Shown here: positions 1-64,000 of the stretch, piece by piece | Position numbering within the stretch: position 1 is the first letter of the stretch | Layout: the number at the start of each line of letters is the position of its first letter | From: a virus | Taxonomy: Duplodnaviria; Caudoviricetes | Strand: one strand, 5' to 3' | Virus record (IMG/VR): IMGVR_UViG_3300011008_001623 | Location: 4,412-68,411 of that record | Length of the DNA: 64,000 nucleotides | The notes under the pieces: generated by a model | Databases searched by the model: none | What the model was told of the DNA's origin: nothing | What the model saw: the letters and a program-made list of their open reading frames with translations, nothing else | Program-made: the position numbers and the translations under genes

Positions 1-121
1 ATTTTGGAATATGCAATGTTTTTAATTTTATTTCAATACTGCACTGATATTCGTAAGATATATGTATATTTTTATACTGTTTTACAGGAAAATGTTTTTC
101 ACTTAGTAATTTTATTTCCAT
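1..121 (-). CDS. hypothetical protein, 5' part only (runs off the window)
   Basis: ATG at 121-119 preceded by GAAGGTGA RBS on the minus strand; open to position 1 (MEIKLLSEKHFPVKQY...). Confidence 0.5.
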   Translation of the reverse strand, partial: MEIKLLSEKHFPVKQYKNIHISYEYQCSIEIKLKTLHIPK

Positions 122-223
122 AGCATCACCTTCTAATTTATTTTAGGAAGAAAAGTTGTTTTTAGTGACTAAAATTTTTTATACAAGGTGTACTTTTTTA
201 AGATTATATGTTAAAATAAAAAA

Positions 224-346
224 GAATTAATTCCTTAAAGGGGCAAGGAATTAATTTCAAGGTTTTACATTTTTTGACTAAGACTGTGCGAAAAACTTAC
301 GAAAAAATTGTAAATCCAAAAAGGCGGTATTTTACCGCCTTTTGCT
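224..346 (+). ncRNA. candidate small structured RNA (ORF-less promoter-terminator unit)
   Basis: TGTACT-N17-TAAAAT with TG extension at 189-217; stacked hairpins near 226-257 and 262-318; intrinsic terminator AAAAGGCGGTA/TACCGCCTTTT at about 320-346. Confidence 0.35.
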
Positions 347-422
347 TTTCCTTCCGCAGAAGGGGCTAAAATAATGAGGAGAGATTTTTTCTCTCCTTTT
401 TATTTTTTTTCAAAAAAGACTA

Positions 423-451
423 TTTACTTTTGGCTTCAGTCATGATATAAT
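423..451 (+). promoter_or_regulatory. sigma70/SigA-type promoter for ncRNA-1
   Basis: TTTACT-N17-TATAAT with TG extended -10. Confidence 0.75.
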
Positions 452-456
452 TATTA

Positions 457-750
457 ATGTCAGGAACGTCTTTAGTAGATTTAATATGGATTAAAGCGAT
501 TTGTATTGAATTTGCGTGTACCAACTTTCAGCGTTCCACAATGTCGAGGATATTTGATGATTAGCGTACGGAATTGTCAGAAGAATTGGCGTTGTCACAG
601 TAACTTCAAGCTGGCTTTTAGGCGACATGAAGAACCTGGGTATGTTCTAACTGCCCCAAGGTATGTGTATATTTTCGCGTACCTATGTCATACTCAAGGA
701 ATAGCTCAAAAGTAACACTTTGCAGGTGTCTGGCTTTTGGGCTATTTTTT
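457..750 (+). ncRNA. structured ncRNA-1, unknown family, paralog of ncRNA-2
   Basis: Own promoter; stems GGAACG/CGTTCC, AGGTATGTG/CGCGTACCT and AATAGCTCAAAAG/CTTTTGGGCTATT plus U-tract; core 604-663 aligns with 979-1034 with compensatory changes. Confidence 0.75.
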
Positions 751-820
751 GATTTAATTGGTGGAGGAATAGACTGAGTAATTTATAAACAAATAAGGTA
801 TTAGCGATAAAAACTTTTTA

Positions 821-848
821 TTTACTTTTAAATGCATGATGATATAAT
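821..848 (+). promoter_or_regulatory. SigA-type promoter for ncRNA-2
   Basis: TTTACT-N16-TATAAT with TG extension. Confidence 0.65.
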
Positions 849-854
849 TAAAAA

Positions 855-1162
855 TGTAAGCGGAAATGCTTAGGAAAGTGAAAGGTTACGCCCTTGCAGT
901 TTTCCCATACCATATTAAGTATTTCTAATTACATGCCTTTATTCGAATTGGAGCTATTTGAATAATTGGCAAGGCTATCTTCAACCTGCTTTAGGCAATC
1001 GAAGAGTCCTCGGCATGACATAACTGCCGTACGGTGAGATGAATCTTGCTCAATTCGATTTTACCAAACCATAATGGCATTTAATTACAGTTTCCTGTAT
1101 TTATGTTGAGAACACACTAGTCATTATGGAAAAAAGAGATATCTTTCGGGATATCTCTTTTT
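855..1162 (+). ncRNA. structured ncRNA-2, unknown family, paralog of ncRNA-1
   Basis: No ORF; stems GGAAATGCTT/AAGTATTTCT, TGCC/GGCA enclosing ATTCGAAT/ATTTGAAT, CGGCA/TGCCG, GGTGAGAT/ATTTTACC and CCATAATGGC/GTCATTATGG; ends in a terminator. Confidence 0.75.
1131..1162. terminator. bidirectional intrinsic terminator
   Basis: AAAAAGAGATATC-TTTCGG-GATATCTCTTTTT between ncRNA-2 and the convergent CDS. Confidence 0.85.
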
Positions 1163-1965
1163 TAATGCCTTAATCTAGCGACACGAGTATTTAGACATCG
1201 CGATTCATAATCATCACTAGATACATATACTTTTTTAACACCTAATTCGCTTTTTACAAGATTAGGAAGACTTTCAGACATTTTGCCACTTACAACATCA
1301 ATAAAAGCAAGATTACCTTTAATATGTCCAAAACAAAGACTTGAAATGTCTAATGTTTCTTCTATTAATTCAATAGAATCTTCTCTTTGTGACAAACTTT
1401 CTAATTCTTCCGCAAGAAATTCAAAATCTTCATCATCTTTTTGTGATTTAGCATAATCCGCTAAAGATTCAGTATGAGTCTGGCCATTCTTTCCTTTAAT
1501 AACAATGTCATTATTAATAACAATAAAGGGATAATCTCGATTATATGTATCTAAACGCAAAGTAAAAAATTGTGTTCCAATTGGTTCATTACTTTTTTCT
1601 AATTCTTCTAAAGGAACATCTTTATTATTGGCGATTAAATCCTGTAAATCTCCTAATTCAGGAGATACAAAATATTCTTTTTTATCAATGTCATTCAAGA
1701 TATAATCTTGAATTTTGTAGTATAAATCATAATCTATATATCCAGCAATTTCTTCTGCATTATTTTTGTATTCTTCATTGTTTTTATCAATTAATGGAAT
1801 ATAAGAATCAATTGCTTTTAACATATCATTTTTATTATTCTTTTTATTATTTTCTTCATATTTGCCTTTTTCAAAGTAATAGTCAATAAAATCTGGAATA
1901 CTGAATTCTTCAAAAGCTTGTTTGATTAATAATTCGATATTGTTGGCTTTTTTTAATCGCTTCAT
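1162..1965 (-). CDS. hypothetical acidic protein with MKRLKKA leader; C-terminal domain paralogous to a domain of 25549..27588
   Basis: 267 aa ORF; NRD..I..........TH...L, FGH....AFI and KVY...RVA.L motifs shared with the 679 aa protein. Confidence 0.85.
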   Translation of the reverse strand: MKRLKKANNIELLIKQAFEEFSIPDFIDYYFEKGKYEENNKKNNKNDMLKAIDSYIPLIDKNNEEYKNNAEEIAGYIDYDLYYKIQDYILNDIDKKEYFVSPELGDLQDLIANNKDVPLEELEKSNEPIGTQFFTLRLDTYNRDYPFIVINNDIVIKGKNGQTHTESLADYAKSQKDDEDFEFLAEELESLSQREDSIELIEETLDISSLCFGHIKGNLAFIDVVSGKMSESLPNLVKSELGVKKVYVSSDDYESRCLNTRVARLRH

Positions 1966-2234
1966 AATCCTAATTTTTCTCCATTTTCTTCCATAATATC
2001 TTTTAATTCGAATTGATAGAAATTTTCAAATTCAGCATCCAAATCACGAGAATATTCTTCACACATAAATTCAGGATTATCTTCCCAATCTTCTAAAAGG
2101 CATCCAGTTTCATCAATAACTTCACCTTCATAAAGTAATTCAATCATATTTGTATCATAATTATAACGAAAATCATTTCCATTTACATGATATACTTTAC
2201 TAATTTTATCAGCTTTTTTTACTAATCTTTTCAT
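1962..2234 (-). CDS. small acidic protein with MKRLVKKA leader
   Basis: 90 aa ORF, GAAGGTGA RBS, ATGA overlap with the next gene. Confidence 0.85.
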   Translation of the reverse strand: MKRLVKKADKISKVYHVNGNDFRYNYDTNMIELLYEGEVIDETGCLLEDWEDNPEFMCEEYSRDLDAEFENFYQFELKDIMEENGEKLGL

Positions 2235-2348
2235 TTTATCACCTTCTAATTTTAAAATAATTGCATTATGTATTTTATAAAATAAGAGTTTTACTTTTTA
2301 GAGAAATTATGATAAAATAATTAAGTTTGCAAAAAGGAGGGAAAAAAG

Positions 2349-2567
2349 TTGCAACCAATTGCACCCATAAATAATGCATATACGCAGTATCAGTATATGC
2401 AACAAAATCAATATCAGCAAAATCATAAACAAAAACAAGATGTTGATACTAATGAAGATAATGATACATTCGAGCATAGTAGTTATTCACCTTATTCAAT
2501 GTATGATAGTAAAGGAAATCTTTACAATAACTGCATTGCACGAAGAATAGTTAATATGAATTGTTAA
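2349..2567 (+). CDS. small Gln/Asn-rich hypothetical protein
   Basis: TTG start with AGGAGG RBS; promoter TTTACT-N17-TAAAAT at 2290-2318. Confidence 0.6.
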   Translation: MQPIAPINNAYTQYQYMQQNQYQQNHKQKQDVDTNEDNDTFEHSSYSPYSMYDSKGNLYNNCIARRIVNMNC

Positions 2568-2638
2568 TTTTGAGGAAAAAATTAAAAATTTTGTTATTGA
2601 CTATTTACAATTAAAAGATTTTGTGGTATACTATTATT

Positions 2639-2770
2639 GAGAGGAAAAAATGGAATCCCACCTAAGTCGTTTCATTATTTCTTTTCAAAAACACTTCCTT
2701 GGCGATTTTGCCAAAAACACAGCAAAGAAAAAACCCATTTATCAAAAAGGCCCCTTAATGGGGCTTTTTT
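2639..2770 (+). ncRNA. candidate small RNA (~130 nt)
   Basis: Promoter TTTACA-N17-TATACT at 2604-2632; stems AAATGG/CCATTT, TTTCTT/AAGAAA and TTGGC/GCCAA; terminator AGGCCCC-TTAAT-GGGGCTTTTTT. Confidence 0.5.
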
Positions 2771-2805
2771 GATTTATGCAAGCATTGATATGTGTAACCA
2801 TGGAT

Positions 2806-3156
2806 TTATGCTAATATCCATTTTTCTGAAAGATATTCATCATGAGATAGTTTATGATTTAAATAACACATTTCTCCGTCTACTAATACAACACTTTCTA
2901 AATCATCGGTCATATACAAATATTTGTTATTCCAGTCTTCTAATTTAATCTTTTTCCCTTCTTCTAATTTTTTCCAGGCTTCATTGATATTCATGTATTT
3001 TGTGAATTTTTTTCTAAAAGAATCATTATCATAGAAATTTCCATTAATAACATATCCTTCAATTTTCTGTGGTTCGTTGTCAATATACTGAGTTACGCTT
3101 GACAATTCGCCTTCCATGTATTTCCCATCACCTAAAAAGATTTTCATATTTATCAC
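2806..3156 (-). CDS. hypothetical protein
   Basis: 116 aa ORF with GAGGTGA RBS. Confidence 0.75.
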   Translation of the reverse strand: MINMKIFLGDGKYMEGELSSVTQYIDNEPQKIEGYVINGNFYDNDSFRKKFTKYMNINEAWKKLEEGKKIKLEDWNNKYLYMTDDLESVVLVDGEMCYLNHKLSHDEYLSEKWILA

Positions 3157-3186
3157 CTCTTTTTTATTTTAGAAAAATGTGTTAGT

Positions 3187-3333
3187 TTAATTTTTAATGT
3201 AACGAATAAATAATAACACATCCTTTAAAAAATAAAAAATGGATAGTAACAGATTTAATAAGATAAAAATGAGTCTAATGATTCCTTGTGAGTCTGCAGT
3301 CTTTGTTCGTTTCAGTTTATGTGCATAAAACAT
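3187..3333 (-). CDS. 48 aa membrane peptide
   Basis: ATG at 3333 behind an AGGAGG RBS (the longer ORF call is probably over-extended); basic N-terminus followed by a hydrophobic helix. Confidence 0.6.
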   Translation of the reverse strand: MFYAHKLKRTKTADSQGIIRLIFILLNLLLSIFYFLKDVLLFIRYIKN

Positions 3334-3443
3334 AAAACCTCCTTGCTTCAGCAGATACATTATGTGTCTGCTATTTTTTTTATAAAAAAAGTATTTACAT
3401 TCATAGAAAAAATGGTACAATAATAATTAGAGGTGATAATAAA

Positions 3444-3821
3444 ATGTTAAAGAAAATGTTAGTAGCAGGATTATTTGGTATGGCTGTTTTTTCTTCATCT
3501 ATTGCAAGTGCTGAATATATAGTAGCACATGAAGAAACGTATTATGAAAAATATGTAATAGATACTCAGTCGATTTTCCAGCCTAAGGATAAAAATAATG
3601 AATTACGAGATGATGAATTCAACGTTTTAGTTTGGAAATATACAGATCCTAATGGTGAGAAAAAACCGACCGCGTATGTATATAAATTTAAATGTGGAAA
3701 TGATGAACGCTGGAGAATTTTTACGAAAAAGAATAACGATGATGAAGGAAGTTATAAGAAAATCGAAAAAGGGTCTTTAGCTCATGAAATCTTAATAAAA
3801 TCTCTTCCTTATGTTCGTTAA
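3444..3821 (+). CDS. secreted hypothetical protein
   Basis: N-terminal signal peptide MLKKMLVAGLFGMAVFSSSIASA; early-type promoter at 3394-3421. Confidence 0.8.
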   Translation: MLKKMLVAGLFGMAVFSSSIASAEYIVAHEETYYEKYVIDTQSIFQPKDKNNELRDDEFNVLVWKYTDPNGEKKPTAYVYKFKCGNDERWRIFTKKNNDDEGSYKKIEKGSLAHEILIKSLPYVR

Positions 3822-3869
3822 TCAAATAAGAAAAAGAGTCTCATTTGAGGCTCTTTTTTAATGTCGCTA

Positions 3870-3898
3870 TTTACATTTTTATATATTTTTGATACAAT
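3870..3898 (+). promoter_or_regulatory. early-type promoter (CTATTTACA-N15-TG-N-TAYAAT class)
   Basis: TTTACA-N17-TACAAT; the same pattern recurs at 10119, 11275, 42940 and 50404. Confidence 0.75.
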
Positions 3899-4019
3899 AT
3901 TTATAGAGATTTTAGGAAAATTGAATAGAGTAAATTAAAGAAATGGGAGATTAATTTGTAGAGAAAATGCATATTATTAATTGTGATGATAAAAATTTTA
4001 TTAATGTGGGGTAAATGAT

Positions 4020-4166
4020 ATGCAAAAAACATTGGATGAATTGATTAAAAGAAGAGAATTAGCATTATTGGAAATTAAGACAAATAAGAAAACAAAACGA
4101 TTCAACAAAAGATTAATTGAACGGTTAAACAAAGAAATTGGATTGAGATTAATTCCATTATCTTAG
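4020..4166 (+). CDS. 48 aa basic hypothetical protein
   Basis: ORF below track cutoff (MQKTLDELIKRRELALLEIK...), fills the gap in the operon. Confidence 0.45.
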   Translation: MQKTLDELIKRRELALLEIKTNKKTKRFNKRLIERLNKEIGLRLIPLS

Positions 4167-4176
4167 GGGGATTGTA

Positions 4177-4860
4177 ATGGAAAGACAAATTGTTTTTAAA
4201 GCATTGACTGGCCCAAGAAATTATAACTTAAATATTGAATTAGACGAAAATTATAAAACTTTTGTAATGCCAACATTTAATGACTTATATGAAAGCATTA
4301 TATATATTGGGCAAAAAAGTTATGATATTAGAAAATTACCTAATTTTATTCAGCAATCAAATTTAAATTTTTTGGAAATGCTTTTTAGTAAAGATATCGC
4401 CGGCGACAATGAATTAATTGATTACTTAAAATGGCATAGATTTGAATTATCAAAAACTAATTTACATGATTTATACTATTTATGCATTAATAATTCAGAT
4501 TACCTAAAATCAAAAATGATAAATCAATCAGTAAAAAAAGGTTATGATTCAAAAACAGCTTGTGAAGCAATTCGTTTATTAGACTTTATTATACGTTTAG
4601 CAAAATACGATTTTAATTTTGAAAAAGCTTTGTGGTATGGAAATTCTTCAGGAAATCAAATTCAAAGATGTTTTTTAATGAATGTCAAATTTGGGAAATA
4701 TAACATTGAAGAAATTTACGAATTTTTAAATGAATATAGAGAAAAAGCTGTTCAATATAAAAATCTATTTATTCATCAAAAAGTAAATTCAAATGAATTA
4801 AATCAATTAAATGAATTTATTAAAAATTACGTAAGGAAAGGAATACAAAATGAACTTTGA
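4177..4860 (+). CDS. RlaP/Pol-beta-like nucleotidyltransferase homolog, catalytic motif degenerate
   Basis: LTGPRNYNLNIELDENYKTFVMPTFNDLY resembles the GS-x-NYNL..SDxDxK signature but has GP and DxN. Confidence 0.6.
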   Translation: MERQIVFKALTGPRNYNLNIELDENYKTFVMPTFNDLYESIIYIGQKSYDIRKLPNFIQQSNLNFLEMLFSKDIAGDNELIDYLKWHRFELSKTNLHDLYYLCINNSDYLKSKMINQSVKKGYDSKTACEAIRLLDFIIRLAKYDFNFEKALWYGNSSGNQIQRCFLMNVKFGKYNIEEIYEFLNEYREKAVQYKNLFIHQKVNSNELNQLNEFIKNYVRKGIQNEL

Positions 4861-5671
4861 TGAAATTGGAATGCGAATGAAACATGATTATGAAGATCGA
4901 TATAGATTTGAATTAACGCGTAGAGTACCTGTAATAATTCGAATTGATGGGAGAAGTTTTCATAGTTTCTGCAAAAACCTTGCCAGACCATACGATATGG
5001 TCTTTAAGTTTTCTATGTGGGAAACTGCTAAGGCATTATGTGAAGAAATAATGGGTGCAAAAATAGCTTATGTTCAGTCTGATGAAATTTCTATTTTAGT
5101 ATTAGATTACTCTAATAAAATTGGAACGGCAGCTTATTTTGATTATAATGTACAAAAAATATCTTCAGTAACTGCAGCTTATGCCACAATGGCATTCAAT
5201 AAAGCTTTTTCTGAAAATGTAGCAGAAATGTATTCTCAAATAGATACTCAAAATTCCAAAATAATGAAAGTATATCATGATATATATGGGAAATGTTTGT
5301 ATAAAGCTACTTTTGATTCTAGAGTATTTAATATTCCTGAAAAAGAAGTTTGCAACTATTTTATTTGGAGGCAATTGGATGCTACCCGTAATAGTATTCA
5401 AATGTCTGCCAGATGTGTATTTTCGCAAAAAGAATTACAGAATATTAGTACTAAAAAACTGCAATATAAAATGTTAACAGAGAAAAATGTAAATTGGAAT
5501 GATTATCCTACTTTCTTTAAACGTGGAGTTTGTATTGAAAAAAGAAAAGTCGTATTAGAATCATCAAATAAAGGTGTAGTAGAACGGGAAAAATGGTTTG
5601 TCAATAATGAGATTCCTATTTTTACTCAGGATAGAGATTATATTGAAAATTTGTTAAAATTGGAGAATTAA
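4850..5671 (+). CDS. thg1: tRNA(His) guanylyltransferase Thg1-like protein (3'-5' polymerase)
   Basis: IIRIDGRSFH, YVQSDEIS, FDSRVF, NYFIWRQLDATRNSI and FKRG motifs. Confidence 0.93.
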   Translation: MNFDEIGMRMKHDYEDRYRFELTRRVPVIIRIDGRSFHSFCKNLARPYDMVFKFSMWETAKALCEEIMGAKIAYVQSDEISILVLDYSNKIGTAAYFDYNVQKISSVTAAYATMAFNKAFSENVAEMYSQIDTQNSKIMKVYHDIYGKCLYKATFDSRVFNIPEKEVCNYFIWRQLDATRNSIQMSARCVFSQKELQNISTKKLQYKMLTEKNVNWNDYPTFFKRGVCIEKRKVVLESSNKGVVEREKWFVNNEIPIFTQDRDYIENLLKLEN

Positions 5672-5845
5672 ATGTGTAATTGTTTGTGTAAAACGTGCCC
5701 TCATAAAATAGAGTGTAATTTGTGTTTAATATGCAATACAAGAGAGTCATTTGGAATGTCTCCATATGAGATTAAGGATTGTTTATTGAATAAAAAAACA
5801 AAAAACATTAGAGATGATTCTAGGAGGTGTAGTGATGGTCATTGA
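5672..5845 (+). CDS. 57 aa Cys-rich peptide (9 Cys)
   Basis: MCNCLCKTCPHKIECNLCLICNTRES...; GGAGA RBS; starts 1 nt after the thg1 stop and overlaps the radical SAM start. Confidence 0.6.
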   Translation: MCNCLCKTCPHKIECNLCLICNTRESFGMSPYEIKDCLLNKKTKNIRDDSRRCSDGH

Positions 5846-6959
5846 GTATTTTGACAAAAAATATAATTTCATGGAAATCTTTAATAATAAAACAGGACAA
5901 TATATTCGTACAGGAATTTTAAAAGATGGGAAAGATACTGGTATTGACCCATTTCAAAGAAGTTTTCCAGGATTATTAGATGTCGGTATTATGGGAGGAT
6001 GTAAATCTGCTAGCTTAGGACTTTGTCGTGCTGGTGGAAAACACTCAGGATGCTATCAAGGTGCCAGACCTTATAATCCTTCTAATGATATGAAATTAGA
6101 AGATTTTAAACAAATTGTAGATGAAGGAAAATGTCATGGATTAATGCAGATTGCACTTGGTGGAGCTGGAAATCCTAATGACCATGAACATTTTAAAGAG
6201 ATTTGTGAGTATGCCAGAAAAAATGAAATTATTCCTAATTATACTACAGCAGGAATTGGTTTAACGTATGATATGGCTGCAATTACAAAAGAATATTGTG
6301 GAGCTGTTGCGGTTTCTTGGTATTCTCAGTATTTTACTGTAGCAGCATTAAATCGTTTTAGAGATGCAGGATGTAAAGTTAATATTCATTATGTATTATC
6401 TAAAGAAACGATTAAAGATGCAATTCAGTTATTAAAAAATCATACATTGAATTTTGAAGCAAGATGTGGATGCATTAATCAATATGATTTAAGTGAGAAA
6501 AAAGTTAATGCTATTATTTTCCTTTTATATAAACCTGTTGGTTTAGGGAGAATAGAAAATGTATTAAATCTTACTGAAGATAAAGATACATTGCAAGAAT
6601 TTTTCTTTTTAATTTCAGAATCACATCCATTTAAAATTGGATTTGATAGCTGCAGCGTTCCTGGAATTATTAATTATAATCATGACATTGATTTAAATAG
6701 TTTAGATACTTGTGAAGGTGGAAGGTTTTCTGCTTATATCAATGCAAATATGATTATGACTACTTGTAGTTTTGACCAAGAATTAAAATATGGAGTTTCT
6801 TTACGTAACCATACAATTAAAGAAGCTTGGAATAGCGAAAAATTTGAATCATTTAGAAACAAAATGAAAAATTCTTGCGTAAATTGTTCTAAACATGATT
6901 ATTGTTATGGTGGATGTCCTTTAAAAAAGGAAATCGTACTGTGTGGTGACTTAAAGTGA
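5835..6959 (+). CDS. radical SAM enzyme with SPASM domain and non-canonical Cys spacing
   Basis: C-x7-C-x8-C-YQ cluster motif, ALGGAGNP, YTTAG; C-terminal CEGGRFSAYI..TCSF and CVNCSKHDYCYGGCP; ATG 5835 after AGGAGG. Confidence 0.88.
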   Translation: MVIEYFDKKYNFMEIFNNKTGQYIRTGILKDGKDTGIDPFQRSFPGLLDVGIMGGCKSASLGLCRAGGKHSGCYQGARPYNPSNDMKLEDFKQIVDEGKCHGLMQIALGGAGNPNDHEHFKEICEYARKNEIIPNYTTAGIGLTYDMAAITKEYCGAVAVSWYSQYFTVAALNRFRDAGCKVNIHYVLSKETIKDAIQLLKNHTLNFEARCGCINQYDLSEKKVNAIIFLLYKPVGLGRIENVLNLTEDKDTLQEFFFLISESHPFKIGFDSCSVPGIINYNHDIDLNSLDTCEGGRFSAYINANMIMTTCSFDQELKYGVSLRNHTIKEAWNSEKFESFRNKMKNSCVNCSKHDYCYGGCPLKKEIVLCGDLK

Positions 6960-7045
6960 ATAAAGATTTTTGGATTTTATTTTCATTAGGATTTTTTATG
7001 ATGGCTTGTTTGTTTTTCATTTTAGGTGATATATTGTTCCATTAA
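6956..7045 (+). CDS. 29 aa membrane peptide
   Basis: GTGA overlap with the rSAM stop; fully hydrophobic core. Confidence 0.4.
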   Translation: MNKDFWILFSLGFFMMACLFFILGDILFH

Positions 7046-7057
7046 AGGAGTTTTAAC

Positions 7058-7321
7058 GTGTTTTTTGGTTATTCTAATAAAGAAATTTTCTTATATATAG
7101 CAGTAAGTGTATTTTTAGCTACTGGAATTTTTTGGGGAGGAATGCATTTTTATATAAGCAAAAAAGCTGAATCAAATCAGTTTCAGCAACATAATTATGT
7201 TATTCATAAAGAACAAATAGATGATGATTTATTTATTTATACAATTAAAGAAAAAGTTTCTGAACGGAAAATTGAAGTAATTAGAGATTTTAAACATAAT
7301 ACTACTGAAATAGTCAAATGA
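7058..7321 (+). CDS. single-pass membrane hypothetical protein
   Basis: 87 aa, N-terminal TM helix, AAGGAG RBS. Confidence 0.75.
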   Translation: MFFGYSNKEIFLYIAVSVFLATGIFWGGMHFYISKKAESNQFQQHNYVIHKEQIDDDLFIYTIKEKVSERKIEVIRDFKHNTTEIVK

Positions 7322-7331
7322 GGCGATATTT

Positions 7332-7493
7332 ATGGAAAAAACACTTCCAAGGCAAAGATTGGAAATTATTTCGAAAATTGACAAAGATACATTGCATTTT
7401 AGAATTGTTAGAGATAATGAGACTAAAAAAGAGTTTTTGATTTCTATATTTTCTACAATTCATGGAGTATCAATGGACGTAAAGGAGTTGTAA
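7332..7493 (+). CDS. 53 aa hypothetical protein
   Basis: ORF below track cutoff (MEKTLPRQRLEIISKIDK...), fills the operon gap. Confidence 0.55.
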   Translation: MEKTLPRQRLEIISKIDKDTLHFRIVRDNETKKEFLISIFSTIHGVSMDVKEL

Positions 7494-7495
7494 AT

Positions 7496-7867
7496 ATGAA
7501 GTATCGCAATGATTTTGTTACCAATTCAAGTTCATCTTCTTATATTTGTGAAATTTGCAAAAGAGAAGATTCTGGTTATAACTTAGGACTTAGTGATTTA
7601 GGATTTGTAGAATGTGTAAATGGACATGTTTTTTGTGAAGAACATTTAATTAATAAAGAAACCAACGAAGATGAAGAATTTGATTCTTGGGGTGTTCCCT
7701 CGGAATATTGTCCAATTTGTCAATTTAAAGAAATTAGCAATGATGATTTAGATATTTACAAAAATGTTTTATTAAAGAAATCAAATGATGAATTAAAAGA
7801 ACAAATTAAAAATGGATTTAAAGACTACAATAATTTTAAAAAGTTCTTAGAAAAAAATAGGAAGTGA
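7496..7867 (+). CDS. FVTNSSSS-leader protein with Zn-binding motifs
   Basis: MKYRNDFVTNSSSSSY; CEIC, CVNGHVFC and CPIC motifs. Confidence 0.85.
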   Translation: MKYRNDFVTNSSSSSYICEICKREDSGYNLGLSDLGFVECVNGHVFCEEHLINKETNEDEEFDSWGVPSEYCPICQFKEISNDDLDIYKNVLLKKSNDELKEQIKNGFKDYNNFKKFLEKNRK

Positions 7868-7871
7868 TAGT

Positions 7872-8603
7872 ATGAATACAAATATTCGTTGCAAACAGAT
7901 GTTTGGGAAACAATATAGAAAACAAAGATCTTGGGATTTATTTGTTTATTTAGCAAAAGATATTGCTAAAGACTTAAAAATTTGTTTGAAGACAAATAAA
8001 TCTAAAAACGATATTAACTATAATGGAGAAATTATCTCTATAAATGATTGGAAAAAAATCTTAAGAGATATGTATTGGAGTTTTGACCAAACTGCACGTG
8101 ATTATCCTTCTTCTCCATGGAATATTCAATGGGAAATTTATTGGAAACAATATGGCCAATATCGTGCATTTGAAGATTGGACGGAAGAACGCGACGGTCA
8201 TACTTATTATAAAAATGATGACCGGTTTGTTCCACCTAATAGAGATTTAGAAAAAGTTTATTATGACCAAGTTCAATATGGTTTAGATTTGTTTTCAAAA
8301 TATTTTGTGCAGTTGGTTCAATATGATAAACATTTTTACCATTATCCAGAAAAAATTGCAAATGATTTACGTGCATTTAAAATGTACAATATACATGGCA
8401 TACCTGCAGATTTTGTTGATAATATTGATATTTGTTCTTCTGAAAAAATTGACGATAGAACAGAAAAAGGAGAAAAAAAATGGCATGAAGCAGTAGGAAA
8501 AATGTATCAGGCTTTTTATAATATTTCTCAAAAAAAATATGTTGAAGAAAATAATGATGGTTTAATGTTATTTGCTAAACATTATTCGAATTTGTGGGAC
8601 TAA
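7872..8603 (+). CDS. hypothetical protein with an internally duplicated domain
   Basis: Two copies of IA.DL...W......MY..F...GL.LF.K.(F/Y)..L. Confidence 0.8.
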   Translation: MNTNIRCKQMFGKQYRKQRSWDLFVYLAKDIAKDLKICLKTNKSKNDINYNGEIISINDWKKILRDMYWSFDQTARDYPSSPWNIQWEIYWKQYGQYRAFEDWTEERDGHTYYKNDDRFVPPNRDLEKVYYDQVQYGLDLFSKYFVQLVQYDKHFYHYPEKIANDLRAFKMYNIHGIPADFVDNIDICSSEKIDDRTEKGEKKWHEAVGKMYQAFYNISQKKYVEENNDGLMLFAKHYSNLWD

Positions 8604-9459
8604 TCAAATGGAATTTAATGATTTGCTTTTTAGAAATAAAGGATTAAAAAAATACACTAAAATCGTACGTTTTGGTGTTAATGGATATGAAATAGAATAT
8701 TTTAAGAATAAATCAAATAAGGTTTATGTATATGATGATTTTGATAAAGGGACGATTATAGAAACAACCGAAGATGGTCTTTGGGATTTAGTTAGAGATG
8801 TTTATTTTGGAAGAAAGATTTATGGTATAGAAAAACATTTTGATAAAATCCTTCCAAATGTATTCGACGGATATGTTACTCATATTTCTGATAGAAAAAA
8901 TAGAGAAAACATATTAAAAAAAGGATTATATCCTAATGGAAGCTTAAGCATGGAAATCATGATGGCTAGTTGTTATTTAGATTCAAAACGTCCAAGAACA
9001 ATTCCTAAGGATTTTTATCGTCAGATGTGTATTTATACTCGACCTGAAGAAACTTATAGTTATTTATATCATTATGATATTGATGCCGAAGAAGATTTAT
9101 ATATTATTGATATAAGTAATTATAATTGGCGGATTGCTAGTGAAGGATTATCTGGATTCTGTATTCCTTCATGGGAAAATGATTGTTTTACTCCTCCAAA
9201 TGATTTAGATAAATTTTGTAAATTATATTGGAAAAATTGTTTTTCAAAAGAAGATTATTTAATGCAAACTAATGAAGTAAAAAAATCAGATAAAAAATGG
9301 GGATTAGATGAAATTCTAGTTCCTAATCATATATCTTCTGATGATATTATTTTAATTGGTACGTTTAAGAATAAACAATTCCATTATTTTGATATCATTA
9401 AACAATTTGCATTAAATAATTTTTATGAAGATTTTAAAGAAAGTAGGAATGATTTTTGA
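8572..9459 (+). CDS. hypothetical protein with an ADP-ribosyltransferase-like fold (probable start ATG 8608)
   Basis: THISDRKNRENILKKGLYP, IYTRP and DEILVPNHI pattern. Confidence 0.55.
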   Translation: MLNIIRICGTNQMEFNDLLFRNKGLKKYTKIVRFGVNGYEIEYFKNKSNKVYVYDDFDKGTIIETTEDGLWDLVRDVYFGRKIYGIEKHFDKILPNVFDGYVTHISDRKNRENILKKGLYPNGSLSMEIMMASCYLDSKRPRTIPKDFYRQMCIYTRPEETYSYLYHYDIDAEEDLYIIDISNYNWRIASEGLSGFCIPSWENDCFTPPNDLDKFCKLYWKNCFSKEDYLMQTNEVKKSDKKWGLDEILVPNHISSDDIILIGTFKNKQFHYFDIIKQFALNNFYEDFKESRNDF

Positions 9460-9740
9460 ATAGTGAAATCTATACCATTACTGTTTTTTCAGATATGTTA
9501 CATTTAAGATGTATGGGATTTTTCTATAATTTAGATAAAGCTATTTTTGCAGTAACACATAATGATTTAGATATTTTTGAAGATGGTTATGATTATGCTG
9601 TTATTGAGAAGTTTCCTGAAGGATTATATCCTAATGGAAAAGTAATTGGTTATTATGAATTTGACGAAGATAAAGAAGGATATATTCCTTGTAAAACGCC
9701 AAAAGGTTTTGATTCGATTTCTAATTTTGCTTTGGGGTGA
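9456..9740 (+). CDS. hypothetical protein
   Basis: 94 aa ORF with overlapping start and stop. Confidence 0.75.
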   Translation: MNSEIYTITVFSDMLHLRCMGFFYNLDKAIFAVTHNDLDIFEDGYDYAVIEKFPEGLYPNGKVIGYYEFDEDKEGYIPCKTPKGFDSISNFALG

Positions 9741-9745
9741 TTAAT

Positions 9746-10084
9746 TTGAAAATAAGAAATGATTTTGTGACAAATTCTAGTTCTAGTTGTTTTGTTATTG
9801 CAGTGAAAAATGAAGAAATTTCCAATGATGCAAAAATATTGTTAGATGCAATTCTTTCATGTAGTTGGGAAGATACAGATTGTGCTACTCTTCTTAAAGA
9901 TGAAAAGAAAGCTGAAGAATATTATTTGAGTGATAGTGATATTGAAGAAATTAAACATTATATGGATAATGATTGGAATGTATATGTAAAATATATTTCA
10001 TATGAAGATGGCGCGGTTTCTGATATTCTTGAAACACTTAATGCGAAACTTGATACTATTAAAATTTTATCAAGTTTGTATTAA
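9746..10084 (+). CDS. second FVTNSSSS-leader protein
   Basis: TTG start gives MKIRNDFVTNSSSSCF; remainder unrelated to 7496..7867. Confidence 0.8.
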   Translation: MKIRNDFVTNSSSSCFVIAVKNEEISNDAKILLDAILSCSWEDTDCATLLKDEKKAEEYYLSDSDIEEIKHYMDNDWNVYVKYISYEDGAVSDILETLNAKLDTIKILSSLY

Positions 10085-10171
10085 TAAAAGCAGGCATAAT
10101 TTTTGCCTGCTTTTTCTATTTACATTTATGTTGATATGTGTTATAATGAAAAAATAAAGGAGGAGAAAACT

Positions 10172-11245
10172 ATGTTTTCAGAATACATTAATCAAAAATT
10201 AATTACTCGTAGAAAACAAAGAGAAGAAAAACGTAATGTAAATCAAACTTCTCAAGTAGTTAAAGAATTAATCAATGACTTAAAACAACATAAAAATTGG
10301 AAGAAAATTTCTATTGGGAATGTTATAGAACAATACAATATTCCGGTATTAAATCGTTATCGATTAATTTACGAATTAGAATCAAATCCTCACATTATTT
10401 CAAGACCTTCACAACAATCAAAAATTGAAAATGAAATTGCGCATACGATTCCTTTTGAATATAAATATGTGAGCAAAAGAGAAAAAGAAGATTTAAATTG
10501 TAATGCTAATTGTTTTAGAAAAATTGTAGGAGAGAGAAAAACATTTATTGTAGAACGTTTTTCTAAGTACAAAACAGATTTGTCTCTATACGATCGATTA
10601 ACTGTATTGAATACGTTGTATTCGCATAGCGCAGATAAAAAATTCGTAAAACTTTCATTAGCAAAATTGTTAGATGAAATTGGAATAGATATAGAAAAAT
10701 TTGCACAAGTAATTGATTATTTACAAGAATGTAAATTGTTGGTTATAAAAAATATTGAATATCAAAAAAACGGATTAACTTTTATTTGTAAAATTACGAA
10801 AAACGAAAATGGGTTTTGGTTATTAAGTAAATTGGAATTAAAGAATACGATTAAAATGATTTATGATAATACAAATCCAGTAAAAACAAAACCTAGAAAT
10901 AAAGAAAAAGTAAATCCACCTCCTAAATCAATTGGTATTGATGAATGTAAAAAGCTTTTAACTAAATTTAGTCAAGAAAATTTGGATTTAAGAGATGAAG
11001 TGAAAATTCTTGAAAAACGAGAAGAACAATACAAAGAGAAAGAAAAGAAGTTAAGTGATTTTTATGACGAGTATCAAGGTTATTGTTTTGATTGTTTAAC
11101 TGAGTTTTTAGGAAATACAATTAATTCAATTAGAAATGAAATAACTACGCATCCTGAACATGAACAATATTTACGTAAATTAAACAAGAATATTTTAGAT
11201 TTAGGTTCAGATTTTTCCAACAAGTTAATTAATTACTCAAAATAA
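10172..11245 (+). CDS. hypothetical protein (possible DNA-binding protein with coiled coil)
   Basis: ATG 10172 after AGGAGG; own promoter TTTACA-N17-TATAAT at 10119-10147. Confidence 0.8.
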   Translation: MFSEYINQKLITRRKQREEKRNVNQTSQVVKELINDLKQHKNWKKISIGNVIEQYNIPVLNRYRLIYELESNPHIISRPSQQSKIENEIAHTIPFEYKYVSKREKEDLNCNANCFRKIVGERKTFIVERFSKYKTDLSLYDRLTVLNTLYSHSADKKFVKLSLAKLLDEIGIDIEKFAQVIDYLQECKLLVIKNIEYQKNGLTFICKITKNENGFWLLSKLELKNTIKMIYDNTNPVKTKPRNKEKVNPPPKSIGIDECKKLLTKFSQENLDLRDEVKILEKREEQYKEKEKKLSDFYDEYQGYCFDCLTEFLGNTINSIRNEITTHPEHEQYLRKLNKNILDLGSDFSNKLINYSK

Positions 11246-11322
11246 AAAAGACTCCTTTATGGAGTCTTTTTCTATTTACATTATTCACTGAATATGTTAT
11301 AATAGATTCAAGAGGTGATAAA

Positions 11323-11874
11323 ATGAAATTAATTAATATTTGGAAACATTTTAAGAAAATTTGCATACATAAATTTTATGTAGCTAAATTTTGTTTTCAG
11401 GCTGGACTTTACTATCAAGGAATCATGCATGATATGTCAAAATTCAGTCCTACAGAATTCATAGAATCAGTAAAATATTATAGAGGTTATAAGTCTCCTA
11501 TAGATGCTTGTAAAAAAATTAATGGGTACTCTAAAGCATGGCTTCATCATAAAGGGAGAAATCCTCATCATTACCAGTATTGGTGTGATAATTTTGATGA
11601 TTATAGAAAAAAAGGATTAACATTAATTCCTATGCCTTATGAATACGCAGTAGAAATGTTATGTGATTACTTGGGTGCGGCACATGCATATAATGGTTCA
11701 AAATTCACGTTTAAAGGTGAATACGAATGGTGGAAGAAAAAACAGCATGCCGCAATGCATGAAAATACAAAACGATTTATTGACAAATGTTTGTTCATTA
11801 TGATGAAGGAAAATTCTTCAAGATTACTTTCGTCCAATAGATTAAAACAACTTTATAACAAATACAATAAATAA
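11323..11874 (+). CDS. HD-superfamily phosphohydrolase (DUF5662-like)
   Basis: HK...HDMSKFSPTEF...HHKGRNPHHYQYW...EMLCD; promoter at 11275-11303. Confidence 0.8.
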   Translation: MKLINIWKHFKKICIHKFYVAKFCFQAGLYYQGIMHDMSKFSPTEFIESVKYYRGYKSPIDACKKINGYSKAWLHHKGRNPHHYQYWCDNFDDYRKKGLTLIPMPYEYAVEMLCDYLGAAHAYNGSKFTFKGEYEWWKKKQHAAMHENTKRFIDKCLFIMMKENSSRLLSSNRLKQLYNKYNK

Positions 11875-11945
11875 GACTTCAATTTTTTGAAGTCTTTTTT
11901 TTTATCTATAACATTATTTTTTAATTAGAAGGAAGTGATGTTCAG

Positions 11946-13862
11946 GTGTCAAAACACATCTTAAAAATATCTGATAATAAATATGAAACAAATAGATTTT
12001 GTCCAATATGTGAATGTATTGATAAAATTTATGATAAAATAAAAACACAAGAAGATATAGAAAATCTAGAAACATTACTGGTAAATGGTTATGGTTTGGT
12101 AGATGTGTTAGAAGCAAACAACATGACTTCAAAATACAAATACCTACAAAATATTCCTAGTTATCATGATGATATATATAATAAAGCATTAGCTCAAATT
12201 GGAAACAAAGATACAATTTATAATTCATATAATGCAATGTCACCATCTTTATTATTTGGAAGATGGTGTAAAAATTGTGGAAGCCGGAAACATGATATAT
12301 ATGATTCAACTTTTAATTCTGATTTTTCATCAAAAATTGAATTTGATTATGATACACAAACTTTATTTTGGAATGATATTCATTTTGATTTTGATTATTC
12401 TTATAGAATATCAAGAAAAGATGATTTAGGTGAAAAAGTAGTATTAGCAACAACAAAACAATTATACTATCAAGATGAATTAAAAGATGGAAGATTGTAT
12501 CTTTATCAAATAGAAGTTTTAGATGAATTAAATAATGTTGTTCATACAATGAATAAATATGTATTAATTCCAAGTTTAGACCATACACCTAAAACGATTC
12601 CTATTGAATATAGGATTCATAGAGCTTTGAAAGAAAGCGAATCTGGATATATTCCTTATGATTATATGTATATACGTTATGATGATTCTGATGAAAATCT
12701 GGATAAAGTATTAGTGAAAGTAAATGATGATCACGTACCATCAAAAACATATTGGGTTCATGATTTATATTTCCATGATAATAAATTTGATTTTCCAGAT
12801 GACCGGACATATTTTGCAAAACCATACTTGATATCAAAAAAATTTAAACAAAAAGATAAAGAAGATCATTGGTATTATCCTCATTTATATTTTTGGAATG
12901 AAAGCATTCCGCCTGTTTTGATTAAAAAAGAAAAGTGGTATGAAGATAATATTTATAATCTCAATTTTACTCCTGATGACCGTCAAATGACGATTACATT
13001 TTCAGTAAAATTGCCACATAATATTAAGCAATTTCATTTGTATTTTAAGCAAGGAGAAGAATTGATTACAGATTCTAATGATACATTTAAGCATATTACA
13101 TTTACCGCTAAAAAATATATTGAAGATTATGTTATTACAATTAATCATCTTGCATCAAATTCAAAATGGAGTTTTGCTATATTTCCCGAATATGAAACAT
13201 ATGATGAAGATATAAGAGAAGAATACCAGTCAACAAATTTTATTACTCCTACTTATGAATTAGACCAATATTTTACGAAACCTGAAGATTTTTATGATAT
13301 TAATCATTGGCATTTAGCTAAAGATTTCTCATATTATGATAATTATAATAAAGTTTATTCTTGTGATGATCGAGATATAGTTTGGCAATGTGACCAATTA
13401 CCTTATCATGACGTAGGAGTATTATTAATACACAATTTAATTGTACCAGAATTTTTTACATTATCATATGACTATAAGTTTTTAGATAAAAATTCTGATG
13501 ATGTTTTTAATATGTTTTATAATTTCAATCTTGAACATCGTATCGGATTTATACATTCACAATGGCATTCATTCAGTAAATTATATGAAAATCAAAGACA
13601 ATATATTATTAGATGGGAAGTTATGAGACATGCTCATTCAAGACAAACATGTGCTTTTTTAGATAATATTCATATTAAAGCACATCCAATTATTGATACA
13701 TATTTAGATAATTTTACTTATGAAGAAGACATAAAATTAAAAGATTTATTTTACTATAATAAAAAATTTAGGCATAACGGAAAGTATCGTCATTCGCCTA
13801 AACGTTATTTTCATATGAATGTAAATATAAATCCTTATACAATAAATGATATTCAAGATTAA
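11946..13862 (+). CDS. putative virion structural protein (tail/baseplate associated)
   Basis: 638 aa, heads the fibre cluster; beta-rich; C-terminal YNKKFRHNGKYRH aromatic-Gly motif. Confidence 0.5.
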   Translation: MSKHILKISDNKYETNRFCPICECIDKIYDKIKTQEDIENLETLLVNGYGLVDVLEANNMTSKYKYLQNIPSYHDDIYNKALAQIGNKDTIYNSYNAMSPSLLFGRWCKNCGSRKHDIYDSTFNSDFSSKIEFDYDTQTLFWNDIHFDFDYSYRISRKDDLGEKVVLATTKQLYYQDELKDGRLYLYQIEVLDELNNVVHTMNKYVLIPSLDHTPKTIPIEYRIHRALKESESGYIPYDYMYIRYDDSDENLDKVLVKVNDDHVPSKTYWVHDLYFHDNKFDFPDDRTYFAKPYLISKKFKQKDKEDHWYYPHLYFWNESIPPVLIKKEKWYEDNIYNLNFTPDDRQMTITFSVKLPHNIKQFHLYFKQGEELITDSNDTFKHITFTAKKYIEDYVITINHLASNSKWSFAIFPEYETYDEDIREEYQSTNFITPTYELDQYFTKPEDFYDINHWHLAKDFSYYDNYNKVYSCDDRDIVWQCDQLPYHDVGVLLIHNLIVPEFFTLSYDYKFLDKNSDDVFNMFYNFNLEHRIGFIHSQWHSFSKLYENQRQYIIRWEVMRHAHSRQTCAFLDNIHIKAHPIIDTYLDNFTYEEDIKLKDLFYYNKKFRHNGKYRHSPKRYFHMNVNINPYTINDIQD

Positions 13863-13867
13863 GGCAG

Positions 13868-16444
13868 GTGAGATATATGGCATATTTGGTTGAAACTGGA
13901 GTGTACGAGCCAGCCATAACGAAGGTAAATGATACCTTGAACGATGAATCGAATCTGCAGTTAGCCAACCGTACAAAATACTTAAATAATGCATTAAATA
14001 ATTTAACTAATTATTTAGGTACGTTAAAAGATACTCAAGATTTAAAAATAGAAGAACTAAGCAATCGAATCAATTCTATAAAAGCAGTTATTGGTGATGG
14101 AGGAAGCTCTTCAAGTATTTCAACCAGTGACGATGTAGTTCGTGCAGTTAATAAATTATTAGAAGATGTACAGAACTTACAAGATTTAGTTGATAATCAT
14201 ACACACAATTATGCAGGCGCATCAACTCCAGGTGGTCCGGCATTACAAGTAGATATTGTAGATGACCAAGTCAATTCATTATCATTGCTTGGAACAGACT
14301 CCATGAATACATCAAAAGTAAAAAGAAATACAAACATATATATGGAAGAAAATGGTCTACATGCAGATGTATTTTATGGAAATTTACAAGGCGAAGCTTT
14401 GGAAACAGTAAAACTTTCACATTCTCCAAAAATATCTTTAATTGGAGATGTATTAGGTAATGCAGAATTTGCTGGAGATAAAGATATTTCTATTAATGCT
14501 ACATTAAAAGAACAAAATATCACTCCAGGACAATACGGTGAAGCTTCTAACAAACAACTTGATGTTGATGGGAATATTATTGTTCCGAATATAACCGTTG
14601 GTTCTGATGGTGTTATTACAGGAATTCAGAATCAAGTAATTTCTTTACCTGAAGGATTAAATATTACAGGTGTTATCTCAACAACACAAGATTCTAGGAA
14701 ATTGTTTTTAGTTGGTGCAGATGAACAAAGCGACTCTGCACATACACATAGTCAACAAGGTGTTTATGAATATAATAATAAGTTATATTCTAATAATGAT
14801 GAAGTTGCTACATTAAATCAAATTCAGAATTTAGAAAATAAAACCATAAATGGATTTTATATAGATGAATCTGCAGCCAGAAAAGTAGATAATACAATTG
14901 GCGGTACAGAAAATTCCGATGCATTGATTACATCAGATGCAGTATATAAACATACTCATAATTATGCTGGTGCAAATTATCCTGGTGGGCCTGCTACAAA
15001 AGTAGAAATTCATAATAGTGATGATACTCATCAATCTATTGTTACTCAAAAATCAGAAGAATTATATCAATCTCAAATAAAAGCTTCTAATATAGAATTA
15101 GTGGCTCCCAATATTGTTGCTAAAAATAATATGACTATTCCTGGCGGTAAAATTTGGATTGAAAATGTAGATTCAGAATCTGGTGGAGGAACAATTTCCC
15201 CTGCAGAATTTTTAAATCCTGATGAATATTTTCAAAGAATTACCACAGAACAGATTCAATATGGTGTAAAAACAGTTCCGGGAAAATTAATGTCATATAA
15301 GACAAATGGATTCGTTTTAGCAGACAATAAAACTCAAGATTTAACCAAAAATTTAGCAATTGTAACTGCTAATCCAGATAATGATAATAAAGCAAAGATG
15401 TTGTTATATGGAAGTTATAATCTTGGAACGTATTATTATGATGGATTAGATGCATATGTAGGTCAACACGGTGGTATTTTATTTGGTGACCCAAGTGGAA
15501 CAAATTTCATAAAAAGGAAAATTGGATATGTAAAAGAAGATAATCTTATTTTTATGCCAGAAGATTTTGGAGCTAGTGAAAGATTAGATTTATTAGAACA
15601 AAATCTAGATGCATATGTACATCCTGACCAAAATTTCACCTGGGAATTAGATGCATATGGAAACTATCAGCCTAAAGAAATTATATCTGGAGACCACATG
15701 TGGAACGTTGATTCTCAAGGTGATATTATGCCTGGAGAACATAATTATCCAAATCCATACTGGGAATGGGAACCAGAGTTTCCAGAAAATATTTGGGCAT
15801 GTGCTACTGCAATTGTTTTCAAAGGAAAAATTTATCTTTCTGAAAAAAATTCTAAAATGGAAATTATTCCACGTAGTTCAATTCCAAGAAAAATTTATTA
15901 TTATGTATTCCAAAATCCAGATGATATTGCTCCTGAAGATGTAAGAGTATGGAAAAATAAAATCAATCCGTATTGGAGAAAAAATGCATATGCATGGTCA
16001 AAGTCAAATCAGATTCATTATATTGGAACTTTGCCAATATGGAATCAACCGACAAAACCATATTGGCCAAAAGATGAATTTGTATGGAAGAAAACTGAAG
16101 AAAATAAAAAATGGACGCAAACTCCAATGTGGGATAATGCATTGGATTCTTATTGGAAATCAGAAACAGATGCTGCATGGAATCCTTACTCATATTATTC
16201 TAGTTATGAAGACGTAAATATGTGGGAATCGCAAAACGCTCCGTATTGGTTATATGATACATTTGAAGAATGGGGAAATCTTACTGCTAATTTATTAGAA
16301 ATAAATGGCGAATATTACAGCATAGATGAATTACTTGAATATCAACAACCATTTTATGTAAAGAAAGGATATTCTGTAGCAGTGTTTGTTGATGTAGAAA
16401 ATGATTTAGAAGTAGATGATGTTATTCTGGTTCGGAATATATAA
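13868..16444 (+). CDS. tail fibre protein A
   Basis: QLANRTKYL N-terminus, coiled coil, two HTHNYAG motifs, W-x2-D-x2-G-(N/D)-x2-P repeats; paralog of 17269..19722; likely start ATG 13877. Confidence 0.75.
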   Translation: MRYMAYLVETGVYEPAITKVNDTLNDESNLQLANRTKYLNNALNNLTNYLGTLKDTQDLKIEELSNRINSIKAVIGDGGSSSSISTSDDVVRAVNKLLEDVQNLQDLVDNHTHNYAGASTPGGPALQVDIVDDQVNSLSLLGTDSMNTSKVKRNTNIYMEENGLHADVFYGNLQGEALETVKLSHSPKISLIGDVLGNAEFAGDKDISINATLKEQNITPGQYGEASNKQLDVDGNIIVPNITVGSDGVITGIQNQVISLPEGLNITGVISTTQDSRKLFLVGADEQSDSAHTHSQQGVYEYNNKLYSNNDEVATLNQIQNLENKTINGFYIDESAARKVDNTIGGTENSDALITSDAVYKHTHNYAGANYPGGPATKVEIHNSDDTHQSIVTQKSEELYQSQIKASNIELVAPNIVAKNNMTIPGGKIWIENVDSESGGGTISPAEFLNPDEYFQRITTEQIQYGVKTVPGKLMSYKTNGFVLADNKTQDLTKNLAIVTANPDNDNKAKMLLYGSYNLGTYYYDGLDAYVGQHGGILFGDPSGTNFIKRKIGYVKEDNLIFMPEDFGASERLDLLEQNLDAYVHPDQNFTWELDAYGNYQPKEIISGDHMWNVDSQGDIMPGEHNYPNPYWEWEPEFPENIWACATAIVFKGKIYLSEKNSKMEIIPRSSIPRKIYYYVFQNPDDIAPEDVRVWKNKINPYWRKNAYAWSKSNQIHYIGTLPIWNQPTKPYWPKDEFVWKKTEENKKWTQTPMWDNALDSYWKSETDAAWNPYSYYSSYEDVNMWESQNAPYWLYDTFEEWGNLTANLLEINGEYYSIDELLEYQQPFYVKKGYSVAVFVDVENDLEVDDVILVRNI

Positions 16445-16456
16445 GGAGATGATTTT

Positions 16457-17269
16457 ATGATTCTCCATATACATAATGATTTAACAAATGAAGATGTAGA
16501 TATTCAAGCATATACTTCTAAAAAATATTTTCCTGAAGAATATTGTATCGCTATAAAAGTAGGTAGAAATACTTATTATATTCCATTAGAAGAATGGAAT
16601 GAATATGATTCTTCTTTACGAGCATATATAGATAAAGAATACCAAGTTGATAAAAATCTTCCAGCAAATATTGTGAATAAATACTTTCCTGGTGGAAATT
16701 TGATTATTCCTCTGGAAGATTTTTATGAAATTTATACTGGATTATTAGGAAAAACTTATGCAGAAAAGCAAGGAGATAAGATTGTTTTTAAAGCTCCTCC
16801 TATAATTTCAGGATTAACAAAATTATTTATATGTGGATTAAATGTTTCAATAACATATAAAGGACAAAATTATACAACATATTATAATGGTTTATCCAAT
16901 AAACCATATAAAAAAGATAATTTGTTTTCTAATATTATGGTAACAAAATTAATTCCTGGATATACATATGAATTATCATATTCAAATACATTTTTAAATT
17001 ATTCATATCATAATGAATTAGTAAAAAATTTTATATTAATTGGATATGATGTAGAAATGTTAAATGAAGAAAGTTGGTGCTATAATCATCTTTATATAAA
17101 TGAAAATTATCATATTTATAAAGATAATTATATTTATAAAATTCCTCGGTATGTTGCAGGACATGAATATATTCAGTTTATTAAAGACCGTTATTTTGAT
17201 AAAAATCATTTGATTTATAATTATTATGTTCTTAAAGAATTAAATTACGAAAGTGAGGTGAAGAATTAA
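16457..17269 (+). CDS. fibre-associated protein A2
   Basis: Paralog of 19719..20786 (GITKMLVIGLNVEISY vs GLTKLFICGLNVSITY; TTYYNG). Confidence 0.65.
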   Translation: MILHIHNDLTNEDVDIQAYTSKKYFPEEYCIAIKVGRNTYYIPLEEWNEYDSSLRAYIDKEYQVDKNLPANIVNKYFPGGNLIIPLEDFYEIYTGLLGKTYAEKQGDKIVFKAPPIISGLTKLFICGLNVSITYKGQNYTTYYNGLSNKPYKKDNLFSNIMVTKLIPGYTYELSYSNTFLNYSYHNELVKNFILIGYDVEMLNEESWCYNHLYINENYHIYKDNYIYKIPRYVAGHEYIQFIKDRYFDKNHLIYNYYVLKELNYESEVKN

Positions 17270-19722
17270 TGGCGACTGATATTTTGACTCCTGATTCATA
17301 TATTAATGAAATTAGTGAATGGGTGGATAAAATTTATTTAATAACAGAAGAGGATTATGTGCATGGTGGAGAGGATGGATACGATAATGTTCCTCATCAA
17401 CAATTAACAAATCGTACGCTATATTTAAAAAATAGCTTAGATGATGTAGTTACTACAATAGATAATTTAAAAGAATCTATTAATGCACAAAATGCAAGCA
17501 ACCTCGCGGATTTTTCTTCTTTAAGAGCAAGTGTTTCAACGTTATCTTCTCAAATAGAAGAAATTAATAATATACTAAATATCGATGATGAAGAAGACCG
17601 GTCACAATTTCAAATTTTAACTGATAGAATTAATGAAATCCAGGAAATTTTAGATAATAAAGTATTTAATTATGCTGCATCGGATAGTGATGGTGGAGAC
17701 GCATTAACTGTAAAAACCACGAAAGCTAATAATACGCAAATTAATCTCGTCGGCGTTAATAATATTGAACCCAATAAATTAAAATATAATACTAACATCA
17801 CAATAGACCAAGATATTATCACAGCGGGAATATTTAAAGGAAGATTATTTGGTGAAGCAGATAAAGCAAAAAAATTATCAAATAAGATAAATGTATCTTT
17901 ATATGGTGATGTAGAGGGTACAGCTGAATTTGATGGAAGCTCAAATTTAAAGATTAATACAAATATTATTACAAAAGAAAATATCCCATCAGGAGGAAGT
18001 TATGGTCCTGACGAAGACATTACAGTACAACCTGGAGATGGCTTCAAAGTCCCTCAATTCACTGTAGATAGGTCTGGAGTTTTAACTAAAGTAGATAATA
18101 GGTTTATAAGATTTGATTTAGATCCAACCTTAATTAATAAGACAATTAATGTATCTCCAACAAATGAAAAAATTTATTTGGTTGGTACAGCTCAGCAATC
18201 TGAAAATCAGTATGCTTATTCTAATTTAAATGTTTATGAACGAAATGGTGTATTATATTCAAATAATAGAGAAGTAGTAGATGTATCATCTCCACAAAAT
18301 CTTACTAATAAAACGATTAATGGATATGAAATAAAATCTGCTGCAGCACGAAATGTAGATAATACTATTGGCGGGACTGACGGTTCTACTGATTTAGTAA
18401 CTTCTCATGCATTATATCATCATACGCATCAATATGCTCCTAGTGATATTCATGGAGCTGCAGAAAAAGTACAGATTGGAACAACTTCTGGCCCTGGCAA
18501 TTTGATTCAAAATAGTGGCGATAATACTATTGCTAAAAATGAAAATATTCAAGTAAATGCAGGAAATATGACATTAGATTCTGTAACAGCTAAAAAATTA
18601 ACTGCTACAGATGAAATGTATATTCCAGGCGGAAAAATCTGGATAGAAAATGCGACTGGTGGAGGACAACAAAGTTATACTCCAGAATTAGAAGCATTAA
18701 TTTCTGAAGTAAGAGAATTAAAACAAAAACTAGCAAATTTAGATACAGATACTGTACATACTGCGAAAATTAAATACGAACAAATAGAAAAATGTAAACC
18801 AATGTCAGTTCTATCATATCAGAAAGATAAATATTGGCTTGCAGATAATACTACTTCAGTATTGACACAAAATCTTGCATTAGCACTAAATAATCCTACA
18901 CCAGAAGGAATTGTAGATGTTTTAACATTTGGTACTTATAATTTAGAAGATAATAGTCATAATGGTAGCCCTTGTTATGTAGGGACTGAAGGTGAAATAT
19001 TATTTGAGCAACCAAATATTCAAGATTCTGTATCGAAAAAAATTGGATTTGTAGTAGATGATAAATTAATTTTCAGACCTGAGGATAGTAATACTGATTA
19101 TGTAGTTGCTATAGAAAATTCAACATGGGAATTAGATAAAAATGGAAATATTCAGCCAGTTTATAGTCCTTCTGCTCATGATGCATTATGGGAACAAGAT
19201 GTTTACGGAGATTATATGCCCGCAAAATATTCTTATTCGAATGAACTTTGGGGGACTACAGACAGATATGAAATATTCCCATTAGGCAATGGTGAGATTC
19301 AAGATGGAGACGCAAATGTACTTGGATTACGTTATTATATTCCTGAGCATGGCATGCTTCAAATATCTACAACAGCAGACTGGAGTCATGAATTAAGATA
19401 TTCAATTTCCACTGAAAGAAATGGCATCAGGCCTTACTGGGGTCCCTCTATTAATGCTCCTGCATGGCCATTGAATGCTACTATTTATTGGCCTCAAGAT
19501 AAGGTTATTACGACATTCTGGGATGATACAGAAGAACATTGGACGAATCCATTACAAGAATATTGGGAAATTATGACATATCAGTATAAATATCCATTTA
19601 TGGTAGAAAAAGATGATATTGTATTAGTATTTATGGAAATGCCATTAGGACTTGAATTAAAAGATTATGTTAAAGTTCTATTAACAACAGACAGTGATGT
19701 TATAGAATTACATGGAGAGTGA
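17269..19722 (+). CDS. tail fibre protein B
   Basis: QLTNRTLYL, HTHQYA, IPGGKIWIEN; colinear with fibre A. Confidence 0.75.
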   Translation: MATDILTPDSYINEISEWVDKIYLITEEDYVHGGEDGYDNVPHQQLTNRTLYLKNSLDDVVTTIDNLKESINAQNASNLADFSSLRASVSTLSSQIEEINNILNIDDEEDRSQFQILTDRINEIQEILDNKVFNYAASDSDGGDALTVKTTKANNTQINLVGVNNIEPNKLKYNTNITIDQDIITAGIFKGRLFGEADKAKKLSNKINVSLYGDVEGTAEFDGSSNLKINTNIITKENIPSGGSYGPDEDITVQPGDGFKVPQFTVDRSGVLTKVDNRFIRFDLDPTLINKTINVSPTNEKIYLVGTAQQSENQYAYSNLNVYERNGVLYSNNREVVDVSSPQNLTNKTINGYEIKSAAARNVDNTIGGTDGSTDLVTSHALYHHTHQYAPSDIHGAAEKVQIGTTSGPGNLIQNSGDNTIAKNENIQVNAGNMTLDSVTAKKLTATDEMYIPGGKIWIENATGGGQQSYTPELEALISEVRELKQKLANLDTDTVHTAKIKYEQIEKCKPMSVLSYQKDKYWLADNTTSVLTQNLALALNNPTPEGIVDVLTFGTYNLEDNSHNGSPCYVGTEGEILFEQPNIQDSVSKKIGFVVDDKLIFRPEDSNTDYVVAIENSTWELDKNGNIQPVYSPSAHDALWEQDVYGDYMPAKYSYSNELWGTTDRYEIFPLGNGEIQDGDANVLGLRYYIPEHGMLQISTTADWSHELRYSISTERNGIRPYWGPSINAPAWPLNATIYWPQDKVITTFWDDTEEHWTNPLQEYWEIMTYQYKYPFMVEKDDIVLVFMEMPLGLELKDYVKVLLTTDSDVIELHGE

Positions 19723-20786
19723 TATGTATGTATTACCTTCATATTTTAAAAGATAACAAACATATTAAATGTCCTATATATGATAGTATAAAAAATTTCC
19801 CTAAAACACAAAAATTTATGAATGTACGCATACATTCTGGCAATGTTCCTGATGAACCTATTGATTATCAAGATATCAATATGTGGACAAATCTTTTCGG
19901 AAGTTATTGGTATGACCAAAATTTTGATGAATGGGGTTCCGAAGTTCCAACAAATGATGATTATCCTACAACTAATATGTGGACCAATAATTCTGACAAT
20001 TATTGGTATAATCAAAATTTTGAAGAATGGGGATTGGAGAATCCAGATTATGATGAAAATCCTCAAGATATGTATTTGCTAATCAATAAAACCCCAGATG
20101 TTTTTGACTCAGGAATGAGAGTCAAAATAAAAAGGAATATTTATCAAATATCGACTTCGTATGCTACACATATTATAAAAACAAAGTTTTTAACAGATAA
20201 TTACTATATTAATATCACAGACATAAACAGATTGTTTTATGGACTAGTAAACATATTTGATACACGCGTTGTATTAAATAACGATAGAATTATATTAACA
20301 TCTCCAGAAAGTAAATATGGAATTACTAAAATGTTAGTAATAGGATTGAATGTAGAAATTAGTTATATTGATTCCATTATTGATGATGTTGATGATATTT
20401 TTACATTCACTACTTATTATAATGGCTGGTGTAATTATAATTCAACTAATCCCGATAGATTAAAAGCAAATGCAATGTTATTGGAATTTGATCCGAATAG
20501 AATATATCAGATTAAATTTTCAGATTCATATAAAAATTATTCTTATGATTCCAATATTAAGAATTGTATATTTTTTGGAAAAGATGTTGAAAATTTAAAA
20601 AATGGAGACTATAATAAAATATTTCATAAGAATAGTTTCTTTACGACAATAGATAATGAAGTATTGGATTGTCATACAAAAAAAGTAAGAGATGAGTTAT
20701 GGAATATTCGAAAATCTTTAACGAGCTATAATCAACGAAATTACACATATAACTATTATAAGTTAGAAGATGTTAAAATTGATTAA
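19719..20786 (+). CDS. fibre-associated protein B2 with Trp-rich tandem repeat
   Basis: Paralog of 16457..17269 with an inserted NMWTN...YWY.QNF.EWG duplicate. Confidence 0.65.
   Translation: MICMYYLHILKDNKHIKCPIYDSIKNFPKTQKFMNVRIHSGNVPDEPIDYQDINMWTNLFGSYWYDQNFDEWGSEVPTNDDYPTTNMWTNNSDNYWYNQNFEEWGLENPDYDENPQDMYLLINKTPDVFDSGMRVKIKRNIYQISTSYATHIIKTKFLTDNYYINITDINRLFYGLVNIFDTRVVLNNDRIILTSPESKYGITKMLVIGLNVEISYIDSIIDDVDDIFTFTTYYNGWCNYNSTNPDRLKANAMLLEFDPNRIYQIKFSDSYKNYSYDSNIKNCIFFGKDVENLKNGDYNKIFHKNSFFTTIDNEVLDCHTKKVRDELWNIRKSLTSYNQRNYTYNYYKLEDVKID
19878..20033 (+). repeat. 96-bp-period intragenic tandem duplication
   Basis: AATATGTGGAC at 19878 and 19974, each followed by TATTGGTAT.A.CAAAATTTTGA.GAATGGGG. 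Confidence 0.85.
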
Positions 20787-20857
20787 ATTTTCATATAATA
20801 ATGTTGTAGATTATCTATGACATTATTTTTCATTTGAAATAAATTTAGGAGGATAAA

Positions 20858-21157
20858 ATGGACGAAACAACAAAACGTAATTTGGAGAATAAAAATACAA
20901 CTGTAAAAATAGAGAACGGTTCTACTTATATGACAATTAATGGAATTAAGACAAAATTAAAAGATACTCCATTAGATGTCACTGATCAGTTTGAAGATTT
21001 GCATTTTTGTGATTTTTGCGGTGCTCCACCTGGAGAAGACCCTTTATTTACAATTGATAAGAAACATTTTATTTGCAAAGACTGTACCATTTTAGCATAT
21101 AATACTTTTATAGAAAACGGTATTCCTATGCCAATTAATATGAAGGTGACATCATGA
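20858..21157 (+). CDS. ClpX C4-type zinc finger protein
   Basis: FCDFCG...FICKDC motif. Confidence 0.75.
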   Translation: MDETTKRNLENKNTTVKIENGSTYMTINGIKTKLKDTPLDVTDQFEDLHFCDFCGAPPGEDPLFTIDKKHFICKDCTILAYNTFIENGIPMPINMKVTS

Positions 21158-21762
21158 TAAGAAAAAATCTAAATGATTTAAACAAAGAAATTATTCAAAT
21201 ATTTGAACAACATAATATTCAAGAATCAGATATGTTAAATGTTTATCAAAATTGTTTAAAAGATTTTGAACGGGCGTATGTAACAAAAATAGAAATTGAA
21301 GAAAATTTATTAAATTCATTAAGAGATATTATCTGGTATAATCTTGAACATAAAGATGAACATGATTTGACTAAATTAGGAAGTGTATTTCCTACATTTA
21401 TGACATTTTGTGATAAGGATAATATTATTTCTCTAGATGAAGCTCAGAATTTAATTGGAGAATTAAATGAAATTCATCGTAATTTTAATGAAAAACCAAT
21501 GTATTTTTGTTATATGACTGGTCCATTAGAAAATTTTGAAGATAATACCAGCAAAGTTAATTTTATTGATAAGCGTAAAGATAAAAAACTTCAAAATGAT
21601 TATGTAAAAGTTGCAGAAATCACATGTTTTATTGAAGATGAAATTTCTGCATATCCATTAAAACAGGCAAAAATCAATTCTTTTTTAACAAAATTAAAAG
21701 AAGCTTGCCAAGAATGTATTAAAAATAAATCAAAAATAATGGTGGGATTTATAAATGCCTAA
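21154..21762 (+). CDS. hypothetical protein
   Basis: 202 aa ORF with ATGA overlap. Confidence 0.75.
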   Translation: MIRKNLNDLNKEIIQIFEQHNIQESDMLNVYQNCLKDFERAYVTKIEIEENLLNSLRDIIWYNLEHKDEHDLTKLGSVFPTFMTFCDKDNIISLDEAQNLIGELNEIHRNFNEKPMYFCYMTGPLENFEDNTSKVNFIDKRKDKKLQNDYVKVAEITCFIEDEISAYPLKQAKINSFLTKLKEACQECIKNKSKIMVGFINA

Positions 21763-22078
21763 ACAAGCTAGAATTGGGGATTTAGTTTCTATATCATGTC
21801 CTCATGGTCCACAAACTGGAATTATCATATCTCATAGTCCAAAAAGTTATTTTGATATGTTAGGCGGCGCAAGATTATCTGATACTGTAGTTTGTTGTGC
21901 TTGTGGCCAATCTGGAAATATTATTACTGGGAGTTCGGTTACATTTTATGATGGATTAGCTGCTGCTAGAATTGGAGATTCTTGTGTAGGAACATGTGAT
22001 ATTGGATGTAAAACATGTCCTCATAGTAGAAGTGGAGTAATTGTTACTGGTAGTGAACATACTGATGTAGACCGGTAA
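21755..22078 (+). CDS. PAAR-repeat tail spike tip protein
   Basis: QARIGD, GARLSD and AARIGD repeats with CPH and G.I.TGS. Confidence 0.9.
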   Translation: MPKQARIGDLVSISCPHGPQTGIIISHSPKSYFDMLGGARLSDTVVCCACGQSGNIITGSSVTFYDGLAAARIGDSCVGTCDIGCKTCPHSRSGVIVTGSEHTDVDR

Positions 22079-22089
22079 ATTAAAAGGAA

Positions 22090-22842
22090 GTGAATAATAT
22101 GTCTCATTTTCCTGATTTTATTGCATCATTAGAACAATTTAAACAAGATAATGATATCAAGTTAAGTTATGCAGAATCAAGGCGATACGGTTGGAGATTA
22201 GGTTCTGAAGCAAAATCAGATTTACAAGAACATATTGAAGAAACATGGCCTGATGCAGATCCTCAACAAAAAGAAAATTTCAAATTAATGTTTGAACCAG
22301 GAAGAGATTTAATGGGAATTCAGATATTAAGTATTATTCCTGGGAATACGGTTTATTTATTAGAATCAACTGAAAAAAGTCATTTAACATCATGTACTAT
22401 TGCACAATTTTGGGAAAATAAAATTTATGCACAACAAACGATGAAATGTCCAATATTAAAATCTAATTTTTATTGGCCTATTGCAATAAAAATTGGTTCT
22501 GTAAATATTAAAGATTCATCAAAAGAATATTTTGATATAAATGAGAATGCGTCTTCCGGCGCAATTACTTATAATTCTAATATATATACATCAAAAGATG
22601 TTTATGTTAATGGTAAACTTGATTATAAATCTGGATTAATGACTTTAACTAGATTTAGTAAAAAAAATGATGAAACATATGATAAATTATTAGCTAAACA
22701 AGGTTCAGGTGGAAGTTCTGGTGGTTCGGGAAGTTCTTCGGGAGGAGCATCCGAAATATTCACAAAAGATTCAGACAACTTGAATATATCTTTTATTGCA
22801 TATGAAGGTCCAGTAAAAAAAATATTTGAATTTAGTATTTGA
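22090..22842 (+). CDS. hypothetical protein, possibly structural
   Basis: 250 aa ORF, Gly/Ser linker near the C-terminus. Confidence 0.7.
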   Translation: MNNMSHFPDFIASLEQFKQDNDIKLSYAESRRYGWRLGSEAKSDLQEHIEETWPDADPQQKENFKLMFEPGRDLMGIQILSIIPGNTVYLLESTEKSHLTSCTIAQFWENKIYAQQTMKCPILKSNFYWPIAIKIGSVNIKDSSKEYFDINENASSGAITYNSNIYTSKDVYVNGKLDYKSGLMTLTRFSKKNDETYDKLLAKQGSGGSSGGSGSSSGGASEIFTKDSDNLNISFIAYEGPVKKIFEFSI

Positions 22843-23093
22843 AAGAAATAATTTTTCTAATAAAGGAGTGTATTATAATGAAGCAAAATTTTCGTACGAA
22901 TTTCTTTGAATTCGGTGATAAACACCTAATTAATAGTATTTGCACAAAACATAATGTTAAAGTAACATCAAATACTAAAAAAATTGCATTGATTGGAGAT
23001 GATATTAATGATTTGATTAATGCAATTAAAGAATCATTTAACAATAATTGTAAATTGACAATTAAAAACGATATTGTATATGTAAATTTGTAA
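22839..23093 (+). CDS. hypothetical protein
   Basis: ORF with an AAGGAG RBS before an internal ATG (MKQNFR). Confidence 0.6.
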   Translation: MKEIIFLIKECIIMKQNFRTNFFEFGDKHLINSICTKHNVKVTSNTKKIALIGDDINDLINAIKESFNNNCKLTIKNDIVYVNL

Positions 23094-23099
23094 AAAGAC

Positions 23100-23537
23100 A
23101 TGGATAAAAATAGATTTTTAGACGATAATAATATTATAAAAATAGATAGAGATACTTTAGATGGACAATCTCTTGATAATATTGAAATGAATTTATATCC
23201 CAATATTGACGAATCATCTGATGAAGCAGATAGTGTTTCATCAGAACTACATCCTCCCGTTACAAATGAGTCAAAAGAACCTGCTGATTCAGATGATTTG
23301 ATTCAATATATTCAACCAAAAACACGTGAAGAATTAATTATTGAATTAATTGACAAATTTCAGTCCCAATTTATTTTAAAAGAAGTGGAGACTGAATTGT
23401 TTAAAGATTTAATTGCTAATTATTCAAAAAATACCAAAGAAAGAGATTTAAATCGTCAGAAGATGTTAAATCTTAAAGATGATATGAGATTAATTCAGAA
23501 AAAGATAGAGATTTTGAAAGGATTTTTAAATGAGTGA
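23100..23537 (+). CDS. hypothetical protein with C-terminal coiled coil
   Basis: 145 aa ORF. Confidence 0.75.
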   Translation: MDKNRFLDDNNIIKIDRDTLDGQSLDNIEMNLYPNIDESSDEADSVSSELHPPVTNESKEPADSDDLIQYIQPKTREELIIELIDKFQSQFILKEVETELFKDLIANYSKNTKERDLNRQKMLNLKDDMRLIQKKIEILKGFLNE

Positions 23538-24006
23538 GGGTACTATTCATAAACAACTGAAAATAGTTGCAATGGCATACTTAAAAAAACATTGTATTGA
23601 TATAGTTTCTTGCGAAACAAAATTTAGAAATCTAAAATCAATATCTGATGTGTGTGGACTTAATCTTAAACGTAAAGAAGTTAGAGTTATTGAATGTAAA
23701 GCTTCTTTAAAAGATTATTTACGAGATACAAAGTTATTCAATTTAGAGAAAAGTTATTTCTTTCATTGTAATTACTTTTACATTATGTGTCCTAAAGATA
23801 TTATTCCTAAGGATAAAGTCTTGAAGGAATTTGGATTAATTTATGTTAATGAAGATAATTCAATTACAGTAATTCAAAAACCTAAAAAAAATAAGAAATT
23901 AAAAACGCGGTTTGAAACCACGTTAAAAAACTCATGCAGGTCAATCACGAATGATTTGATTTTCAAATTTTATAAATGTCAAGATTGTGTAAAAGATTTT
24001 TACTGA
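23530..24006 (+). CDS. PD-(D/E)xK nuclease, MmcB-like
   Basis: H..LK, DVCG, VIECKASLKD, CNYFY, FGLIYV. Confidence 0.75.
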   Translation: MSEGTIHKQLKIVAMAYLKKHCIDIVSCETKFRNLKSISDVCGLNLKRKEVRVIECKASLKDYLRDTKLFNLEKSYFFHCNYFYIMCPKDIIPKDKVLKEFGLIYVNEDNSITVIQKPKKNKKLKTRFETTLKNSCRSITNDLIFKFYKCQDCVKDFY

Positions 24007-24062
24007 CTCATTCATAATATCATATCAAAAAAGGGGAGTAAAACATTTACTCTCCTTTTAAC

Positions 24063-24803
24063 TTAAAATATGGTATAACCATTTTTTCCTTGATTTTTAG
24101 TTTTATATAATGCTAAATCAGCTGAATCAAAAACAATATTGTAGTCTCTACCAGTTTCAGGAACAATTGCTATTCCTATACTAGCAGTGAGTTCCATATT
24201 GTTTTTTAATTTTATTTGACGAGCAATTTCATTAATCATTTGTGCTTTTTTCTCAATCATGCGTTTATCTTTAATATTTTTAAATAAAATAGTAAATTCA
24301 TCACCACCAAATCGAGATATACAATCATTACTTCTGCAAATTGTTCTTAATTTTTTAGCAAATTCGCATATTACTTCGTCACCATATTGATGACCAAAAG
24401 TATCATTGATTTGTTTAAAATGGTCTAAATCTATCATAAAAAATGCATGATGTCCGTGTTTGACTGTAATCGTACAAATTGTTTCCATTGCTTTTTTATT
24501 TAAAAGACCAGTAAGATTATCTAATTCTGCTAATGATTTATATGTATCTCTGGATGAAGCCATTTCTTCAAGTGACTGTATAATATTAATTAATTGATTG
24601 TCCTTCTCATCTAATTCACTATTTTTCCGTTTAATAATACTGTTCTGATAAAGAATTGCGGCAGATGCTATTAAAATTGCAACCGATGCCAAAAATAATT
24701 CTACGCTAATTCCGATAACAATAACAAGTATATAACCAAACACGATTAATAAGATGAGAGGTAAGAAGATTTTCTTCATCTTATCACTCTCCTTTTTTTC
24801 CAT
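24063..24803 (-). CDS. membrane-anchored diguanylate cyclase (GGDEF)
   Basis: Two N-terminal TM helices, coiled coil, DNLTGLLN, IDLDHFKQINDTFGHQYGD, RxxD I-site (RSND) and intact GGDEF. Confidence 0.92.
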   Translation of the reverse strand: MEKKESDKMKKIFLPLILLIVFGYILVIVIGISVELFLASVAILIASAAILYQNSIIKRKNSELDEKDNQLINIIQSLEEMASSRDTYKSLAELDNLTGLLNKKAMETICTITVKHGHHAFFMIDLDHFKQINDTFGHQYGDEVICEFAKKLRTICRSNDCISRFGGDEFTILFKNIKDKRMIEKKAQMINEIARQIKLKNNMELTASIGIAIVPETGRDYNIVFDSADLALYKTKNQGKNGYTIF

Positions 24804-24885
24804 TATATCATCTTTTATGGTAAATTGACACTATTTTTAAGAAAATTTGCAAATGATTATGTGAAATTTTTTATACATATAAGGA

Positions 24886-25467
24886 GTGATTTATTTGAAA
24901 ATTTATTGCATTGTTGGAGAAACTGGTACAGGAAAAGATACTGTATTTCAGAAATTACTTCTTCAACGAAATGATTTAACTCCAATAATAACATATACAA
25001 CGAGACCACCTCGTATTGGAGAAAAGAACGGTAAGGAATATTATTTTGTGTCAAAAAATGTATTTAACAAATTAAAAAAAGGAGATAAGATTATAGAACA
25101 TCGAACATATGAAACTATTCATGGACCATGGATTTATTTTATGGCATGTGATAATCAAATTGATACAAAGTCTGACAAAAAATATATTGTAATCAATACT
25201 TTGCAAGGAGCAAAAAAATTAAAAGACATTTATGGAAAAGATGTTGTGATTATTCATTTGTATATTGATGATAGAGAACGATTATTACGTTGTTTTGCTA
25301 GAGAAACAAATGGAAATTGCGATTATGTAGAAATGTGTAGAAGATATGTTTCAGATTCCAAAGATTATTCAAAAGAAAATTTTGAAAAACTCGGTTTAAA
25401 AGATTTAAGAATAATTAATGACAATATCTATCAATGTGTAGAACAAATTTCAAAAATCATTAAATAA
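24886..25467 (+). CDS. gmk: guanylate kinase-like protein
   Basis: P-loop GETGTGKD, TTRPPRIGEKNGKEYYFV. Confidence 0.85.
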   Translation: MIYLKIYCIVGETGTGKDTVFQKLLLQRNDLTPIITYTTRPPRIGEKNGKEYYFVSKNVFNKLKKGDKIIEHRTYETIHGPWIYFMACDNQIDTKSDKKYIVINTLQGAKKLKDIYGKDVVIIHLYIDDRERLLRCFARETNGNCDYVEMCRRYVSDSKDYSKENFEKLGLKDLRIINDNIYQCVEQISKIIK

Positions 25468-25548
25468 GTATCGTTTTAAACGATACTTTTATTTTGTTTA
25501 TAGATTAAAAATGTTCGGAAAATAATTGCAAGTAATGGAGATGATAAA

Positions 25549-27588
25549 ATGACACTTGATTGGCAGAATATAGATGAAGCTAAAAAATATTTAGGAGAAA
25601 AAAACCTTAAAGAATGGGCATCATCTATTTATATTTTTGAAAAACAAAAAATTAATGATTATTTAAAATCAACTTATCCAATTTCTGATTGGGAAATGGA
25701 TAAGAATTCTAAAATGTACAATAGTCTAAAAAAATTATCAATTGATGAATATACTGATAGTATAGACCCTGCAAGTTTTAGTAACGATTATAAACATAAT
25801 CTTAATGAATTCATTAAAGATGGAGACGAAATAGGGAATATTAACTTTGATGATATATCTTATGATTTGTTTGATATTGGAATGGAAAATTCTCAAGATA
25901 TTTTTGATAAATGCGTTAGTGATTATTTAATTAAAAATGAACGTGCTTTTGGATTTAATACTAATGGACGATTTGATGAACAAAATCAAATAGAAGAATC
26001 AGCCGAGGAAAAAATTGATGATTTAAATGATTTTTATGAATTAGACGATAATATCGGCGATATCATAGCACTTCCCAAGAGAATTGATTATGATAATCGA
26101 GATGCTGCTTTGATTTATTTGGATGGAGAAGTTTTAGAATCTCATGATGATGAAACTCATGCACAAATTCTTCAGCATTATTTGGAAGACGAAGGAAGAG
26201 AAGACGAAATTCCACAAGATATTATTGATAATCCAAGAGATGGAAGTCGCCCTTCATTAAATCGTATGAAACGTTTAGTAGGAACCGAAGAAGTAGCTTT
26301 TGGACATGTAGTTAATGATTGTGCATTTATTGAAGAATTAGCAAATGGAGCAAACATTAACGATGTAGCTAATACTTGTAAAGATGAGTATTCTAAAGTA
26401 TATCAATACGATGGGAGGAATAGATTGGTGAAACGTGTAGCAAAACTTTCCATAAAACCAAACGATTCATTATATGATGATTTTGTATTATCATTAAGTG
26501 ATTATTTCTGTAAAGAATTTAATAATAGAGGTTTATGCGCAAAACGTAATCAAGGATATGTAAGTATTCAATTGCCACAATTATATAAAGAAAAATATCA
26601 TAGTGTAATTGTAGATTGTGGAAATGGATACGTTTATCTGCGTGGCGATAACTGCAATGATAAGAAATTTGGAAAGCTATCTAAATACAATCCTCAAAGA
26701 AAATCTGATGCTTATAATTGTGTTAATTACAATATAACACGTTTGGTAAATCGCATCAATAATTTAGATTATGGTATTTGTGATTTACGTACTGCAAAAA
26801 TAGCTAGTGAAGTTATCGATTTAATGCCTGAAGATTTTTTAGAAATTCCTGAAGAAAATGTTGTTGTAGTAGAACCAACAGAATTAGATGATGAAATTCC
26901 TGTAGAATTTTTATTAGAAGATAATCAGTCTTTGGAAGATATTCCTGTAGAATTAAATGATATTCCTATTATTTTAGAAGAATATCCTGAATATTTTGAT
27001 GATGAAGTAATTTTTCTTCCAGACCATTTAATGTGTGTTTGTGAAGGTGATGATATTGTATCTATGCTTATACCAGAATATGATGATATTTCTGAAGATG
27101 ATTTTTTAGAAGTCAATGCTGGTAAAATGAATTCTAATATAACTCCAGAAAAAGAAAAACAATTATATGATGAACATCCTAATTTAAAAGACATTACAGA
27201 ATATGGTGATTTAAATTACATTTATAAAGATTCTATTCAATTTGAACAACCATATGATTTTAATGAAAAAGATATGAAAAAATGGTGTTTATTATGGGAT
27301 AATGTTATTGTTAATAGATTTATTGAAACCTTTAACGTTAATAAGAGCGATATAGAATTAAATGATGATATCATTACGTTATATACAGATAATTTATATA
27401 ACTGTGAGTATTCTCAAAATTATAAAGACGATAATTATGAATCTATTCCTGGAAAAATCTTTTTTAAACCTCAGATAACTGGCTGGAAATATACTTACGT
27501 TGATTATGATGGAAATAAATTAGATAAAGATTATATTACACCTGATATAAATGGAATTCATTTTGAATATGCTGGAGAGAAATCATAA
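25549..27588 (+). CDS. large acidic multi-module protein (putative head polyprotein)
   Basis: 679 aa; domain paralogous to 1162..1965; internal RLVKRVA and RTAKIA boundaries; IPVE acidic repeats. Confidence 0.75.
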   Translation: MTLDWQNIDEAKKYLGEKNLKEWASSIYIFEKQKINDYLKSTYPISDWEMDKNSKMYNSLKKLSIDEYTDSIDPASFSNDYKHNLNEFIKDGDEIGNINFDDISYDLFDIGMENSQDIFDKCVSDYLIKNERAFGFNTNGRFDEQNQIEESAEEKIDDLNDFYELDDNIGDIIALPKRIDYDNRDAALIYLDGEVLESHDDETHAQILQHYLEDEGREDEIPQDIIDNPRDGSRPSLNRMKRLVGTEEVAFGHVVNDCAFIEELANGANINDVANTCKDEYSKVYQYDGRNRLVKRVAKLSIKPNDSLYDDFVLSLSDYFCKEFNNRGLCAKRNQGYVSIQLPQLYKEKYHSVIVDCGNGYVYLRGDNCNDKKFGKLSKYNPQRKSDAYNCVNYNITRLVNRINNLDYGICDLRTAKIASEVIDLMPEDFLEIPEENVVVVEPTELDDEIPVEFLLEDNQSLEDIPVELNDIPIILEEYPEYFDDEVIFLPDHLMCVCEGDDIVSMLIPEYDDISEDDFLEVNAGKMNSNITPEKEKQLYDEHPNLKDITEYGDLNYIYKDSIQFEQPYDFNEKDMKKWCLLWDNVIVNRFIETFNVNKSDIELNDDIITLYTDNLYNCEYSQNYKDDNYESIPGKIFFKPQITGWKYTYVDYDGNKLDKDYITPDINGIHFEYAGEKS

Positions 27589-27601
27589 GGGAGGCGAGAA
27601 G

Positions 27602-28651
27602 ATGGCTATTTTAAATAGTGATAAATACTATAAAGGTGATAAAATAATTGACATGTTCAAGGTCTCACAATTATCTGTGCCAAACATGACCATTCACATT
27701 AATTCAGGTACAGTAATTAGAAATAGTAAAATCTATAATTTTGAAGAAACAAATTCAGATATTATCGCAGTTCCTACAGTCGGGACATGGCTTGTAGCTA
27801 TATCATTAGATGAAAATTTTGATATTGTTTATACTTATGGGCCACAATCTACAGAACAAAAGAAATTTCCCACTTTACCAGAAGAATGTTTTCATCTGGC
27901 TTTAATTGAAATTTCTCGTGGTGATACTGGAATCACTAATGATAAGATTTATGATTTAAGACAATTTATGGGATTTTCTCCATTAAGTGAAACTGCTTGT
28001 AGATGCAAATGTACTGCAGAAACCGTTTTAACACCAGAACAAGAACAATTAATTACTAATTTAGAAGATAAGATTATTTTCCTACAGACTCAAATTGATG
28101 AACTAAGAGGATTACATGACCCACAAAAGGTTTATCGAGTAAAAACAGATAGTGGATTATTATATGATATAAGATTTAAAGATGATGGAACTCCATACTT
28201 TACTCGTGTTGGATATCCTGATGACCCAGATATTCCTGTAGACCCAACAGACGATGAAAAGAAAAATTATCGTTTTGAATACGATCATAATAAAATTAAT
28301 ATTGTTAATCAAAATGATACACAATTCTGCCAATTACAAATTAATGTTAAACCACAAAATCATAATACAGAAAATATTGATTGTGCATTAGTATTACGTT
28401 GTACTCATACCACAATTTACAGCGAAAATTATCGTCCACAATATCGAGAGAATGAATTTAGAATTCCAAGTATTAAAATTACGCCACAAGGATTTAGAGA
28501 AGTATTTGAATTGAATTTCCATAGTTCTGGAGTTCATTACTTATCATTCGTATTAATTGATAATGAAACAAATACATTACTTGATTCTGGAGAAATTGAA
28601 TATGATGTAACGTTTGCAAATAATTCATTACTATTAAGAAAATTGGAATAA
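27602..28651 (+). CDS. putative fibre/whisker-type structural protein
   Basis: ATG 27602 after GGAGG; N-terminal ~125 aa aligns with the N-terminus of 45445..48003 (P.MT..(I/V)N.G, LA.I, I.D(L/I)R). Confidence 0.6.
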   Translation: MAILNSDKYYKGDKIIDMFKVSQLSVPNMTIHINSGTVIRNSKIYNFEETNSDIIAVPTVGTWLVAISLDENFDIVYTYGPQSTEQKKFPTLPEECFHLALIEISRGDTGITNDKIYDLRQFMGFSPLSETACRCKCTAETVLTPEQEQLITNLEDKIIFLQTQIDELRGLHDPQKVYRVKTDSGLLYDIRFKDDGTPYFTRVGYPDDPDIPVDPTDDEKKNYRFEYDHNKINIVNQNDTQFCQLQINVKPQNHNTENIDCALVLRCTHTTIYSENYRPQYRENEFRIPSIKITPQGFREVFELNFHSSGVHYLSFVLIDNETNTLLDSGEIEYDVTFANNSLLLRKLE

Positions 28652-28668
28652 GAAAGTAGGGATATTTT

Positions 28669-29382
28669 ATGGGACGAAAACCAAAACAATTGCCTTTAAA
28701 TACTTTACCTGATGAAATTGATGAAGTAGAAAAAAAGCCGTCTAAAAAGAAAAAGAAACAATCATCAGAAGCAACAAAAGAATTAGTAAAAGATGTTAAG
28801 AATAATTTAAAAGAAATCAATAAAGAAATTTGCATGGCACAACAAACAAATTTCATTAATGGATTATATTTGCCACAATTTATTTTTAGAACATTTTTAG
28901 ACAGGATTGATCCAATTGAATATTGCGAAGATATTTTAAGAGGGCATTATCCCGAATCAAAACGATATCTTCATCAGAATCAAGTAGATTTAATTAGAGC
29001 AGCTTGTAATCCAAAAATAAAACAAGTTGCAGGATTAATGGCACGTCAGACTGGAAAAACAGAATCTATTGCATCAATGTCAGGATATTTTATTGATAAT
29101 TATCCTCAAATGAAAGTAGGAATTTTTACTCCTCGTTTACAACAGGCTGAAGTATCTATTGGAAGATTAAGTACATTCTTTCAAATGAATGAAGAACGAT
29201 TAAATCATAAAATTACAAAAATCACAAAAGATAGAATAGAATTAGACAATAATTCTTATGTAACAGCTGTTTCTGCATCTGACCAGTCAAACATCGAAGG
29301 TTTAACTTTTGATATTATGATACTTGATGAAGCACAAAAAATATCGAATTACACTTGGTCAGAAAGAATTGCACCAATGGGT
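28669..29382 (+). CDS. terL: terminase large subunit, exon 1
   Basis: Walker A ARQTGKT, Walker B ILDEAQ; ends ...PMG at the U of the P1 U-G pair. Confidence 0.9.
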
Positions 29383-30986
29383 AAACGCATTTGTATTGCA
29401 CTGCCCCCTTGTCAAGTAATTGGCATTGAATAACCTTTCTAATTGCTGGAAACTCGTAAAGCCATTTATACCTTATTAGGTTACGAAAGTAGAAACAAAT
29501 AAATGGATGATATATGGTTAAATCCTAAGTATCATAGCAATTTTTTATAAAAATTGCTGCAATCGACAATCAGCAGCTAAGCCTTATTTATAAGGAAAGT
29601 TCAACGACTAGTCTTTTATGACGTAGGGAAACCGAAATGGAAGGCTCCTTCTAAAAAGGATGAAGATATAGTCTACAATATATGGAAACATATAAATAAA
29701 TATTTCACCAAATTATATTATATATAATATAAAACTATAAAATGGAGGGTTTTATGTTATATAGAGCATTTAAAGTAAAAATTTATCCAACACATTTTCA
29801 AGAACAATATTTAAAATTATGTTTTTATACAAGAACATACGTTTATAATTGGTTTGTCGAAAAAAAAGAAGATTATTTTAGGGAAAATAAAAAAACAATT
29901 GGATTTTCATTTTTACATAAAGAATTTATGAAATATAGAAATGATATTCCCTGGATTTATGAAGTTAATTCTAGAATATATAGATTTGCTGAAAATGATT
30001 GTTCATATGCATATAAATCTTATTTTAAACAATTAACGGAAAAACCTAAAATTCAATCTTTTGATAAAAAACACTTTAGTTTAGATAGATGTCTTATTAT
30101 AGATAATAAAACATTTTATATAGCTGGAGGAAATGAGCCAAAGAAAAAAGAACGGCATGGATTTCATATAAAAACATCAGAAGATATTTCATTCTTAAAA
30201 AATGAAGATATTGTAAAAGTAACTATTACATTTGATAATTTAAACTATTATGCATCTTTTGATTATAAATGTCATCCAACAAATTATGATAAACATAAAT
30301 ATGATATTGTAGGCATTGATTGGGGATTGAAAACTTTTGCCACTCAATCAGATGGAAAATCATTTCACTTTAAAAAAGACGAAATGATAAAATTGGAACA
30401 TAAGTGTTCATATTTAAAATCAGTTTTAGATAAAAAAGAAAAAAATAGTAAAAATTATCAAAAGATAAAAAGAAAGCTAAATAAATGTTTTAAACGTATA
30501 ACTCATATACGAAGAGATTTCATAGATAAGTATACAACATGGTTATGTAAAACATATAAAACTATAAAAATTGAAGATTTAGATATCTTAAAAATGGCAA
30601 AAAATCATAAGCTAGCAAAAGCTATTTATAGAGGAGGATTTGGAATATTCAAAAATATGTTAAAGTCAAAATCAGAAATATATAATAATAATCTCATTTT
30701 AGTTGATGATAGAAAATTTGCCAGTAGTAAAATATGTAGTAATTGTGGATGTAAAAAACAAAAATTAGCATTATCTGAACGTACTTATAAATGCGAAAAT
30801 TGTGGATTGGAAATTGATAGAGATTTAAATGCTGCAATAAATATTGAGCACTATTAATGCTGCTAATTAATTATTCTTGGTGAAAGAAAAAAGACTTCTC
30901 TTGTATGTATATCGAATTTGTTATAAGCAGACAATAAAATATACATATATAAGAAAGTTAATTAAACGTTAAGTTTAATATCACAG
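29383..30986 (+). mobile_element. group I intron carrying tnpB (IStron-like), 1604 nt
   Basis: P7 strands GACTA (in TTCAACGACTA 29600-29610) and TAGTC (in GATATAGTCTA 29665-29675); P9 TATATG-GAAA-CATATA; IGS TTGCACT-GCCC 29396-29406 pairs with both exons; terminal G at 30986; splicing restores PMGGATNAKIIKIGTPK. Confidence 0.92.
29754..30857 (+). CDS. tnpB: TnpB RNA-guided endonuclease (IS200/IS605-IS607 OrfB family)
   Basis: RAFKVKIYPT HTH, RuvC-I GIDWGL, RuvC-II IEDL, Zn finger CSNCG/CENCG, RuvC-III DRDLNAAINI; ATG 29754 after GGAGG. Confidence 0.93.
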   Translation: MLYRAFKVKIYPTHFQEQYLKLCFYTRTYVYNWFVEKKEDYFRENKKTIGFSFLHKEFMKYRNDIPWIYEVNSRIYRFAENDCSYAYKSYFKQLTEKPKIQSFDKKHFSLDRCLIIDNKTFYIAGGNEPKKKERHGFHIKTSEDISFLKNEDIVKVTITFDNLNYYASFDYKCHPTNYDKHKYDIVGIDWGLKTFATQSDGKSFHFKKDEMIKLEHKCSYLKSVLDKKEKNSKNYQKIKRKLNKCFKRITHIRRDFIDKYTTWLCKTYKTIKIEDLDILKMAKNHKLAKAIYRGGFGIFKNMLKSKSEIYNNNLILVDDRKFASSKICSNCGCKKQKLALSERTYKCENCGLEIDRDLNAAINIEHY

Positions 30987-32036
30987 GGTGCGACCAATGC
31001 TAAAATTATTAAAATAGGTACTCCTAAAACTAAAAATCATTTTTATGATTCAGTAGAAGGAAAAGGTTCTGATAAATGGTGTGTTGTTAGAAGAGATTGG
31101 ACAGAATGTGCTCAGTTATGGGCATTAGGTGCGGTTTATCTTCCTGATAAAGAAACTGGAGAAATTAGACCTTATTCAAAATATGTATTGACTCAGCTTA
31201 TGCCAAAAGCATTAAAACAAGAATATTTCCCAAATAATCCTGAAGTTTGGACTGAAGGTGGTATGTCTATCGAAGACTTTAAAACGCAGTATATGTTAGA
31301 ATTTGTAGATGGTGCAGGAAGATTTTTAGATACTCCTCAAGTAGAACGATTAGCTAGTGGGGAATTTGATTGGTTAGAACGTGGACAACTGGGAGAATTA
31401 TATGTAGCAGGAATTGACTTTGCTGGTTCAAATCCTGATGGAGATAATACTCATATTACTGTATTAAGAATAAATCCTGATGGAACAAAACATAAAGTAT
31501 TTGCAAAAGAATTTTCTGAAACACCCTATCCACAACAAATGTATGAAATAGCTAATATGTTTGGAGGGTTTAATCCTAAATTTCAAGTTAAAAAAATATT
31601 TGCAGATTATACAGGTTGTGGAGCTGCGGTGATTCAGACATTACAACAAGAATTTGGAATGAAAAATTTAGAAGGAATTATTTTTAATTCTGGTGATAGA
31701 TTTACTCATTCAGGAACAAATCTAAAAAATACTATGTATAATCGTTTTAAAGTAGAATTAGATTCAGGAAGGATTTTATATCCAACTAAGGAACGGTTTT
31801 TGGCTTCAAAATATCCTAGTGCGGGTACAAATAATGTTGGATTTTATCATAAAATGATTGGAGAATGGTCTGATTTAGAATATATTATGACTACTTCAGT
31901 AAATAAAAAAATTGAAGCTCCATTGGGATATCATGATGATTGTTGTGATGCAGATGTTTTAGCTAATTTTGCTGCATTAGAAGGACTTAGACATAGGGCT
32001 CCAAAAGCAAGATTTGGGAATATATATAGATTTTGA
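30987..32036 (+). CDS. terL: terminase large subunit, exon 2 (spliced product 587 aa)
   Basis: GATNAKIIKIGTPK motif, nuclease GIDFAG, HDDCCDA; in frame with the ORF called at 31188. Confidence 0.9.
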   Translation, partial: GATNAKIIKIGTPKTKNHFYDSVEGKGSDKWCVVRRDWTECAQLWALGAVYLPDKETGEIRPYSKYVLTQLMPKALKQEYFPNNPEVWTEGGMSIEDFKTQYMLEFVDGAGRFLDTPQVERLASGEFDWLERGQLGELYVAGIDFAGSNPDGDNTHITVLRINPDGTKHKVFAKEFSETPYPQQMYEIANMFGGFNPKFQVKKIFADYTGCGAAVIQTLQQEFGMKNLEGIIFNSGDRFTHSGTNLKNTMYNRFKVELDSGRILYPTKERFLASKYPSAGTNNVGFYHKMIGEWSDLEYIMTTSVNKKIEAPLGYHDDCCDADVLANFAALEGLRHRAPKARFGNIYRF

Positions 32037-32086
32037 ATTTTAAGAAAAAATAATTTATTGTGTATAACTAAAATATAAAAAAGTGG

Positions 32087-33325
32087 GTGAATACAACGTT
32101 GGAAAAAGTCAAAATGTCAAACGGTTTACTATTATGTTTAGATAAAACCGACAGCGATTTTGTTACAATTTCATATAATATTAATGCCGGTTCTTTTGAT
32201 GAACCGGAAGATATGCTTGGTGTAGCACATTTATCAGAACATTTAGTATTTAAAGGAACTTTACATCGAACTGCTGATGAAATTTTTTCAGATATTGAAA
32301 TATTAGGTGGAGAAATAAATGCATATACTACAGAAACCAATATTTGCTTTTATGTTACAATTTTAAAAGAATATTGGGAAAATGCATTAGATATTTTATT
32401 TGATATTGTATGGAATAATACTATTCCTGAAGAAGAATTTGAAAGAGAAAAAAGTGTAGTTATTGAAGAATTAAAAATGTATCATGATGATGGAAAACGT
32501 CGAATATTTGATTTATTAACAAAAACAGCTTATTATGATGTAATAAACAAATGGAATAATGGTGGAACTCCTGAAACTGTAACTGCTATTAATAGAGACC
32601 AAGTAGAATATTTTATTGATAATTTTTATGTACCTGAAAATATGCAAATCTTTGTTACAGGTGGAATAGATGAACAAAAAATAAAAGAGAGAATAAAATG
32701 GTATTTCAAAGATATAGAAATAAATTCTAATCATGATAATTTTAGAAATGATACAATTGAACCACAAGTAAAATCCTTAGCGGAAGAAATAGATTCTACT
32801 CAAAGTCATATGGTTATGTACTTAGCAATTGATAATGCAAAAACAACAAAAGAATATTTTATTCAAGAAATGGCTAAAGACATATTTGGAAATGGATTTG
32901 GTTCTCGATTAATGGAAATCAGAGAAAAATATGGATATGCATATACTATTTATTGTGACCATATTTTTGCCCAACCAAAATCATTACTATATGTTTATAT
33001 TGGACTAAATAAAGAAAATATTGCTAATACTCAAAAATTAATGATTAGTAAATTAAATGAAATTGCAAATGGTTCAATTACTGAAAAAGAATTCTTTACT
33101 GCAAAAAATGGATTATTAACTACAATTAAATCAAATAAAATTTCTACATCTGCAATGAATGATATGAGAATCAATTTCTTAAATGAACAATTGGATTTTG
33201 ATTGGGATATTCAAAAATTAATTGATGAAGTATATACAATTACAATTCGAGATATTGAAAATTATTATCATACATTAAATATCGAAAACGTTGGATTCAT
33301 CACCCTAAACCAAACGAAAGATTAA
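32087..33325 (+). CDS. M16 family (pitrilysin/MPP-like) metallopeptidase
   Basis: GVAHLSEHLVFKGT (HxxEH), NAYT, EKSVVIEE, SRL..IREKYGYAY. Confidence 0.92.
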   Translation: MNTTLEKVKMSNGLLLCLDKTDSDFVTISYNINAGSFDEPEDMLGVAHLSEHLVFKGTLHRTADEIFSDIEILGGEINAYTTETNICFYVTILKEYWENALDILFDIVWNNTIPEEEFEREKSVVIEELKMYHDDGKRRIFDLLTKTAYYDVINKWNNGGTPETVTAINRDQVEYFIDNFYVPENMQIFVTGGIDEQKIKERIKWYFKDIEINSNHDNFRNDTIEPQVKSLAEEIDSTQSHMVMYLAIDNAKTTKEYFIQEMAKDIFGNGFGSRLMEIREKYGYAYTIYCDHIFAQPKSLLYVYIGLNKENIANTQKLMISKLNEIANGSITEKEFFTAKNGLLTTIKSNKISTSAMNDMRINFLNEQLDFDWDIQKLIDEVYTITIRDIENYYHTLNIENVGFITLNQTKD

Positions 33326-33328
33326 AGG

Positions 33329-33970
33329 GTGTGCAATGATATGTCTAATGAATTAGAAGATTTTAGTTTACAAACTCCTTTTGAACCATTATATGAAAAA
33401 ATAAAAAGGAATCAAAATGAATTATGGGACGAATTTCAAGAACGAACTGAAAAATTAATCAAATGGCTTGCATGGTGGAAAAATTTCGATAGAGATGAAT
33501 TGTTTCAACAAAGCTATTTATATTTTATTCAATTATGTGATCAGTATGACCCTTATTATGAAGGAAAGTTTTTCAAGTTCGACCGGTATCTATATAAGAA
33601 TTTGATTATTAAATTAAGAGCTTATATTCAACGTTATTACTTTAAAGGGAAACGAGAAAAACCTAGTGAATATTGTGAATTTTTATTACAAGATAAGGCG
33701 ATATGTGATATGAGCGAAATCGATGATGAATTATATACAGAAGAAATATTTTCTTTAATTGACCCGCGAGAAGCGGAAATTATTCGTCTTACAATTAAAG
33801 GATATAAACAACAAGAAATAGGAAGAAAATTAAATATATCTCAATCAAGAGTGTCAGTTATAAAGAAAAAAGCAATTAAAAATTTAGCTAATATATTAGA
33901 TACTTCCCAAACAGACGAAGAACGTCGCGAAATGATGTTAAATGATTTAAAGAAACTTTTCTATAAATGA
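33329..33970 (+). CDS. phage sigma70-family RNA polymerase sigma factor
   Basis: Region 2 DELFQQSYLYF...YDP; region 4 REAEII...YKQQEIGRKLNISQSRVSVIKKKA. Confidence 0.85.
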   Translation: MCNDMSNELEDFSLQTPFEPLYEKIKRNQNELWDEFQERTEKLIKWLAWWKNFDRDELFQQSYLYFIQLCDQYDPYYEGKFFKFDRYLYKNLIIKLRAYIQRYYFKGKREKPSEYCEFLLQDKAICDMSEIDDELYTEEIFSLIDPREAEIIRLTIKGYKQQEIGRKLNISQSRVSVIKKKAIKNLANILDTSQTDEERREMMLNDLKKLFYK

Positions 33971-33996
33971 AAAAAGCCTATCATAGGCTTTTTTTC
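33971..33996. terminator. bidirectional intrinsic terminator
   Basis: AAAAAGCCTATCATAGGCTTTTT between convergent genes. Confidence 0.8.
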
Positions 33997-33999
33997 TAA

Positions 34000-34443
34000 T
34001 TAAAAATGTTCTTCAATAAATTCTTCTACTGCTTCATGAATATTATGGTTAGATTCTTTTGTTGCACCATTTTCAGCAATATAATCATGGACGCCATCCC
34101 ATGGAGATAATACTTCTTCAGAATATTTAAAGAATTCATTATCATCATCAGGATCCATACCTTTTTCTTCCATTTCTGCCATTAAAACATCTGATAATTT
34201 TCCGCCAAAAATATAATCAGAAAATACAGACTGAAGTCCAAGCTGAATTTCTTCATTAACCTCAGAAGATAATTCTTCTTCTAATACAGACGAGTCATGA
34301 GTTTTTTCATAAAGATCTACATATTTATCTTCATGAATATCCATAAAAGAAACTAAATCTTTTGTTAATTTTAAGTAATCACTTTTTGCTGCATCCATAT
34401 ATTTTGGAGATTTGCTGTCAGCTGTAATTAAACGTTTTTTCAT
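34000..34443 (-). CDS. acidic protein with MKKRLITA leader
   Basis: 147 aa, GGAGG RBS. Confidence 0.85.
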   Translation of the reverse strand: MKKRLITADSKSPKYMDAAKSDYLKLTKDLVSFMDIHEDKYVDLYEKTHDSSVLEEELSSEVNEEIQLGLQSVFSDYIFGGKLSDVLMAEMEEKGMDPDDDNEFFKYSEEVLSPWDGVHDYIAENGATKESNHNIHEAVEEFIEEHF

Positions 34444-34649
34444 ATGCGTTCCTCCCTCTACATTTTTAAATGTTTGTTTTATTTTCAGCCTTTTTACATT
34501 TCATAATAATGCTTTTTAAAATTAATTATTTTCCTATTTGTTGAATACTTTTTTATAATAGAATTATTTTATAAATAGATATAAAAACATTGACACAGCA
34601 TTATTTCTTGAAAGCTGCTGAAATGTTTCAAAAACGAGGTGACATATAA

Positions 34650-35213
34650 TTGATTAATAGAATAAGCGATGGTATTTCTCTTCCTGATGAAGCTTTCGAA
34701 CTACTTGCTAAAAAGCTTTCAAGAGATAATGGCATGAAATTTCATTCCGTTACTGCTTTGAAAGAAGAAGCAAAACAAATATGTTCGGAATTAAAAAGTA
34801 ATGGATTAATTTCTAAGATTGAAGAATGTAATAATTTATATAAAGTATATTATTCAGATTCTAAATTAAAATTTGCTTCAAATTCTAATTATTTTACTTT
34901 TATTGGAAATAATTCATATAAACCAAATGAAAAAATTGCAGGAGTATATGATTATGATTTTGATGATGGAGCAATATGGGAAGTAAAACATTTTGATGAT
35001 GGTGATTACTTAGTAAAAACTATTCAGTCAGATGATGAAAATGATGTTATTAGAATAAAAACTGCTAATATTGTTTCTATTTTAAAAAAGAATAATTTTA
35101 TTGTAAGTGAACCATTGTTAAATGAAATTAAGCAAGTTGTAGCTTCAAAGAATATTACTGATGAAAAAGATTTAGAAGAAGAAATCAAAAAGTACTGTTC
35201 TAAGGTGGTGTAA
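34650..35213 (+). CDS. hypothetical protein (putative head module)
   Basis: TTG start with GAGGTGA RBS; KFA/KTA motifs. Confidence 0.75.
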   Translation: MINRISDGISLPDEAFELLAKKLSRDNGMKFHSVTALKEEAKQICSELKSNGLISKIEECNNLYKVYYSDSKLKFASNSNYFTFIGNNSYKPNEKIAGVYDYDFDDGAIWEVKHFDDGDYLVKTIQSDDENDVIRIKTANIVSILKKNNFIVSEPLLNEIKQVVASKNITDEKDLEEEIKKYCSKVV

Positions 35214-35222
35214 AAATGCACA

Positions 35223-36113
35223 ATGGATAAACAGCCGATAATTGAGGAAGATGTATACGATTATGTATATAACTTAAATTTACGCGATGATGGTGACGAA
35301 TTAAGTGACCCGTCAATGAATGACTTTTTAAAGGGGTATAAAATGAGACCTTATGATTTTGTACAATGGGCAAAAACTCATAATAAAATAGTTAAAAAAG
35401 CTGCTACCGAAGTAGTACCGATGCATTTTTATCCACAGTATTTAGCTGATTATATTTTAACTTTGTGGAATGGTGCTGATGGAACCCTTCAAGACTTTTT
35501 TAATGGTTTTACTTTAAGATATAATAACAAATTAAAACAAGCTATAGCAAAACATATTAATGAAATGGGATTTGAAGTATATCCAGTTTTAACTGATGAT
35601 AGAGCTTTTTTTGCTAAAAAAGTAAAAGATCAGTTTCTTAGAGTGGCTATGGCTGATTTAGATACAAAATTGTTATATGTTAAGAAAACATTTAAAGATT
35701 CCGAAGCATTAAGATTATTTCTTGGTGAATTAGATGATATAAAAGAAATGGGACATCCAGTAACAGCAGGAAAAGTAGTGGATTTATTAGATTATTATTC
35801 TAATATTTTCCCTGATGATTATGCTGTGCAATTAACAAAAAATCTTGTAGTAGATAAAGGGTTAAAAGATGTTGGTTTTGATTATTACAAAGATTTTGGC
35901 ATGACCAATGAATCATTAGAACAAGCTGAAAAAATTCTTTCTGAAAATGAAGACAGTTATTATGATATTCATAATGGCGTTCCCTATGGCTGGGATTATA
36001 TTTCTGATATGAGAGGATTCGATGGAGTGCGTCCTGAACAGTTTGAAATGGTTCAAAATACAAACAATACCGGAGCTCATTTATATAATATAGCTTCTAA
36101 AAAAAAAGACTAG
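35223..36113 (+). CDS. hypothetical protein; probably continues by a -1 shift into 36107..36490
   Basis: 296 aa ORF ending in an A9 run (KKKD*). Confidence 0.75.
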   Translation: MDKQPIIEEDVYDYVYNLNLRDDGDELSDPSMNDFLKGYKMRPYDFVQWAKTHNKIVKKAATEVVPMHFYPQYLADYILTLWNGADGTLQDFFNGFTLRYNNKLKQAIAKHINEMGFEVYPVLTDDRAFFAKKVKDQFLRVAMADLDTKLLYVKKTFKDSEALRLFLGELDDIKEMGHPVTAGKVVDLLDYYSNIFPDDYAVQLTKNLVVDKGLKDVGFDYYKDFGMTNESLEQAEKILSENEDSYYDIHNGVPYGWDYISDMRGFDGVRPEQFEMVQNTNNTGAHLYNIASKKKD

Positions 36114-36490
36114 CTGATTCAATTGGGAATATTCCTCTAAATTTAGTATTAGATGCAATTTCCTCAGGAGCTAAAAATATTTGTGGATTATTAAATCAAA
36201 CATTGGCGGTTCCTCCAACTCCAGTTCGTTCTTATCGAAAACAAAATAATAAAACTAAATCTAATATTCCTAATTTTTATACAACCATACAACCAAATGA
36301 TATTGTAGATGTATTTGAAATTTGGAAAGTTACATTAAATAATGATGATTTATCTGAAATGTTTATGGTAATATCTGCTAAATGTAATTTATTTGGATTT
36401 AGAAAATCAAAATGGAGTCAAGTAAAATATAGAGGATTTTATTCTTCTGTTGACGAAGCTAAAAATGAAATTTTCTCGCGACTTGCGTAA
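36101..36490 (+). CDS. start-less reading frame, probable C-terminal extension of 35223 ORF
   Basis: Frame open from 36101 (KKRLADSIGNIPL...) after an in-frame TAA at 36098; no RBS/start until TTG 36203. Confidence 0.55.
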   Translation, partial: KKRLADSIGNIPLNLVLDAISSGAKNICGLLNQTLAVPPTPVRSYRKQNNKTKSNIPNFYTTIQPNDIVDVFEIWKVTLNNDDLSEMFMVISAKCNLFGFRKSKWSQVKYRGFYSSVDEAKNEIFSRLA

Positions 36491-36511
36491 TGTGCGAGGT
36501 GATAAAAAAAC

Positions 36512-39500
36512 ATGTATAAATTTACTCAGATTGATAATAGTGTATTAACGAATACACCTGAAGTAAAAATTCCTGATTGGATAAATGATATTAATTTTAA
36601 AAAGCCAGTAGAATCACAGTTAAGTATTTCTCCAGATTATAGTATTATCAACCAACGTCATGTTATTGCAAATCGCAGTGATAATACAGCTTATACCAGA
36701 GAAATGAAATTATCATTTAATGACGAAATGCTTTGTACTTATGCAAAAGCAAAACTGTCATTAATGTTAAAAAATAAAAAATTCATTATTGAAGCTCAAC
36801 GTGTTAATAATAAAAATGTTGAGTTAGACATAGTATTTGAAAAAAATCCAGCAAAATATACTTTTCATTATCATGATGAAAATGGAAAAATCCAACCAGA
36901 AAAAACGTTTACAGCTAGTTGCAATAATGTTGTAAATGAATATCCATTTTCTACAGCTGGATTGGAAGATTCATTTGAAGACGTTCAAAATGGATTTTCA
37001 AAACAATCTAATCTCGTATTAGAACCGAATGGCTATACTGTCATGTCAAGATATGAAATAGTCAAGCGTTTTAATAATAGTATACAAAAAGCTTCTGAAG
37101 CTATAAATCAGAATCTTAAAGAAGGGAATATTGTAGGAGTTGGAAGTAATGAATATGCTTCTATTTATAATTTAGATTTGTTATTTCCTGATTTGAGGAA
37201 ACCATTTGAAGGAGAACAGGCACATACTACTGATTTTGTAGAAAATACTGTTTCTACTGATATTAATGAGAAAAAAACTGCCCAAAGACTAAGTCTAGAG
37301 GCTTCAATTAATAATCGCGATTTTACTGTAGAAAAAATCATTAAGTCAAAAAGAAACGATACGCATTTAGTAGTAACTGCTAAAATCTCCAACAATGGGA
37401 TTACTCATACTCCTACATTCAATTATAAAATTGAAAATGAAAAACCAATCCCTTATGCTGTAAAACTAAATAATAAAATCTATAAATATAATGATTTTAT
37501 TAAACAGATTAAACAGGCAAGCCGGCATATCAGTGAAAAGACTTCTGAAACATCTAATCAAAATCATTCTTATATTGGAACATATCGTAATTTATATGCT
37601 AAACTTGAAAATATTGTATCTAAATCGGTTGCTAAAAAATTAGTCAATTATTGGTTAGACCAAAATATGATTCAGTCTCATGATAGTGAAAAATACGCTT
37701 CCAATATGTCATTAAATGATCTATTAGATAAAACTGAAGATGTTTCTTATTTAACTGATAGTGAAGTGTCTGAATTAATTAGGTCTAAATCAAAATTTGG
37801 GTCTAATATGAAATTTTATCAAATGCTAATAAAAGACAACGATACACGTACAAATTTATTAGCTGATAGACTTGCAAGTAAAAATGAATCAATAAAAAAA
37901 CTAGTAAGTCAATATGATAAACATCCCGTTATTACTGATAATTATGTAACATTTAATTATAATGGAAAACAAGTTATTGGCAAATATCAGGACAATGATA
38001 TTATTTGTTTGATTAAAAACAAACAAATACCATTAAAAGATTTAAAGTCAGATTCTAAACTTCTTCAAGCATTTTTAAATGACAATAAAGAATCTCAAGG
38101 CAGAAAAATTATTATTACGACCGCAATGTTTCATAATAAATTAAAAGATTATATTAAAGAACAAGAGATAAATACTGTCATAGCTTATTTAGAAGATAAG
38201 AATAAACTTCAAAAAATTGATGAACATACTTATGTGTCTGAAAATGATTTTGATGAATTAATTAAAGACATAAATATTTCTCCTGATGAATCTATCAAAC
38301 AAGCTAATTTGGAAAAAGCAAATCGTTTAAGAAAAGCTTTTGAACTTTATCATTTAGAAGATAATGATACTAGAAATATAGAACTATTAGATAAACACAG
38401 TGAAGTTCTTGCTAGCATTAATCATTATTTGGGACAATATTTTGATAATTATAAGATTCAATATCTTACTAGTAAAGATATTAATATCAAATTTAATCAA
38501 AAATCCTTCTATACATCTTTAGATTATCAAGATGGAAAAATTGTTTCCGCTTCTTGTAAAATCGGAAAACATCTTATTCCCATTTCTCAAGTTCATGAAG
38601 CATTCAAACAAAACGAATTATTAAAACAATATCTGTCAGATCATAAAGCAAATGATTGTTATAATATAATCATCACTGCAAAATCCATTCATAATCAATT
38701 AGGTGATTATCTATCTGAAGATAATATTAATCAAACAATTTCTAATTTAATCAAACAAAATTATTTAGTGGAAATTGGAGTAGATAAATATGCATCGCAA
38801 TTTACGTTTGACGAATTATTGAATAAAGTGGATATTATTCCAGACAAATTTTTAAAAGCAGAACGATTAAAGAAAGCTAATCGTTTGCATGAAGCTTTTG
38901 AATTTTATCATTTAGAAGATAATGATACTAGAAATATAGAGTTATTAGATAACCGTCATGAAGTTCTTGCTAGTATTAATCGTTATCTGAATCAGTATTT
39001 CGATAATTATAAAATTCAGTATCTAACTGACGATACTATTAATGTTAAGTTTAACAAAAAATCCTTCTATACTAAATTGGAATACAAAGATGATAAAATT
39101 GTTTCTGCTTCTTGTAAAATTAAAAACAGAATGATTCCAATTACTCATGTTCATAACGCATTTAAGCAGAATGCATTGTTACGCCAATATCTTGCAGATA
39201 ATTATTCTGCAGACCACAAAGAAAATGATTATTCTATAATCATTACTGCTAAATCAATCCACGAAAAATTACATGATTATTTAGATGAATGTGATATTAA
39301 TGAATTAATCCAAGAATTGGTTAAAAAACACATGTTAATAGAAATTGGAACAGATAAATATGCTTCTAACAATTCATTTGATGATTTGATTCGAGATATT
39401 GATAAGATTAATCCTGATTTAAAATCAGAACATTTAAAATTAGCTAATCGATTAGAACAATATCAATCTCAAAAGATTACAGTTCAGGATTCGGATAATC

Positions 39501-40288
39501 GAAAAGTCAATAAAATTTTAACATTAAGTGATTGGAAAAATTTAATTTCAAAACCAATTTCAGATCATATTATTGTTGCAGAAATTTTAAATGCTTCTAT
39601 TTCTAAAAATGAAGCAGACGCAGAATTAAAGTTGTTTAATAATGATTTAGGAATACATAGTATCATCACTGCTAAATCTAAGATTGACAACGATAAATTT
39701 TCAGATATAAAGTATTTTGTAAATGGTAAAGAAGTATTGCCACAAGATACTTTTATAATAAATAGGTTAGCTAAAAAAGCATCAGAATTTCAAACCTCTT
39801 CTGATAATGCCATTATTTTTTCAAAACATGACCTTCAAAACAAACTTGCATTTTTAACTGATATTAATCAAATTAATACAGTTATTCAAAATTGGGAACA
39901 ATCTAATTTGATTTCTGATTTAGGAAATAATAAATATGCAAGTACACATACTATTACAGAATTAATTTCTTCTTCTAATTTAAAAGCTTATAGTGATGAA
40001 AAAATTTCTGATAATTATAAGCATGCAAATAAATCTAATGTAATGATTCCTAAATCTTATCACACTAATAATTTTGAAGCAAAAATGCTTTCTAGTGTAA
40101 AAGATGGAAAAACGTTAGATGAATTAAATGCTTTAAAAGAAAAAACTATAGCTTTAGCAAAACAATATGTAGATGAAAAAATTCTAACAGCTAATCGTTT
40201 TGACCAGATAAAATTAATGATTGAACAATCAAATGATGTTTCACAATTAAATCTTGCTTATAAGAAAATTGAAAGGTATAAATCATGA
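36512..40288 (+). CDS. 1258 aa protein with six ~185 aa modules
   Basis: (K/E/T)Y(A/V)S...(D/E)L(L/I) motifs at about 37151, 37691, 38228, 38786, 39356 and 39932. Confidence 0.85.
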   Translation: MYKFTQIDNSVLTNTPEVKIPDWINDINFKKPVESQLSISPDYSIINQRHVIANRSDNTAYTREMKLSFNDEMLCTYAKAKLSLMLKNKKFIIEAQRVNNKNVELDIVFEKNPAKYTFHYHDENGKIQPEKTFTASCNNVVNEYPFSTAGLEDSFEDVQNGFSKQSNLVLEPNGYTVMSRYEIVKRFNNSIQKASEAINQNLKEGNIVGVGSNEYASIYNLDLLFPDLRKPFEGEQAHTTDFVENTVSTDINEKKTAQRLSLEASINNRDFTVEKIIKSKRNDTHLVVTAKISNNGITHTPTFNYKIENEKPIPYAVKLNNKIYKYNDFIKQIKQASRHISEKTSETSNQNHSYIGTYRNLYAKLENIVSKSVAKKLVNYWLDQNMIQSHDSEKYASNMSLNDLLDKTEDVSYLTDSEVSELIRSKSKFGSNMKFYQMLIKDNDTRTNLLADRLASKNESIKKLVSQYDKHPVITDNYVTFNYNGKQVIGKYQDNDIICLIKNKQIPLKDLKSDSKLLQAFLNDNKESQGRKIIITTAMFHNKLKDYIKEQEINTVIAYLEDKNKLQKIDEHTYVSENDFDELIKDINISPDESIKQANLEKANRLRKAFELYHLEDNDTRNIELLDKHSEVLASINHYLGQYFDNYKIQYLTSKDINIKFNQKSFYTSLDYQDGKIVSASCKIGKHLIPISQVHEAFKQNELLKQYLSDHKANDCYNIIITAKSIHNQLGDYLSEDNINQTISNLIKQNYLVEIGVDKYASQFTFDELLNKVDIIPDKFLKAERLKKANRLHEAFEFYHLEDNDTRNIELLDNRHEVLASINRYLNQYFDNYKIQYLTDDTINVKFNKKSFYTKLEYKDDKIVSASCKIKNRMIPITHVHNAFKQNALLRQYLADNYSADHKENDYSIIITAKSIHEKLHDYLDECDINELIQELVKKHMLIEIGTDKYASNNSFDDLIRDIDKINPDLKSEHLKLANRLEQYQSQKITVQDSDNRKVNKILTLSDWKNLISKPISDHIIVAEILNASISKNEADAELKLFNNDLGIHSIITAKSKIDNDKFSDIKYFVNGKEVLPQDTFIINRLAKKASEFQTSSDNAIIFSKHDLQNKLAFLTDINQINTVIQNWEQSNLISDLGNNKYASTHTITELISSSNLKAYSDEKISDNYKHANKSNVMIPKSYHTNNFEAKMLSSVKDGKTLDELNALKEKTIALAKQYVDEKILTANRFDQIKLMIEQSNDVSQLNLAYKKIERYKS
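38320..39260 (+). repeat. 558-bp-period intragenic duplication
   Basis: CATTTAGAAGATAATGATACTAGAAATATAGA at 38351 and 38909. Confidence 0.85.
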
Positions 40289-40536
40289 AACGATTAAAAA
40301 AATGGTCGAAAATAGATTTAGAAGAATTAGAACAACAATACCAACGTCTACAAAAATCTGAAGACCCTGAAGATGAATTATATCAGCTAGAAGATGTTGT
40401 CAATGATGATAAAAAAACATTTTTTATCCAACCGGGGAATTTACTGGTCGAATATGATGATAATCTATATGATACTCAAATGAGACCAGGAATTCCTGGT
40501 TATTGGCAAGCAAGTGAAAGGTGGATATACCAATGA
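40285..40536 (+). CDS. small acidic protein with MKRLKK leader
   Basis: 83 aa, ATGA overlap. Confidence 0.8.
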   Translation: MKRLKKWSKIDLEELEQQYQRLQKSEDPEDELYQLEDVVNDDKKTFFIQPGNLLVEYDDNLYDTQMRPGIPGYWQASERWIYQ

Positions 40537-40883
40537 AACGTTTAGGGTCAAAACCAGTAAAAATCATAAATAGCTTTTTAAGTAAAGACGGAGCATATTA
40601 TGAATATTCTGTAAGATTATTAGGAAGAAGATTAATGTATTCTATTACATGTTTAAATGGATACGAATCATATTCTATTTATGATGGAGAAGATTTTGAA
40701 GACAGTTTTGAAATATTTAGTGAATTAGCAATGATTTTAAGAGGCTTATCATTTGCTGAACGATTTATCAAAACAAAAAATGATATTCAAAATAATATTG
40801 ATGAATTATATGATAAACAGCAAAATATGATGCTAAAAGTAAAACCATTATTCTTAGGAGACAGTGATTTCCCGACTGTATAG
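40533..40883 (+). CDS. small protein with MKRLG leader
   Basis: ATG 40533 (ATGA overlap) behind GAAAGGTGG. Confidence 0.75.
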   Translation: MKRLGSKPVKIINSFLSKDGAYYEYSVRLLGRRLMYSITCLNGYESYSIYDGEDFEDSFEIFSELAMILRGLSFAERFIKTKNDIQNNIDELYDKQQNMMLKVKPLFLGDSDFPTV

Positions 40884-40892
40884 GTGATTCAC

Positions 40893-41099
40893 ATGAAAAG
40901 ATTAAAAAAAGCAAGACCTATTACACATCGTCAAGTCCCCATTCAAGTTGGATTAGATTTTCCGACTTATGAGGAAATGATGCTGAATGATGGTGAAATA
41001 GAACCACAATTCAAAGAACCATTAAAATACTTTATAGAAAAAGATTGCGATAATCTAGAATGGCGATTACAACAAAGCTTCGATTCGCCTATGATTTAA
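40893..41099 (+). CDS. small acidic protein with MKRLKKA leader
   Basis: ATG 40893 behind AGGTGA. Confidence 0.75.
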   Translation: MKRLKKARPITHRQVPIQVGLDFPTYEEMMLNDGEIEPQFKEPLKYFIEKDCDNLEWRLQQSFDSPMI

Positions 41100-41112
41100 G
41101 GAGTGATGAATT

Positions 41113-42666
41113 TTGATTAGTTCTACAAGTAAACTGCCAAGCTGGTTAGAAAATTTTGCTTCTTTAATGAATAGCAAAAAAATGAAAGTAGCGGAGAATA
41201 ATGTTCAAAACTTGCCAACTTTTAATTGGAAAGATGAAACGTTTTATGTTCAATTAAATGATGATGGTGCAGACCTTTATAATAAATTTGCCACTGTAGT
41301 ACTTCATATTGATGATGCAAAGAGTGTTGAAGATGTTAGTAAATATTTTAATGATAATGCAATTACTGCAAGTACTAAATTTGAAGATGAAATTCCTGAT
41401 GATACACAGACTGAACAGCCACCAGTAGCCGAACCCCAAGTAGGTGAACCACAGGTGGGTGATGTAGTGACTGGTGAAGACGAAACCGGTGAAGAAGTGT
41501 TAGCTTCTGAAGAAGAATCTGATGATTTGCCATTTGAATTAAGTGAAGAAGATTTTGAACAAGTATCAGATGATGAAGCAGAGAAAATTCTTTCTGAAGA
41601 ACCAGAAGAAGTTCCTGAAGAATCAGATGAAGCTTCTGAAGAAATTCCAGCAGATATCGCTGAAGAATTATCTGAAATTGTAAATGATGAACCTCCAACA
41701 GAATCTGTAGAAGAAACTATTACTCCAGAACTTACTACAAATGAAGAAGTAGTAGTAGAAATGCCCGCAACTGCTATTGGTGGAGAAACTTTTGAGGGTG
41801 CTGGAGAACCAGTTCAGACTAATGAAATAATTGAGCATACTGAAGAAGTAAAAGAAGAAGTTGCTGAAGAAGGAGAAACATTAGTAGAGGAATTACATAA
41901 TATTCTTTCTACAGGCGAAGCTCCAGCCACTGAAGAACTTCAGTCTGAAGATAATGCAGTTCCAGAAAAGAATTTTGAAGAAATGCATGAAGCTTTAATT
42001 GAACGTATTGATACATTAGAAAATACAATTAATGAATTAAATGATACAATTGCAAGTTTAAAGAAAGATACTAAAATTGCTAAAAATAGATATAATCGAT
42101 TAAATAAAAAATATGCAGAACTTTATCGTGCATATCAAATTATTGATAACAATATGTATGATTTAAATAGCCAAGAAGAAGAAATGAAGCATGTAAATGA
42201 AAATGCCGAACTGACTCAGAAGGTTATTGATAAAGAACATGAATTAGATTTATCTAAAATGTCTGATAGAGGAAAATTAAATGCGGATTTTCTAAATGAT
42301 ATTTTAACTGAGGTTCAAGTTAGTCTTAATGATATTTCAGATGGCGTAGAACAAGCTATTGATACCGTGGTTGATGATAATATTGAACAACCAGACGAAG
42401 TTGTTCAGGACGTCCCTCAGGAAGTAGAAGTAATGGTCGAAGAGCCTATGGCTGAAGAACCCGTTGAAGAAAATCCTGAATTTGAAATTGTTTTATTAGA
42501 TGACCCACAACAGTTAAAAGAATTTGAAGACCAGTCTTGCCCATTCTGTCATGAACATGACTTAAAAGCTGGTAGTTCAAAAGAAAATGTAACGGAAGTA
42601 AAGTGCGCTTCTTGTAAGAAAATGTTTGCAGTTACTGGCGATAAGAAAGTCTTTTACAAGAAATAA
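41113..42666 (+). CDS. highly acidic coiled-coil protein with C-terminal Zn ribbon (scaffold/core-like)
   Basis: Glu-rich low complexity, coiled coil, CPFC...CASC. Confidence 0.7.
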   Translation: MISSTSKLPSWLENFASLMNSKKMKVAENNVQNLPTFNWKDETFYVQLNDDGADLYNKFATVVLHIDDAKSVEDVSKYFNDNAITASTKFEDEIPDDTQTEQPPVAEPQVGEPQVGDVVTGEDETGEEVLASEEESDDLPFELSEEDFEQVSDDEAEKILSEEPEEVPEESDEASEEIPADIAEELSEIVNDEPPTESVEETITPELTTNEEVVVEMPATAIGGETFEGAGEPVQTNEIIEHTEEVKEEVAEEGETLVEELHNILSTGEAPATEELQSEDNAVPEKNFEEMHEALIERIDTLENTINELNDTIASLKKDTKIAKNRYNRLNKKYAELYRAYQIIDNNMYDLNSQEEEMKHVNENAELTQKVIDKEHELDLSKMSDRGKLNADFLNDILTEVQVSLNDISDGVEQAIDTVVDDNIEQPDEVVQDVPQEVEVMVEEPMAEEPVEENPEFEIVLLDDPQQLKEFEDQSCPFCHEHDLKAGSSKENVTEVKCASCKKMFAVTGDKKVFYKK

Positions 42667-42680
42667 GGAGGAATAGATTA

Positions 42681-42893
42681 ATGTATATTCAAGGGAAAAA
42701 TGTATTCGCAATGATGAATGATGAAACATCTATTACGACTATGTTAACATATATGGGAGTTCAGCCTACACCAGAACGTGTAAGCGCTGCAGCTGCTCAA
42801 CTTGGCTCAAATTTTACCATGTCTGACCTTTATGAATTCCTCAAAAGCGAAGGAATTATGACTGGCGATAATCCAGTAGTAGATTTACGATAA
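42681..42893 (+). CDS. hypothetical protein
   Basis: 70 aa, AGGAGG RBS, followed by a terminator hairpin. Confidence 0.75.
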   Translation: MYIQGKNVFAMMNDETSITTMLTYMGVQPTPERVSAAAAQLGSNFTMSDLYEFLKSEGIMTGDNPVVDLR

Positions 42894-42977
42894 GAAGAAA
42901 CAAAGATGGAAATCAAATCCATCTTTTTCTTTTTAACTATTTACATGTAATAGGAATTTTGTTAAAATTAATAAGAG

Positions 42978-43499
42978 GTGAGTGATATGATCGCATATAA
43001 GTTGTTCAGAATTAAAAACGATAAATTGTACCCGTTGTATGTATTAGCTAATGATGAAGTTCCTATGCATACATGGCTTGAAGCACATCATGGAGAAATT
43101 ACCAATACCGGCAAAGTAAAAAGTAAATTAGGTGAATTAGCATATCGTCCTGGTTGGCATTGTTCAGAACGACCTGTCGCTGTTCATATTGGAGAGAAAA
43201 AAAATAAGGACGATGTATTATCTTCTTATCGTCCTAATGACCAAGTCTGGTGTGAAGTTGAAATTGATGATTCCATTAATTATCAGGAATTAGCTGATAA
43301 ACAAGGAAAATCTCCTAGAGATAAATGTTTGAAATGCATTCCTGAGAATGGATTCTATTACTATAAGACAAATCCGAATATGTTCGGAACTTGGATTATA
43401 GCGGGGAATATTAAAATTAATCGTATTTTAAACGATGACGAAGTTCATCAAATTAATGAGTCATATCATGATAACGTATTTGATTTACCAAGAAAATGA
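42978..43499 (+). CDS. hypothetical protein (early-type promoter at 42940-42968)
   Basis: YKLFR...LYPLYV and LAYRPGWH motifs. Confidence 0.8.
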   Translation: MSDMIAYKLFRIKNDKLYPLYVLANDEVPMHTWLEAHHGEITNTGKVKSKLGELAYRPGWHCSERPVAVHIGEKKNKDDVLSSYRPNDQVWCEVEIDDSINYQELADKQGKSPRDKCLKCIPENGFYYYKTNPNMFGTWIIAGNIKINRILNDDEVHQINESYHDNVFDLPRK

Positions 43500-43852
43500 G
43501 ATTAATAGATAAAATTAATAGAGAACGAAAAATTTTTGAACATTCATTAGCTAATTTTACTTTGAATGAATCAAACAAAATAAGATGTAGTAAATGTAAT
43601 AAGGTTATTTCTTTTTCTCGTGGTTTTTATTCAAAAGGTGCTTATTTTTCAACTTCATTAAATCATAAAAACTACTGTGGACAATGTCATTACGAATTAA
43701 TATGTATTCAAGATACTAGTGATTATCATATTCTTTATCGAGAAAATAATCTTGAAGTATGCATTTCGGGAGAACCAACGGGCACTTTATTTAATTTATT
43801 TCAAAAAAGATATTTAAAAAATAAGTTTTATGATTTTTTTATAGGGATATGA
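43496..43852 (+). CDS. Zn-finger hypothetical protein
   Basis: CSKC...CGQC. Confidence 0.7.
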   Translation: MRLIDKINRERKIFEHSLANFTLNESNKIRCSKCNKVISFSRGFYSKGAYFSTSLNHKNYCGQCHYELICIQDTSDYHILYRENNLEVCISGEPTGTLFNLFQKRYLKNKFYDFFIGI

Positions 43853-44858
43853 TTTCATTTGTATCTAAATCAATTTTAATTAAATTAGAATTTGTTTTAA
43901 GACATTGCTGAAAATAATCTTGTATATCATGTAATTTATCTGTTTTTGAAATAAAGACAATTACTTTCCAACCTAATTGATTTAATTGCTTATAACGATT
44001 TTCATCTTTTTGTTGAAATTCTAATTTTGTTATGGTATGAAAAACGTTTACAGATAAATCATGGCCACTCCCATTGTATTCAACCGCTACTTTTTCTAAT
44101 GGAAAAGCAATATCAATAACAAAATCTAATAACGGATAATTAAAGATTCCTCCGATTAAGGAGTGAATCTTTTTTTGTTGTTTAGAAGAAAAAACATGAT
44201 TATTGGGATTTGCTAATAATGTTTGTAATTGTTTTCGTTTTATTTCTTGACATTGTAAAGGATTTACATTTCCGTATAAAGAAATCATGATATTAGCAAT
44301 TTTTTCTTTTACAAAGTCAACTTTTAAAATGTTATTTACTCCATAACGTTCTAAACATGTTTGCTGAATTAATTTTTTTACATAATCTGACGCGATACTG
44401 TATTCATTATCATATCTTTCTAAACAAGTTAATTTGGTTTTTTCTTTTATTTTTTCACATTGCATTGGCCACTCCGTTCCATAACGTTCTAAATTTGTTT
44501 CTATCATTTTTTGTTTTGTTGATTCTAATTGAGATGCATATTTCATACCATAACGTTCTAAATTTGTTTGTTGTTGTTTTGCAATCATTTTTTGTATAAA
44601 TTCTGGAGTGTAATGTGATTTAAATAAACATTTTTTACATAAACATTCTTTTAAATCATTTCCAGTTCGAGAAAATGGCTTATTACATTCGTCACATATA
44701 CATTCAATTTTTACCATAGTATGAGGAAGTTTTTCTAGTAATTCTAATTGATTTACATTTACATATGTTACTCGTCCTTCTTTATATGTATTAGAAAATA
44801 ACTCTCTATCAGATTTTTTCTTTAATGGAACTTTTATGATTTTTGATAAAATTGGCAT
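43839..44858 (-). CDS. free-standing homing-endonuclease-like protein (LERYG repeats plus Vsr/PD-(D/E)xK-like domain)
   Basis: Zn finger CDEC/CKKC, five T(N/C)LERYG-type repeats, IDIAF...VEYNGSGH. Confidence 0.7.
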   Translation of the reverse strand: MPILSKIIKVPLKKKSDRELFSNTYKEGRVTYVNVNQLELLEKLPHTMVKIECICDECNKPFSRTGNDLKECLCKKCLFKSHYTPEFIQKMIAKQQQTNLERYGMKYASQLESTKQKMIETNLERYGTEWPMQCEKIKEKTKLTCLERYDNEYSIASDYVKKLIQQTCLERYGVNNILKVDFVKEKIANIMISLYGNVNPLQCQEIKRKQLQTLLANPNNHVFSSKQQKKIHSLIGGIFNYPLLDFVIDIAFPLEKVAVEYNGSGHDLSVNVFHTITKLEFQQKDENRYKQLNQLGWKVIVFISKTDKLHDIQDYFQQCLKTNSNLIKIDLDTNEIISL

Positions 44859-44978
44859 AAAATCGCTCCTTTTAATTTTTTATATGATAAAATTAAAATA
44901 AAATTTTCTTATCTATTATAAATAAAATGAATTTATTCTATTACAATATCAAAAGTAAAATTTTAAAGGAGAATAAAT

Positions 44979-45329
44979 ATGAAATACTCAAATGATGATT
45001 TAGATTTTGAATCAATCTTAAAAGATTTAGACGAAGAACATGAAGAAGAAGAAAAAGACTTATCTAGCGTAGTAGATGATGGTTCATTTACAAGTTATTT
45101 TGATGATGCTAAAATTTCTACTAAACGGAAAACTACTTTCAAACCCAAAAAGAAGAAAAAACAACAAAATGAATTTAAGATAGGAGAAACTGTTACATTT
45201 AGAAATAAAAAAGCTACTATAGTATTTGGACCTTATGAACGAAATTATAAAATTTTATATGAAATCCAGTTTGAAGATGGCAAGGTTATGGCAGCCACAA
45301 ATAATGGGTTAAAACCAATAGAGGAGTGA
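44979..45329 (+). CDS. hypothetical protein with SH3/KOW-like C-terminus
   Basis: FKIGETVTF...YEIQFEDG. Confidence 0.7.
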   Translation: MKYSNDDLDFESILKDLDEEHEEEEKDLSSVVDDGSFTSYFDDAKISTKRKTTFKPKKKKKQQNEFKIGETVTFRNKKATIVFGPYERNYKILYEIQFEDGKVMAATNNGLKPIEE

Positions 45330-45444
45330 TTCCTCTTTTTTTAATAAAGAAACATTTGTTGTGATATTTTATATATGAGTAAGATATAAAATTCCTATTA
45401 ATAATTATGAATAGAAATTTTTAAATGAAAGGATGTGAAAAATA

Positions 45445-48003
45445 ATGAACAAACCAGTTGCCGGCGCTGAATTCAGAAAATATGGTCTGCTTGGTGAAGA
45501 ATTAAAAGTAACACCAACTTCCACTCCAAGTATGACTGTGCGCGTAAATCCTGGTATATTCTATGATAATTCCGGAAATTTAATAGAATTCGAAGGTGGA
45601 ACGTCTAGCACAATTTTACCGCCTGCCAGTGGATATAAATGGGTAATAATTTCTTTATCACTGCAGGGTACAATTTTAATTTCTTCTGGTGAAATTAAAA
45701 ATAAAGCTCCAGAATTGCCAAAGATTGAGAAGAATCAGCTTCCATTAGCTGCAATTTATGTCGGTGCAAATATGACCGCCGTTTATGAAAATGATATCTG
45801 TGATATTAGACCGCTCTTCAAGTCGGGCGCGTTCCCTGGCGATCATACGTTACTTGAAAATCGTAATCTTCCTGATGCACATACAATTGCTGCTATTACT
45901 GGACTTCAAGACGCTTTAGATAAACGTGTTACTTTAGATGCTTTTACGCAGTATGATGAAAAAGTAAATAACCTTTCTGGTACGAATTCTCCAGTATTTA
46001 TGTTAAATCAAATTCAATCTGGTGCTCCTACTGCTAATGCTGCTATTGTAGTAAAACGTGGTACTGAACCAGATGCAGTTATCCGGTTTAACGAAAGTAA
46101 AGAAAAATGGGAATTTACCAATAATGGTATTGATTGGAATATTATTCCTAACTTCGTGGATATTGATGGTTCTCTTCGTCCTGCCTCTGCTACTAATGAC
46201 GGTGTTGTTCAACTGAGTGTTGACCCAGTTGGTCCAGCAATTGCAGTTGGTGATAATGACCCACGTTTAGCAAGAATTGCGGAAAAAGCAGATAAAGTTG
46301 ATGTTTATGTAAAATCTGAAGTTGATGATAAATTATCTACTAAGATTGAAAAAGCTGATACATATTCTCGTGAAGTAATTGATAATATGTTAGATGGCAA
46401 ATTAGATGTAGGTAATGCTTATACGGATGCTCAGATTGATGCACTGCTTCGTGGAAAGTTAAATGTTGGAGATGCATATCTGAAAGCAGAAAGTGATAAT
46501 CAATTAATTGAAAAAGCTGATAAGACAGATACTTATACAAAATCTGAAACCAATGCATTACTTGATGAAAAAGCAAATGTAAGTGATGTATATGTAAAAA
46601 ATGATACGTATACAAAAGATGAAGTAGATGCAAAATTAGCTCAAGCAAATGAAAGAATCACTGTAAACGCAGAACAGATTGCATTAAAAGCTACTGCGGA
46701 AAATGTTTATACAAAAGAAGAAATTGATTCTACTACTGACGCAATCAATACTTCAATTGCAGGATTAACAACTGATTTAACTAATTACATTGCAATTAAT
46801 GATATCGCAGTTAATAGTAAAATTGATGCAGATAAAGTTTATGACAAAGAAGCAATTAATGAAATTCTTGGATTAGACAAAGATGCTGATGCTACCACTG
46901 AACCTGCAAAATATGCTTTGGCTGAAGATGTAGAAAATGCATTAAATGGAAAAGCAAGTGTTGAGCAATATGAACAAGTTGAAGATAAGGTTGAAGGATT
47001 AAGTGATTCTGTTCGTGATGTTCTTGTTAATGTAATACCTACTATTGTTACTCAAACAGAATATCAAGCTAAAAATAATGAAGTAGCTGCAAATATTAAT
47101 GCTATTAATGCTACAGTAGCTGCAAATCAAACAGACGTAAATGCTTATAAAGCGGTGAATGACGCAGCTGTAGCAAGCAAAGTAGCAATCAGCGATTTCA
47201 ATTCTTATCAGAATGAAGTATCTCAGAAATTTGATACTAAATTAGATAATATTGATTTTAATCAATTTAAAGATGCTAATGATGATGTATTAGCTACTAA
47301 AGTAGCAAATTCTGATTTTGATTCATATAAAAATGAAGTATCTCAGAAGTTCGATACTAAACTTGATATTACTGACTTTAATCAGTTTAAAGAAGATAAT
47401 GATGATGCAATTGATGCTAAAGTTGCTCAGACTGATTATAACGCTTATAAGAATGAAGTATCTCAGAAATTTGATACAAAGTTAGATATCATTGATTTCA
47501 ATAACTTTAAGTCTGATAATGACGATGCGTTAAATACGAAAGCTAATACGACTGACGTAAATACTGCATTAGATACTAAAGTTAATAATGCTGATTTCAA
47601 TTCTTATAAGAATGAAGTGTCACAGAAATTCGATACTAAATTAGATATTATTGACTTTAATAATTTTAAATCTGATAATGATGACGTTTTAACTGCGAAA
47701 GTAGAAACTTCTGATTTTGAAGATTATAAAACTGCTGTTGATGCACTTATTGCTTCTAAAGCTGATACGTCTGCTCTTAATGCATATAAAACTGATAACG
47801 ATGCAGTTGTTGCTAATAAGTTAAACACCACTATATTTGAAGCTTATAAAGCAGATAATGATGCAGCTGTTGCAACAAAAGCTAACAGTGACGATGTTTA
47901 TACGAAATCTGAAACGTATACTCGTGATGAAATTCAGGCTTTGATTGACAATGCTGTAGCAGATGCATTAAATGCTATTCGTGAAGAAATTAATAATGGA
48001 TAA
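45445..48003 (+). CDS. long coiled-coil fibre protein
   Basis: 852 aa; KAD/YTKxEVD repeats and a 40-aa repeat. Confidence 0.75.
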   Translation: MNKPVAGAEFRKYGLLGEELKVTPTSTPSMTVRVNPGIFYDNSGNLIEFEGGTSSTILPPASGYKWVIISLSLQGTILISSGEIKNKAPELPKIEKNQLPLAAIYVGANMTAVYENDICDIRPLFKSGAFPGDHTLLENRNLPDAHTIAAITGLQDALDKRVTLDAFTQYDEKVNNLSGTNSPVFMLNQIQSGAPTANAAIVVKRGTEPDAVIRFNESKEKWEFTNNGIDWNIIPNFVDIDGSLRPASATNDGVVQLSVDPVGPAIAVGDNDPRLARIAEKADKVDVYVKSEVDDKLSTKIEKADTYSREVIDNMLDGKLDVGNAYTDAQIDALLRGKLNVGDAYLKAESDNQLIEKADKTDTYTKSETNALLDEKANVSDVYVKNDTYTKDEVDAKLAQANERITVNAEQIALKATAENVYTKEEIDSTTDAINTSIAGLTTDLTNYIAINDIAVNSKIDADKVYDKEAINEILGLDKDADATTEPAKYALAEDVENALNGKASVEQYEQVEDKVEGLSDSVRDVLVNVIPTIVTQTEYQAKNNEVAANINAINATVAANQTDVNAYKAVNDAAVASKVAISDFNSYQNEVSQKFDTKLDNIDFNQFKDANDDVLATKVANSDFDSYKNEVSQKFDTKLDITDFNQFKEDNDDAIDAKVAQTDYNAYKNEVSQKFDTKLDIIDFNNFKSDNDDALNTKANTTDVNTALDTKVNNADFNSYKNEVSQKFDTKLDIIDFNNFKSDNDDVLTAKVETSDFEDYKTAVDALIASKADTSALNAYKTDNDAVVANKLNTTIFEAYKADNDAAVATKANSDDVYTKSETYTRDEIQALIDNAVADALNAIREEINNG
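47180..47720 (+). repeat. four copies of a 120-bp (40 aa) repeat
   Basis: EVSQKFDTKLD encoded at 47215, 47335, 47455 and 47614. Confidence 0.9.
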
Positions 48004-48036
48004 TAAAAAAAGGAGAGTTTATCTCTCCTTTTTTCT

Positions 48037-48132
48037 GTAATAAGAAAAGCAAGTTTCTTTGTAATAAGAAAAACGAGTTTCTTTATATAAGAAAGACAAT
48101 CTTGCTTTGTAATAAGAAAAATGTAATAAGAA
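48037..48132. repeat. intergenic 24-bp tandem repeat
   Basis: GTAATAAGAAAA at 48037, 48061, variant at 48085, 48109, and partial at 48123. Confidence 0.8.
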
Positions 48133-48410
48133 TTTGTATTATTATTTAATTGATTAAATTATTCGTACCTTTTTCCTCCTCTATTTTTTAATTAAACACG
48201 TTTTTCACCAATTTCTGCTGAGTTATTACCGTGTAATTGCCTATTATAAAACAAAATGCAATAAATATTTAGATTATGTAATAATATTTATGATATGAAA
48301 AACACGTTTTAATAAAAAAAGAAAAATAAAAAAGGATAAAAATAAAAATATATATTTTTCATGATTATTTTTTTAATAAACATAATAACTCAGCAGAAGG
48401 AGGACAAAAA

Positions 48411-49274
48411 ATGAGCTTAAACCTTAACGATGTTGTCACGGATGGCTCTGCAAAATTTCAAGTTGTAAAAAACGCTACAACTAACGATATAACTAATGCA
48501 ATAGATAATTTTAAAAATAAAGTGGGATATCGACAAAAAAATAAAACATATGCAATAGGAGATATAGCATATCACAGTGATTTGCCGACTGGTTGTTATC
48601 TTGAGTGTACTACAGCAGGTACGACAAGTAGCGGTGATTTGGTGATTAGCAGTCCAAGCATTGGAAGCACGATGACAGACGGAACAGTAACGTGGACAGT
48701 AGGCAAAATATTTAGTTTACTTCTTAGTCCAAGCTTCTTAGACTTAAATGATTACAATATGCCAGGTGTTTATAATATCAATAGAAACACAGGTAAGCAG
48801 AATATTCCGGATGGAATGAATTATGGCTTAATGCAGGTTTTGTCAAATGGAGTTTCTTTTGATAAAGCACAATTCATAATATCCCGTAATAATAGTATGC
48901 ACTATAGAGGATATAGTGCATATGGAACATGGAATCCTTGGTTGCAAAATGAGGCTATCGTCACAAAATCCCTCAGTGGTGCAAATGGCTATATCAAGTA
49001 TGCTAGTGGGTTGATTATGCAGTGGGGAACGAATGATATGGCACAAAATTGGGATGCAAATAATAATATAATAACAATAACATTTCCCATTAGCTTTATT
49101 ACTTCACGCACAGTGGTGGTAAGTCATAACGACGCAGAGGATGCAAATACGAATGTACTTATATCTTCTAAAAATGCACAAAATCCTTTATCAAGTTGTG
49201 TTTTTAGAAGATATTCAGTAGATGGTGCAAATCAATTTTATGGCGAGTTTCATTGGATCGCAATTGGTTACTAA
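48411..49274 (+). CDS. tail fibre distal/receptor-binding protein (pyocin-knob and gp53-like C-terminal domains)
   Basis: LECTTAGTT...TDGTVTW, DLNDYNMPGVY, NGYIKYASGLIMQWG, WIAIGY. Confidence 0.8.
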   Translation: MSLNLNDVVTDGSAKFQVVKNATTNDITNAIDNFKNKVGYRQKNKTYAIGDIAYHSDLPTGCYLECTTAGTTSSGDLVISSPSIGSTMTDGTVTWTVGKIFSLLLSPSFLDLNDYNMPGVYNINRNTGKQNIPDGMNYGLMQVLSNGVSFDKAQFIISRNNSMHYRGYSAYGTWNPWLQNEAIVTKSLSGANGYIKYASGLIMQWGTNDMAQNWDANNNIITITFPISFITSRTVVVSHNDAEDANTNVLISSKNAQNPLSSCVFRRYSVDGANQFYGEFHWIAIGY

Positions 49275-49401
49275 AAGTTTTTTATAAACTATACTAATAG
49301 ATGAGTTAGATGCACTAATAAACAAATGTTTATATTTCATAGTCTTCAATAAAAAATGGTAACAAGAATTATGTGTTCTCATTACCGTTTTTTTACTATT
49401 A

Positions 49402-49779
49402 TTATTTAAACCCTTTTAAATTGAAAACATTTTTATTTGCTTCAACTAACGTTTTTCTAATGTTGACAAACAATGTATCAATTCTTAAATGTTTTGCTAA
49501 ATGTTTATGTAAATCGCCATTTTTAGTATGCCATTTCATAACAATTCTCACTGCGTCATTTCCATTATTTCTCATTTCACCAGTTTTTATAGATACACTG
49601 GAATAAATTAAAATCTTTACTGCTGAATTTTTAGTATTAATTTGATAAACATATTCGTTTGTATCTGGAATTTGATTGGTGACATCTTGAGGAAATGATA
49701 GACCATAAGTTTCTGAAATTTTAAACAGCGTATTGATAAACTGTTGTTTTGTAAATTTTCTAAATTTCATGTTTATCAC
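49402..49779 (-). CDS. hypothetical protein
   Basis: 125 aa, AGGAGTGA RBS. Confidence 0.75.
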   Translation of the reverse strand: MINMKFRKFTKQQFINTLFKISETYGLSFPQDVTNQIPDTNEYVYQINTKNSAVKILIYSSVSIKTGEMRNNGNDAVRIVMKWHTKNGDLHKHLAKHLRIDTLFVNIRKTLVEANKNVFNLKGFK

Positions 49780-49786
49780 TCCTTTT

Positions 49787-49999
49787 TCACTCTATCCAAT
49801 CATCATAAATATAAATACTTTTTTCACTTGCATCAAAAATTAATTCGTGTCCAGTGGCTTCTTGTAATTTAATTAAATCTTCTAATGTTTTTAATTTAAT
49901 CACACTATTTTTAAATTTGAATGGTTTTAATGTTTTAGCGTATTTTCTTTCAAAAGAATCTTGGGAACGGTACTTTGCACTGTAAATCTTAAATTCCAT
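49787..49999 (-). CDS. hypothetical protein
   Basis: 70 aa, AGGAGA RBS. Confidence 0.75.
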   Translation of the reverse strand: MEFKIYSAKYRSQDSFERKYAKTLKPFKFKNSVIKLKTLEDLIKLQEATGHELIFDASEKSIYIYDDWIE

Positions 50000-50011
50000 T
50001 CTAATCTCTCC

Positions 50012-50341
50012 TTATTTTTTTACTTCACTTAAAGCTTTTTCTAAATCGTTTATTTCTTCTTTTTTCTTATTGATTTGATTTTCTAATGCTTTTGCAATTG
50101 TTAATTTTGCCTGCATAACATCATATTCATTATTTTTGCAAAATACGAACATATTACAGAAATCATCATCGTAATGGTAAAGTAAATCATTTAATCCAAA
50201 TTGATAAATCCCATGCATTCCATAAATATTTCTTAAAAATTCAAAGAAAACTCCTTCATCATCTATGATTTTTGCATCAAATAAATCTGTAACATAATTG
50301 TTTTCAAAAATGCCTACCATAAAAAGTTCTATTGTTTTCAT
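50012..50341 (-). CDS. hypothetical protein
   Basis: 109 aa, AAGGAGA RBS. Confidence 0.75.
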   Translation of the reverse strand: MKTIELFMVGIFENNYVTDLFDAKIIDDEGVFFEFLRNIYGMHGIYQFGLNDLLYHYDDDFCNMFVFCKNNEYDVMQAKLTIAKALENQINKKKEEINDLEKALSEVKK

Positions 50342-50368
50342 CTTAATCTCTCCTTTCTTTATGATTTT

Positions 50369-50432
50369 ATTATACCATAGATATACAAATTTGTAAATAG
50401 CTATTTACATTTTCTTTGCATTATGGTATAAT
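50369..50432. promoter_or_regulatory. back-to-back divergent early promoters
   Basis: Perfect palindrome TGTAAATAGCTATTTACA (50392-50409); each arm is TTTACA-N17-TATAAT with a TG extension. Confidence 0.85.
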
Positions 50433-50459
50433 GGAATCAAGGTAAAGGAGGTTTTTGTC

Positions 50460-50675
50460 ATGGTTATCGTTGACTTAGTTCAATATGCAAAAGAAGCAGA
50501 AGAATATCGAGTACAAAAAAGAATCAAAGAAATTGACCAAGCAGAGCGGCTTTTGAAATTAAGTAATCTCCATAAACCAAAAGACCAAAAACAAGTCATA
50601 TTCAAACAAGCATTACGACAATATTGTTTGAAAGTTTTGTTTGGAGTAGAAAAAGGAGAACAATACCGTGAATAA
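50460..50675 (+). CDS. hypothetical protein
   Basis: 71 aa, AGGAGG RBS. Confidence 0.75.
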   Translation: MVIVDLVQYAKEAEEYRVQKRIKEIDQAERLLKLSNLHKPKDQKQVIFKQALRQYCLKVLFGVEKGEQYRE

Positions 50676-51048
50676 TTATGTCAAATACAATCCAAATGAA
50701 AAACAAAAGCATGCAGGAGATTGCGTAATAAGAGCATTATGCAAAGCATTAAATAAAACATGGTTAGAAGTATTTGATTTATTAGTAAATGAAGCAAGAA
50801 AACAACAACGTATCATATCTGAAAAAGAGGTATATGAACAAATATTGTTTGAACATGGATTTATATACAATAAAATATCAAATAAAAAGGGATCTAAGCG
50901 ACCTAGGGTTTTTGAAAAAGCAAAAGAATCTACGACCCCAATAGTCATGAATGTAGCAAATCATATAGTAACAGCAGAAAATGGAAAGTACTACGATATT
51001 TGGGATAGTGGAAATCGTTGTTTATATGGCTACTATACGAAAGGATGA
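50668..51048 (+). CDS. hypothetical protein with possible papain-like Cys/His/Asp triad
   Basis: GDCVIRA, HIV and YYDIWDS motifs. Confidence 0.6.
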   Translation: MNNYVKYNPNEKQKHAGDCVIRALCKALNKTWLEVFDLLVNEARKQQRIISEKEVYEQILFEHGFIYNKISNKKGSKRPRVFEKAKESTTPIVMNVANHIVTAENGKYYDIWDSGNRCLYGYYTKG

Positions 51049-51118
51049 TGTTCATGAAACAAATTATATTATTCAGTCAACAGTTATTGTAAACCATTAT
51101 AATAAAGGAGTGATTAAT

Positions 51119-51910
51119 ATGACAAAACGTGACTTCAATGTCGATATCTTTATTAATAATGTCGAATATTTTTGTAAAAAATATAATATAAAAATTGGTA
51201 CACTGGAACAGCGGTGTGGAGTAAGTTCAGGTTATTTTTCTCGAATTTGTAGTAAGGATGGACAAAAAATTCCTAAAATGAATGTTGCCTTAGCTGTCGC
51301 AACAAATCTGAAAGTACCCTTGGAAATTCTTGCACAGGCGGATTTTAGCAATGCCATTAGCGAAACGGAACAACTTCTTTTAGAATACATTACAGAACTA
51401 ATGAACAATACGAATCGTAAAAATATTCACTGGAAAAAAATTCCAGTTGAAAATATCACTAGTGATGAAGAGTTAAAAAACGCATTCCGTGATGAAAAAT
51501 TTGCCTCGCCTTTTCAATATAATGCTATAGGAGCAACTGTTATCCCGTGGAGTAGCCAGACACTCGAAAATAAAACACCCTTGATTGAAACATTGTATAG
51601 TACTACGTTAGGTGAACGCATTCTTTACTTTGTGGGCGGAGTCTGCTTACCTTACAATTTGTTAGCAATTAATTATCTAGCTCAAAATTCTGATCATTTT
51701 TATGGTATATGGCTATATACTGAGGGTCAGCTTTACCGTATGACTTATGCACAACCAGATTCTTCAGCGCTTATATTTGGGGCATTACAATCTCTTGACA
51801 CAGCAGCTACTTATACCAACGACAGTTGCGAAACCAAAAACATGGCTCCAGCAGTCGAACAAGCCATTGAAGACCTTCTTAAAAAATCCGCTCTTCACCA
51901 AGGTGTTTAA
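51119..51910 (+). CDS. XRE-family HTH transcriptional regulator with C-terminal domain of unknown function
   Basis: ATG 51119 after AAGGAG; IGTLEQRCGVSSGYFSRI...VATNLKVPLEIL. Confidence 0.75.
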   Translation: MTKRDFNVDIFINNVEYFCKKYNIKIGTLEQRCGVSSGYFSRICSKDGQKIPKMNVALAVATNLKVPLEILAQADFSNAISETEQLLLEYITELMNNTNRKNIHWKKIPVENITSDEELKNAFRDEKFASPFQYNAIGATVIPWSSQTLENKTPLIETLYSTTLGERILYFVGGVCLPYNLLAINYLAQNSDHFYGIWLYTEGQLYRMTYAQPDSSALIFGALQSLDTAATYTNDSCETKNMAPAVEQAIEDLLKKSALHQGV

Positions 51911-51968
51911 AAAATTTAGAAGAATAAGAAAAACAAACTTCTTATAATTTATTGATGGAGGAAAATTT

Positions 51969-52487
51969 ATGAATTATTATATAGCTGATACACATTTTGG
52001 ACATGCAAACATTATTCATCTATGCAATCGTCCTTTTCAAAATGTAGATGAAATGGACGATGTCCTAATTAAAAATTGGAATAGTAAAGTAACAAAAAAA
52101 GATACAGTATATATATTAGGAGATTTTGCTTTTAAAAGCAAATCACCATTAGAATACTTGAATCGATTAAATGGAAAAAAAGTCGTAATTCTAGGTAATC
52201 ATGATACAGATATGAGAAAGCATCCAGAAAAATATTCTAATATAGAAATTTATAATTATTTAGAAATTTCAGATCAGATAAAAGATCAAACATATCGATT
52301 AATTTTATTCCATTATCCTCTAGCAGAATGGAATGGATTTTTCCGAAATTCAATCCATTTATATGGACACATTCATAATTCTGTTAATGAAACAAAACAT
52401 ATTATGGATGAAATTCCTAATGCCTACAATGTTGGAGCAGATGTTCAGGGATTTACACCACGAACATTAAACGAAATAATAAAATAA
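51969..52487 (+). CDS. calcineurin-like metallophosphoesterase
   Basis: ADTHFGH, LGDF, GNHD, HYP and GHIH motifs. Confidence 0.9.
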   Translation: MNYYIADTHFGHANIIHLCNRPFQNVDEMDDVLIKNWNSKVTKKDTVYILGDFAFKSKSPLEYLNRLNGKKVVILGNHDTDMRKHPEKYSNIEIYNYLEISDQIKDQTYRLILFHYPLAEWNGFFRNSIHLYGHIHNSVNETKHIMDEIPNAYNVGADVQGFTPRTLNEIIK

Positions 52488-52535
52488 TAATTAAATCCTC
52501 CTTTCTAAAATAAAAATTAGAAAGGAGGATTTTTT

Positions 52536-52730
52536 ATGAGTGATTTTATGATACTATTTACAGATGGGATTTACATTATTTTTTCTATTATATTAGTCGC
52601 TTTTTTAATTTGGGGAATATGCATTTTTTTCATGATTAGAGAATACATTGCATTAAATAAAGAAATAAAAGAAAGAAGAAAAATGATGAATCAGCAAACA
52701 GATAAAATAAATAAGAATATTTTTTTATAA
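52536..52730 (+). CDS. small membrane protein
   Basis: 64 aa, one TM helix, AGGAGG RBS. Confidence 0.7.
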   Translation: MSDFMILFTDGIYIIFSIILVAFLIWGICIFFMIREYIALNKEIKERRKMMNQQTDKINKNIFL

Positions 52731-52745
52731 GGGAGAGATTATTAT

Positions 52746-53036
52746 ATGGCAGAAGCAATGAAAAAACGTGAACTTGTAAAACGTATTGCTGAGAAGATGA
52801 ATATTACTCAGAATGATGCAGAAGATGTATTAAATTCAGTTGTCGACTGTATCAAAGAAGCTTTAAAAGAAGGCGAACGAATTAATCTTAAGGGTTTTGG
52901 AATTTTTGAAGTTCGCGATCGTGCAGCTCATGAAGGACGCAATCCTAAGACAGGTGAAGTCATTCAGATTGCCGCCGCAAAACATCCTGCATTTAAAGTA
53001 AGTGCACAATTTAAGAATTATATTAATGATAAGTAA
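52746..53036 (+). CDS. hup: HU family DNA-binding protein
   Basis: GFGIFEVRDRAAHEGRNPKTGE...PAFK. Confidence 0.95.
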   Translation: MAEAMKKRELVKRIAEKMNITQNDAEDVLNSVVDCIKEALKEGERINLKGFGIFEVRDRAAHEGRNPKTGEVIQIAAAKHPAFKVSAQFKNYINDK

Positions 53037-53088
53037 AAGAGAGATTTATTCTCTCTTTTTTGTCTCCTTTGAAAGGAGTATTTTAGTT

Positions 53089-53412
53089 ATGAAAGGAATT
53101 TTTAATCATGAAAATAACAATTTTATTTGGTACCATTCTACGCTTCGAGGATTAGCTTCTAAGATATTAAAAGAAGGATTGGTAATTAATTCCATTCCTA
53201 CTTTTCAAGAATCACCCGAACCAAGAATCTATGTCTCTACGCATCCATTTACGTCAGATAAAGATTTTATTACGTTTCAAGTGGATTTAAGTAATTTTGA
53301 CGAGCAATATGCTAAATGGCCATTTAATGAAATTAATAAGCCAATTAATCATCGTTGGCAGTTGTGTATTTATAAAAATATTCCTGCTAAATTACTTTCC
53401 CCATTTTCTTAA
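53089..53412 (+). CDS. small ADP-ribosyltransferase-fold-like protein
   Basis: WYHST...ILKEGL, IYVS, IPAKLL; ATG 53089 after AAGGAG. Confidence 0.55.
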   Translation: MKGIFNHENNNFIWYHSTLRGLASKILKEGLVINSIPTFQESPEPRIYVSTHPFTSDKDFITFQVDLSNFDEQYAKWPFNEINKPINHRWQLCIYKNIPAKLLSPFS

Positions 53413-53889
53413 ACGTTTGAATTTAACACTGGCTGTTTTTGCTTCTTCCAGTTTTTCATCAATCAATTCTAATGCAGATGACATATGATTTTCAGTATAC
53501 TCTATAATTAAAGTACCTAAAACATTTTCTTTAATATCATCTACATCACTTTTGCGATCAAATTGGTCAAAATACTGCTGAACTTTTTTATCGCTTCTAG
53601 TGCACATAGTCATTAAATCAGATTTCTGAAAAAATGCTGAAGCTTTGAATTTGATGTCCATAATGATTTCATCACGGCTTTTATTTTTATAATCTGGAGT
53701 AACTTCAAAATAATCTTCAGCTATTTTCCACATTACTTCTTCTTCATTATTGCATTCCATCATTGCAATAATATACTTGTTTAATTTTTCATACAAATAT
53801 TCAAATTGTTGCGAATAAGCTTCTTTAAATAATTTTGCTTTTTTAATTAAATTAGCTAAATATCTTTTTTTTATACAATATTGAGTCAT
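53392..53889 (-). CDS. hypothetical protein with basic motifs at both termini
   Basis: N-terminal KKRYLANLIKKA, C-terminal TASVKFKRLRKWGK. Confidence 0.8.
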   Translation of the reverse strand: MTQYCIKKRYLANLIKKAKLFKEAYSQQFEYLYEKLNKYIIAMMECNNEEEVMWKIAEDYFEVTPDYKNKSRDEIIMDIKFKASAFFQKSDLMTMCTRSDKKVQQYFDQFDRKSDVDDIKENVLGTLIIEYTENHMSSALELIDEKLEEAKTASVKFKRLRKWGK

Positions 53890-53979
53890 TTATTATGCCT
53901 CCTAAAATTTTTTATGACGTAATACCTATTTTTAAAATAGAAGATAAATTTAAAAATAAAAACAAAGAGAGGCAAAAAA

Positions 53980-54336
53980 ATGGCTACAACAAATATTCTA
54001 ACTTCTGTTCCTGAAGATGTTCTAAATGCTGCAAAAATTGCATTAAATAAAGATGTTACGACTGCTAATGACGTTGGTAATGGTGTTATGTTTGGCGGTA
54101 ATCATAGTTATGAAGATGATGACTGGGTAAAGATTGTATATGATGCTGAAGGTAATATCTCTAAAATCACTAAACCACATCCATTCTCAGATACTAGTGA
54201 AGAAGATATCACAAATACAGTATTAGACCAGATTAAAAAAGACAAAAAAGAGAATCAATCAGAAGAAACTGACGAAACTGAAAATCAGCAACAGACAGCT
54301 TCAGTAAAGAAAAAGAGACTGATAAAGAGGAGTTAA
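53980..54336 (+). CDS. acidic protein with C-terminal KKKRLIKRS
   Basis: 118 aa, GAGG RBS. Confidence 0.8.
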   Translation: MATTNILTSVPEDVLNAAKIALNKDVTTANDVGNGVMFGGNHSYEDDDWVKIVYDAEGNISKITKPHPFSDTSEEDITNTVLDQIKKDKKENQSEETDETENQQQTASVKKKRLIKRS

Positions 54337-54352
54337 TTTTAACCCCTCTTTT

Positions 54353-55384
54353 TTAATTATAACACTTAAATCTATTATTTTCTTCTAAATAAATACGTAC
54401 AACATTATAAGTATTTAATAAATTTTTAGCTTGATTAAATAATTCTAAAATTGTTTCATCGTCAGGAAAATTATCATTGGGTGCAATAAATCGAATTGTT
54501 TTGATTCCTTTATCTAATAAAAACTTTTCTCTAATACGTTCATTTTCATCAAATTGTTCTCTTGACATTTTTTTATAAGCAACTACGCTTAACCAATGTC
54601 CCGCACCATCGATTTCAACGTCTATTCCTTCAACTTCCAAATAAATATCCAAAACATATTTAGAAATATGTTTTTGTAATTTACCATGAAAAATGGATTC
54701 GTTTAATCTTCGTTCTGTTTTTGAAGACATTTTGTTTTCTTTCCGATTTTTCATACGGGTTTTATCTTGTTTTTTTCTAATTTCTGGAACTTGACATGTG
54801 TAATCATAACCATATTTTTCTCTATTTGTTTTAATCATTTTTTCTTTTGCTTCAGGTAATTGAGAATTAATTCTTACACCACGTTTTTCAAATAAATCAT
54901 TCTGTAATTTTTTACGAAATTCTTTATTTGAAAGAATATGGTTGCAACCATATTTTTTTAAACATGTTTCTTCTGATTTTTTTTTAACTTGTTCACTTTG
55001 CGATGCTACTTCGCAACCATATCTTTCTAAACAAGTTTGTCTTCTTTTTTGTTCAATTTCTGGACGTTGAAACGAACTTTCCACTCCATATCTTTCTAAA
55101 TTTGTTCGTTTTCCTAAACAAGGAGCACAATATGTTTTTCCATTCTCAAAAAATTTTAAGTTATTTACGCTTTTGTAGTATTCTTTTTGACATTTTTCAT
55201 TGTCGCATTTAAAATGCCAAGCAACTTTTTTATTATGAGGGGATATTTCCATTAATTCAAAAATATTTATAAAAATTTGATTTTCCGTTTCTGGTTTATT
55301 TAATTTTCTAAATTTTTCAATTACACTAGGGAGTAATTTATTTTTATCAACCCACATATTTTCTTCTAAAATCATTGTTTTCAC
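54353..55384 (-). CDS. free-standing homing-endonuclease-like protein, paralog of 43839..44858
   Basis: CDNEKC/CAPC, five LERYG-type repeats, YVLDIYL...VEIDGAGHW. Confidence 0.7.
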   Translation of the reverse strand: MKTMILEENMWVDKNKLLPSVIEKFRKLNKPETENQIFINIFELMEISPHNKKVAWHFKCDNEKCQKEYYKSVNNLKFFENGKTYCAPCLGKRTNLERYGVESSFQRPEIEQKRRQTCLERYGCEVASQSEQVKKKSEETCLKKYGCNHILSNKEFRKKLQNDLFEKRGVRINSQLPEAKEKMIKTNREKYGYDYTCQVPEIRKKQDKTRMKNRKENKMSSKTERRLNESIFHGKLQKHISKYVLDIYLEVEGIDVEIDGAGHWLSVVAYKKMSREQFDENERIREKFLLDKGIKTIRFIAPNDNFPDDETILELFNQAKNLLNTYNVVRIYLEENNRFKCYN

Positions 55385-55476
55385 TCCTTTTTATGTTATT
55401 TCCTTATTGTTTTTTTATTTTATTTATAGAAAATATATTTCTCTTTATTTGTATACAATAATTTAGAGGTGATACT

Positions 55477-55696
55477 GTGAAACGAAATCATGGTACAAAA
55501 ACTGGTTCTAAATTATTTAGAAATTCTACTATAGTGGAACCAAATTCTACTGTGAAGCAAAAAATGCAAAAAAATAATAGGAGAACGAAGACAGCAACAT
55601 TTGATTTGAGATTAGGGACCCCTTCATGGTACCAACCCTTGTTTTCGTCCGTCAACATGTTGTTGCCGAGAGATCGTAGAGAACGAAACGAATGGG
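55477..55696 (+). CDS. portal protein exon 1 (boundary 55696 or 55697)
   Basis: GTG start after GAGGTGA; LLPRDRRERNEW continues as RHFYRTEP in exon 2. Confidence 0.8.
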
Positions 55697-56128
55697 TGGT
55701 ACCGTGCCCCTTGTATTAAGTAATTAGTACAAGCTATGGTATTAAATGCTTTGAATCCCTAAAGTCACACGACCGAAACAGTAATTTGAAAAAATAAGCT
55801 GAGGATTAATCCTAGGTGCGAAAGCAGAAAAAATAGTGTGAATGACATACGGTTAAATCCTAAGTGTTATTTATCATTTTATAAAATGATATGTAATGGG
55901 TCTTTAGCAGGGAAAGTCCTAAGTCTATTTTTAGATATGGAAAACCTTCAACGACTATCTCCTTGAGGGAGAGTAAAACTGCAATGCTAGCATTAAAATG
56001 CTTATGGCAGAAGAAAAATACCACTCCTAATTTTATTAGGATGAAGATATAGTCTATACTTATATGAAAATATAAGAAACGTTAAATCGTTTATTATAGT
56101 GTTGCGAACTATAATTAATATTAATTAG
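55697..56128 (+). mobile_element. ORF-less group I intron 1 of portal (432 nt; register uncertain by 1 nt)
   Basis: TTCAACGACTA 55947-55957, GATATAGTCTA 56046-56056, GGTTAAATCCTAAGT 55851-55865, P2 CTTGTA/TACAAG. Confidence 0.85.
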
Positions 56129-56159
56129 CACGCCATTTCTATCGCACAGAACCAATAAT
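56129..56159 (+). CDS. portal protein micro-exon 2 (31 nt)
   Basis: Encodes (A)RHFYRTEPI(I) and links exons 1 and 3 in frame. Confidence 0.8.
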
Positions 56160-56550
56160 AATTTTATTTAATTAAATTTTAAAAAATTAAATAAACTTGT
56201 TACCTTGTAAGGAAACTTGCATTGAAAAACTACTTGAATTGCTGAAAACCCCTAAAGATAATTGAACTACAACGTAAGGATGAAATAAACCTAAGCGTGA
56301 AAGTAGCGAAAGCAGAAAAAATCAATTATATAAATATAAGGTTAAATCCTAAGTATTTAATTGCATAAAATATATGCATAATAAATGGGCAATCATGCAG
56401 CTAAGTCTCGAATAGAGAAAAGTTCAACGACTATCTCGTAATGAGAGTACTATATTTTTTAATATAGGAAGTGGGTAGGCCTAAACATTTTTAATAAAAT
56501 GCATGGATAAGATATAGTCTAATCTTATATGAAAATATAAGTATCAAATG
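56160..56550 (+). mobile_element. ORF-less group I intron 2 of portal (391 nt)
   Basis: 5' site after U paired by IGS GTTA; TTCAACGACTA 56423-56433; GATATAGTCTA 56511-56521; terminal G 56550; splicing gives EPIIATALDMHTEFP. Confidence 0.88.
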
Positions 56551-58024
56551 AGCCACAGCGTTAGATATGCACACTGAGTTCCCTATTTCAAATTTTTCGC
56601 ATGTTTGTTCTGATCCTTATATAAAGAAGTTTTTTGATTATTTAGCATTTGATAAATTAGATTTAATTAATTTATTGTTAGATATTGGATTGGAATATTG
56701 GAAAATTGGAGACGTATTTCCTTTTGGACAATTTAATGAAACAGAAGGAATATGGGAACAATTTACATTATTGAATCCCGATTACGTCAATATTTCTTCT
56801 TCTATATTTGCACAAGAACAAATGATAGAATTGATTCCTGATGATCAGGTTATGAATATTATTTCTGGTGGTCCAACTGGAGAATTTGCAGAATTATACC
56901 GGCAATTTCCTGAAGATATTATCCGTCAAGTTAAGATGGGCAAAAATATTATGTTAGACTCCAGATTAGTTAGTCATATAGCGCATAAGGCTTCTCCTTA
57001 TGAAATGTGGGGAACTCCCTTAATGATGAGATGTTTTAAGACTTTAATTTATAAAGATAAATTACGTCAAGCTCAGGACGCTATAGCAAATCGTCATATT
57101 ATGCCTCTTCGTGTAGCTAAGATTGGTACACCTGGAGAACCATATCCTAGTCAGGAAGAAATTGATGATTTTCGTAATGCTTTAATGGCTGGCGAAGACG
57201 ATCCTAACTTTTTCCTTGTATATCATTATGGATTAAATTTTGAATATATTGGTTCTACAGGAAGAATATTGCCATTAAACACGGAATTTGATTTTATTAA
57301 AGATGAATTAATGACTGGAATGTGTATCACTCAAGCTATGTTAAATGGTGACGGTACAGCTTATGCAAATGCTCAAGTAGGCTTTGACATGTTAGCAAAA
57401 CGCTATATGACATATAGAATGAGATTAGAATCATGGATATATAATAAAGTTTATAAGCCAATTGCTCAGGTTCAGGGTTTTTATCGTCCTTTAACCGGAG
57501 GATTAAGTACAGCTCATGTCACACCAAAACAACTTAAAAAAATGGCAGCAAACAAAGAATTAGAATTAATTGTACCAAAAATATCTTGGCAGCAACAAGA
57601 TTTAACATCTAATCAAAGTGTTATGTCATTTTTAGAAAAATTAACTGAAAGAGGCATGGTATCAAAGAGTACAATTTATCCAATGTTAGGATTAGACCCA
57701 GAAGTGGAAAAGAAAAATCTTGAAAGAGAACGTGGTACGGTATTTGATGAAAATGCTCCGAAGGAAGGTCCGCTTCCAAATGAAGGAAAGAAATTAAATC
57801 TTGACTTTGAAACAGGTGTTAATATTACTGAGAATAAACCGGAAAGTGATTTTATTGAAGAAATTCCTATGGAACGTCCTGTTTCACCAGGGAATATTAC
57901 CACTCATAATAATCCTCAGGATTTTGGTTTCCCTGGAGCAAGCATATCAAATAATAAAATGAAACGTCATGGGCATAGCTTAAATCAGACTGCAATGGTA
58001 TCGAAAGGAGAATCAAAATGCTAA
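56551..58024 (+). CDS. portal protein exon 3 (spliced product 574 aa)
   Basis: HTEFP, YWKIGDVF, KDKLRQAQDAIANRH..PLRVAKIG; located beside the prohead protease gene. Confidence 0.82.
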
Positions 58025-58932
58025 TTCCTGCATTATTAAATGATTTTCTAATATCTGTTCATCGAGATAAAATCATAAAAATCAAAGATTTAGCAAATTT
58101 TAGCATTAATTTTATAGAAGAAAATATCATTTTTATTAATGAAGAAATTTGTAAAGACTTTCATGTTGATTCAATAAAAAATAAATTTCTTACTAATTAT
58201 TTAAATGATTTAGAAAATTTTAAATTATTTATCCTGACTAATGCTAAATCACTTCAAGATGTACATGATATCTTACACGATGAACTTTATTATATATATA
58301 AAAATGTGCAATTAGATTACGTTAAATGCTATAATTTAGATGTAGAATTAATTGCTGGAAAAAATTGTTGTGATGCTTGTAAATTTCTAAATAATTGTCG
58401 TGATTACAGCTATCTATTTTCTGAAGATAGCTGTGAATCATATTTAAGATTAAAACCAGTTTTAACAAATTTTGTAAATATTATACACTGTAATAGTAAT
58501 TTATATCGAGTACCTGTAAAACATAGAAGGGAATTAGAATCATTCCTAAGCTATATATTATACAAACATATTCCTATAGAAAAGAAAAATATTTATTATT
58601 TTATTTCTCCTGAGGAATATAATCTGAAAGATGATATTATATATGTGCAAGAATCTGATAAAATATATTTAAGATTTAGACATAGAACTTTTAAAGCTGA
58701 TTTGTTAAGAGTCATTTTATCAGTGAAAGAATCAGAGAAAAGCAGAAAATTATTTTATGATTTGCTAAGCTCGAAAAATAGCAATATCAGCGATGAATTT
58801 ATTAATTTTTTAGCTAAACAAAATTCTTTCGACTTCTTAAAAGAAAGCTGCATAGCATATTACTTAATGCCAGATACTTTAAAAGAAGTCAATCTTGAAA
58901 CATATAATTTTATAGATATGTTTTTAAACTAA
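58018..58932 (+). CDS. hypothetical head-associated protein (MuF-like Cys motif, degenerate zincin-like tail)
   Basis: CCDAC motif; C-terminal KESCIAYYLMPDTLK..N.ETYNFI. Confidence 0.45.
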   Translation: MLIPALLNDFLISVHRDKIIKIKDLANFSINFIEENIIFINEEICKDFHVDSIKNKFLTNYLNDLENFKLFILTNAKSLQDVHDILHDELYYIYKNVQLDYVKCYNLDVELIAGKNCCDACKFLNNCRDYSYLFSEDSCESYLRLKPVLTNFVNIIHCNSNLYRVPVKHRRELESFLSYILYKHIPIEKKNIYYFISPEEYNLKDDIIYVQESDKIYLRFRHRTFKADLLRVILSVKESEKSRKLFYDLLSSKNSNISDEFINFLAKQNSFDFLKESCIAYYLMPDTLKEVNLETYNFIDMFLN

Positions 58933-58952
58933 ACATAAGGAGTGTATTTCAT

Positions 58953-59273
58953 ATGACTTATCAAGTATTCGATATTACAATTAATGACAGAGTAGTAGCA
59001 CATGGGTGCGTTGACAAAGCAAATAATCGATTTGGATTTATACCTAGAGAAGATGAAAAAATGGCTACAATTTTAAAGTACATTGTAGATGAGCCAGTTT
59101 TCGGATTAATGACCAGTTTTGATAATGGTGTAAGATTAGAACAAGCAGAACCGAAAGACAGTCAGTTCATTGACGCATTAACTTATCATCTTCCCAGAAA
59201 ATATCATATTTCCAATGTGCGTACTGAAACGTCAGATAAGTCAATTTCAAAACTATTGCAGTCCTATTTATAA
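58953..59273 (+). CDS. hypothetical protein
   Basis: 106 aa, AAGGAG RBS. Confidence 0.8.
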   Translation: MTYQVFDITINDRVVAHGCVDKANNRFGFIPREDEKMATILKYIVDEPVFGLMTSFDNGVRLEQAEPKDSQFIDALTYHLPRKYHISNVRTETSDKSISKLLQSYL

Positions 59274-59305
59274 GGAGGATAGTAGGCTTTTTTAGCCTGT
59301 TGAAT

Positions 59306-59620
59306 ATGAAAAGACTTAAAAAAACAGCAGCCCCTATCGGCTCGCCTTATATTCATCACGTAGTTAATGATTTAATCACTACCCATACTAATTTAAATAA
59401 AAATTTATCAGATATAGAATTCTTAATAGCAAAACAATTACTTGCAGATATGCCTATAATCCCTACTTCAGAGAGATTATATGATTTAACTGACCAATTA
59501 AAATTAGGATTATTTGATGATATTTGCACAATGGAAGATGTATATGACCATTGGCCTGAATGCTTGGACAGAGTAAGAGAATATCTGAAAAGCATTAATA
59601 TTCTCCTGGAGGTGAAGTAA
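59306..59620 (+). CDS. small protein with MKRLKKTA leader
   Basis: ATG 59306; RBS weak. Confidence 0.7.
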   Translation: MKRLKKTAAPIGSPYIHHVVNDLITTHTNLNKNLSDIEFLIAKQLLADMPIIPTSERLYDLTDQLKLGLFDDICTMEDVYDHWPECLDRVREYLKSINILLEVK

Positions 59621-59621
59621 T

Positions 59622-60506
59622 ATGATACGTTATGTCCCTGGAGAAATTAATGACCAATATCAAAAATTACTAACTCAATATCATAAATATAATGCAAAAT
59701 TATTAGAAGAATCTAAGACTTTAATCAAAACAGCAGGGAAAAAAATTGTTAAAATTTGTCCGACAGAAAGTGATTTCCAGTATTATCGAGCAAGAGCAGT
59801 ATCCGCAGGAAATGTTATAGAACATAAGGACGGAACATGTGAATTAGTACCATTTGAAACTTATAAAAACAATCTAGCTAAATATAGTAAATTATGTAGA
59901 AATGCAAATGATAATGGTGACTTTTTTTCACATGAAGAACTATTGGCTAATTACAAATCTTTTATTGGAAAAAGTATATTTGTTGACCATAATAATGAAA
60001 ATGTAGAAGATGCTCGAGGAATTATTTTAGATGCTATTTATAATCCAGACAGATATTTTGTAGAAATATTATTTGCTATAGATAAAAAAGCTTTTCCTCA
60101 GTTAAATAATGCTTTAACAAATAGAATGATAACAGACGTTTCAATGGGTTGTAGAGTTGATGGAAGTGTTTGTTCTATTTGTGGAAATAATGCGGTCACA
60201 GAAGATGACTTATGCGAGCATGTGATTAACTACAAAGGAATGACAATTCCAGTAAATGGTGAAATGTTACCAGTTATGGAATATAACGTACACCCCCAAT
60301 TTTTTGAAACTAGCTGCTGCGTACAAGGAGCAGATTCTGGTGCAAAAATCATGCAAAAAGTCGCTTCAAAATCTTCTATTTCGGAAATCAAAGAAGTTAC
60401 ATTAAAAGAAAAAACCAATATAATAAAACAAGAGAAAAATCAACGGTTTGCTTCCGGAAGAATTGCTTCTATGGAAGATAAATTAAAAGATTTACCTTGG
60501 AGTTAA
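59622..60506 (+). CDS. prohead (capsid maturation) serine protease
   Basis: NDNGDFF, FVDH (catalytic His candidate), DVSMGC (catalytic Ser candidate), CSICG/CEH, FFETS..GAD. Confidence 0.8.
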   Translation: MIRYVPGEINDQYQKLLTQYHKYNAKLLEESKTLIKTAGKKIVKICPTESDFQYYRARAVSAGNVIEHKDGTCELVPFETYKNNLAKYSKLCRNANDNGDFFSHEELLANYKSFIGKSIFVDHNNENVEDARGIILDAIYNPDRYFVEILFAIDKKAFPQLNNALTNRMITDVSMGCRVDGSVCSICGNNAVTEDDLCEHVINYKGMTIPVNGEMLPVMEYNVHPQFFETSCCVQGADSGAKIMQKVASKSSISEIKEVTLKEKTNIIKQEKNQRFASGRIASMEDKLKDLPWS

Positions 60507-60558
60507 AATAATAAGCAGCTAAATTAGCTGCTTTGTTTTTATAGAAAGGAGATATAAA

Positions 60559-62442
60559 TTGTTTATTTATAAGATAACAAATTTGCTTACACAAGAGGTT
60601 TATATTGGCCAAACTATTAATATGGAACATCGTATGAGAGGACATTATGCAAGTGATAATTTTCGTGATTATGTAACAAAATATGGACGAACAATTTTAG
60701 ACGTAAAAATTTTAAAAGAAGTTCCTGATGAACAAGCTAATAAAGTTGAGTGCATTGAAACATTAAAATGTAGATTAAATGGAGAAAAAGTCTTAAATTC
60801 TGGTTACGGAACATATTCATCAAAAGCTATTAATAAATGCTTACAACGTTATCCAGATTTAAATGCAGAACAATTATATGAAAAATTATGTGAAAAACAT
60901 CCAAAAATGAGAACAATTGATATGTCTCAGCCATATTACGTATTTAAAATTTTTAATGATGATGGTGAAATTTATTTTGGAAAAAATGCAGAAAATAAAA
61001 AAGATAAAATTAACATAAAAAAGACATTAGAATTGTTTAAGAATAAAAATGTAGAAATTAAAATCATTAAAAAATGTACATATGAAGAAGCATTTGAATT
61101 ATGTTTTACATTATGCGTAAAAGCATATCTAAATAATGAAAAACTTGTCAACATTTATTTTGGAAAAACTCGTGGAGATGTTATTAAAAACATTCATAAA
61201 TATTCTCCTCATCTTGATTATGAAGGAATTTTACGCGAATTATCATTTTCAAAAGAAGGAATATATCGTATTTGTGAATTACATAATACAAATAATGATA
61301 AATACTATATTTGTTCAACTACCGATTTATTATATAACAATATTTTAGGTAGATGGAGGTCCACTCATCCAGTAAAGCAAGATTTAGAAAAATATCATTA
61401 TAATGGATTTGAAATTAAAGAATTATGTATTTGTAAAGACCGAAAGGATGCAATAAAACAATCCGAACTTATTACGGAACAATATATAAAAAATGAATAT
61501 GATTTATACAATATCCGCAAAGGCGGAAAAATGATAAAACAAAAAACTTATATCATATCTAGATTAGAAAATACAAATACGAATGAAGTAATTTATCATT
61601 ATACAAATGATAAAAAATTTGCTAGTATTGAAAAAGAATTTACACATTATCCAGAATTTATAAATGAATACAAATTAAATGGAATGCAAAATTTAAAATT
61701 AGATATATATAAAAATCAAACTCTTAATGATTATTCAAAAATGATTATTCATAGTGTTTTACATGAAAACAATAAAAATGATATTGATGTTTTACGTTTA
61801 GAAATCATTAAACATTTATGCGATAAACCTGTGAATGAAATTGTACCGTTTATTCGAGAAGATTTAAGTGATAAACAATTAAAACAAAATGCAAAACAAA
61901 TTTGTGGCAATACTAGATATCGCTTTATTCATGTATTTATTAATGAACAAACAAAACAAGTACAAATCAGTGTAAATGCAGATAGATTGCAAAATGTTAT
62001 TCAAAGTTGTTTATTTTGTGATAAATCGCTATTAATTGCAAAAACTATTAATTACGGTGAATTTGAAAAAATGAATATTGAAGCTTGTAGAGAAGCTATT
62101 AAATTAATGTGGCAAGGTTATGAACTTCAAACTGAAAACATTGGACGCGTTAAAATGTCTTGGTTTAGAAAATTTAAAGCTAATTTAGGACATGAATCAT
62201 TAGAACGAGCATTAGAAATTTACAATATGTATTTAACTCAAGAAAAATTACTTTTTTGGTTTCAATATCATGATGACATTCATATTTCATATAGTAAAAA
62301 AACAATGTTTGGATATGTTTATAAGAATTTTTTAAATCCTGAAAAAATCCAGTTACATTTTCTTGGTTATTTAAAAGATTTTAATTTAGATGATATTATT
62401 TCTAGTTTTAATCAAAATGTTATTTGTCATATAAAACAATAG
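60559..62442 (+). CDS. GIY-YIG endonuclease with additional degenerate GIY-YIG-like modules
   Basis: FIYKITN...YIGQT..R..H at the N-terminus; similar strand-strand-helix patterns recur about four more times. Confidence 0.7.
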   Translation: MFIYKITNLLTQEVYIGQTINMEHRMRGHYASDNFRDYVTKYGRTILDVKILKEVPDEQANKVECIETLKCRLNGEKVLNSGYGTYSSKAINKCLQRYPDLNAEQLYEKLCEKHPKMRTIDMSQPYYVFKIFNDDGEIYFGKNAENKKDKINIKKTLELFKNKNVEIKIIKKCTYEEAFELCFTLCVKAYLNNEKLVNIYFGKTRGDVIKNIHKYSPHLDYEGILRELSFSKEGIYRICELHNTNNDKYYICSTTDLLYNNILGRWRSTHPVKQDLEKYHYNGFEIKELCICKDRKDAIKQSELITEQYIKNEYDLYNIRKGGKMIKQKTYIISRLENTNTNEVIYHYTNDKKFASIEKEFTHYPEFINEYKLNGMQNLKLDIYKNQTLNDYSKMIIHSVLHENNKNDIDVLRLEIIKHLCDKPVNEIVPFIREDLSDKQLKQNAKQICGNTRYRFIHVFINEQTKQVQISVNADRLQNVIQSCLFCDKSLLIAKTINYGEFEKMNIEACREAIKLMWQGYELQTENIGRVKMSWFRKFKANLGHESLERALEIYNMYLTQEKLLFWFQYHDDIHISYSKKTMFGYVYKNFLNPEKIQLHFLGYLKDFNLDDIISSFNQNVICHIKQ

Positions 62443-62483
62443 TATTTTATTTATAGAAAATTAAAAAGTGAGGTAATTAAAAT

Positions 62484-62840
62484 ATGAATACAATTAAAAA
62501 ACGTTTAATAAAGAAAGCAGAAGATGTATATGAAAATGCTAAAAAAGGCATTAAAGAATTTAAAGAATTAGCGCAGTCATTGAATTGGGATTCTTATGAA
62601 GAAGATGGCATAGTATGCGTTTATTATAAAAAGTTTGATGAAACTGAAGTTACTATTAATGGTGAAACAAACACATATCAGAATGTAAGTTTTTATGCCG
62701 GTGTTAATTATGAAGATGTTAATAACGCTAGTTATGAAGCTGGCGCAGAAATCGATGGAAAAACTTACTGGAAAGAATTTAATGACGCTAAAACCATGAT
62801 TGACGCTATGAAAAATCCATCAAAAGTAGATTTGCAATAA
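62484..62840 (+). CDS. protein with KKRLIKKA leader
   Basis: 118 aa, GAGGT RBS. Confidence 0.8.
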   Translation: MNTIKKRLIKKAEDVYENAKKGIKEFKELAQSLNWDSYEEDGIVCVYYKKFDETEVTINGETNTYQNVSFYAGVNYEDVNNASYEAGAEIDGKTYWKEFNDAKTMIDAMKNPSKVDLQ

Positions 62841-62849
62841 GGTGATTTC

Positions 62850-63305
62850 ATGAGAAAAAAGCGCCTAATCAAAAGAGCTTCACCAGTAGACCAAAGCCTA
62901 ACAGCTATTAGTAATGATGGACGAAAAATTCTTCAGATGTTAGAAAATATGAAGTTTAAAATTGAGCAGTCTGCTCGTATTCTAGGCAATGATCCAGATT
63001 CTTCTAAAAAAATCATGCAAAATAGTAGTATGATAGACCAGATTGAAAGTATGTTATATGGCATATGTTTTAATTTGGAAAATATGGATTTGATTCCTTC
63101 TTACAATGAAAATCAAGTACAATTAAATGAAGGCGGAAAACCTGATTCAGAAATGAATATAACTGAAGAGGAACCTGAGAAAGAAAACGAAGAACAGGAA
63201 GAATCCGAGGAACCAGAAGAACAAGAATCTGAAGAACCAGAAGAAAATGAAGAAGAATCTGAAGAAGAAACCGAGGAACCTAAGGAAGAAGCTGAAGAAG
63301 AATGA
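62850..63305 (+). CDS. protein with KKRLIKRA leader and Glu-rich tail
   Basis: 151 aa, AGGTGA RBS. Confidence 0.8.
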   Translation: MRKKRLIKRASPVDQSLTAISNDGRKILQMLENMKFKIEQSARILGNDPDSSKKIMQNSSMIDQIESMLYGICFNLENMDLIPSYNENQVQLNEGGKPDSEMNITEEEPEKENEEQEESEEPEEQESEEPEENEEESEEETEEPKEEAEEE

Positions 63306-63856
63306 ACCTAAAAATCACTAAAAAAACAAAGCCTATGACTAGAATCAGATATGCTATGTTATATCCAAAACAAGATTTTAAAGTCAATGACTCTGTATTT
63401 GATGGTGAATCTTATGGAATAGTAAAAAGTGTAGGATATCATATTATAGCTGATTTTAGTGGTGAGGAGAAAAAAGTAAAACATAGTTTTGCTGATAAGA
63501 ATTGGCAGATTAGAAAAAAGCCAGTAACAAAAACTTTTCCAAAACCTATAACTAAATCTGAAGATGATATATTTGAACAAACCGATGCAGAAACAGAATT
63601 AGCAAAACTTCGTACTGGAGGATTAAATACAATACCTTCTAGAAGCATATCTGCAAAACGAGATTTGCCGGATGTAAATGATGTAGAATGGGGAGAAGAT
63701 GGCGTTTCATTAGGATTAGAAGATTTACAATCTGCTTTATTAGGAGGAATTCCTGAAAATCCTATGAAAGATTTAAAAGGATTAACTACACCTATAGTTC
63801 AGGCAAATAAAGGAAGTTATACTTTAGAAGATAAATTAAAAGATATTTGGTCATGA
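63302..63856 (+). CDS. hypothetical head-associated protein
   Basis: 184 aa; ends LEDKLKDIWS like the protease; followed by terminator AAAGGAGAG/CTCTCCC. Confidence 0.75.
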   Translation: MNLKITKKTKPMTRIRYAMLYPKQDFKVNDSVFDGESYGIVKSVGYHIIADFSGEEKKVKHSFADKNWQIRKKPVTKTFPKPITKSEDDIFEQTDAETELAKLRTGGLNTIPSRSISAKRDLPDVNDVEWGEDGVSLGLEDLQSALLGGIPENPMKDLKGLTTPIVQANKGSYTLEDKLKDIWS

Positions 63857-64000
63857 AAAAAGGAGAGTAATTAAAACTCTCCCGTTTTTATTTTAAAAAA
63901 TATATGGTATGAAATAATTTTAAATTTTTTAAAAACCATTTCATTTTTAAAAACATATATAAATATATACATATATAATAAAAACTATTATACATGAGAA

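Follow-up and report, generated by a model that had tools for sequence, protein, structure and literature searches.

The tRNA regions of phage genomes hide RNAs that are not tRNAs and whose roles have been open for decades, including species 1 and 2 of phage T4, ROOL and GOLLD. The two T4 RNAs, rnaC (species 1, 139 nt) and rnaD (species 2, 119 nt), are small, stable and encoded in the tRNA cluster of that phage. Ribozymes of the twister, pistol, hatchet and HDV-like/theta classes are dispersed across phage genomes, tRNA regions included. With regard to fold, luteovirus frameshift knots (BWYV) and the preQ1-I and SAM-II aptamers are built from a short first stem (S1), a first loop (L1) of two nucleotides of which the first is C, a 1-nt junction, and a third loop (L3) that carries adenines and runs across the S1 minor groove. 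ROOL (RF03087) and GOLLD (RF01998) are phage or prophage RNAs, often beside tRNA islands, which are pseudoknotted and apparently protein-independent (PMC12286853). Theta ribozymes are small pseudoknotted Caudoviricetes RNAs beside phage tRNA genes, with a cleavage site within about 5 nt of the tRNA (PMC10879173).

Here we describe an RNA motif present twice in a 64-kb stretch of phage DNA (the window), which spans bases 4412-68411 of a 68.4 kb IMG/VR virus record with an estimated completeness of ~41% (CheckV), and which belongs among a known kind of RNA, the phage tRNA-island RNAs of unknown function. Like rnaC and rnaD, most of its relatives would be small non-tRNA RNAs among phage tRNA genes, presumably released by tRNA-processing enzymes, and two different RNAs lie side by side, here as pairs of A and B subtypes or as the two units of the window. 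However, while most relatives are in tRNA clusters, a tRNA search found no tRNA genes in the window's record, and its copies have their own promoters and terminators. Identity with the T4 RNAs was rejected, as a search of AF158101 68000-76000 with the knot model R1 (filters off) found only 12 weak matches, the best at 12.3 bits and none of them in rnaC or rnaD. ROOL and GOLLD differ in being 10 times larger (about 580-800 nt) and forming homo-oligomeric cages, whereas the motif spans 56-90 nt across the family, matches neither model and shows no sign of forming oligomers. A ROOL copy does share the tRNA array of one relative (L004, genome G001), occupying L004:4522-5107 (177.8 bits, ~574-position model), but the motif at L004:5862-5953 and the units of the window all lie outside it.

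Results

Two tandem, separately promoted RNA genes

The two units are arranged head-to-tail between a double terminator (319-398) and a convergent gene on the minus strand (1162-1965), and their features are collected in Table 1. A sequence-only reading of this locus had described two tandem units, each with its own promoter and terminator, and this was borne out: both promoters score 10/12 in a promoter scan, making them the top two sigma-70-type sites in the first 3 kb, and the units close with terminal hairpins and U-runs ending at ~752 and ~1163, the second of which is bidirectional and also terminates the convergent gene. Alignment of unit 1 with unit 2 showed identical promoters and a conserved core, and both unit RNAs folded better than shuffled controls (z-scores in Table 1). 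The same reading had seen no credible ORF in either unit, and we also found none; the sole frame near the unit 1 start (457-564) is reduced to ATG-TAA in unit 2 and is shifted by a 1-nt indel in the close relative L244. In L244 an extra gene sits between the orthologues of units 1 and 2, and because they can be separated in this way the two units are autonomous. Units 1 and 2 are real: two paralogous genes for non-coding RNAs, each with its own promoter, in a large uncultured phage.

Table 1. Features of the two units, in window positions. Ends of the unit RNAs are approximate.
Feature	Positions	Strand	Details
Unit 1 promoter	423..451	+	-35 TTTACT, 17-nt spacer, TG-extended -10 TATAAT; kept in relative L244
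Unit 1 RNA	458..752	+	from ~7 nt past the -10 to the terminator U-run; MFE -94.7 kcal/mol, z = -4.9
Motif copy 1	600..656	+	G600..A603 flank; P1 604-608/628-632 around mini-hairpin 610-623
Copy 1 knot			S1 633-635/644-646; L1 CU 636-637; S2 638-642/652-656; L2 U643; L3 C647 and UAAC 648-651
Unit 1 hairpin 3' of the knot	660..683	+	GGUAUG/CGUACC; absent or different in other family members
Unit 1 terminator	703..752	+	long hairpin then U-run; loop ~716-731 carries ACUUUGCAGGUGUC
Unit 2 promoter	821..848	+	TTTACT, 16-nt spacer, TG-extended TATAAT; kept in L244 and L238
Unit 2 RNA	855..1166	+	MFE -94 kcal/mol, z = -5.6
Motif copy 2	974..1029	+	G974..A977 flank; P1 978-982/1001-1005 around mini-hairpin 985-995
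Copy 2 knot			S1 1006-1008/1017-1019; L1 CU 1009-1010; S2 1011-1015/1025-1029; L2 U1016; L3 A1020 and UAAC 1021-1024
Unit 2 terminator	1130..1163	+	A-run, 8-bp stem 1136-1143/1150-1157, U-run

Several further features were observed around these genes. The ACUUUGCAGGUGUC carried by the terminator loop of unit 1 recurs in the terminator loop of a relative of the L092 type; the sequence common to the two loops (716-731 in unit 1, minus strand in the L092-type gene) is ACUU(U)GCAGGUGUC, while their stems differ, and this conserved, exposed loop, which unit 2 lacks, could be a seed or kissing loop. Additional short ORF-less promoter-to-terminator units adjoin units 1 and 2, at G000:C1:3900-4150 (upstream of the window) and at window 240-400, with promoters TTTACT...TGTGATAAAAT and TTTACA...TGTGATAAAAT followed by 60-80 nt and then a terminator, and this end of the record has the look of a small-RNA gene island. 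The motif gene of the L092/L240 phage likewise has another small promoter-terminator unit 3' of it. Just upstream of the island are three tandem genes for TerD-like proteins (G000:C1:2005-3840; GDNRTG..GDDE motifs read from sequence), and the 267-aa neighbour gene, corresponding to window 1162-1965 on the minus strand, is present twice in tandem at L238:1073-2662, with copies 97% and 44% identical.

A compact motif with three covarying helices

The sequence-only reading had described two paralogous ~300-nt RNAs, and while the units are indeed paralogous, the conserved element makes up only ~56 nt of each (56 nt in unit 2). Its core pattern, CCTNGGNATGNNNTAACTGCC, is found only at 635-655 and 1008-1028 in the window, with 0 occurrences expected (100 shuffles, even with 1 mismatch). 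In the proposed layout a helix termed P1, of at least 5 bp and enclosing a variable, subtype-specific domain of 18-46 nt, stacks directly onto an H-type pseudoknot with an S1 of 3-4 bp, an S2 of 5 bp and a 1-nt junction; copy 1 has an additional optional S1 pair, G632-C647. The consensus reads, 5' to 3', G-N-N-A; P1; S1 (NUC); CU; S2 (NRGYA); N; S1' (GAN); N; UAAC; S2' (UGCYN), where the UAAC of L3 is GAAC in one of 20 sequences. The S1 and S2 pairs had been stated correctly for both copies, which differ in these stems by three double substitutions and one single substitution, and the CUUC/GAAG stem proposed to precede them is real and corresponds to the P1 of the family. The GGU-led stem proposed to follow them is present in unit 1, but it is specific to the subfamily and not a family feature.

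Covariation was assessed in an alignment (A4) of 20 distinct sequences, gap-free at both ends, in which all three helices are 100% paired. Compensatory changes occur in all five pairs of P1, and since P1 was outside every search pattern and its register is fixed by invariant anchors (the flank G and A on one side and the C of S1 on the other), this helix provides an unbiased test of whether the sequences form one family. S1 and S2 were partly pre-selected, because the search patterns fixed or restricted several of their positions and matches were kept partly on pairing, and with this caveat S1 shows double changes in two of three pairs, S2 shows them in two of five pairs with one more alternating between U-G and C-G, and P1, S1 and S2 together show compensatory double changes in 9/13 pairs. 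As a control, sliding the partners by 1-3 columns lowered pairing to 30-47%, and no shuffle reached the observed covariation score. U-G pairs are present in S2 in 14 of the 20 sequences, which fits the plus strand acting as RNA only. The invariant stem pairs are the C-G at the top of S1 and a G-C and an A-U in S2, and a U-A pair in S1 is near-invariant. An additional helix between GNNA and UAAC, which would have formed a three-way junction (helix X), failed the covariation analysis with inner pairs only 50-70% paired; its constant pairs are the terminal G-C and A-U only, and these were retained as two possible tertiary pairs. It is well supported that the motif is a real structured RNA family with three covariation-backed helices.

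Searches of RNA catalogues and genomes

The sequence-only reading had proposed a comparison with Rfam and had not matched the units to tmRNA, RNase P, SRP, 6S or common riboswitches and ribozymes. Searching the whole window with Rfam 15 (4227 models) gave 0 matches at gathering score, and none of the models for these RNAs matched; at E<=10 the region 250-1300 returned terminator-driven noise only, with nothing over 600-656 or 974-1029, and the spacers of relatives in L004 and L006 gave nothing. Likewise, BLASTN of the whole region, the unit 2 motif and the A-type motif against 50,697 GenBank phages found no match, and among the matches listed from three pattern scans of 185,579 prokaryote species (one genome each) there were only coding or chance occurrences. 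A pattern built on the sequence of P1 and its mini-hairpin (CTTCAA..CTG..CTTT..AGGC) was discarded, as all of its 15 viral matches were chance. As far as these searches reach, the motif appears confined to uncultured phages.

The family is new in that it has no match in the catalogues and papers searched, although one catalogue holds 8,495 phage RNA candidates as unnamed 'DNAVirus_X' models (PMC10690425), which could include it. The earlier proposal of an unannotated phage RNA family under structural selection is thus upheld, with Rfam 15 silent and the copies in other phages preserving both S1 and S2 via compensatory changes, and the conserved structure now extends 5' to P1 and the G..A flank.

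Relatives are found mostly in phage tRNA arrays

Relatives were gathered by exact-pattern scans of viral and metagenome contigs; the matches were mostly chance, falling in coding DNA without pairing or P1/GNNA context, and the set that was kept is non-coding and fully paired. Members in viral contigs belong to genomes G001 (L004), G002-G004 (L006 and others), G005 (L092), G006 (L301) and G007 (L307), with three copies (A, B and C) per genome in G002-G004 and two in G007, and about a dozen metagenome contigs carry further members. Among the contigs are close relatives of the window's phage, such as L244 with both units and L238 with unit 2 and the same downstream genes. Units 1 and 2 with their orthologues, together with the L092/L240 type, are stand-alone promoter-to-terminator genes, and most other members are inside phage tRNA arrays. 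In these arrays the 5' end of the motif lies 50-597 nt after the preceding tRNA, and seven different members have a tRNA (Asn, Ser, Met, His, Trp or Gly) beginning 4-11 nt 3' of S2'; the motif precedes only 1-3 tRNAs per array, and the isotypes vary. Members with P1 show no consistent downstream ORF, being followed by a tRNA, another RNA module, or a terminator and fresh promoter. The absence of a consistent ORF, together with the tRNA 4-11 nt downstream in seven members, argues that the motif is not a cis-regulator.

Members of the unit-1/2, L092 and array types have only the motif in common. Subtypes of the P1 domain are themselves conserved, with a B-type followed by an A-type in the same order in three phage lineages (G002, L236 and L239), a pairing that parallels the joint retention of units 1 and 2 in L244 and suggests non-redundant specificities. 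In comparison, the phages that carry the motif have little else in common. The portal protein of the window's record shares 21-24% identity with its counterparts in G001, G002, G006 and G007 and could not be detected in G005, and BLASTP against four carrier records found only 2 ORFs of the record with weak matches (E<=1e-4) in at least two of them, both in G001 and G002, with nothing beyond these as a shared phage protein partner. By these sequence comparisons, the carriers are very distantly related large phages sharing almost no protein similarity.

We also found pseudoknot-only look-alikes, without P1, in intercistronic gaps of ~75-kb viral contigs (L100, L108, L094, L102 and L107), where they lie 10-20 nt upstream of ribosome-binding sites, carry CU, a junction U and (U/A)AAAC, and covary in both stems. 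L100 contains two copies with covarying stems, the second found by model and not by pattern. These are probable relatives of the knot alone, and their placement would point to a cis role should the relationship be real. One look-alike precedes a gene whose product, read by eye, resembles a SleB-like cell-wall hydrolase.

Discussion

A putative stable RNA that may act in trans

We consider the best explanation to combine two parts, and would put our blended confidence in them at roughly one half. The first, which concerns the genes, the family and the fold taken jointly, is highly probable; the second, that the motif works within a stable RNA acting in trans and docked to a conserved component of the host, is tentative. 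Since the motif is the only part shared across the unit-1/2, L092 and array types, it would form the functional core of a small stable RNA, which would be either transcribed from a promoter of its own or excised from tRNA-array transcripts. In the arrays, where a tRNA starts 4-11 nt after S2', RNase P, in cutting at the following tRNA, would yield an upstream product that ends only 4-11 nt beyond the knot. Such an RNA would act in trans, with a rigid triplex-type knot as the docking surface and the RNA serving as a decoy or sponge for a conserved host component, for which a translation or RNA-processing protein is the likeliest candidate. The trans-acting reading is favoured because the motif is the sole conserved part, is present in several diverged, subtype-specific copies, and is carried by phages with almost no recognisable proteins in common; the near absence of recognisable shared proteins also favours a host over a phage partner, and the retention of the motif by such phages points to a target in conserved host machinery.

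The layout of the knot is that of the triplex H-type knots, in which conservation is concentrated in the loop bases and in the stem pairs that we take them to contact. By analogy with solved pseudoknots, the C and U of L1 may form base triples in the S2 major groove with the invariant G-C and A-U pairs, and the L3 adenines may do so in the S1 minor groove with the invariant C-G pair and the near-invariant U-A pair. From their position, the G and A of the flank could pair with the C and U of L3. The invariant loop bases and stem pairs would then be those expected in a triplex knot, but they could equally serve catalysis or ligand binding. The motif differs from the known triplex knots in its obligatory P1 and G..A flank, in not being upstream of a regulated gene, and in having no Rfam match, and, lying outside ORFs, it is no frameshift signal.

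A bolder reading is unlikely, namely that the motif is the core of a new class of functional RNA deployed by large phages like an extra tRNA, either a small ribozyme or a decoy for a universally conserved host factor, with the P1 subtypes (A/B, units 1/2) giving the copies different specificities. In practical terms, the small size of the motif suits direct structural and biochemical work and its invariant bases are sharply defined, while the stand-alone, strongly promoted copies in the window offer a clean handle (gene, promoter and terminator) for probing the role of such RNAs.

Alternative explanations

The knot could instead be a cis-acting structural cap or roadblock, a stable triplex that shields an adjoining pre-tRNA, mRNA 5' end or sRNA body from exonucleases and 5'-end-dependent RNases, or that insulates folding units. 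If, as we infer, the conserved loop bases are those needed for base triples, stability alone could explain their conservation, and the position of the knot is also suitable, being 4-11 nt before tRNAs, 2-4 nt before a hairpin in the stand-alone units and, in the look-alikes, 10-20 nt before ribosome-binding sites. Nonetheless, it would be odd for a mere cap to be the sole part conserved between stand-alone subfamilies, or to be provided for so few tRNAs of each array and for such varied isotypes, and a cap has no need of P1, the G..A flank or conserved subtype-specific P1 domains. xrRNAs, which stall 5'-3' exonucleases with a pseudoknot-closed ring of RNA around the 5' strand, have a loosely similar layout, with a three-helix junction and a loop-tail pseudoknot, but on our reading of the fold the motif probably does not thread its 5' strand through a ring. 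We regard the cap as unlikely.

A new small ribozyme, self-cleaving or other, is quite unlikely, although the motif is small, places invariant unpaired nucleotides at helix junctions and occurs as several diverged copies per genome in varied contexts near tRNAs, and theta ribozymes demonstrate that phage tRNA regions do host ribozymes (PMC10879173). No Rfam 15 ribozyme family matches even at E<=10, including the HDV models, which are silent on the motif, and we saw no positive sign of self-cleavage. The order of a hairpin, a strand and a loop-pairing strand does resemble P3/L3, P1 and P1.1 of theta ribozymes, but membership of the HDV-like/theta group was rejected: the motif has one pseudoknot only, where the HDV-like fold is a nested double pseudoknot of P1, P1.1, P2, P3 and P4, the position of P2 is taken by a local hairpin (the P1 of the motif), and nothing follows S2' that could supply P4, J4/2 or P2. 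A P2 that the 3' end would close, a P4 and the catalytic C at the start of J4/2 are all missing, and the loop-tail helix is 5 bp and not 2 bp. The theta placement of the cleavage site close to the tRNA is also not seen, as the motif lies 5' of tRNAs and not 3', far from the previous one at its 5' end, and because the distance from the knot to the next tRNA varies over 4-11 nt the knot cannot fix the tRNA 5' end.

A small-molecule aptamer, riboswitch-like or orphan, of the size and topology of preQ1-I, SAM-II/V, fluoride or guanidine-III would account for an H-type pseudoknot with invariant loops and for the look-alikes just upstream of ribosome-binding sites in another phage group. However, the P1-bearing members have neither a downstream ORF nor an expression platform, and the look-alikes leave the ribosome-binding site unsequestered, 11-13 nt past the knot. 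Comparison with the preQ1-I and other minimal pseudoknot riboswitches gave no match to RF00522 or any other Rfam 15 riboswitch family at E<=10, and no 5' leader with an expression platform. The evidence argues against a cis riboswitch, and an aptamer of any kind is very unlikely.

Still less probable is a copy of a piece of host rRNA, tRNA or other housekeeping RNA, such as the 23S GTPase-associated centre (H42-H44, E. coli 1051-1108), of which no recognisable copy was found, and rRNA mimicry is already largely refuted. The tip of the A-type P1 domain, GGC-UUACAACG-GCC, resembles what we take to be the E. coli 23S H43 tip, GGC-UUAGAAGCA-GCC, and a tRNA-array context would fit a translation-related decoy; yet this tip is confined to the A-type form of a variable domain, units 1 and 2 lack it, and the H44-like 'AAUAG' is simply the 3' strand of the covarying P1. 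Furthermore, the knot model R1 scored <=6.4 bits anywhere in the E. coli rrn operon (filters off), and no rRNA (including LSU), tmRNA, RNase P, SRP or 6S model matches the elements. Finally, chance similarity or a DNA-level signal with no RNA function would fit the fact that most database matches to short patterns are chance in coding DNA, but has a negligible probability given two window copies against 0 expected, three helices fully paired in 20 sequences with compensatory changes and G-U pairs, and consistently non-coding settings, when the chance matches are without pairing and P1/GNNA context.

Other modules in the tRNA arrays

Known RNAs are also present in these loci, with a phage tmRNA at L006:10283-10683 (G002/G003) beside the ROOL copy of the G001 array described above, and a group I intron was seen at L003:6174-6355 in an unrelated chance-match contig. 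Several motif copies are preceded, at a distance of 40-60 nt, by a recurrent array module, (G)ACCCAGAC(G/A)GUC, which looks like a hairpin pairing GACC with GGUC around a CAGAC loop; it is found at L006 ~5640-5660 (upstream of copy B), L004 ~5830-5845, and in L235, L236 and L239. The motif-bearing tRNA array of L235 additionally contains a suppressor-type tRNA (7460-7535, minus strand) with anticodon UUA reading UAA (ARAGORN), and this phage may recode a stop codon. Lastly, a small hairpin is repeated within these tRNA arrays, often directly 3' of a tRNA (L006:5880-5900, 5522-5545 and 10686-10745; L235, L236, L239, L252 and L301); the window's record has none. The stem of this hairpin is 4 bp long and covaries (CCGG/CCGG, CCAG/CUGG, CAAG/CUUG, UGAG/CUCA and others), and its invariant 8-nt loop, GUUAACGU (GCUAACGU once), holds the palindrome GUUAAC, complementary to the UAAC of the motif and to GUUA flanks.

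Follow-up and report, generated by a model that had tools for sequence, protein, structure and literature searches.

A short basic KRL tag at the termini of unrelated phage proteins looks like an apparently undescribed sorting tag, most plausibly for head loading

Analysis of a 64,000-nucleotide stretch of a Caudoviricetes virus, a giant phage resembling phage G (IMG/VR record IMGVR_UViG_3300011008_001623, positions 4,412 to 68,411; hereafter the window) outlined a short basic peptide, the KRL tag, found at the N- or C-terminus of otherwise unrelated, mostly acidic proteins. The tagged termini share the eight-residue consensus M-K-R-L-I/K-K-K-A/S. The tag is a genuine, enriched element under protein-level selection, which drifts in a lineage-specific manner and is linked to head genes. 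These data support a terminal signal acting at the protein level on unrelated proteins. A literature search with the tag strings found no paper in the library covered, and the element looks like an apparently undescribed sorting tag, most plausibly for head loading. The original prediction had put the number of bearers at eleven or more; these proteins are real, but the figure is too low for a system that encompasses about one in ten genes of the window fragment and 5-8% of the genes in Bacillus phage G and its relatives.

The gene call for the window comprised 86 genes. A [KR]RL beginning in residues 1-9 was identified in nine of them, against 0.17 expected from the interior [KR]RL rate, and two genes presented the motif in their last 12 residues, against 0.22 expected. 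All eleven of these termini translate exactly as originally written, and the observation is confirmed. Tag counts in the window exceeded every one of 300 shuffles, both of N-termini and of N-terminal columns, in line with the comparison to shuffled N-termini that had been suggested as a check. Only four interior copies were detected among the 86 genes; RLVKRVA, near 26420, had been proposed as an internal boundary and is a lone interior copy without support. The tag can start up to eight residues after the initial Met, and its occurrence at either terminus, together with these set-back copies, shows that it behaves like a docking motif and is not an effect of the start codon.

Six of the nine N-terminally tagged genes in the window lie in head operons, with stops and starts that overlap or abut. 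Two tagged genes on the minus strand are adjacent: 1962..2234 (90 aa, starting MKRLVKKA) shares 4 nt with the start of the downstream gene 1162..1965 (267 aa), which starts MKRLKKA and ends in TRVARLRH. The family of the latter comprises 27 clusters, most of them with a [KT]R[LVI]A[KR] end. In its AF2 model (pLDDT 88) the tag is not a free peptide but belongs to a helix that extends beyond it, and RVARL at the C-terminus forms a strand; searches of this model with Foldseek and a second structure search did not return a clear fold (best E 0.1, Z 5.2; GNAT-like hints only). The remaining minus-strand gene with an N-terminal tag (34000..34443, 147 aa, MKKRLITA-DS) is located within the head module, flanked by a sigma factor gene and a gp4-like gene.

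On the plus strand, the start of 40285..40536 (83 aa, MKRLKKW), whose tag is kept in the ortholog of the complete 504-kb IMG/VR relative G001, overlaps the stop of a gp7-like gene (1258 aa), and is followed by 40533..40883 (116 aa, MKRLGSKP), of a phage G gp9-like family, and by 40893..41099 (68 aa, MKRLKKA). The gene at 59306..59620 (104 aa, MKRLKKTAA), also on the plus strand, belongs to the phage G gp17 family and stops 1 nt short of a protease gene. M-K-R-L is invariant in the alignment of this family even though mean column identity is 38%, and a word-based homolog search with the gp17-like protein returned only two close relatives. In the plus-strand gene 62484..62840 (118 aa), which starts MNTIKKRLIKKA, the tag lies five residues in from the Met, and its G001 homolog begins MKYLIKKA. 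The last tagged gene (62850..63305, plus strand, 151 aa, MRKKRLIKRAS) belongs to the phage G gp20 family and ends in a poly-Glu tail; its product is probably scaffold-like, judging from its location 3' of the protease gene, its pI of 4.2 and its tagged homologs in phage G and in a further relative, G002. The two C-terminally tagged genes are neighbors, 53392..53889 (minus strand, 165 aa) ending in KTASVKFKRLRKWGK and 53980..54336 (plus strand, 118 aa) ending in QTASVKKKRLIKRS, and the resemblance between them is confined to the tail.

Pfam and PHROGs searches with all eleven tagged proteins of the window did not return any matches. With tags removed, the eleven bodies showed no similarity to each other (best pairwise E 0.017), which bears out their description as unrelated proteins. 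Across four genomes the tagged bodies are acidic, as had been noted, with a median pI of 4.6 versus 5.8 (P = 3e-17). The original prediction also argued from codon variation that selection acts on the protein. The variation is as claimed: codon usage within the tag equals genome-wide usage, and synonymous sites vary alike. Upstream of the ATG, the tagged genes presented no conservation other than the ribosome-binding site, and no nucleotide cassette was detected. The search for a common promoter yielded only a weak enrichment of GTATTAA at inconsistent positions, and this candidate was dropped.

Evidence for the tag extends to relatives of the window phage. In phage G, 25 genes are tagged versus 2.0 expected, and G001 harbors 39 MKRL-type genes versus 1.6 expected, rising to 54 of its 709 genes when 14 MKHL-type genes are added. 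C-terminal copies are not enriched in these two genomes (3 versus 2.6 in phage G; 4 versus 2.1 in G001). Some regular-expression matches do not represent tags and were left out of the evidence, among them an 812-aa DNA polymerase III fragment in G001 and the signal-peptide-like MIKRLSILAK. In a relative with 22% GC, the N-terminal tag has drifted to M-N-R-I/L-L-x-R/K-I-A and the C-terminal form to R-L/M/I-A-K, and the drifted tag is present on head-module proteins, the portal included. Such concerted drift is expected if many ligands share one co-evolving receptor. In AR9, an AT-rich control phage, the tag is not enriched and no instance was found.

Portal and protease genes are flanked by tagged genes in every relative, and tags occur to either side of the protease gene in phage G, G001/L027, G002/L028, L029 and the window. 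Tagged genes are also located far from head genes, some of them amid replication genes, and some orthologs have lost the tag, for instance in the gp12 family and in the scaffold homolog of G001. Tagged products of phage G include gp12, gp13, gp17, gp20, gp334, gp336 and gp345-347, several of its enzymes, such as the ferritin-like gp346, being among the bearers. A PARP assignment for the phage G 'HGTS' paralogs derives from one match below the Pfam cut-off (E 2.5e-4). The one proteomic link is the tagged gp346, reported in the phage G particle proteome alongside many replication proteins (PMC12484599), and the presence of so many replication enzymes makes this proteome unspecific.

The candidate tag-clipping enzyme is a head maturation protease (59622..60506, plus strand) matching PHROG 18299 with an E-value of 7e-17. 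Its AF2 model encompasses a core at residues 47-233 with disordered flanks. The best fold match was T4 gp21 (Z 8.1), with herpesvirus assemblins at Z 6-7.3 and unrelated MCE barrels also reaching Z 7; the model thus points weakly to a putative T4 gp21/assemblin-type fold, and a profile search of PDB sequences returned no match. Residues H123, S174 and H200 are invariant in an alignment of six homologs. The original prediction had placed K/R-x-A sites around the protease domain. In the six homologs, K-T-A at residues 36-38 (59727-59735), in the disordered N-linker, and A248 of KVA↓S (60363-60365), beyond the folded core, are invariant, but RFA-S and RIA-S are not conserved. The linker motif phi-[IV]-K-T-A is similar to the end of the tag, which reads K-K/T-Ala/Ser; unlike in the gp21 motif L/I-x-Glu, Glu was not found at this position. 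The major capsid protein of relatives (281 aa) lacks a delta domain, which leaves separate proteins as the necessary substrates of the protease.

Tag-like sites are also present elsewhere in the window. The first exon of the portal gene (55477..55719, plus strand) contains NNRRTKTA-TF, and an alignment of the portal N-region matched its RTKTA to MKRTAA-S in G001 and to QRKMA(N/S) in G002 and phage G, in each case preceding a conserved G-x-P-S-F/W-Y motif; the portal site singled out originally thus lies within a conserved basic-x-A stretch. Another reported site, KKRLA at 36107, is tag-like but sits at a predicted frameshift junction, not within an ordinary ORF: two ORFs (35223..36490, plus strand) would be joined by a -1 shift at an A9 run (36099-36107), and the shifted product, the only one in which the site is reached, would read SKKK-RLADS. 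The run is the only one of nine or more A in the window, an A9-A10 run with the same frame layout occurs in phage G, G001 and G002, and no indel was found at the A9 run in independent gut contigs. A second candidate processing enzyme is an M16 metallopeptidase (32114..33325, plus strand) with an intact HxxEH motif and Pfam matches to M16 (E 2e-31) and M16_C (E 7e-27). Its gene adjoins the terminase gene terL, a location conserved in all four genomes.

The best reading of these data, which we hold tentatively and at somewhat less than an even chance, is that the tag targets proteins to the capsid and is clipped after Ala or Ser. The tag would form a two-turn basic amphipathic helix in which M1, L4, I5 and A8 line one side, opposite K2, R3, K6 and K7. 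As a common docking peptide, it would most likely bring its bearers (head-assembly accessory proteins, the scaffold-like protein, many small acidic proteins and several phage G enzymes) into the assembling prohead. Its docking partner would be acidic; candidates are the scaffold-like protein's poly-Glu tail and, on the capsid protein, the N-arm or inner face. The putatively gp21/assemblin-type head protease could then cut the tag at its terminal small residue, with predicted cuts at K-K/T-A↓x for N-terminal tags and at T-A↓S-V-K-K-K-R-L for C-terminal ones. The original prediction is upheld as regards a protein-level terminal signal, its tie to the head module and a protease probably of the gp21/assemblin kind, and its capsid entry and Ala cleavage are steps that we infer. 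In favor of capsid targeting we count the enrichment, its absence in AR9, the link to head genes, the concerted drift, the use of either terminus, the capsid protein without a delta domain, the tag-like sites of protease and portal, the presence of gp346 in particles and the acidic bodies; against it we count the unspecific proteome in which gp346 was reported, the scattered genes, the losses of the tag and its place within a longer helix of the 1162-1965 model. A more extensive version, which we consider doubtful, is a capsid import-and-processing system in which the helix would address 30-55 proteins per genome to the prohead, injected host-takeover enzymes included, an assemblin-like protease of the Ala↓Ser type would cut it, and the M16 enzyme would clear the peptides.

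Other explanations for the tag have to be weighed against capsid targeting. The tag could be an uncleaved docking helix for a partner other than the capsid, likeliest the anionic cell membrane or else an assembly or replication platform, at which it would concentrate proteins. Terminal membrane-targeting helices are carried by MinD, FtsA, SepF and Noc, and T4-type proheads initiate at the membrane. The perfect i, i+3, i+4, i+7 hydrophobic face with its Lys/Arg counterpart, as read from the sequence, is compatible with such a helix, as are the use of either terminus, the spread of tagged genes over the genome and the coupling of the tag to acidic soluble bodies. Nevertheless, a membrane helix of eight residues whose hydrophobic side chains are M, L, I and A would be short and weakly hydrophobic, lipid would not demand concerted drift within a lineage, and neither the conserved small end residue nor the likeness to the K-T-A of the protease is accounted for. 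We deem this explanation unlikely. There is a slim chance that the tag is instead a leader, akin to mitochondrial presequences or RiPP leaders, removed or degraded by the phage M16 metallopeptidase, activating or timing proteins with or without capsid entry. M16 enzymes have substrates that include short basic amphipathic peptides, and the conserved, HxxEH-intact gene beside terL would provide the enzyme. The tag resembles mitochondrial presequences in being a basic amphipathic N-terminal leader accompanied by an apparently active M16 enzyme, here in the head module. Presequences, however, span 15-50 residues with Arg at -2/-3, whereas the tag is much shorter, at 8 residues, its Arg lies five residues ahead of the conserved Ala and would fall outside the R-2/R-3 rule for a cut there, and its C-terminal copies do not fit a leader; moreover, the M16 enzyme might equally clear peptides freed by the head protease.

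It appears quite improbable that the tag sets the lifetime of many phage proteins, as a degron or an adaptor-binding signal read by an AAA+ protease (e.g. ClpXP) or by a chaperone. A likeness exists to basic ClpX tags, among them RRKKAI at the C-end of MuA and LRVVK, the XB motif of SspB; the motif is terminal at either end and phage G encodes ClpP. Yet the complete G001 genome, with its 54 tagged genes, lacks ClpP (PF00574 was detected in phage G only), although host ClpXP could be used, and a degron would be odd on the scaffold, portal neighbors and other structural head-module proteins. Lastly, the tag might have no common function and reflect K-rich N-termini in an AT-rich genome, a translation-favoring 5' coding sequence, a start cassette that is mobile, or paralogy. 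AAA-rich second codons are common, and many genes in these genomes begin with MK, but the counts lie above all composition-preserving shuffles, synonymous variation matches that of the genome, upstream conservation is absent, the bodies are unrelated, C-terminal and set-back copies occur, and AR9 lacks the tag. This last explanation is largely refuted, and we regard it as very improbable.

The KRL tag can be compared with several known systems, with differences in each case. In T4, the internal proteins IPI-III and Alt carry a capsid-targeting sequence that the prohead protease gp21 cleaves off (Mullaney & Black 1996, as cited in PMC10052503). Like the KRL tag, it is a short N-terminal peptide common to unrelated proteins, enzymes among them; a putatively gp21-type protease is encoded beside the KRL bearers, and the end of the KRL tag likewise looks like the protease's own site. 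The T4 sequence (MKTYQEFIAE) is cut after Glu and is found on a handful of proteins, whereas the KRL tag is basic (KRLIKKA), with a putative cut after Ala/Ser, and is present on 5-8% of genes and also at C-termini, being known here from sequence. Encapsulin cargo-loading and microcompartment encapsulation peptides are also short, terminal at either end and shared by unrelated cargo, which they dock inside a protein shell; the encapsulin shell has the HK97 fold, and the ferritin-like gp346 adds to the likeness. These peptides, however, are uncleaved and have a consensus (GSL-type in encapsulins) from which that of the KRL tag differs, and no encapsulin shell gene is adjacent: capsid, portal and terminase here are those of a phage, and the shell would be a DNA-filled head. 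Herpesvirus assemblin cleaves between Ala and Ser, and the C-terminal scaffold tail of these viruses offers a parallel, in that a terminal capsid-binding peptide would be cut where a small residue precedes Ser; the protease model and the KVA↓S conserved after its core add to the likeness. In herpesviruses the scaffold alone has the tail, whereas the KRL tag is on many proteins, and the fold match is weak. The MNWYKxAQ and MNRYDIALGKKPPP tags proposed for huge phages are unlike the KRL tag in sequence, and none of the genomes analyzed contains the MNWYK type.

Phage G is the largest cultivated phage, with relatives in gut and soil, and the head proteases of T4 and phiKZ are Glu-specific. If the tag serves head loading, it would identify which proteins are packaged, and presumably injected, across a whole clade of uncultivated megaphages, imply a protease specificity different from that of the T4 and phiKZ enzymes, and provide a very short peptide with which a T=52 capsid could be loaded with foreign proteins. 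Were the import-and-processing system to hold, the injected proteome could be read from sequence alone. Should the tag have another role, for example as a membrane tag or a degron, it would still be a viral sorting code that spans the proteome.

All eleven termini listed in the original prediction translate as written there. Among the 86 genes called in the window with a codon-usage and RBS scorer, nine present [KR]RL beginning in residues 1-9 (1162-1965, 1962-2234 and 34000-34443 on the minus strand; 40285-40536, 40533-40883, 40893-41099, 59306-59620, 62484-62840 and 62850-63305 on the plus strand), against 0.17 expected from the interior rate. Two more carry the motif at the C-terminus (53392-53889, minus; 53980-54336, plus) against 0.22 expected, and only four interior copies were found in the window. 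Anchored on R-L, 34 seeds yield the consensus M-K-R-L-[I/K/V]-K-K-[A/S]-[N/S/D], with Met immediately preceding K/R-R-L in 27. The predicted enrichment over shuffled N-termini was borne out: with residues shuffled inside each N-terminus, or alignment columns shuffled among genes, both of which keep the tags' own composition, none of 300 trials attained the observed counts, whether in the window, in phage G or in the complete 504-kb relative G001.

The window derives from a 68.4-kb viral contig with a GC content of 27-30%, and part of it is covered by sheep and bovine gut metagenome contigs from three studies. Bacillus phage G matches its portal-to-protease region at 68.7% nucleotide identity, and its head and baseplate genes mostly have orthologues in phage G, in G001 (an IMG/VR contig) and in the 156-kb relative G002. 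Tagged N-termini number 25 among 671 called genes in phage G (2.0 expected), 39 among 709 in G001 (1.6 expected) and 6 among 200 in G002 (0.7 expected). Phage G starts checked against GenBank (gp12, gp13, gp17, gp334, gp336, gp345-347 and gp351) were in agreement. A slightly wider pattern raises the G001 total to 54 of 709 genes; in this genome 14 genes begin MKHL[IK]K[KQ]A (e.g. 303573-304123), an Arg-to-His variant alongside MKRL. Tagged genes lie side by side in excess of the permutation expectation. In AR9, an AT-rich Bacillus jumbo phage, the motif was not enriched (2.8 matches per 100 kb versus 3.6 in the reversed control), and the window contig gave 13.2 versus 1.5 by the same measure. 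The tag is hence a property of the clade.

Selection on protein rather than on a DNA repeat, as originally proposed, agrees with the use of Lys, Arg and Leu codons within the tag in genome-wide proportions. Nucleotide information content 5' of the ATG did not differ between tagged and other MK-starting genes, and the nucleotide-level signal is confined to the first eight codons of tagged genes. With their tags removed, the eleven window proteins showed no mutual similarity (best E 0.017), and the two C-tagged neighbours are alike at the tail only. The peptide is the target of selection, and we consider it very probable that a common functional tag exists.

Six of the nine N-terminally tagged window genes abut or overlap neighbours within head operons, and the tag is absent from tail, baseplate, terminase, decoration and capsid genes. 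The gene just 5' of the head protease (phage G gp17 family) is tagged in every relative, its M-K-R-L invariant despite a mean identity of 38%. The gene following the protease (gp20 family) is likewise tagged, and its small, helical-looking, acidic-tailed product was therefore provisionally named scaffold-like. These two genes, protease and scaffold-like, are adjacent in relatives and split in the window by one of three homing-endonuclease-like genes inserted in its head region (43839-44858, 54353-55375 and 60559-62442; by PHROG, two DUF7487+DUF559 and one GIY-YIG/HNH-like). Three small conserved genes next to one another, located after the gene for the 1258-aa gp7-like protein, are tagged too. 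Some orthologues lack the tag, among them the window's gp12-family member and the scaffold homologue in G001, indicating that the tag is modular.

Enzymes of phage G are tagged as well, the list comprising gp334 (nucleoside-deoxyribosyltransferase-like; NUDIX hydrolase in its GenBank note), the SLOG protein gp345, the ferritin-like gp346, a GNAT protein, a ParB-N protein and five 'HGTS' paralogues, one with a sub-threshold PARP match. Detection of gp346 by particle proteomics is weak evidence of packaging, because many replication proteins were detected alongside it (PMC12484599). The acidic bodies first remarked upon are confirmed (median pI 4.6 versus 5.8, P = 3e-17), with 84% of tagged bodies below pI 6 versus 54%. 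The 1162-1965 family comprises 27 clusters among 1.84 billion proteins, has a conserved C-terminal domain (RDYPF, FGHV.N.AF.D) and mostly ends in ..[KT]R[LVI]A[KR]..; its AF2 model is confident, yet no known fold was found.

Two further terminal motifs are shared. The protease (60483-60506) and the gp21-like product of 63302-63856 (63836-63856) have a common C-terminal ..KLKD(L/I)(P)WS, with the forms ..KLKDLPWS, ..KLKDIWS, ..DWTxG and ..GFGWSG across the window, the relatives L027-L030 and phage G gp19 and gp21. By analogy with the HK97 protease, whose C-end is a known capsid-docking signal, this motif may be a second such signal. The gp7-like (36512-36640) and gp11-like (517 aa; 41113-41180) proteins and their homologues share P-x-W-L/I/M-x-D/E/N-F/I about 10-25 residues from the start. 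The internal KKRLA noted at 36107 is present, but reading it requires a -1 shift on the A9 run 36099-36107, the sole A>=9 run in the window. This shift fuses ORF 35223-36113 (296 aa) to an ORF of about 130 codons ending at 36490. Phage G (gp5/gp6), G001 and G002 have all kept an A9-A10 run with this frame layout, and independent gut contigs showed no indel there. The two ORFs in 35223-36490 are likely joined by programmed -1 frameshifting or transcriptional slippage.

The original prediction envisaged capsid targeting followed by cleavage after Ala. A first candidate enzyme, 59622-60506, matches a PHROG head maturation protease, and its AF2 core (residues 47-233, pLDDT 70-84) lies between disordered flanks. 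Structurally it comes closest to T4 gp21 (Z 8.1, 128 residues, rmsd 4.0), with herpesvirus assemblins at Z 6-7.3; since unrelated beta-barrels score about 7, the modelled gp21/assemblin-like fold is only moderately supported. H123, S174 and H200 are invariant in six homologues, as is K36-T37-A38 within a length-variable N-linker (phi-[IV]-K-T-A) resembling the second half of the tag, L-[IV]-K-[KT]-A; residues 1-15 of proteins are about 15-fold enriched in L[IVLMK]K[KT]A. Of the K/R-x-A sites reported to flank the protease, A248 (K-V-A-S), just after the core, is invariant in the six, whereas RFA-S and RIA-S are not conserved; the site reported in the portal N-terminus is kept there as a similar R-x-K/T-T/M-A. 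A small residue occupies the body side of the tag at both ends (..KKA-body and body..TA-SVKKKRL..), and cleavage after this residue would release the basic peptide from N- and C-terminal tags alike.

Among known systems, the closest are the capsid targeting sequence of T4, the encapsulation peptides of encapsulins and microcompartments, the scaffold tail and assemblin of herpesviruses, and mitochondrial presequences. The tag lacks the T4 Glu site and the encapsulin GSL consensus, and is too short, with Arg misplaced, for a presequence; as the sequence-defining features of each fail, it belongs to none of these classes, though it may work in their manner. A literature search did not return the tag strings, and the phage G literature searched does not mention the tag.

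As a helix, the tag would place M1, L4, I5 and A8 on one face and K2, R3, K6 and K7 opposite, and we read it as a helix that docks onto one common partner, most probably part of the prohead, and is clipped afterwards. The same helix might instead attach to a membrane or another platform. Alternatively, the tag might be a leader for the M16 metallopeptidase 32114-33325, which is also the second candidate processing enzyme. This peptidase, an uncommon component among phage head genes, is apparently active judging from its intact HxxEH and downstream EEL, and its gene immediately follows terL in all four genomes (window contig, phage G, G001 and G002). The membrane or platform helix and the M16 leader are both compatible with every result computed here. 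A degron is the third rival; only phage G encodes ClpP, which the complete G001 lacks. We regard head loading as a plausible role, tentatively held at somewhat below even chances, and cutting after Ala/Ser as less likely again.

In G003, a more distant relative with 22% GC, N-termini read M-N-R-I/L-L-x-R/K-I-A and C-termini ..Q/K-R-L/M/I-A-K/R.., and this changed tag is found on head-module proteins, the portal included. Concerted, lineage-specific change of this kind is expected where a single co-evolving receptor binds many ligands.

Follow-up and report, generated by a model that had tools for sequence, protein, structure and literature searches.

The terL gene in the 64,000-nt stretch of viral DNA analysed here (the window) is interrupted by an insert made up of a group I ribozyme, an intact tnpB gene and a structured 3' RNA. 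We interpret this insert, with a probability of about 0.75, as a non-autonomous IStron in a phage-G-like giant phage of the ruminant gut, which would combine splicing with TnpB targeting of empty terL. In an IStron, a group I intron is combined with an insertion element of the IS200/IS605 or IS607 family. The anatomy, splice sites and predicted logic proposed in a first-pass annotation of this DNA were retained in our analysis, and the ribozyme, TnpB, exons and 3' hairpins were all recovered at the positions it had given; its claim of novelty was not.

The boundaries of the insert were defined by comparison with uninterrupted terL genes. Exon 1 (28669-29382, + strand; 238 codons, ending ...CCA ATG GGT) carries the ATPase domain, with terminase ATPase signatures (Pfam), and exon 2 (30987-32036, + strand; 349 codons plus stop) carries the nuclease domain, matching Terminase_6C (Pfam) and showing 54.5% identity to phage G gp1 over residues 1-348. 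Both exons could be aligned over their entire length with Bacillus phage G gp1 and seven other intron-less relatives. At these eight intron-less loci, the exon-1 match ended at residue 238 and abutted the exon-2 match (tblastn), and PMG|GATNAK was ungapped, so the insert spans exactly 29383-30986 (+ strand, 1604 nt) and neither boundary can be shifted. The insertion is precise relative to empty alleles and lacks a target duplication; its DNA ends coincide with the intron splice sites, the junctions read GGGT|AAAC (5') and ACAG|GGTG (3'), and the joined exon frame gives back the conserved PMGGATNAK. The eight gap-free relatives, along with alleles of close relatives in metagenomes, answer the earlier call for intron-less terL genes and fix both splice sites where they had been placed; the span originally given (29383-31006) began correctly but ran 20 nt into exon 2. 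The sole ORF of at least 60 aa that the insert carries on its coding (+) strand is tnpB, and a promoter and terminator scan returned hits at chance level only.

The 5' part of the insert is a group I ribozyme. Its core (P2-P9, 29403-29695, + strand), which has a GAAA tetraloop and an 11-nt receptor extension, matched the full RF00028 model (positions 1-253) at 77.7 bits (E 1.4e-19), and homologous ribozymes scored 119.7 bits (L015), 116.7 bits (L032) and 84.7 bits (L035). The P9 hairpin ends at about 29694, and the tnpB region follows the ribozyme after only 46 nt. The internal guide sequence, as read from the DNA (29396-29406, + strand), consists of UUGCACU followed by GCCC. The latter pairs with exon-1 GGGU to form P1, with the last exon U opposite G 29403 as the U-G pair at the cut, and UUGCACU (29396-29402) pairs with exon-2 GGUGCGA (30987-30993) in a 7-bp P10; both helices read as previously claimed. 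Through P1 and P10, the ribozyme would splice the 1604-nt element from the terL transcript, and because splicing would restore PMGGATNAK, the insertion should cost the phage little. An Rfam search of the whole window at the gathering threshold gave no match, and pooled searches of 34-43 kb also missed the ribozymes, which reached 54-85 bits once short stretches were searched; the misses on long stretches are a filter artefact, not absence.

The remainder of the insert is dominated by tnpB. The ORF at 29742-30857 matched HTH_OrfB_IS605, OrfB_IS605 and Cas12f1-like_TNB (Pfam, E 1e-8 to 2e-19). Its mechanically assigned start is 29742; a Shine-Dalgarno sequence, GGAGG (29744-29748), lies ahead of the ATG at 29754, where homologues also start, and the gene likely begins there (29754-30857, + strand; 367 aa plus stop). 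The three RuvC acidic residues noted in the first pass are D189, E274 and D357; together with both CxxC pairs they occupy invariant columns of the clade alignment, and the protein looks catalytically intact. A nuclease-dead TldR-like repressor was ruled out because the RuvC triad is intact. The nearest natural solved structure is the ISDra2 TnpB (8exa/8h1j), which aligned over its full length (E 1.7e-34). Identity to other known TnpBs is only about 33%, and the best matches among isolated phages included the IS607-type elements of c-st and D-1873 (33.5%). A protein homing-endonuclease intron was also rejected as a candidate, the insert containing no LAGLIDADG, GIY-YIG, HNH, His-Cys or PD-(D/E)xK ORF. 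The earlier description of TnpB as occupying the homing-endonuclease slot is weakened, as the gene lies in the 3' tail and not in the peripheral loop usual for homing endonuclease genes.

Folding and covariation defined an omega-RNA-like scaffold at the 3' end of the element (30853-30986; all features on the + strand). It comprises SL1 (30853-30871), which spans the tnpB stop codon, SL2 (30874-30888), which contains the pseudoknot strand GUGA (30880-30883), a long SL3 (about 30893-30959) and a subterminal hairpin (30961-30979) with a counterpart in the clade. These are followed by the second pseudoknot strand, UCAC (30981-30984), and by AG (30985-30986), the G of which is the terminal guanosine of the intron. 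The hairpins downstream of the tnpB stop had thus been recognised correctly, but not their end 8 nt before the splice site, since UCAC reaches to 2 nt before it. Compensatory changes were present in 22 of the 28 pairs of three stems (10 loci). The pseudoknot pairs G-U-N-N of the SL2 loop with N-N-A-C at -6 to -3 and is complete in 9 of 10 loci with four pair combinations, GUGA/UCAC in the window and GUUA/UAAC, GUAU/AUAC and GUAA/UUAC at other loci; shuffles equalled the observed pairing in 0.07% of cases.

In the ISDra2 omega-RNA, the pseudoknot occupies -6 to -2 and -1 is unpaired (PMC10097598). The window pseudoknot lies in the ISDra2 register and also resembles the SL2/3'-end pseudoknot of the C. 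botulinum IStron. By this register the guide should start at the first base of exon 2, so that the scaffold would end at the 3' splice site and the predicted guide would be exon 2; the comparative data agree here with the first-pass annotation. The predicted 16-nt guide/target (30987-31002, + strand), formed by the first exon-2 bases, is GGTGCGACCAATGCTA; with up to 3 mismatches allowed, it occurs only once in the window, which has no second target.

Upstream, the 5'-exon strand of P1, TGGGT (29378-29382, + strand), is also the candidate TAM, a role suggested by the flanks of related copies. The 5' flanks in the clade are TGGGT (terL site A, five loci), GGGGT, TGGCT, AGGAT and GGGAT, and from these five distinct flanks only we infer a TAM of the form NGGNT. 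This candidate is G-rich, whereas the TAMs of IS605-type IStrons are T-rich (PMC4227781). In the occupied allele, CACAG replaces the TGGGT of the empty site and differs from it at all five positions, which gives the proposed sparing of the occupied allele a basis in sequence. At the position equivalent to the TAM-reading Q80, the four terL-site-A TnpBs all have R or K, and G is found in the copies flanked by TGGCT, AGGAT and, presumably, TTGAT, as well as in L138 (no flank assigned); the residue apparently tracks flank base -2. Taken as a mechanism, TnpB would bind other copies of the transcript, using the last ~135 nt of the intron as scaffold and the opening ~16 nt of exon 2 as guide, and the complex would cut empty terL alleles in which NGGNT (TGGGT) stands directly before GGTGCGACCAATGC. 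In co-infected cells, repair templated by an occupied copy would then transfer the element, or the competitor would be damaged.

The window TnpB belongs to a clade (support 100/100) of 14 full-length proteins and two truncated relatives, found only in phage-like metagenome contigs among the matches listed; its members are 44-50% identical to the window protein over the full length. Including the truncated relatives, the clade occupies at least eight sites, four in terL and the others in the genes for RNR and dCMP deaminase and in two unknown genes. The ribozyme lies directly upstream of tnpB in copies at at least eight sites, and their joint occurrence at so many unrelated positions indicates that they move as one unit. 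Two members (L030 and L033) consist of tnpB without a ribozyme and have the same 3' terminus. The right end of all members reads ...NNACAG (...ACGG in one) and abuts unrelated right flanks, and three relatives carry RHH/Arc-like ORFs, as reported for IStrons. A single-protein scan of IMG/VR found no TnpB relatives, and alignment-based scans of IMG/VR, 185,579 prokaryote genomes and JGI metagenomes yielded, among the matches listed, only TnpBs of at most 37% identity over the full length. A DNA pattern scan of IMG/VR for the right end recovered just two mini-IStron contigs that were already known, plus chance matches. Motif checks detected no ribozyme of this lineage beside other TnpBs of related giant phages or at 80 IMG/VR TnpB loci, and the element was absent from the isolated phages in INPHARED.

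The family has also moved between alleles of one site. When L032 and L015, which share the same terL site, were compared by blastn, the IStrons were 97.4-98.4% identical (a range that takes in dead tnpB fragments) and the flanking exons 80-84% identical, demonstrating lateral spread of the IStron to the same terL site. Wobble differences between the two reach both junctions, including guide positions 6, 9 and 15, and the co-conversion tract expected from break-repair homing was not visible in this pair. Three kinds of allele were represented among metagenome contigs from ruminant gut with at least 90% similarity to the window: the full element, the intron minus tnpB, and terL with no intron. 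One contig bridges the site by joining 29381 to 30993. A natural empty allele reads TGGGA followed by GGCGCAACCAATGCTA. Of nine intron-less alleles, seven carry A or C instead of T as TAM base -1, and each of the nine departs from the guide at 1-5 of its first 16 positions, so that TnpB would be expected to find few good targets among the known empty alleles.

An unlikely though plausible alternative is that the ribozyme is kept for terL splicing while TnpB and its RNA have ceased to function as a nuclease here, the element being inherited with the phage and heading to tnpB loss. Such decay would accord with the window TnpB being the most divergent clade member, on the longest branch (0.89), with deviations at 6 of 70 otherwise clade-invariant positions and a lost basic patch (K101Q, K103F, K104D). 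At this terL site tnpB has been lost at least twice (L015/L019 and the X3 contig), L314 has a broken tnpB, and the lack of any tnpA in the 68-kb contig and at the clade loci points the same way. Against this, the 367-aa frame is intact and keeps every catalytic and zinc-binding residue, the four stem-loops are all present, and the GUGA/UCAC pseudoknot is a window-specific compensatory double change, which argues for selection on the RNA after divergence from the relatives. That TnpB serves primarily to cut the essential terL of co-infecting intron-less relatives, with intron copying secondary, is distinctly unlikely. The gene targeted is indeed an essential one for packaging, the clade occurs solely in essential giant-phage genes, and intron-plus and intron-less alleles co-circulate in one habitat; a protein homing endonuclease in an intron of a giant Pseudomonas phage reportedly acts as a weapon against a competitor. 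However, this evidence is equally compatible with selfish homing, and most of the empty alleles seen are altered in the TAM or guide region.

Two further readings concern the ends of the element. It is improbable that tnpB sits in a separate IS, bounded near 29684 and 30984, inside an older terL intron, in which case the guide would be AG plus exon 2 and the target an IS-less intron (TATAT then AGGGTGCG; candidate target TATAT plus AGGGTGCGACCAATGC) instead of intron-less terL. TATAT does precede 29684 and resembles IS605-type IStron TAMs in being T-rich (PMC4227781), L030 and L033 consist of tnpB with no ribozyme, and one 518-nt metagenome contig joins 29683 to 30985 while keeping the ribozyme and terminal AG. 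That deletion also takes half of P9, though, and so looks like an ordinary deletion; the terminal ...ACAG is common to ribozyme-less copies too, and a guide starting at AG would put the pseudoknot at -4 to -1, a misfit with the ISDra2 geometry. Separate IS ends within the intron, which the first-pass annotation had named as a finding that would overturn its proposal, are made unlikely by the pseudoknot register and by a family in which ribozyme and tnpB are paired at at least eight unrelated sites. Still less probable, to the point of being hardly credible, is an IS607-type IStron moved by a serine recombinase, like CboIStron with its TAM TGGG. TGGG is present at 29378-29381, and the c-st and D-1873 elements are among the closest isolated-phage TnpBs. 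Yet a T separates TGGG from the element, the unshiftable boundaries leave the two junctions without a GG core in common, the element closes with ACAG and not CGG, the contig contains no resolvase-type gene, and the nearest natural solved structure is of IS605 type; IS607 membership was rejected on the core, the right end and the missing resolvase.

The preferred reading, an IStron of IS200/IS605 type, agrees with insertion 3' of a short motif (NGGNT flanks), the absence of duplication and the subterminal hairpin at the right end. Of the features by which IStrons are recognised, the element has the 5' ribozyme, the downstream tnpB, ends equal to splice sites, the 3' pseudoknot at the boundary and mobility as a unit; it contains neither tnpA nor a tnpA remnant. 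As first noted, there is no tnpA in the window, and neither a Y1 transposase (Y1_Tnp) nor a serine recombinase (Resolvase) was found in the whole 68-kb contig, which is ~41% complete. No tnpA was found at any clade locus examined, and a solitary gene for a Y1 TnpA is present in one related giant phage. IStrons with ORF B only are recognised (PMC4227781), so the missing tnpA marks the element as non-autonomous and not as a non-member; by its sequence features, we classify it as a tnpB-only, non-autonomous IS200/IS605-type IStron. The first-pass annotation had associated IStrons with clostridial and Bacillus chromosomes; they were already known in phages too, for example C. botulinum phage c-st (PMC4227781). 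The mechanism it had framed as new belongs to a standard IStron architecture: TnpB action on the empty site with a right-flank guide was shown for a bacterial IStron in 2023 (bioRxiv 10.1101/2023.11.20.567912), and the mechanism proposed here is therefore not new. What is new is the TnpB clade seen in phage-like contigs at at least eight sites, its covarying pseudoknot, the same-site spread and the intron-less and tnpB-less alleles.

Clostridia have been the setting for work on IStron biology, and TnpB is believed there to keep the element from being lost after TnpA excision. The present clade is a natural case without a visible transposase in lytic-type giant phages that meet only at co-infection; TnpB would then have to be a homing or competition nuclease. 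More speculatively, and in our view doubtfully, the transposase may have been dispensed with altogether, leaving a true RNA-guided homing intron. TnpB programmed by the downstream exon would copy it into the same site of co-infecting relatives, or cripple them, and reverse splicing at the RNA level through the internal guide sequence would rarely reach new NGGNU sites, where the guide would be reprogrammed to the new exon; the match between the Q80-equivalent residue and base -2 could then reflect a nuclease adapting to its home site. Same-site spread between genes 80-84% identical, repeated tnpB loss and four terL sites provide population material for a gain-loss cycle of RNA-guided homing, and the locus offers one defined target, one natural escape allele and one alternative register. 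For annotation, such phages can be expected to have their terL, portal, RNR and dCMP deaminase genes mis-called as fragments, and their ribozymes are missed by Rfam scans of long AT-rich stretches.

Among known systems, the element shares most of its layout with CdISt1/CdiIStrons of C. difficile and other group A IStrons (IS200/IS605 type; PMC4227781; bioRxiv 10.1101/2023.11.20.567912), in which an IA2-like group I ribozyme likewise lies 5' and tnpB downstream. As here, the omega-RNA lies in the tnpB 3' UTR, the element ends are the splice sites, the final T of the target motif pairs to the internal guide sequence and the right end is CAG; a complete tnpA is missing from many copies, an RHH/Arc-like ORF is found in some relatives, and both free-standing introns and intron-less IS copies occur alongside the IStrons. 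The group A target motifs are TTGAT, ATTAT and TTTAT, in contrast to the G-rich candidate NGGNT (TGGGT) of the window, and unlike group A the window element has no tnpA remnant, its clade was found only in phage-like contigs among the matches listed, and its TnpB is only about 33% identical. The group B, IS607-type IStrons (CboIStron; CbISt3/CbISt4 of c-st and D-1873) resemble it in their phage or plasmid-prophage location and G-rich target, and CboIStron also in a pseudoknot between SL2 and the scaffold 3' end that overlaps the 3' splice site. For CboIStron, cutting of the empty site with a right-flank guide has been shown experimentally, and the same logic is predicted for the window element; the serine recombinase, the GG core at both junctions, the TAM TGGG, the CGG end and the 5' exon without a final U, all features of group B, do not apply to the window element. 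ISDra2 TnpB (8exa, 8h1j; PMC10097598) shares the RuvC triad, the zinc finger and the pseudoknot register beside the guide, but ISDra2 has no ribozyme and uses the TAM TTGAT, and its TAM-contacting K76, F77 and Q80 correspond to S, R and R in the window TnpB. Finally, the homing-endonuclease group I introns of phages such as T4 (td), SPO1 and Twort are likewise self-splicing introns (as predicted here) in essential phage genes, occupy the same site in diverged phages and coexist as intron-plus, ORF-less and intron-less alleles; unlike them, the window element is predicted to use an RNA-guided nuclease, encoded in the 3' tail and not in a peripheral loop, with its guide contained within the intron-exon transcript.

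The source is an IMG/VR viral contig of 68 kb, estimated to be 41% complete. Its terL gene, which is split into exon 1 (28669-29382) and exon 2 (30987-32036), encodes a large terminase that shares 54.5% identity with Bacillus phage G gp1 and 74-76% with its counterparts in uncultured phages of 416 kb and 504 kb. The first-pass annotation had proposed looking for intron-less terL relatives, and tblastn found eight, contiguous across the site. In these, the match ending at residue 238 of exon 1 runs straight into the one starting at residue 1 of exon 2, and all eight read PMG-G(A/G)TNAK (hyphens in residue strings mark junctions). The insert is therefore exactly 29383-30986, with 0-base play at either junction and no target duplication. 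The P1 pairing GGGU/GCCC, with U-G at the cut, and the 7-bp P10 of UUGCACU with GGUGCGA are both present as that annotation described. Rfam at gathering threshold reported no group I intron in the whole 64-kb window, but the group I ribozyme (RF00028, 29403-29695) scored 77.7 bits (E 1.4e-19) once only 1.8 kb was searched; long Rfam searches lose AT-rich phage introns to speed filters. Between the ribozyme and exon 2 lies tnpB, which carries all three TnpB Pfam domains, likely starts at ATG 29754 after a GGAGG, and is followed by a 129-nt structured tail. The three RuvC acidic residues noted earlier, as well as both CxxC pairs, fall in invariant alignment columns.

Protein searches set apart a group of TnpBs sharing 44-57% identity with the window's protein; all others reached at most 39%. 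In a maximum-likelihood tree, 14 TnpBs of this group formed one clade (support 100/100). Their contigs were all giant-phage-like DNA. Ribozyme and tnpB occurred together at the window's terL site (L032, L034 and L137, with tnpB-deleted L015/L019 also here), at three other terL positions (the Walker A region in L035, ribozyme 84.7 bits; MNEE-RLN in L134/L135; KW-CV in L314), in a ribonucleotide reductase gene (L028, 53.8 bits), in a dCMP deaminase gene (L138) and in two unknown genes (L136, L312); L030 and L033 were tnpB-only copies without ribozyme. Small RHH (Arc/CopG-like) ORFs, a feature reported for IStrons (bioRxiv 10.1101/2023.11.20.567912), lay between ribozyme and tnpB in three loci (L034:1539-1676, L134:155-298, L138:382-516) and were absent from the window's copy. 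Clade members were not among the matches listed from 185,579 prokaryote genomes, nor among those listed from IMG/VR beyond the window, and a search of limited reach found none in isolated phages. The L030 contig also encodes two small acid-soluble spore proteins (1863-2648), which hints at spore-forming Firmicutes as hosts.

In the tree, the TnpBs of the four tnpB-bearing copies that share the window's terL site were not mutual closest relatives; the sisters of L032 and L137, both well supported, belonged to a different insertion site or to a copy lacking the ribozyme. The L015/L019 element equals the L032 element minus a clean 976 nt inside tnpB, and the remaining 493 and 251 nt, dead tnpB fragments included, were 97.4% and 98.4% identical, whereas the flanking terL exons of L032 and L015 were only 80-84% identical. 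Such a pattern classically marks an element that reached the same site laterally. Wobble differences between these exons reached both junctions, and three of them fell within the guide region, leaving no visible co-conversion tract; for simple homing by break repair between the two lineages, this observation is neutral or slightly unfavourable.

Other selfish elements were observed in genes of these phages. The window's portal gene (55690-56550) contains two group I introns that lack ORFs (Rfam 45.2 and 44.4 bits) and whose ribozymes, by blast similarity, belong to the lineage of the terL one. The first finishes, at about 56092-56128, with the right-end hairpin and terminal motif of the clade (TTATAGTGTTGCGAACTATAA, followed by TTAATATTAATTAG), the hairpin being longer than the one the terL copy retains, and thus looks like an IStron minus tnpB and most of the omega-RNA. 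A terL intein (Cys ... His-Asn, followed by Thr; about 1.09-1.11 kb) in three related phages (L011:2909-3994, L014:556-1647 and L020:2888-3994) replaces an Ala codon two codons 3' of the IStron site (PMGG-C...HN-TNAK), making this ATPase motif a landing site common to unrelated selfish elements. In four IMG/VR contigs from relatives (L021-L024), terL lay in at least 7 tblastn pieces spanning roughly 6.4 kb, suggesting that this single gene holds many introns or inteins. The ribonucleotide reductase gene of L028:1-5720 is in at least 6 pieces with intein signatures, and its last gap holds ribozyme and tnpB after TGSSGG, directly before a conserved Cys. A related 281-kb giant phage (L139, the contig of L020) encodes an isolated 158-aa transposase of the Y1 (IS200) type (1462-1938, minus strand; PF01797, E 8.7e-37) with no adjoining tnpB, a possible trans-acting transposase source for this phage group.

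The 3' ends of all clade members read ...NNACAG (one ...ACGG) and abutted unrelated right flanks. Ten aligned 3' regions yielded three stems, with compensatory changes in 22 of 28 pairs, and a pseudoknot in which the five-base SL2 loop (G/A)-G-U-N-N pairs with N-N-A-C ending 2 nt 5' of the splice site. Loop and 3' strand were GUAA/UUAC in three loci, GUAU/AUAC in three, GUUA/UAAC in L134 and GUGA/UCAC in the window. Pairing was complete in 9/10 loci, equalled by 0.07% of shuffles, a figure that is only indicative because the sequences are related. The window keeps all omega-RNA-like elements: SL1 (30853-30871), SL2 (30874-30888), SL3 (about 30893-30959), a subterminal hairpin (30961-30979) and the 3' pseudoknot strand (30981-30984). 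Its private double pseudoknot change argues for continued selection on the RNA. In the ISDra2 structure the pseudoknot spans -6 to -2, with -1 left unpaired and +1 as the first guide base (PMC10097598), and the C. botulinum IStron pseudoknot joins SL2 and the scaffold 3' end (10.64898/2026.03.11.711047); the ISDra2-like register puts the predicted first guide base at 30987, exon 2 base 1.

Known 5' flanks were TGGGT (five loci, including 29378-29382 here), GGGGT, TGGCT, AGGAT and GGGAT, from which few flanks a candidate TAM of NGGNT is inferred; the internal guide sequence of each copy matches its own flank. Only 2/9 empty (intron-less) alleles had T at TAM -1, and 0/9 were free of mismatches to the guide across its first 16 positions. 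Opposite K76, F77 and Q80, which read the TAM in ISDra2, the window TnpB has S, R and R in the alignment. The four TGGGT-site copies all have R or K at the Q80 equivalent, but so do two copies whose -2 base is A; the residue is G in L138 and in the TGGCT, AGGAT and presumed TTGAT copies. Its apparent association with the flank base is a lead only.

Ruminant-gut metagenome contigs at least 90% like the window showed three allelic states. X1 carries the full element, and X6 is intron-less (ATGGGA-GGCGCA-ACCAATGC; allele sequence ATGGGAGGCGCAACC), differing from the predicted target at TAM -1 (A) and by mismatches at positions 3 and 6 of the guide, each change being synonymous. X3 joins 29683 to 30985, keeping the ribozyme and losing tnpB and the 3' RNA, which gives a small probability to an IS module with its own ends within the intron; the pseudoknot register speaks against this, as does the way ribozyme and tnpB move together. 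Splicing, guide formation and cleavage at the window locus are predictions. Within the clade, the window TnpB sits on the longest branch. Among 70 positions that are otherwise invariant it departs at 6, and three of these lie in a basic patch. It reads PKIQSFDK (residues 101-104, window 30054-30065) for the clade-invariant basic motif PKFKSKK, and L190W lies beside the catalytic Asp (GIDWG).

The element shows the defining IStron layout, in which the ribozyme comes at the front, the 3' tail holds the IS module and the element ends coincide with the splice sites (PMC4227781). IS607 type was considered and rejected. T is the last base of the 5' flank, the element's right end reads ...CACAG, neither junction has a GG core, no resolvase gene was found in the contig, and the closest natural solved structure is full-length ISDra2 TnpB (E 1.7e-34); by these sequence features the element is of IS200/IS605 type. 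No tnpA was found in any of the clade loci. The presence of the element at the annotated place is confirmed, and RNA-guided cutting of empty terL, as first proposed, is a reasonable reading of it, though of a known kind: IStrons on phage genomes c-st and D-1873 were listed in 2014 (PMC4227781), and experiments on a C. botulinum IStron showed that the intron 3' end serves as omega-RNA scaffold and the downstream exon as guide, that TnpB cuts the empty site and that guide formation competes with splicing, with the same mechanism argued for C. difficile (bioRxiv 10.1101/2023.11.20.567912; follow-up, 10.64898/2026.03.11.711047). The element is best filed as a phage-borne, tnpB-only addition to the IS605-type IStrons, with an unusual G-rich target; it is supported by a family of relatives, by covariation in the pseudoknot, by lateral spread to one site and by naturally polymorphic alleles.
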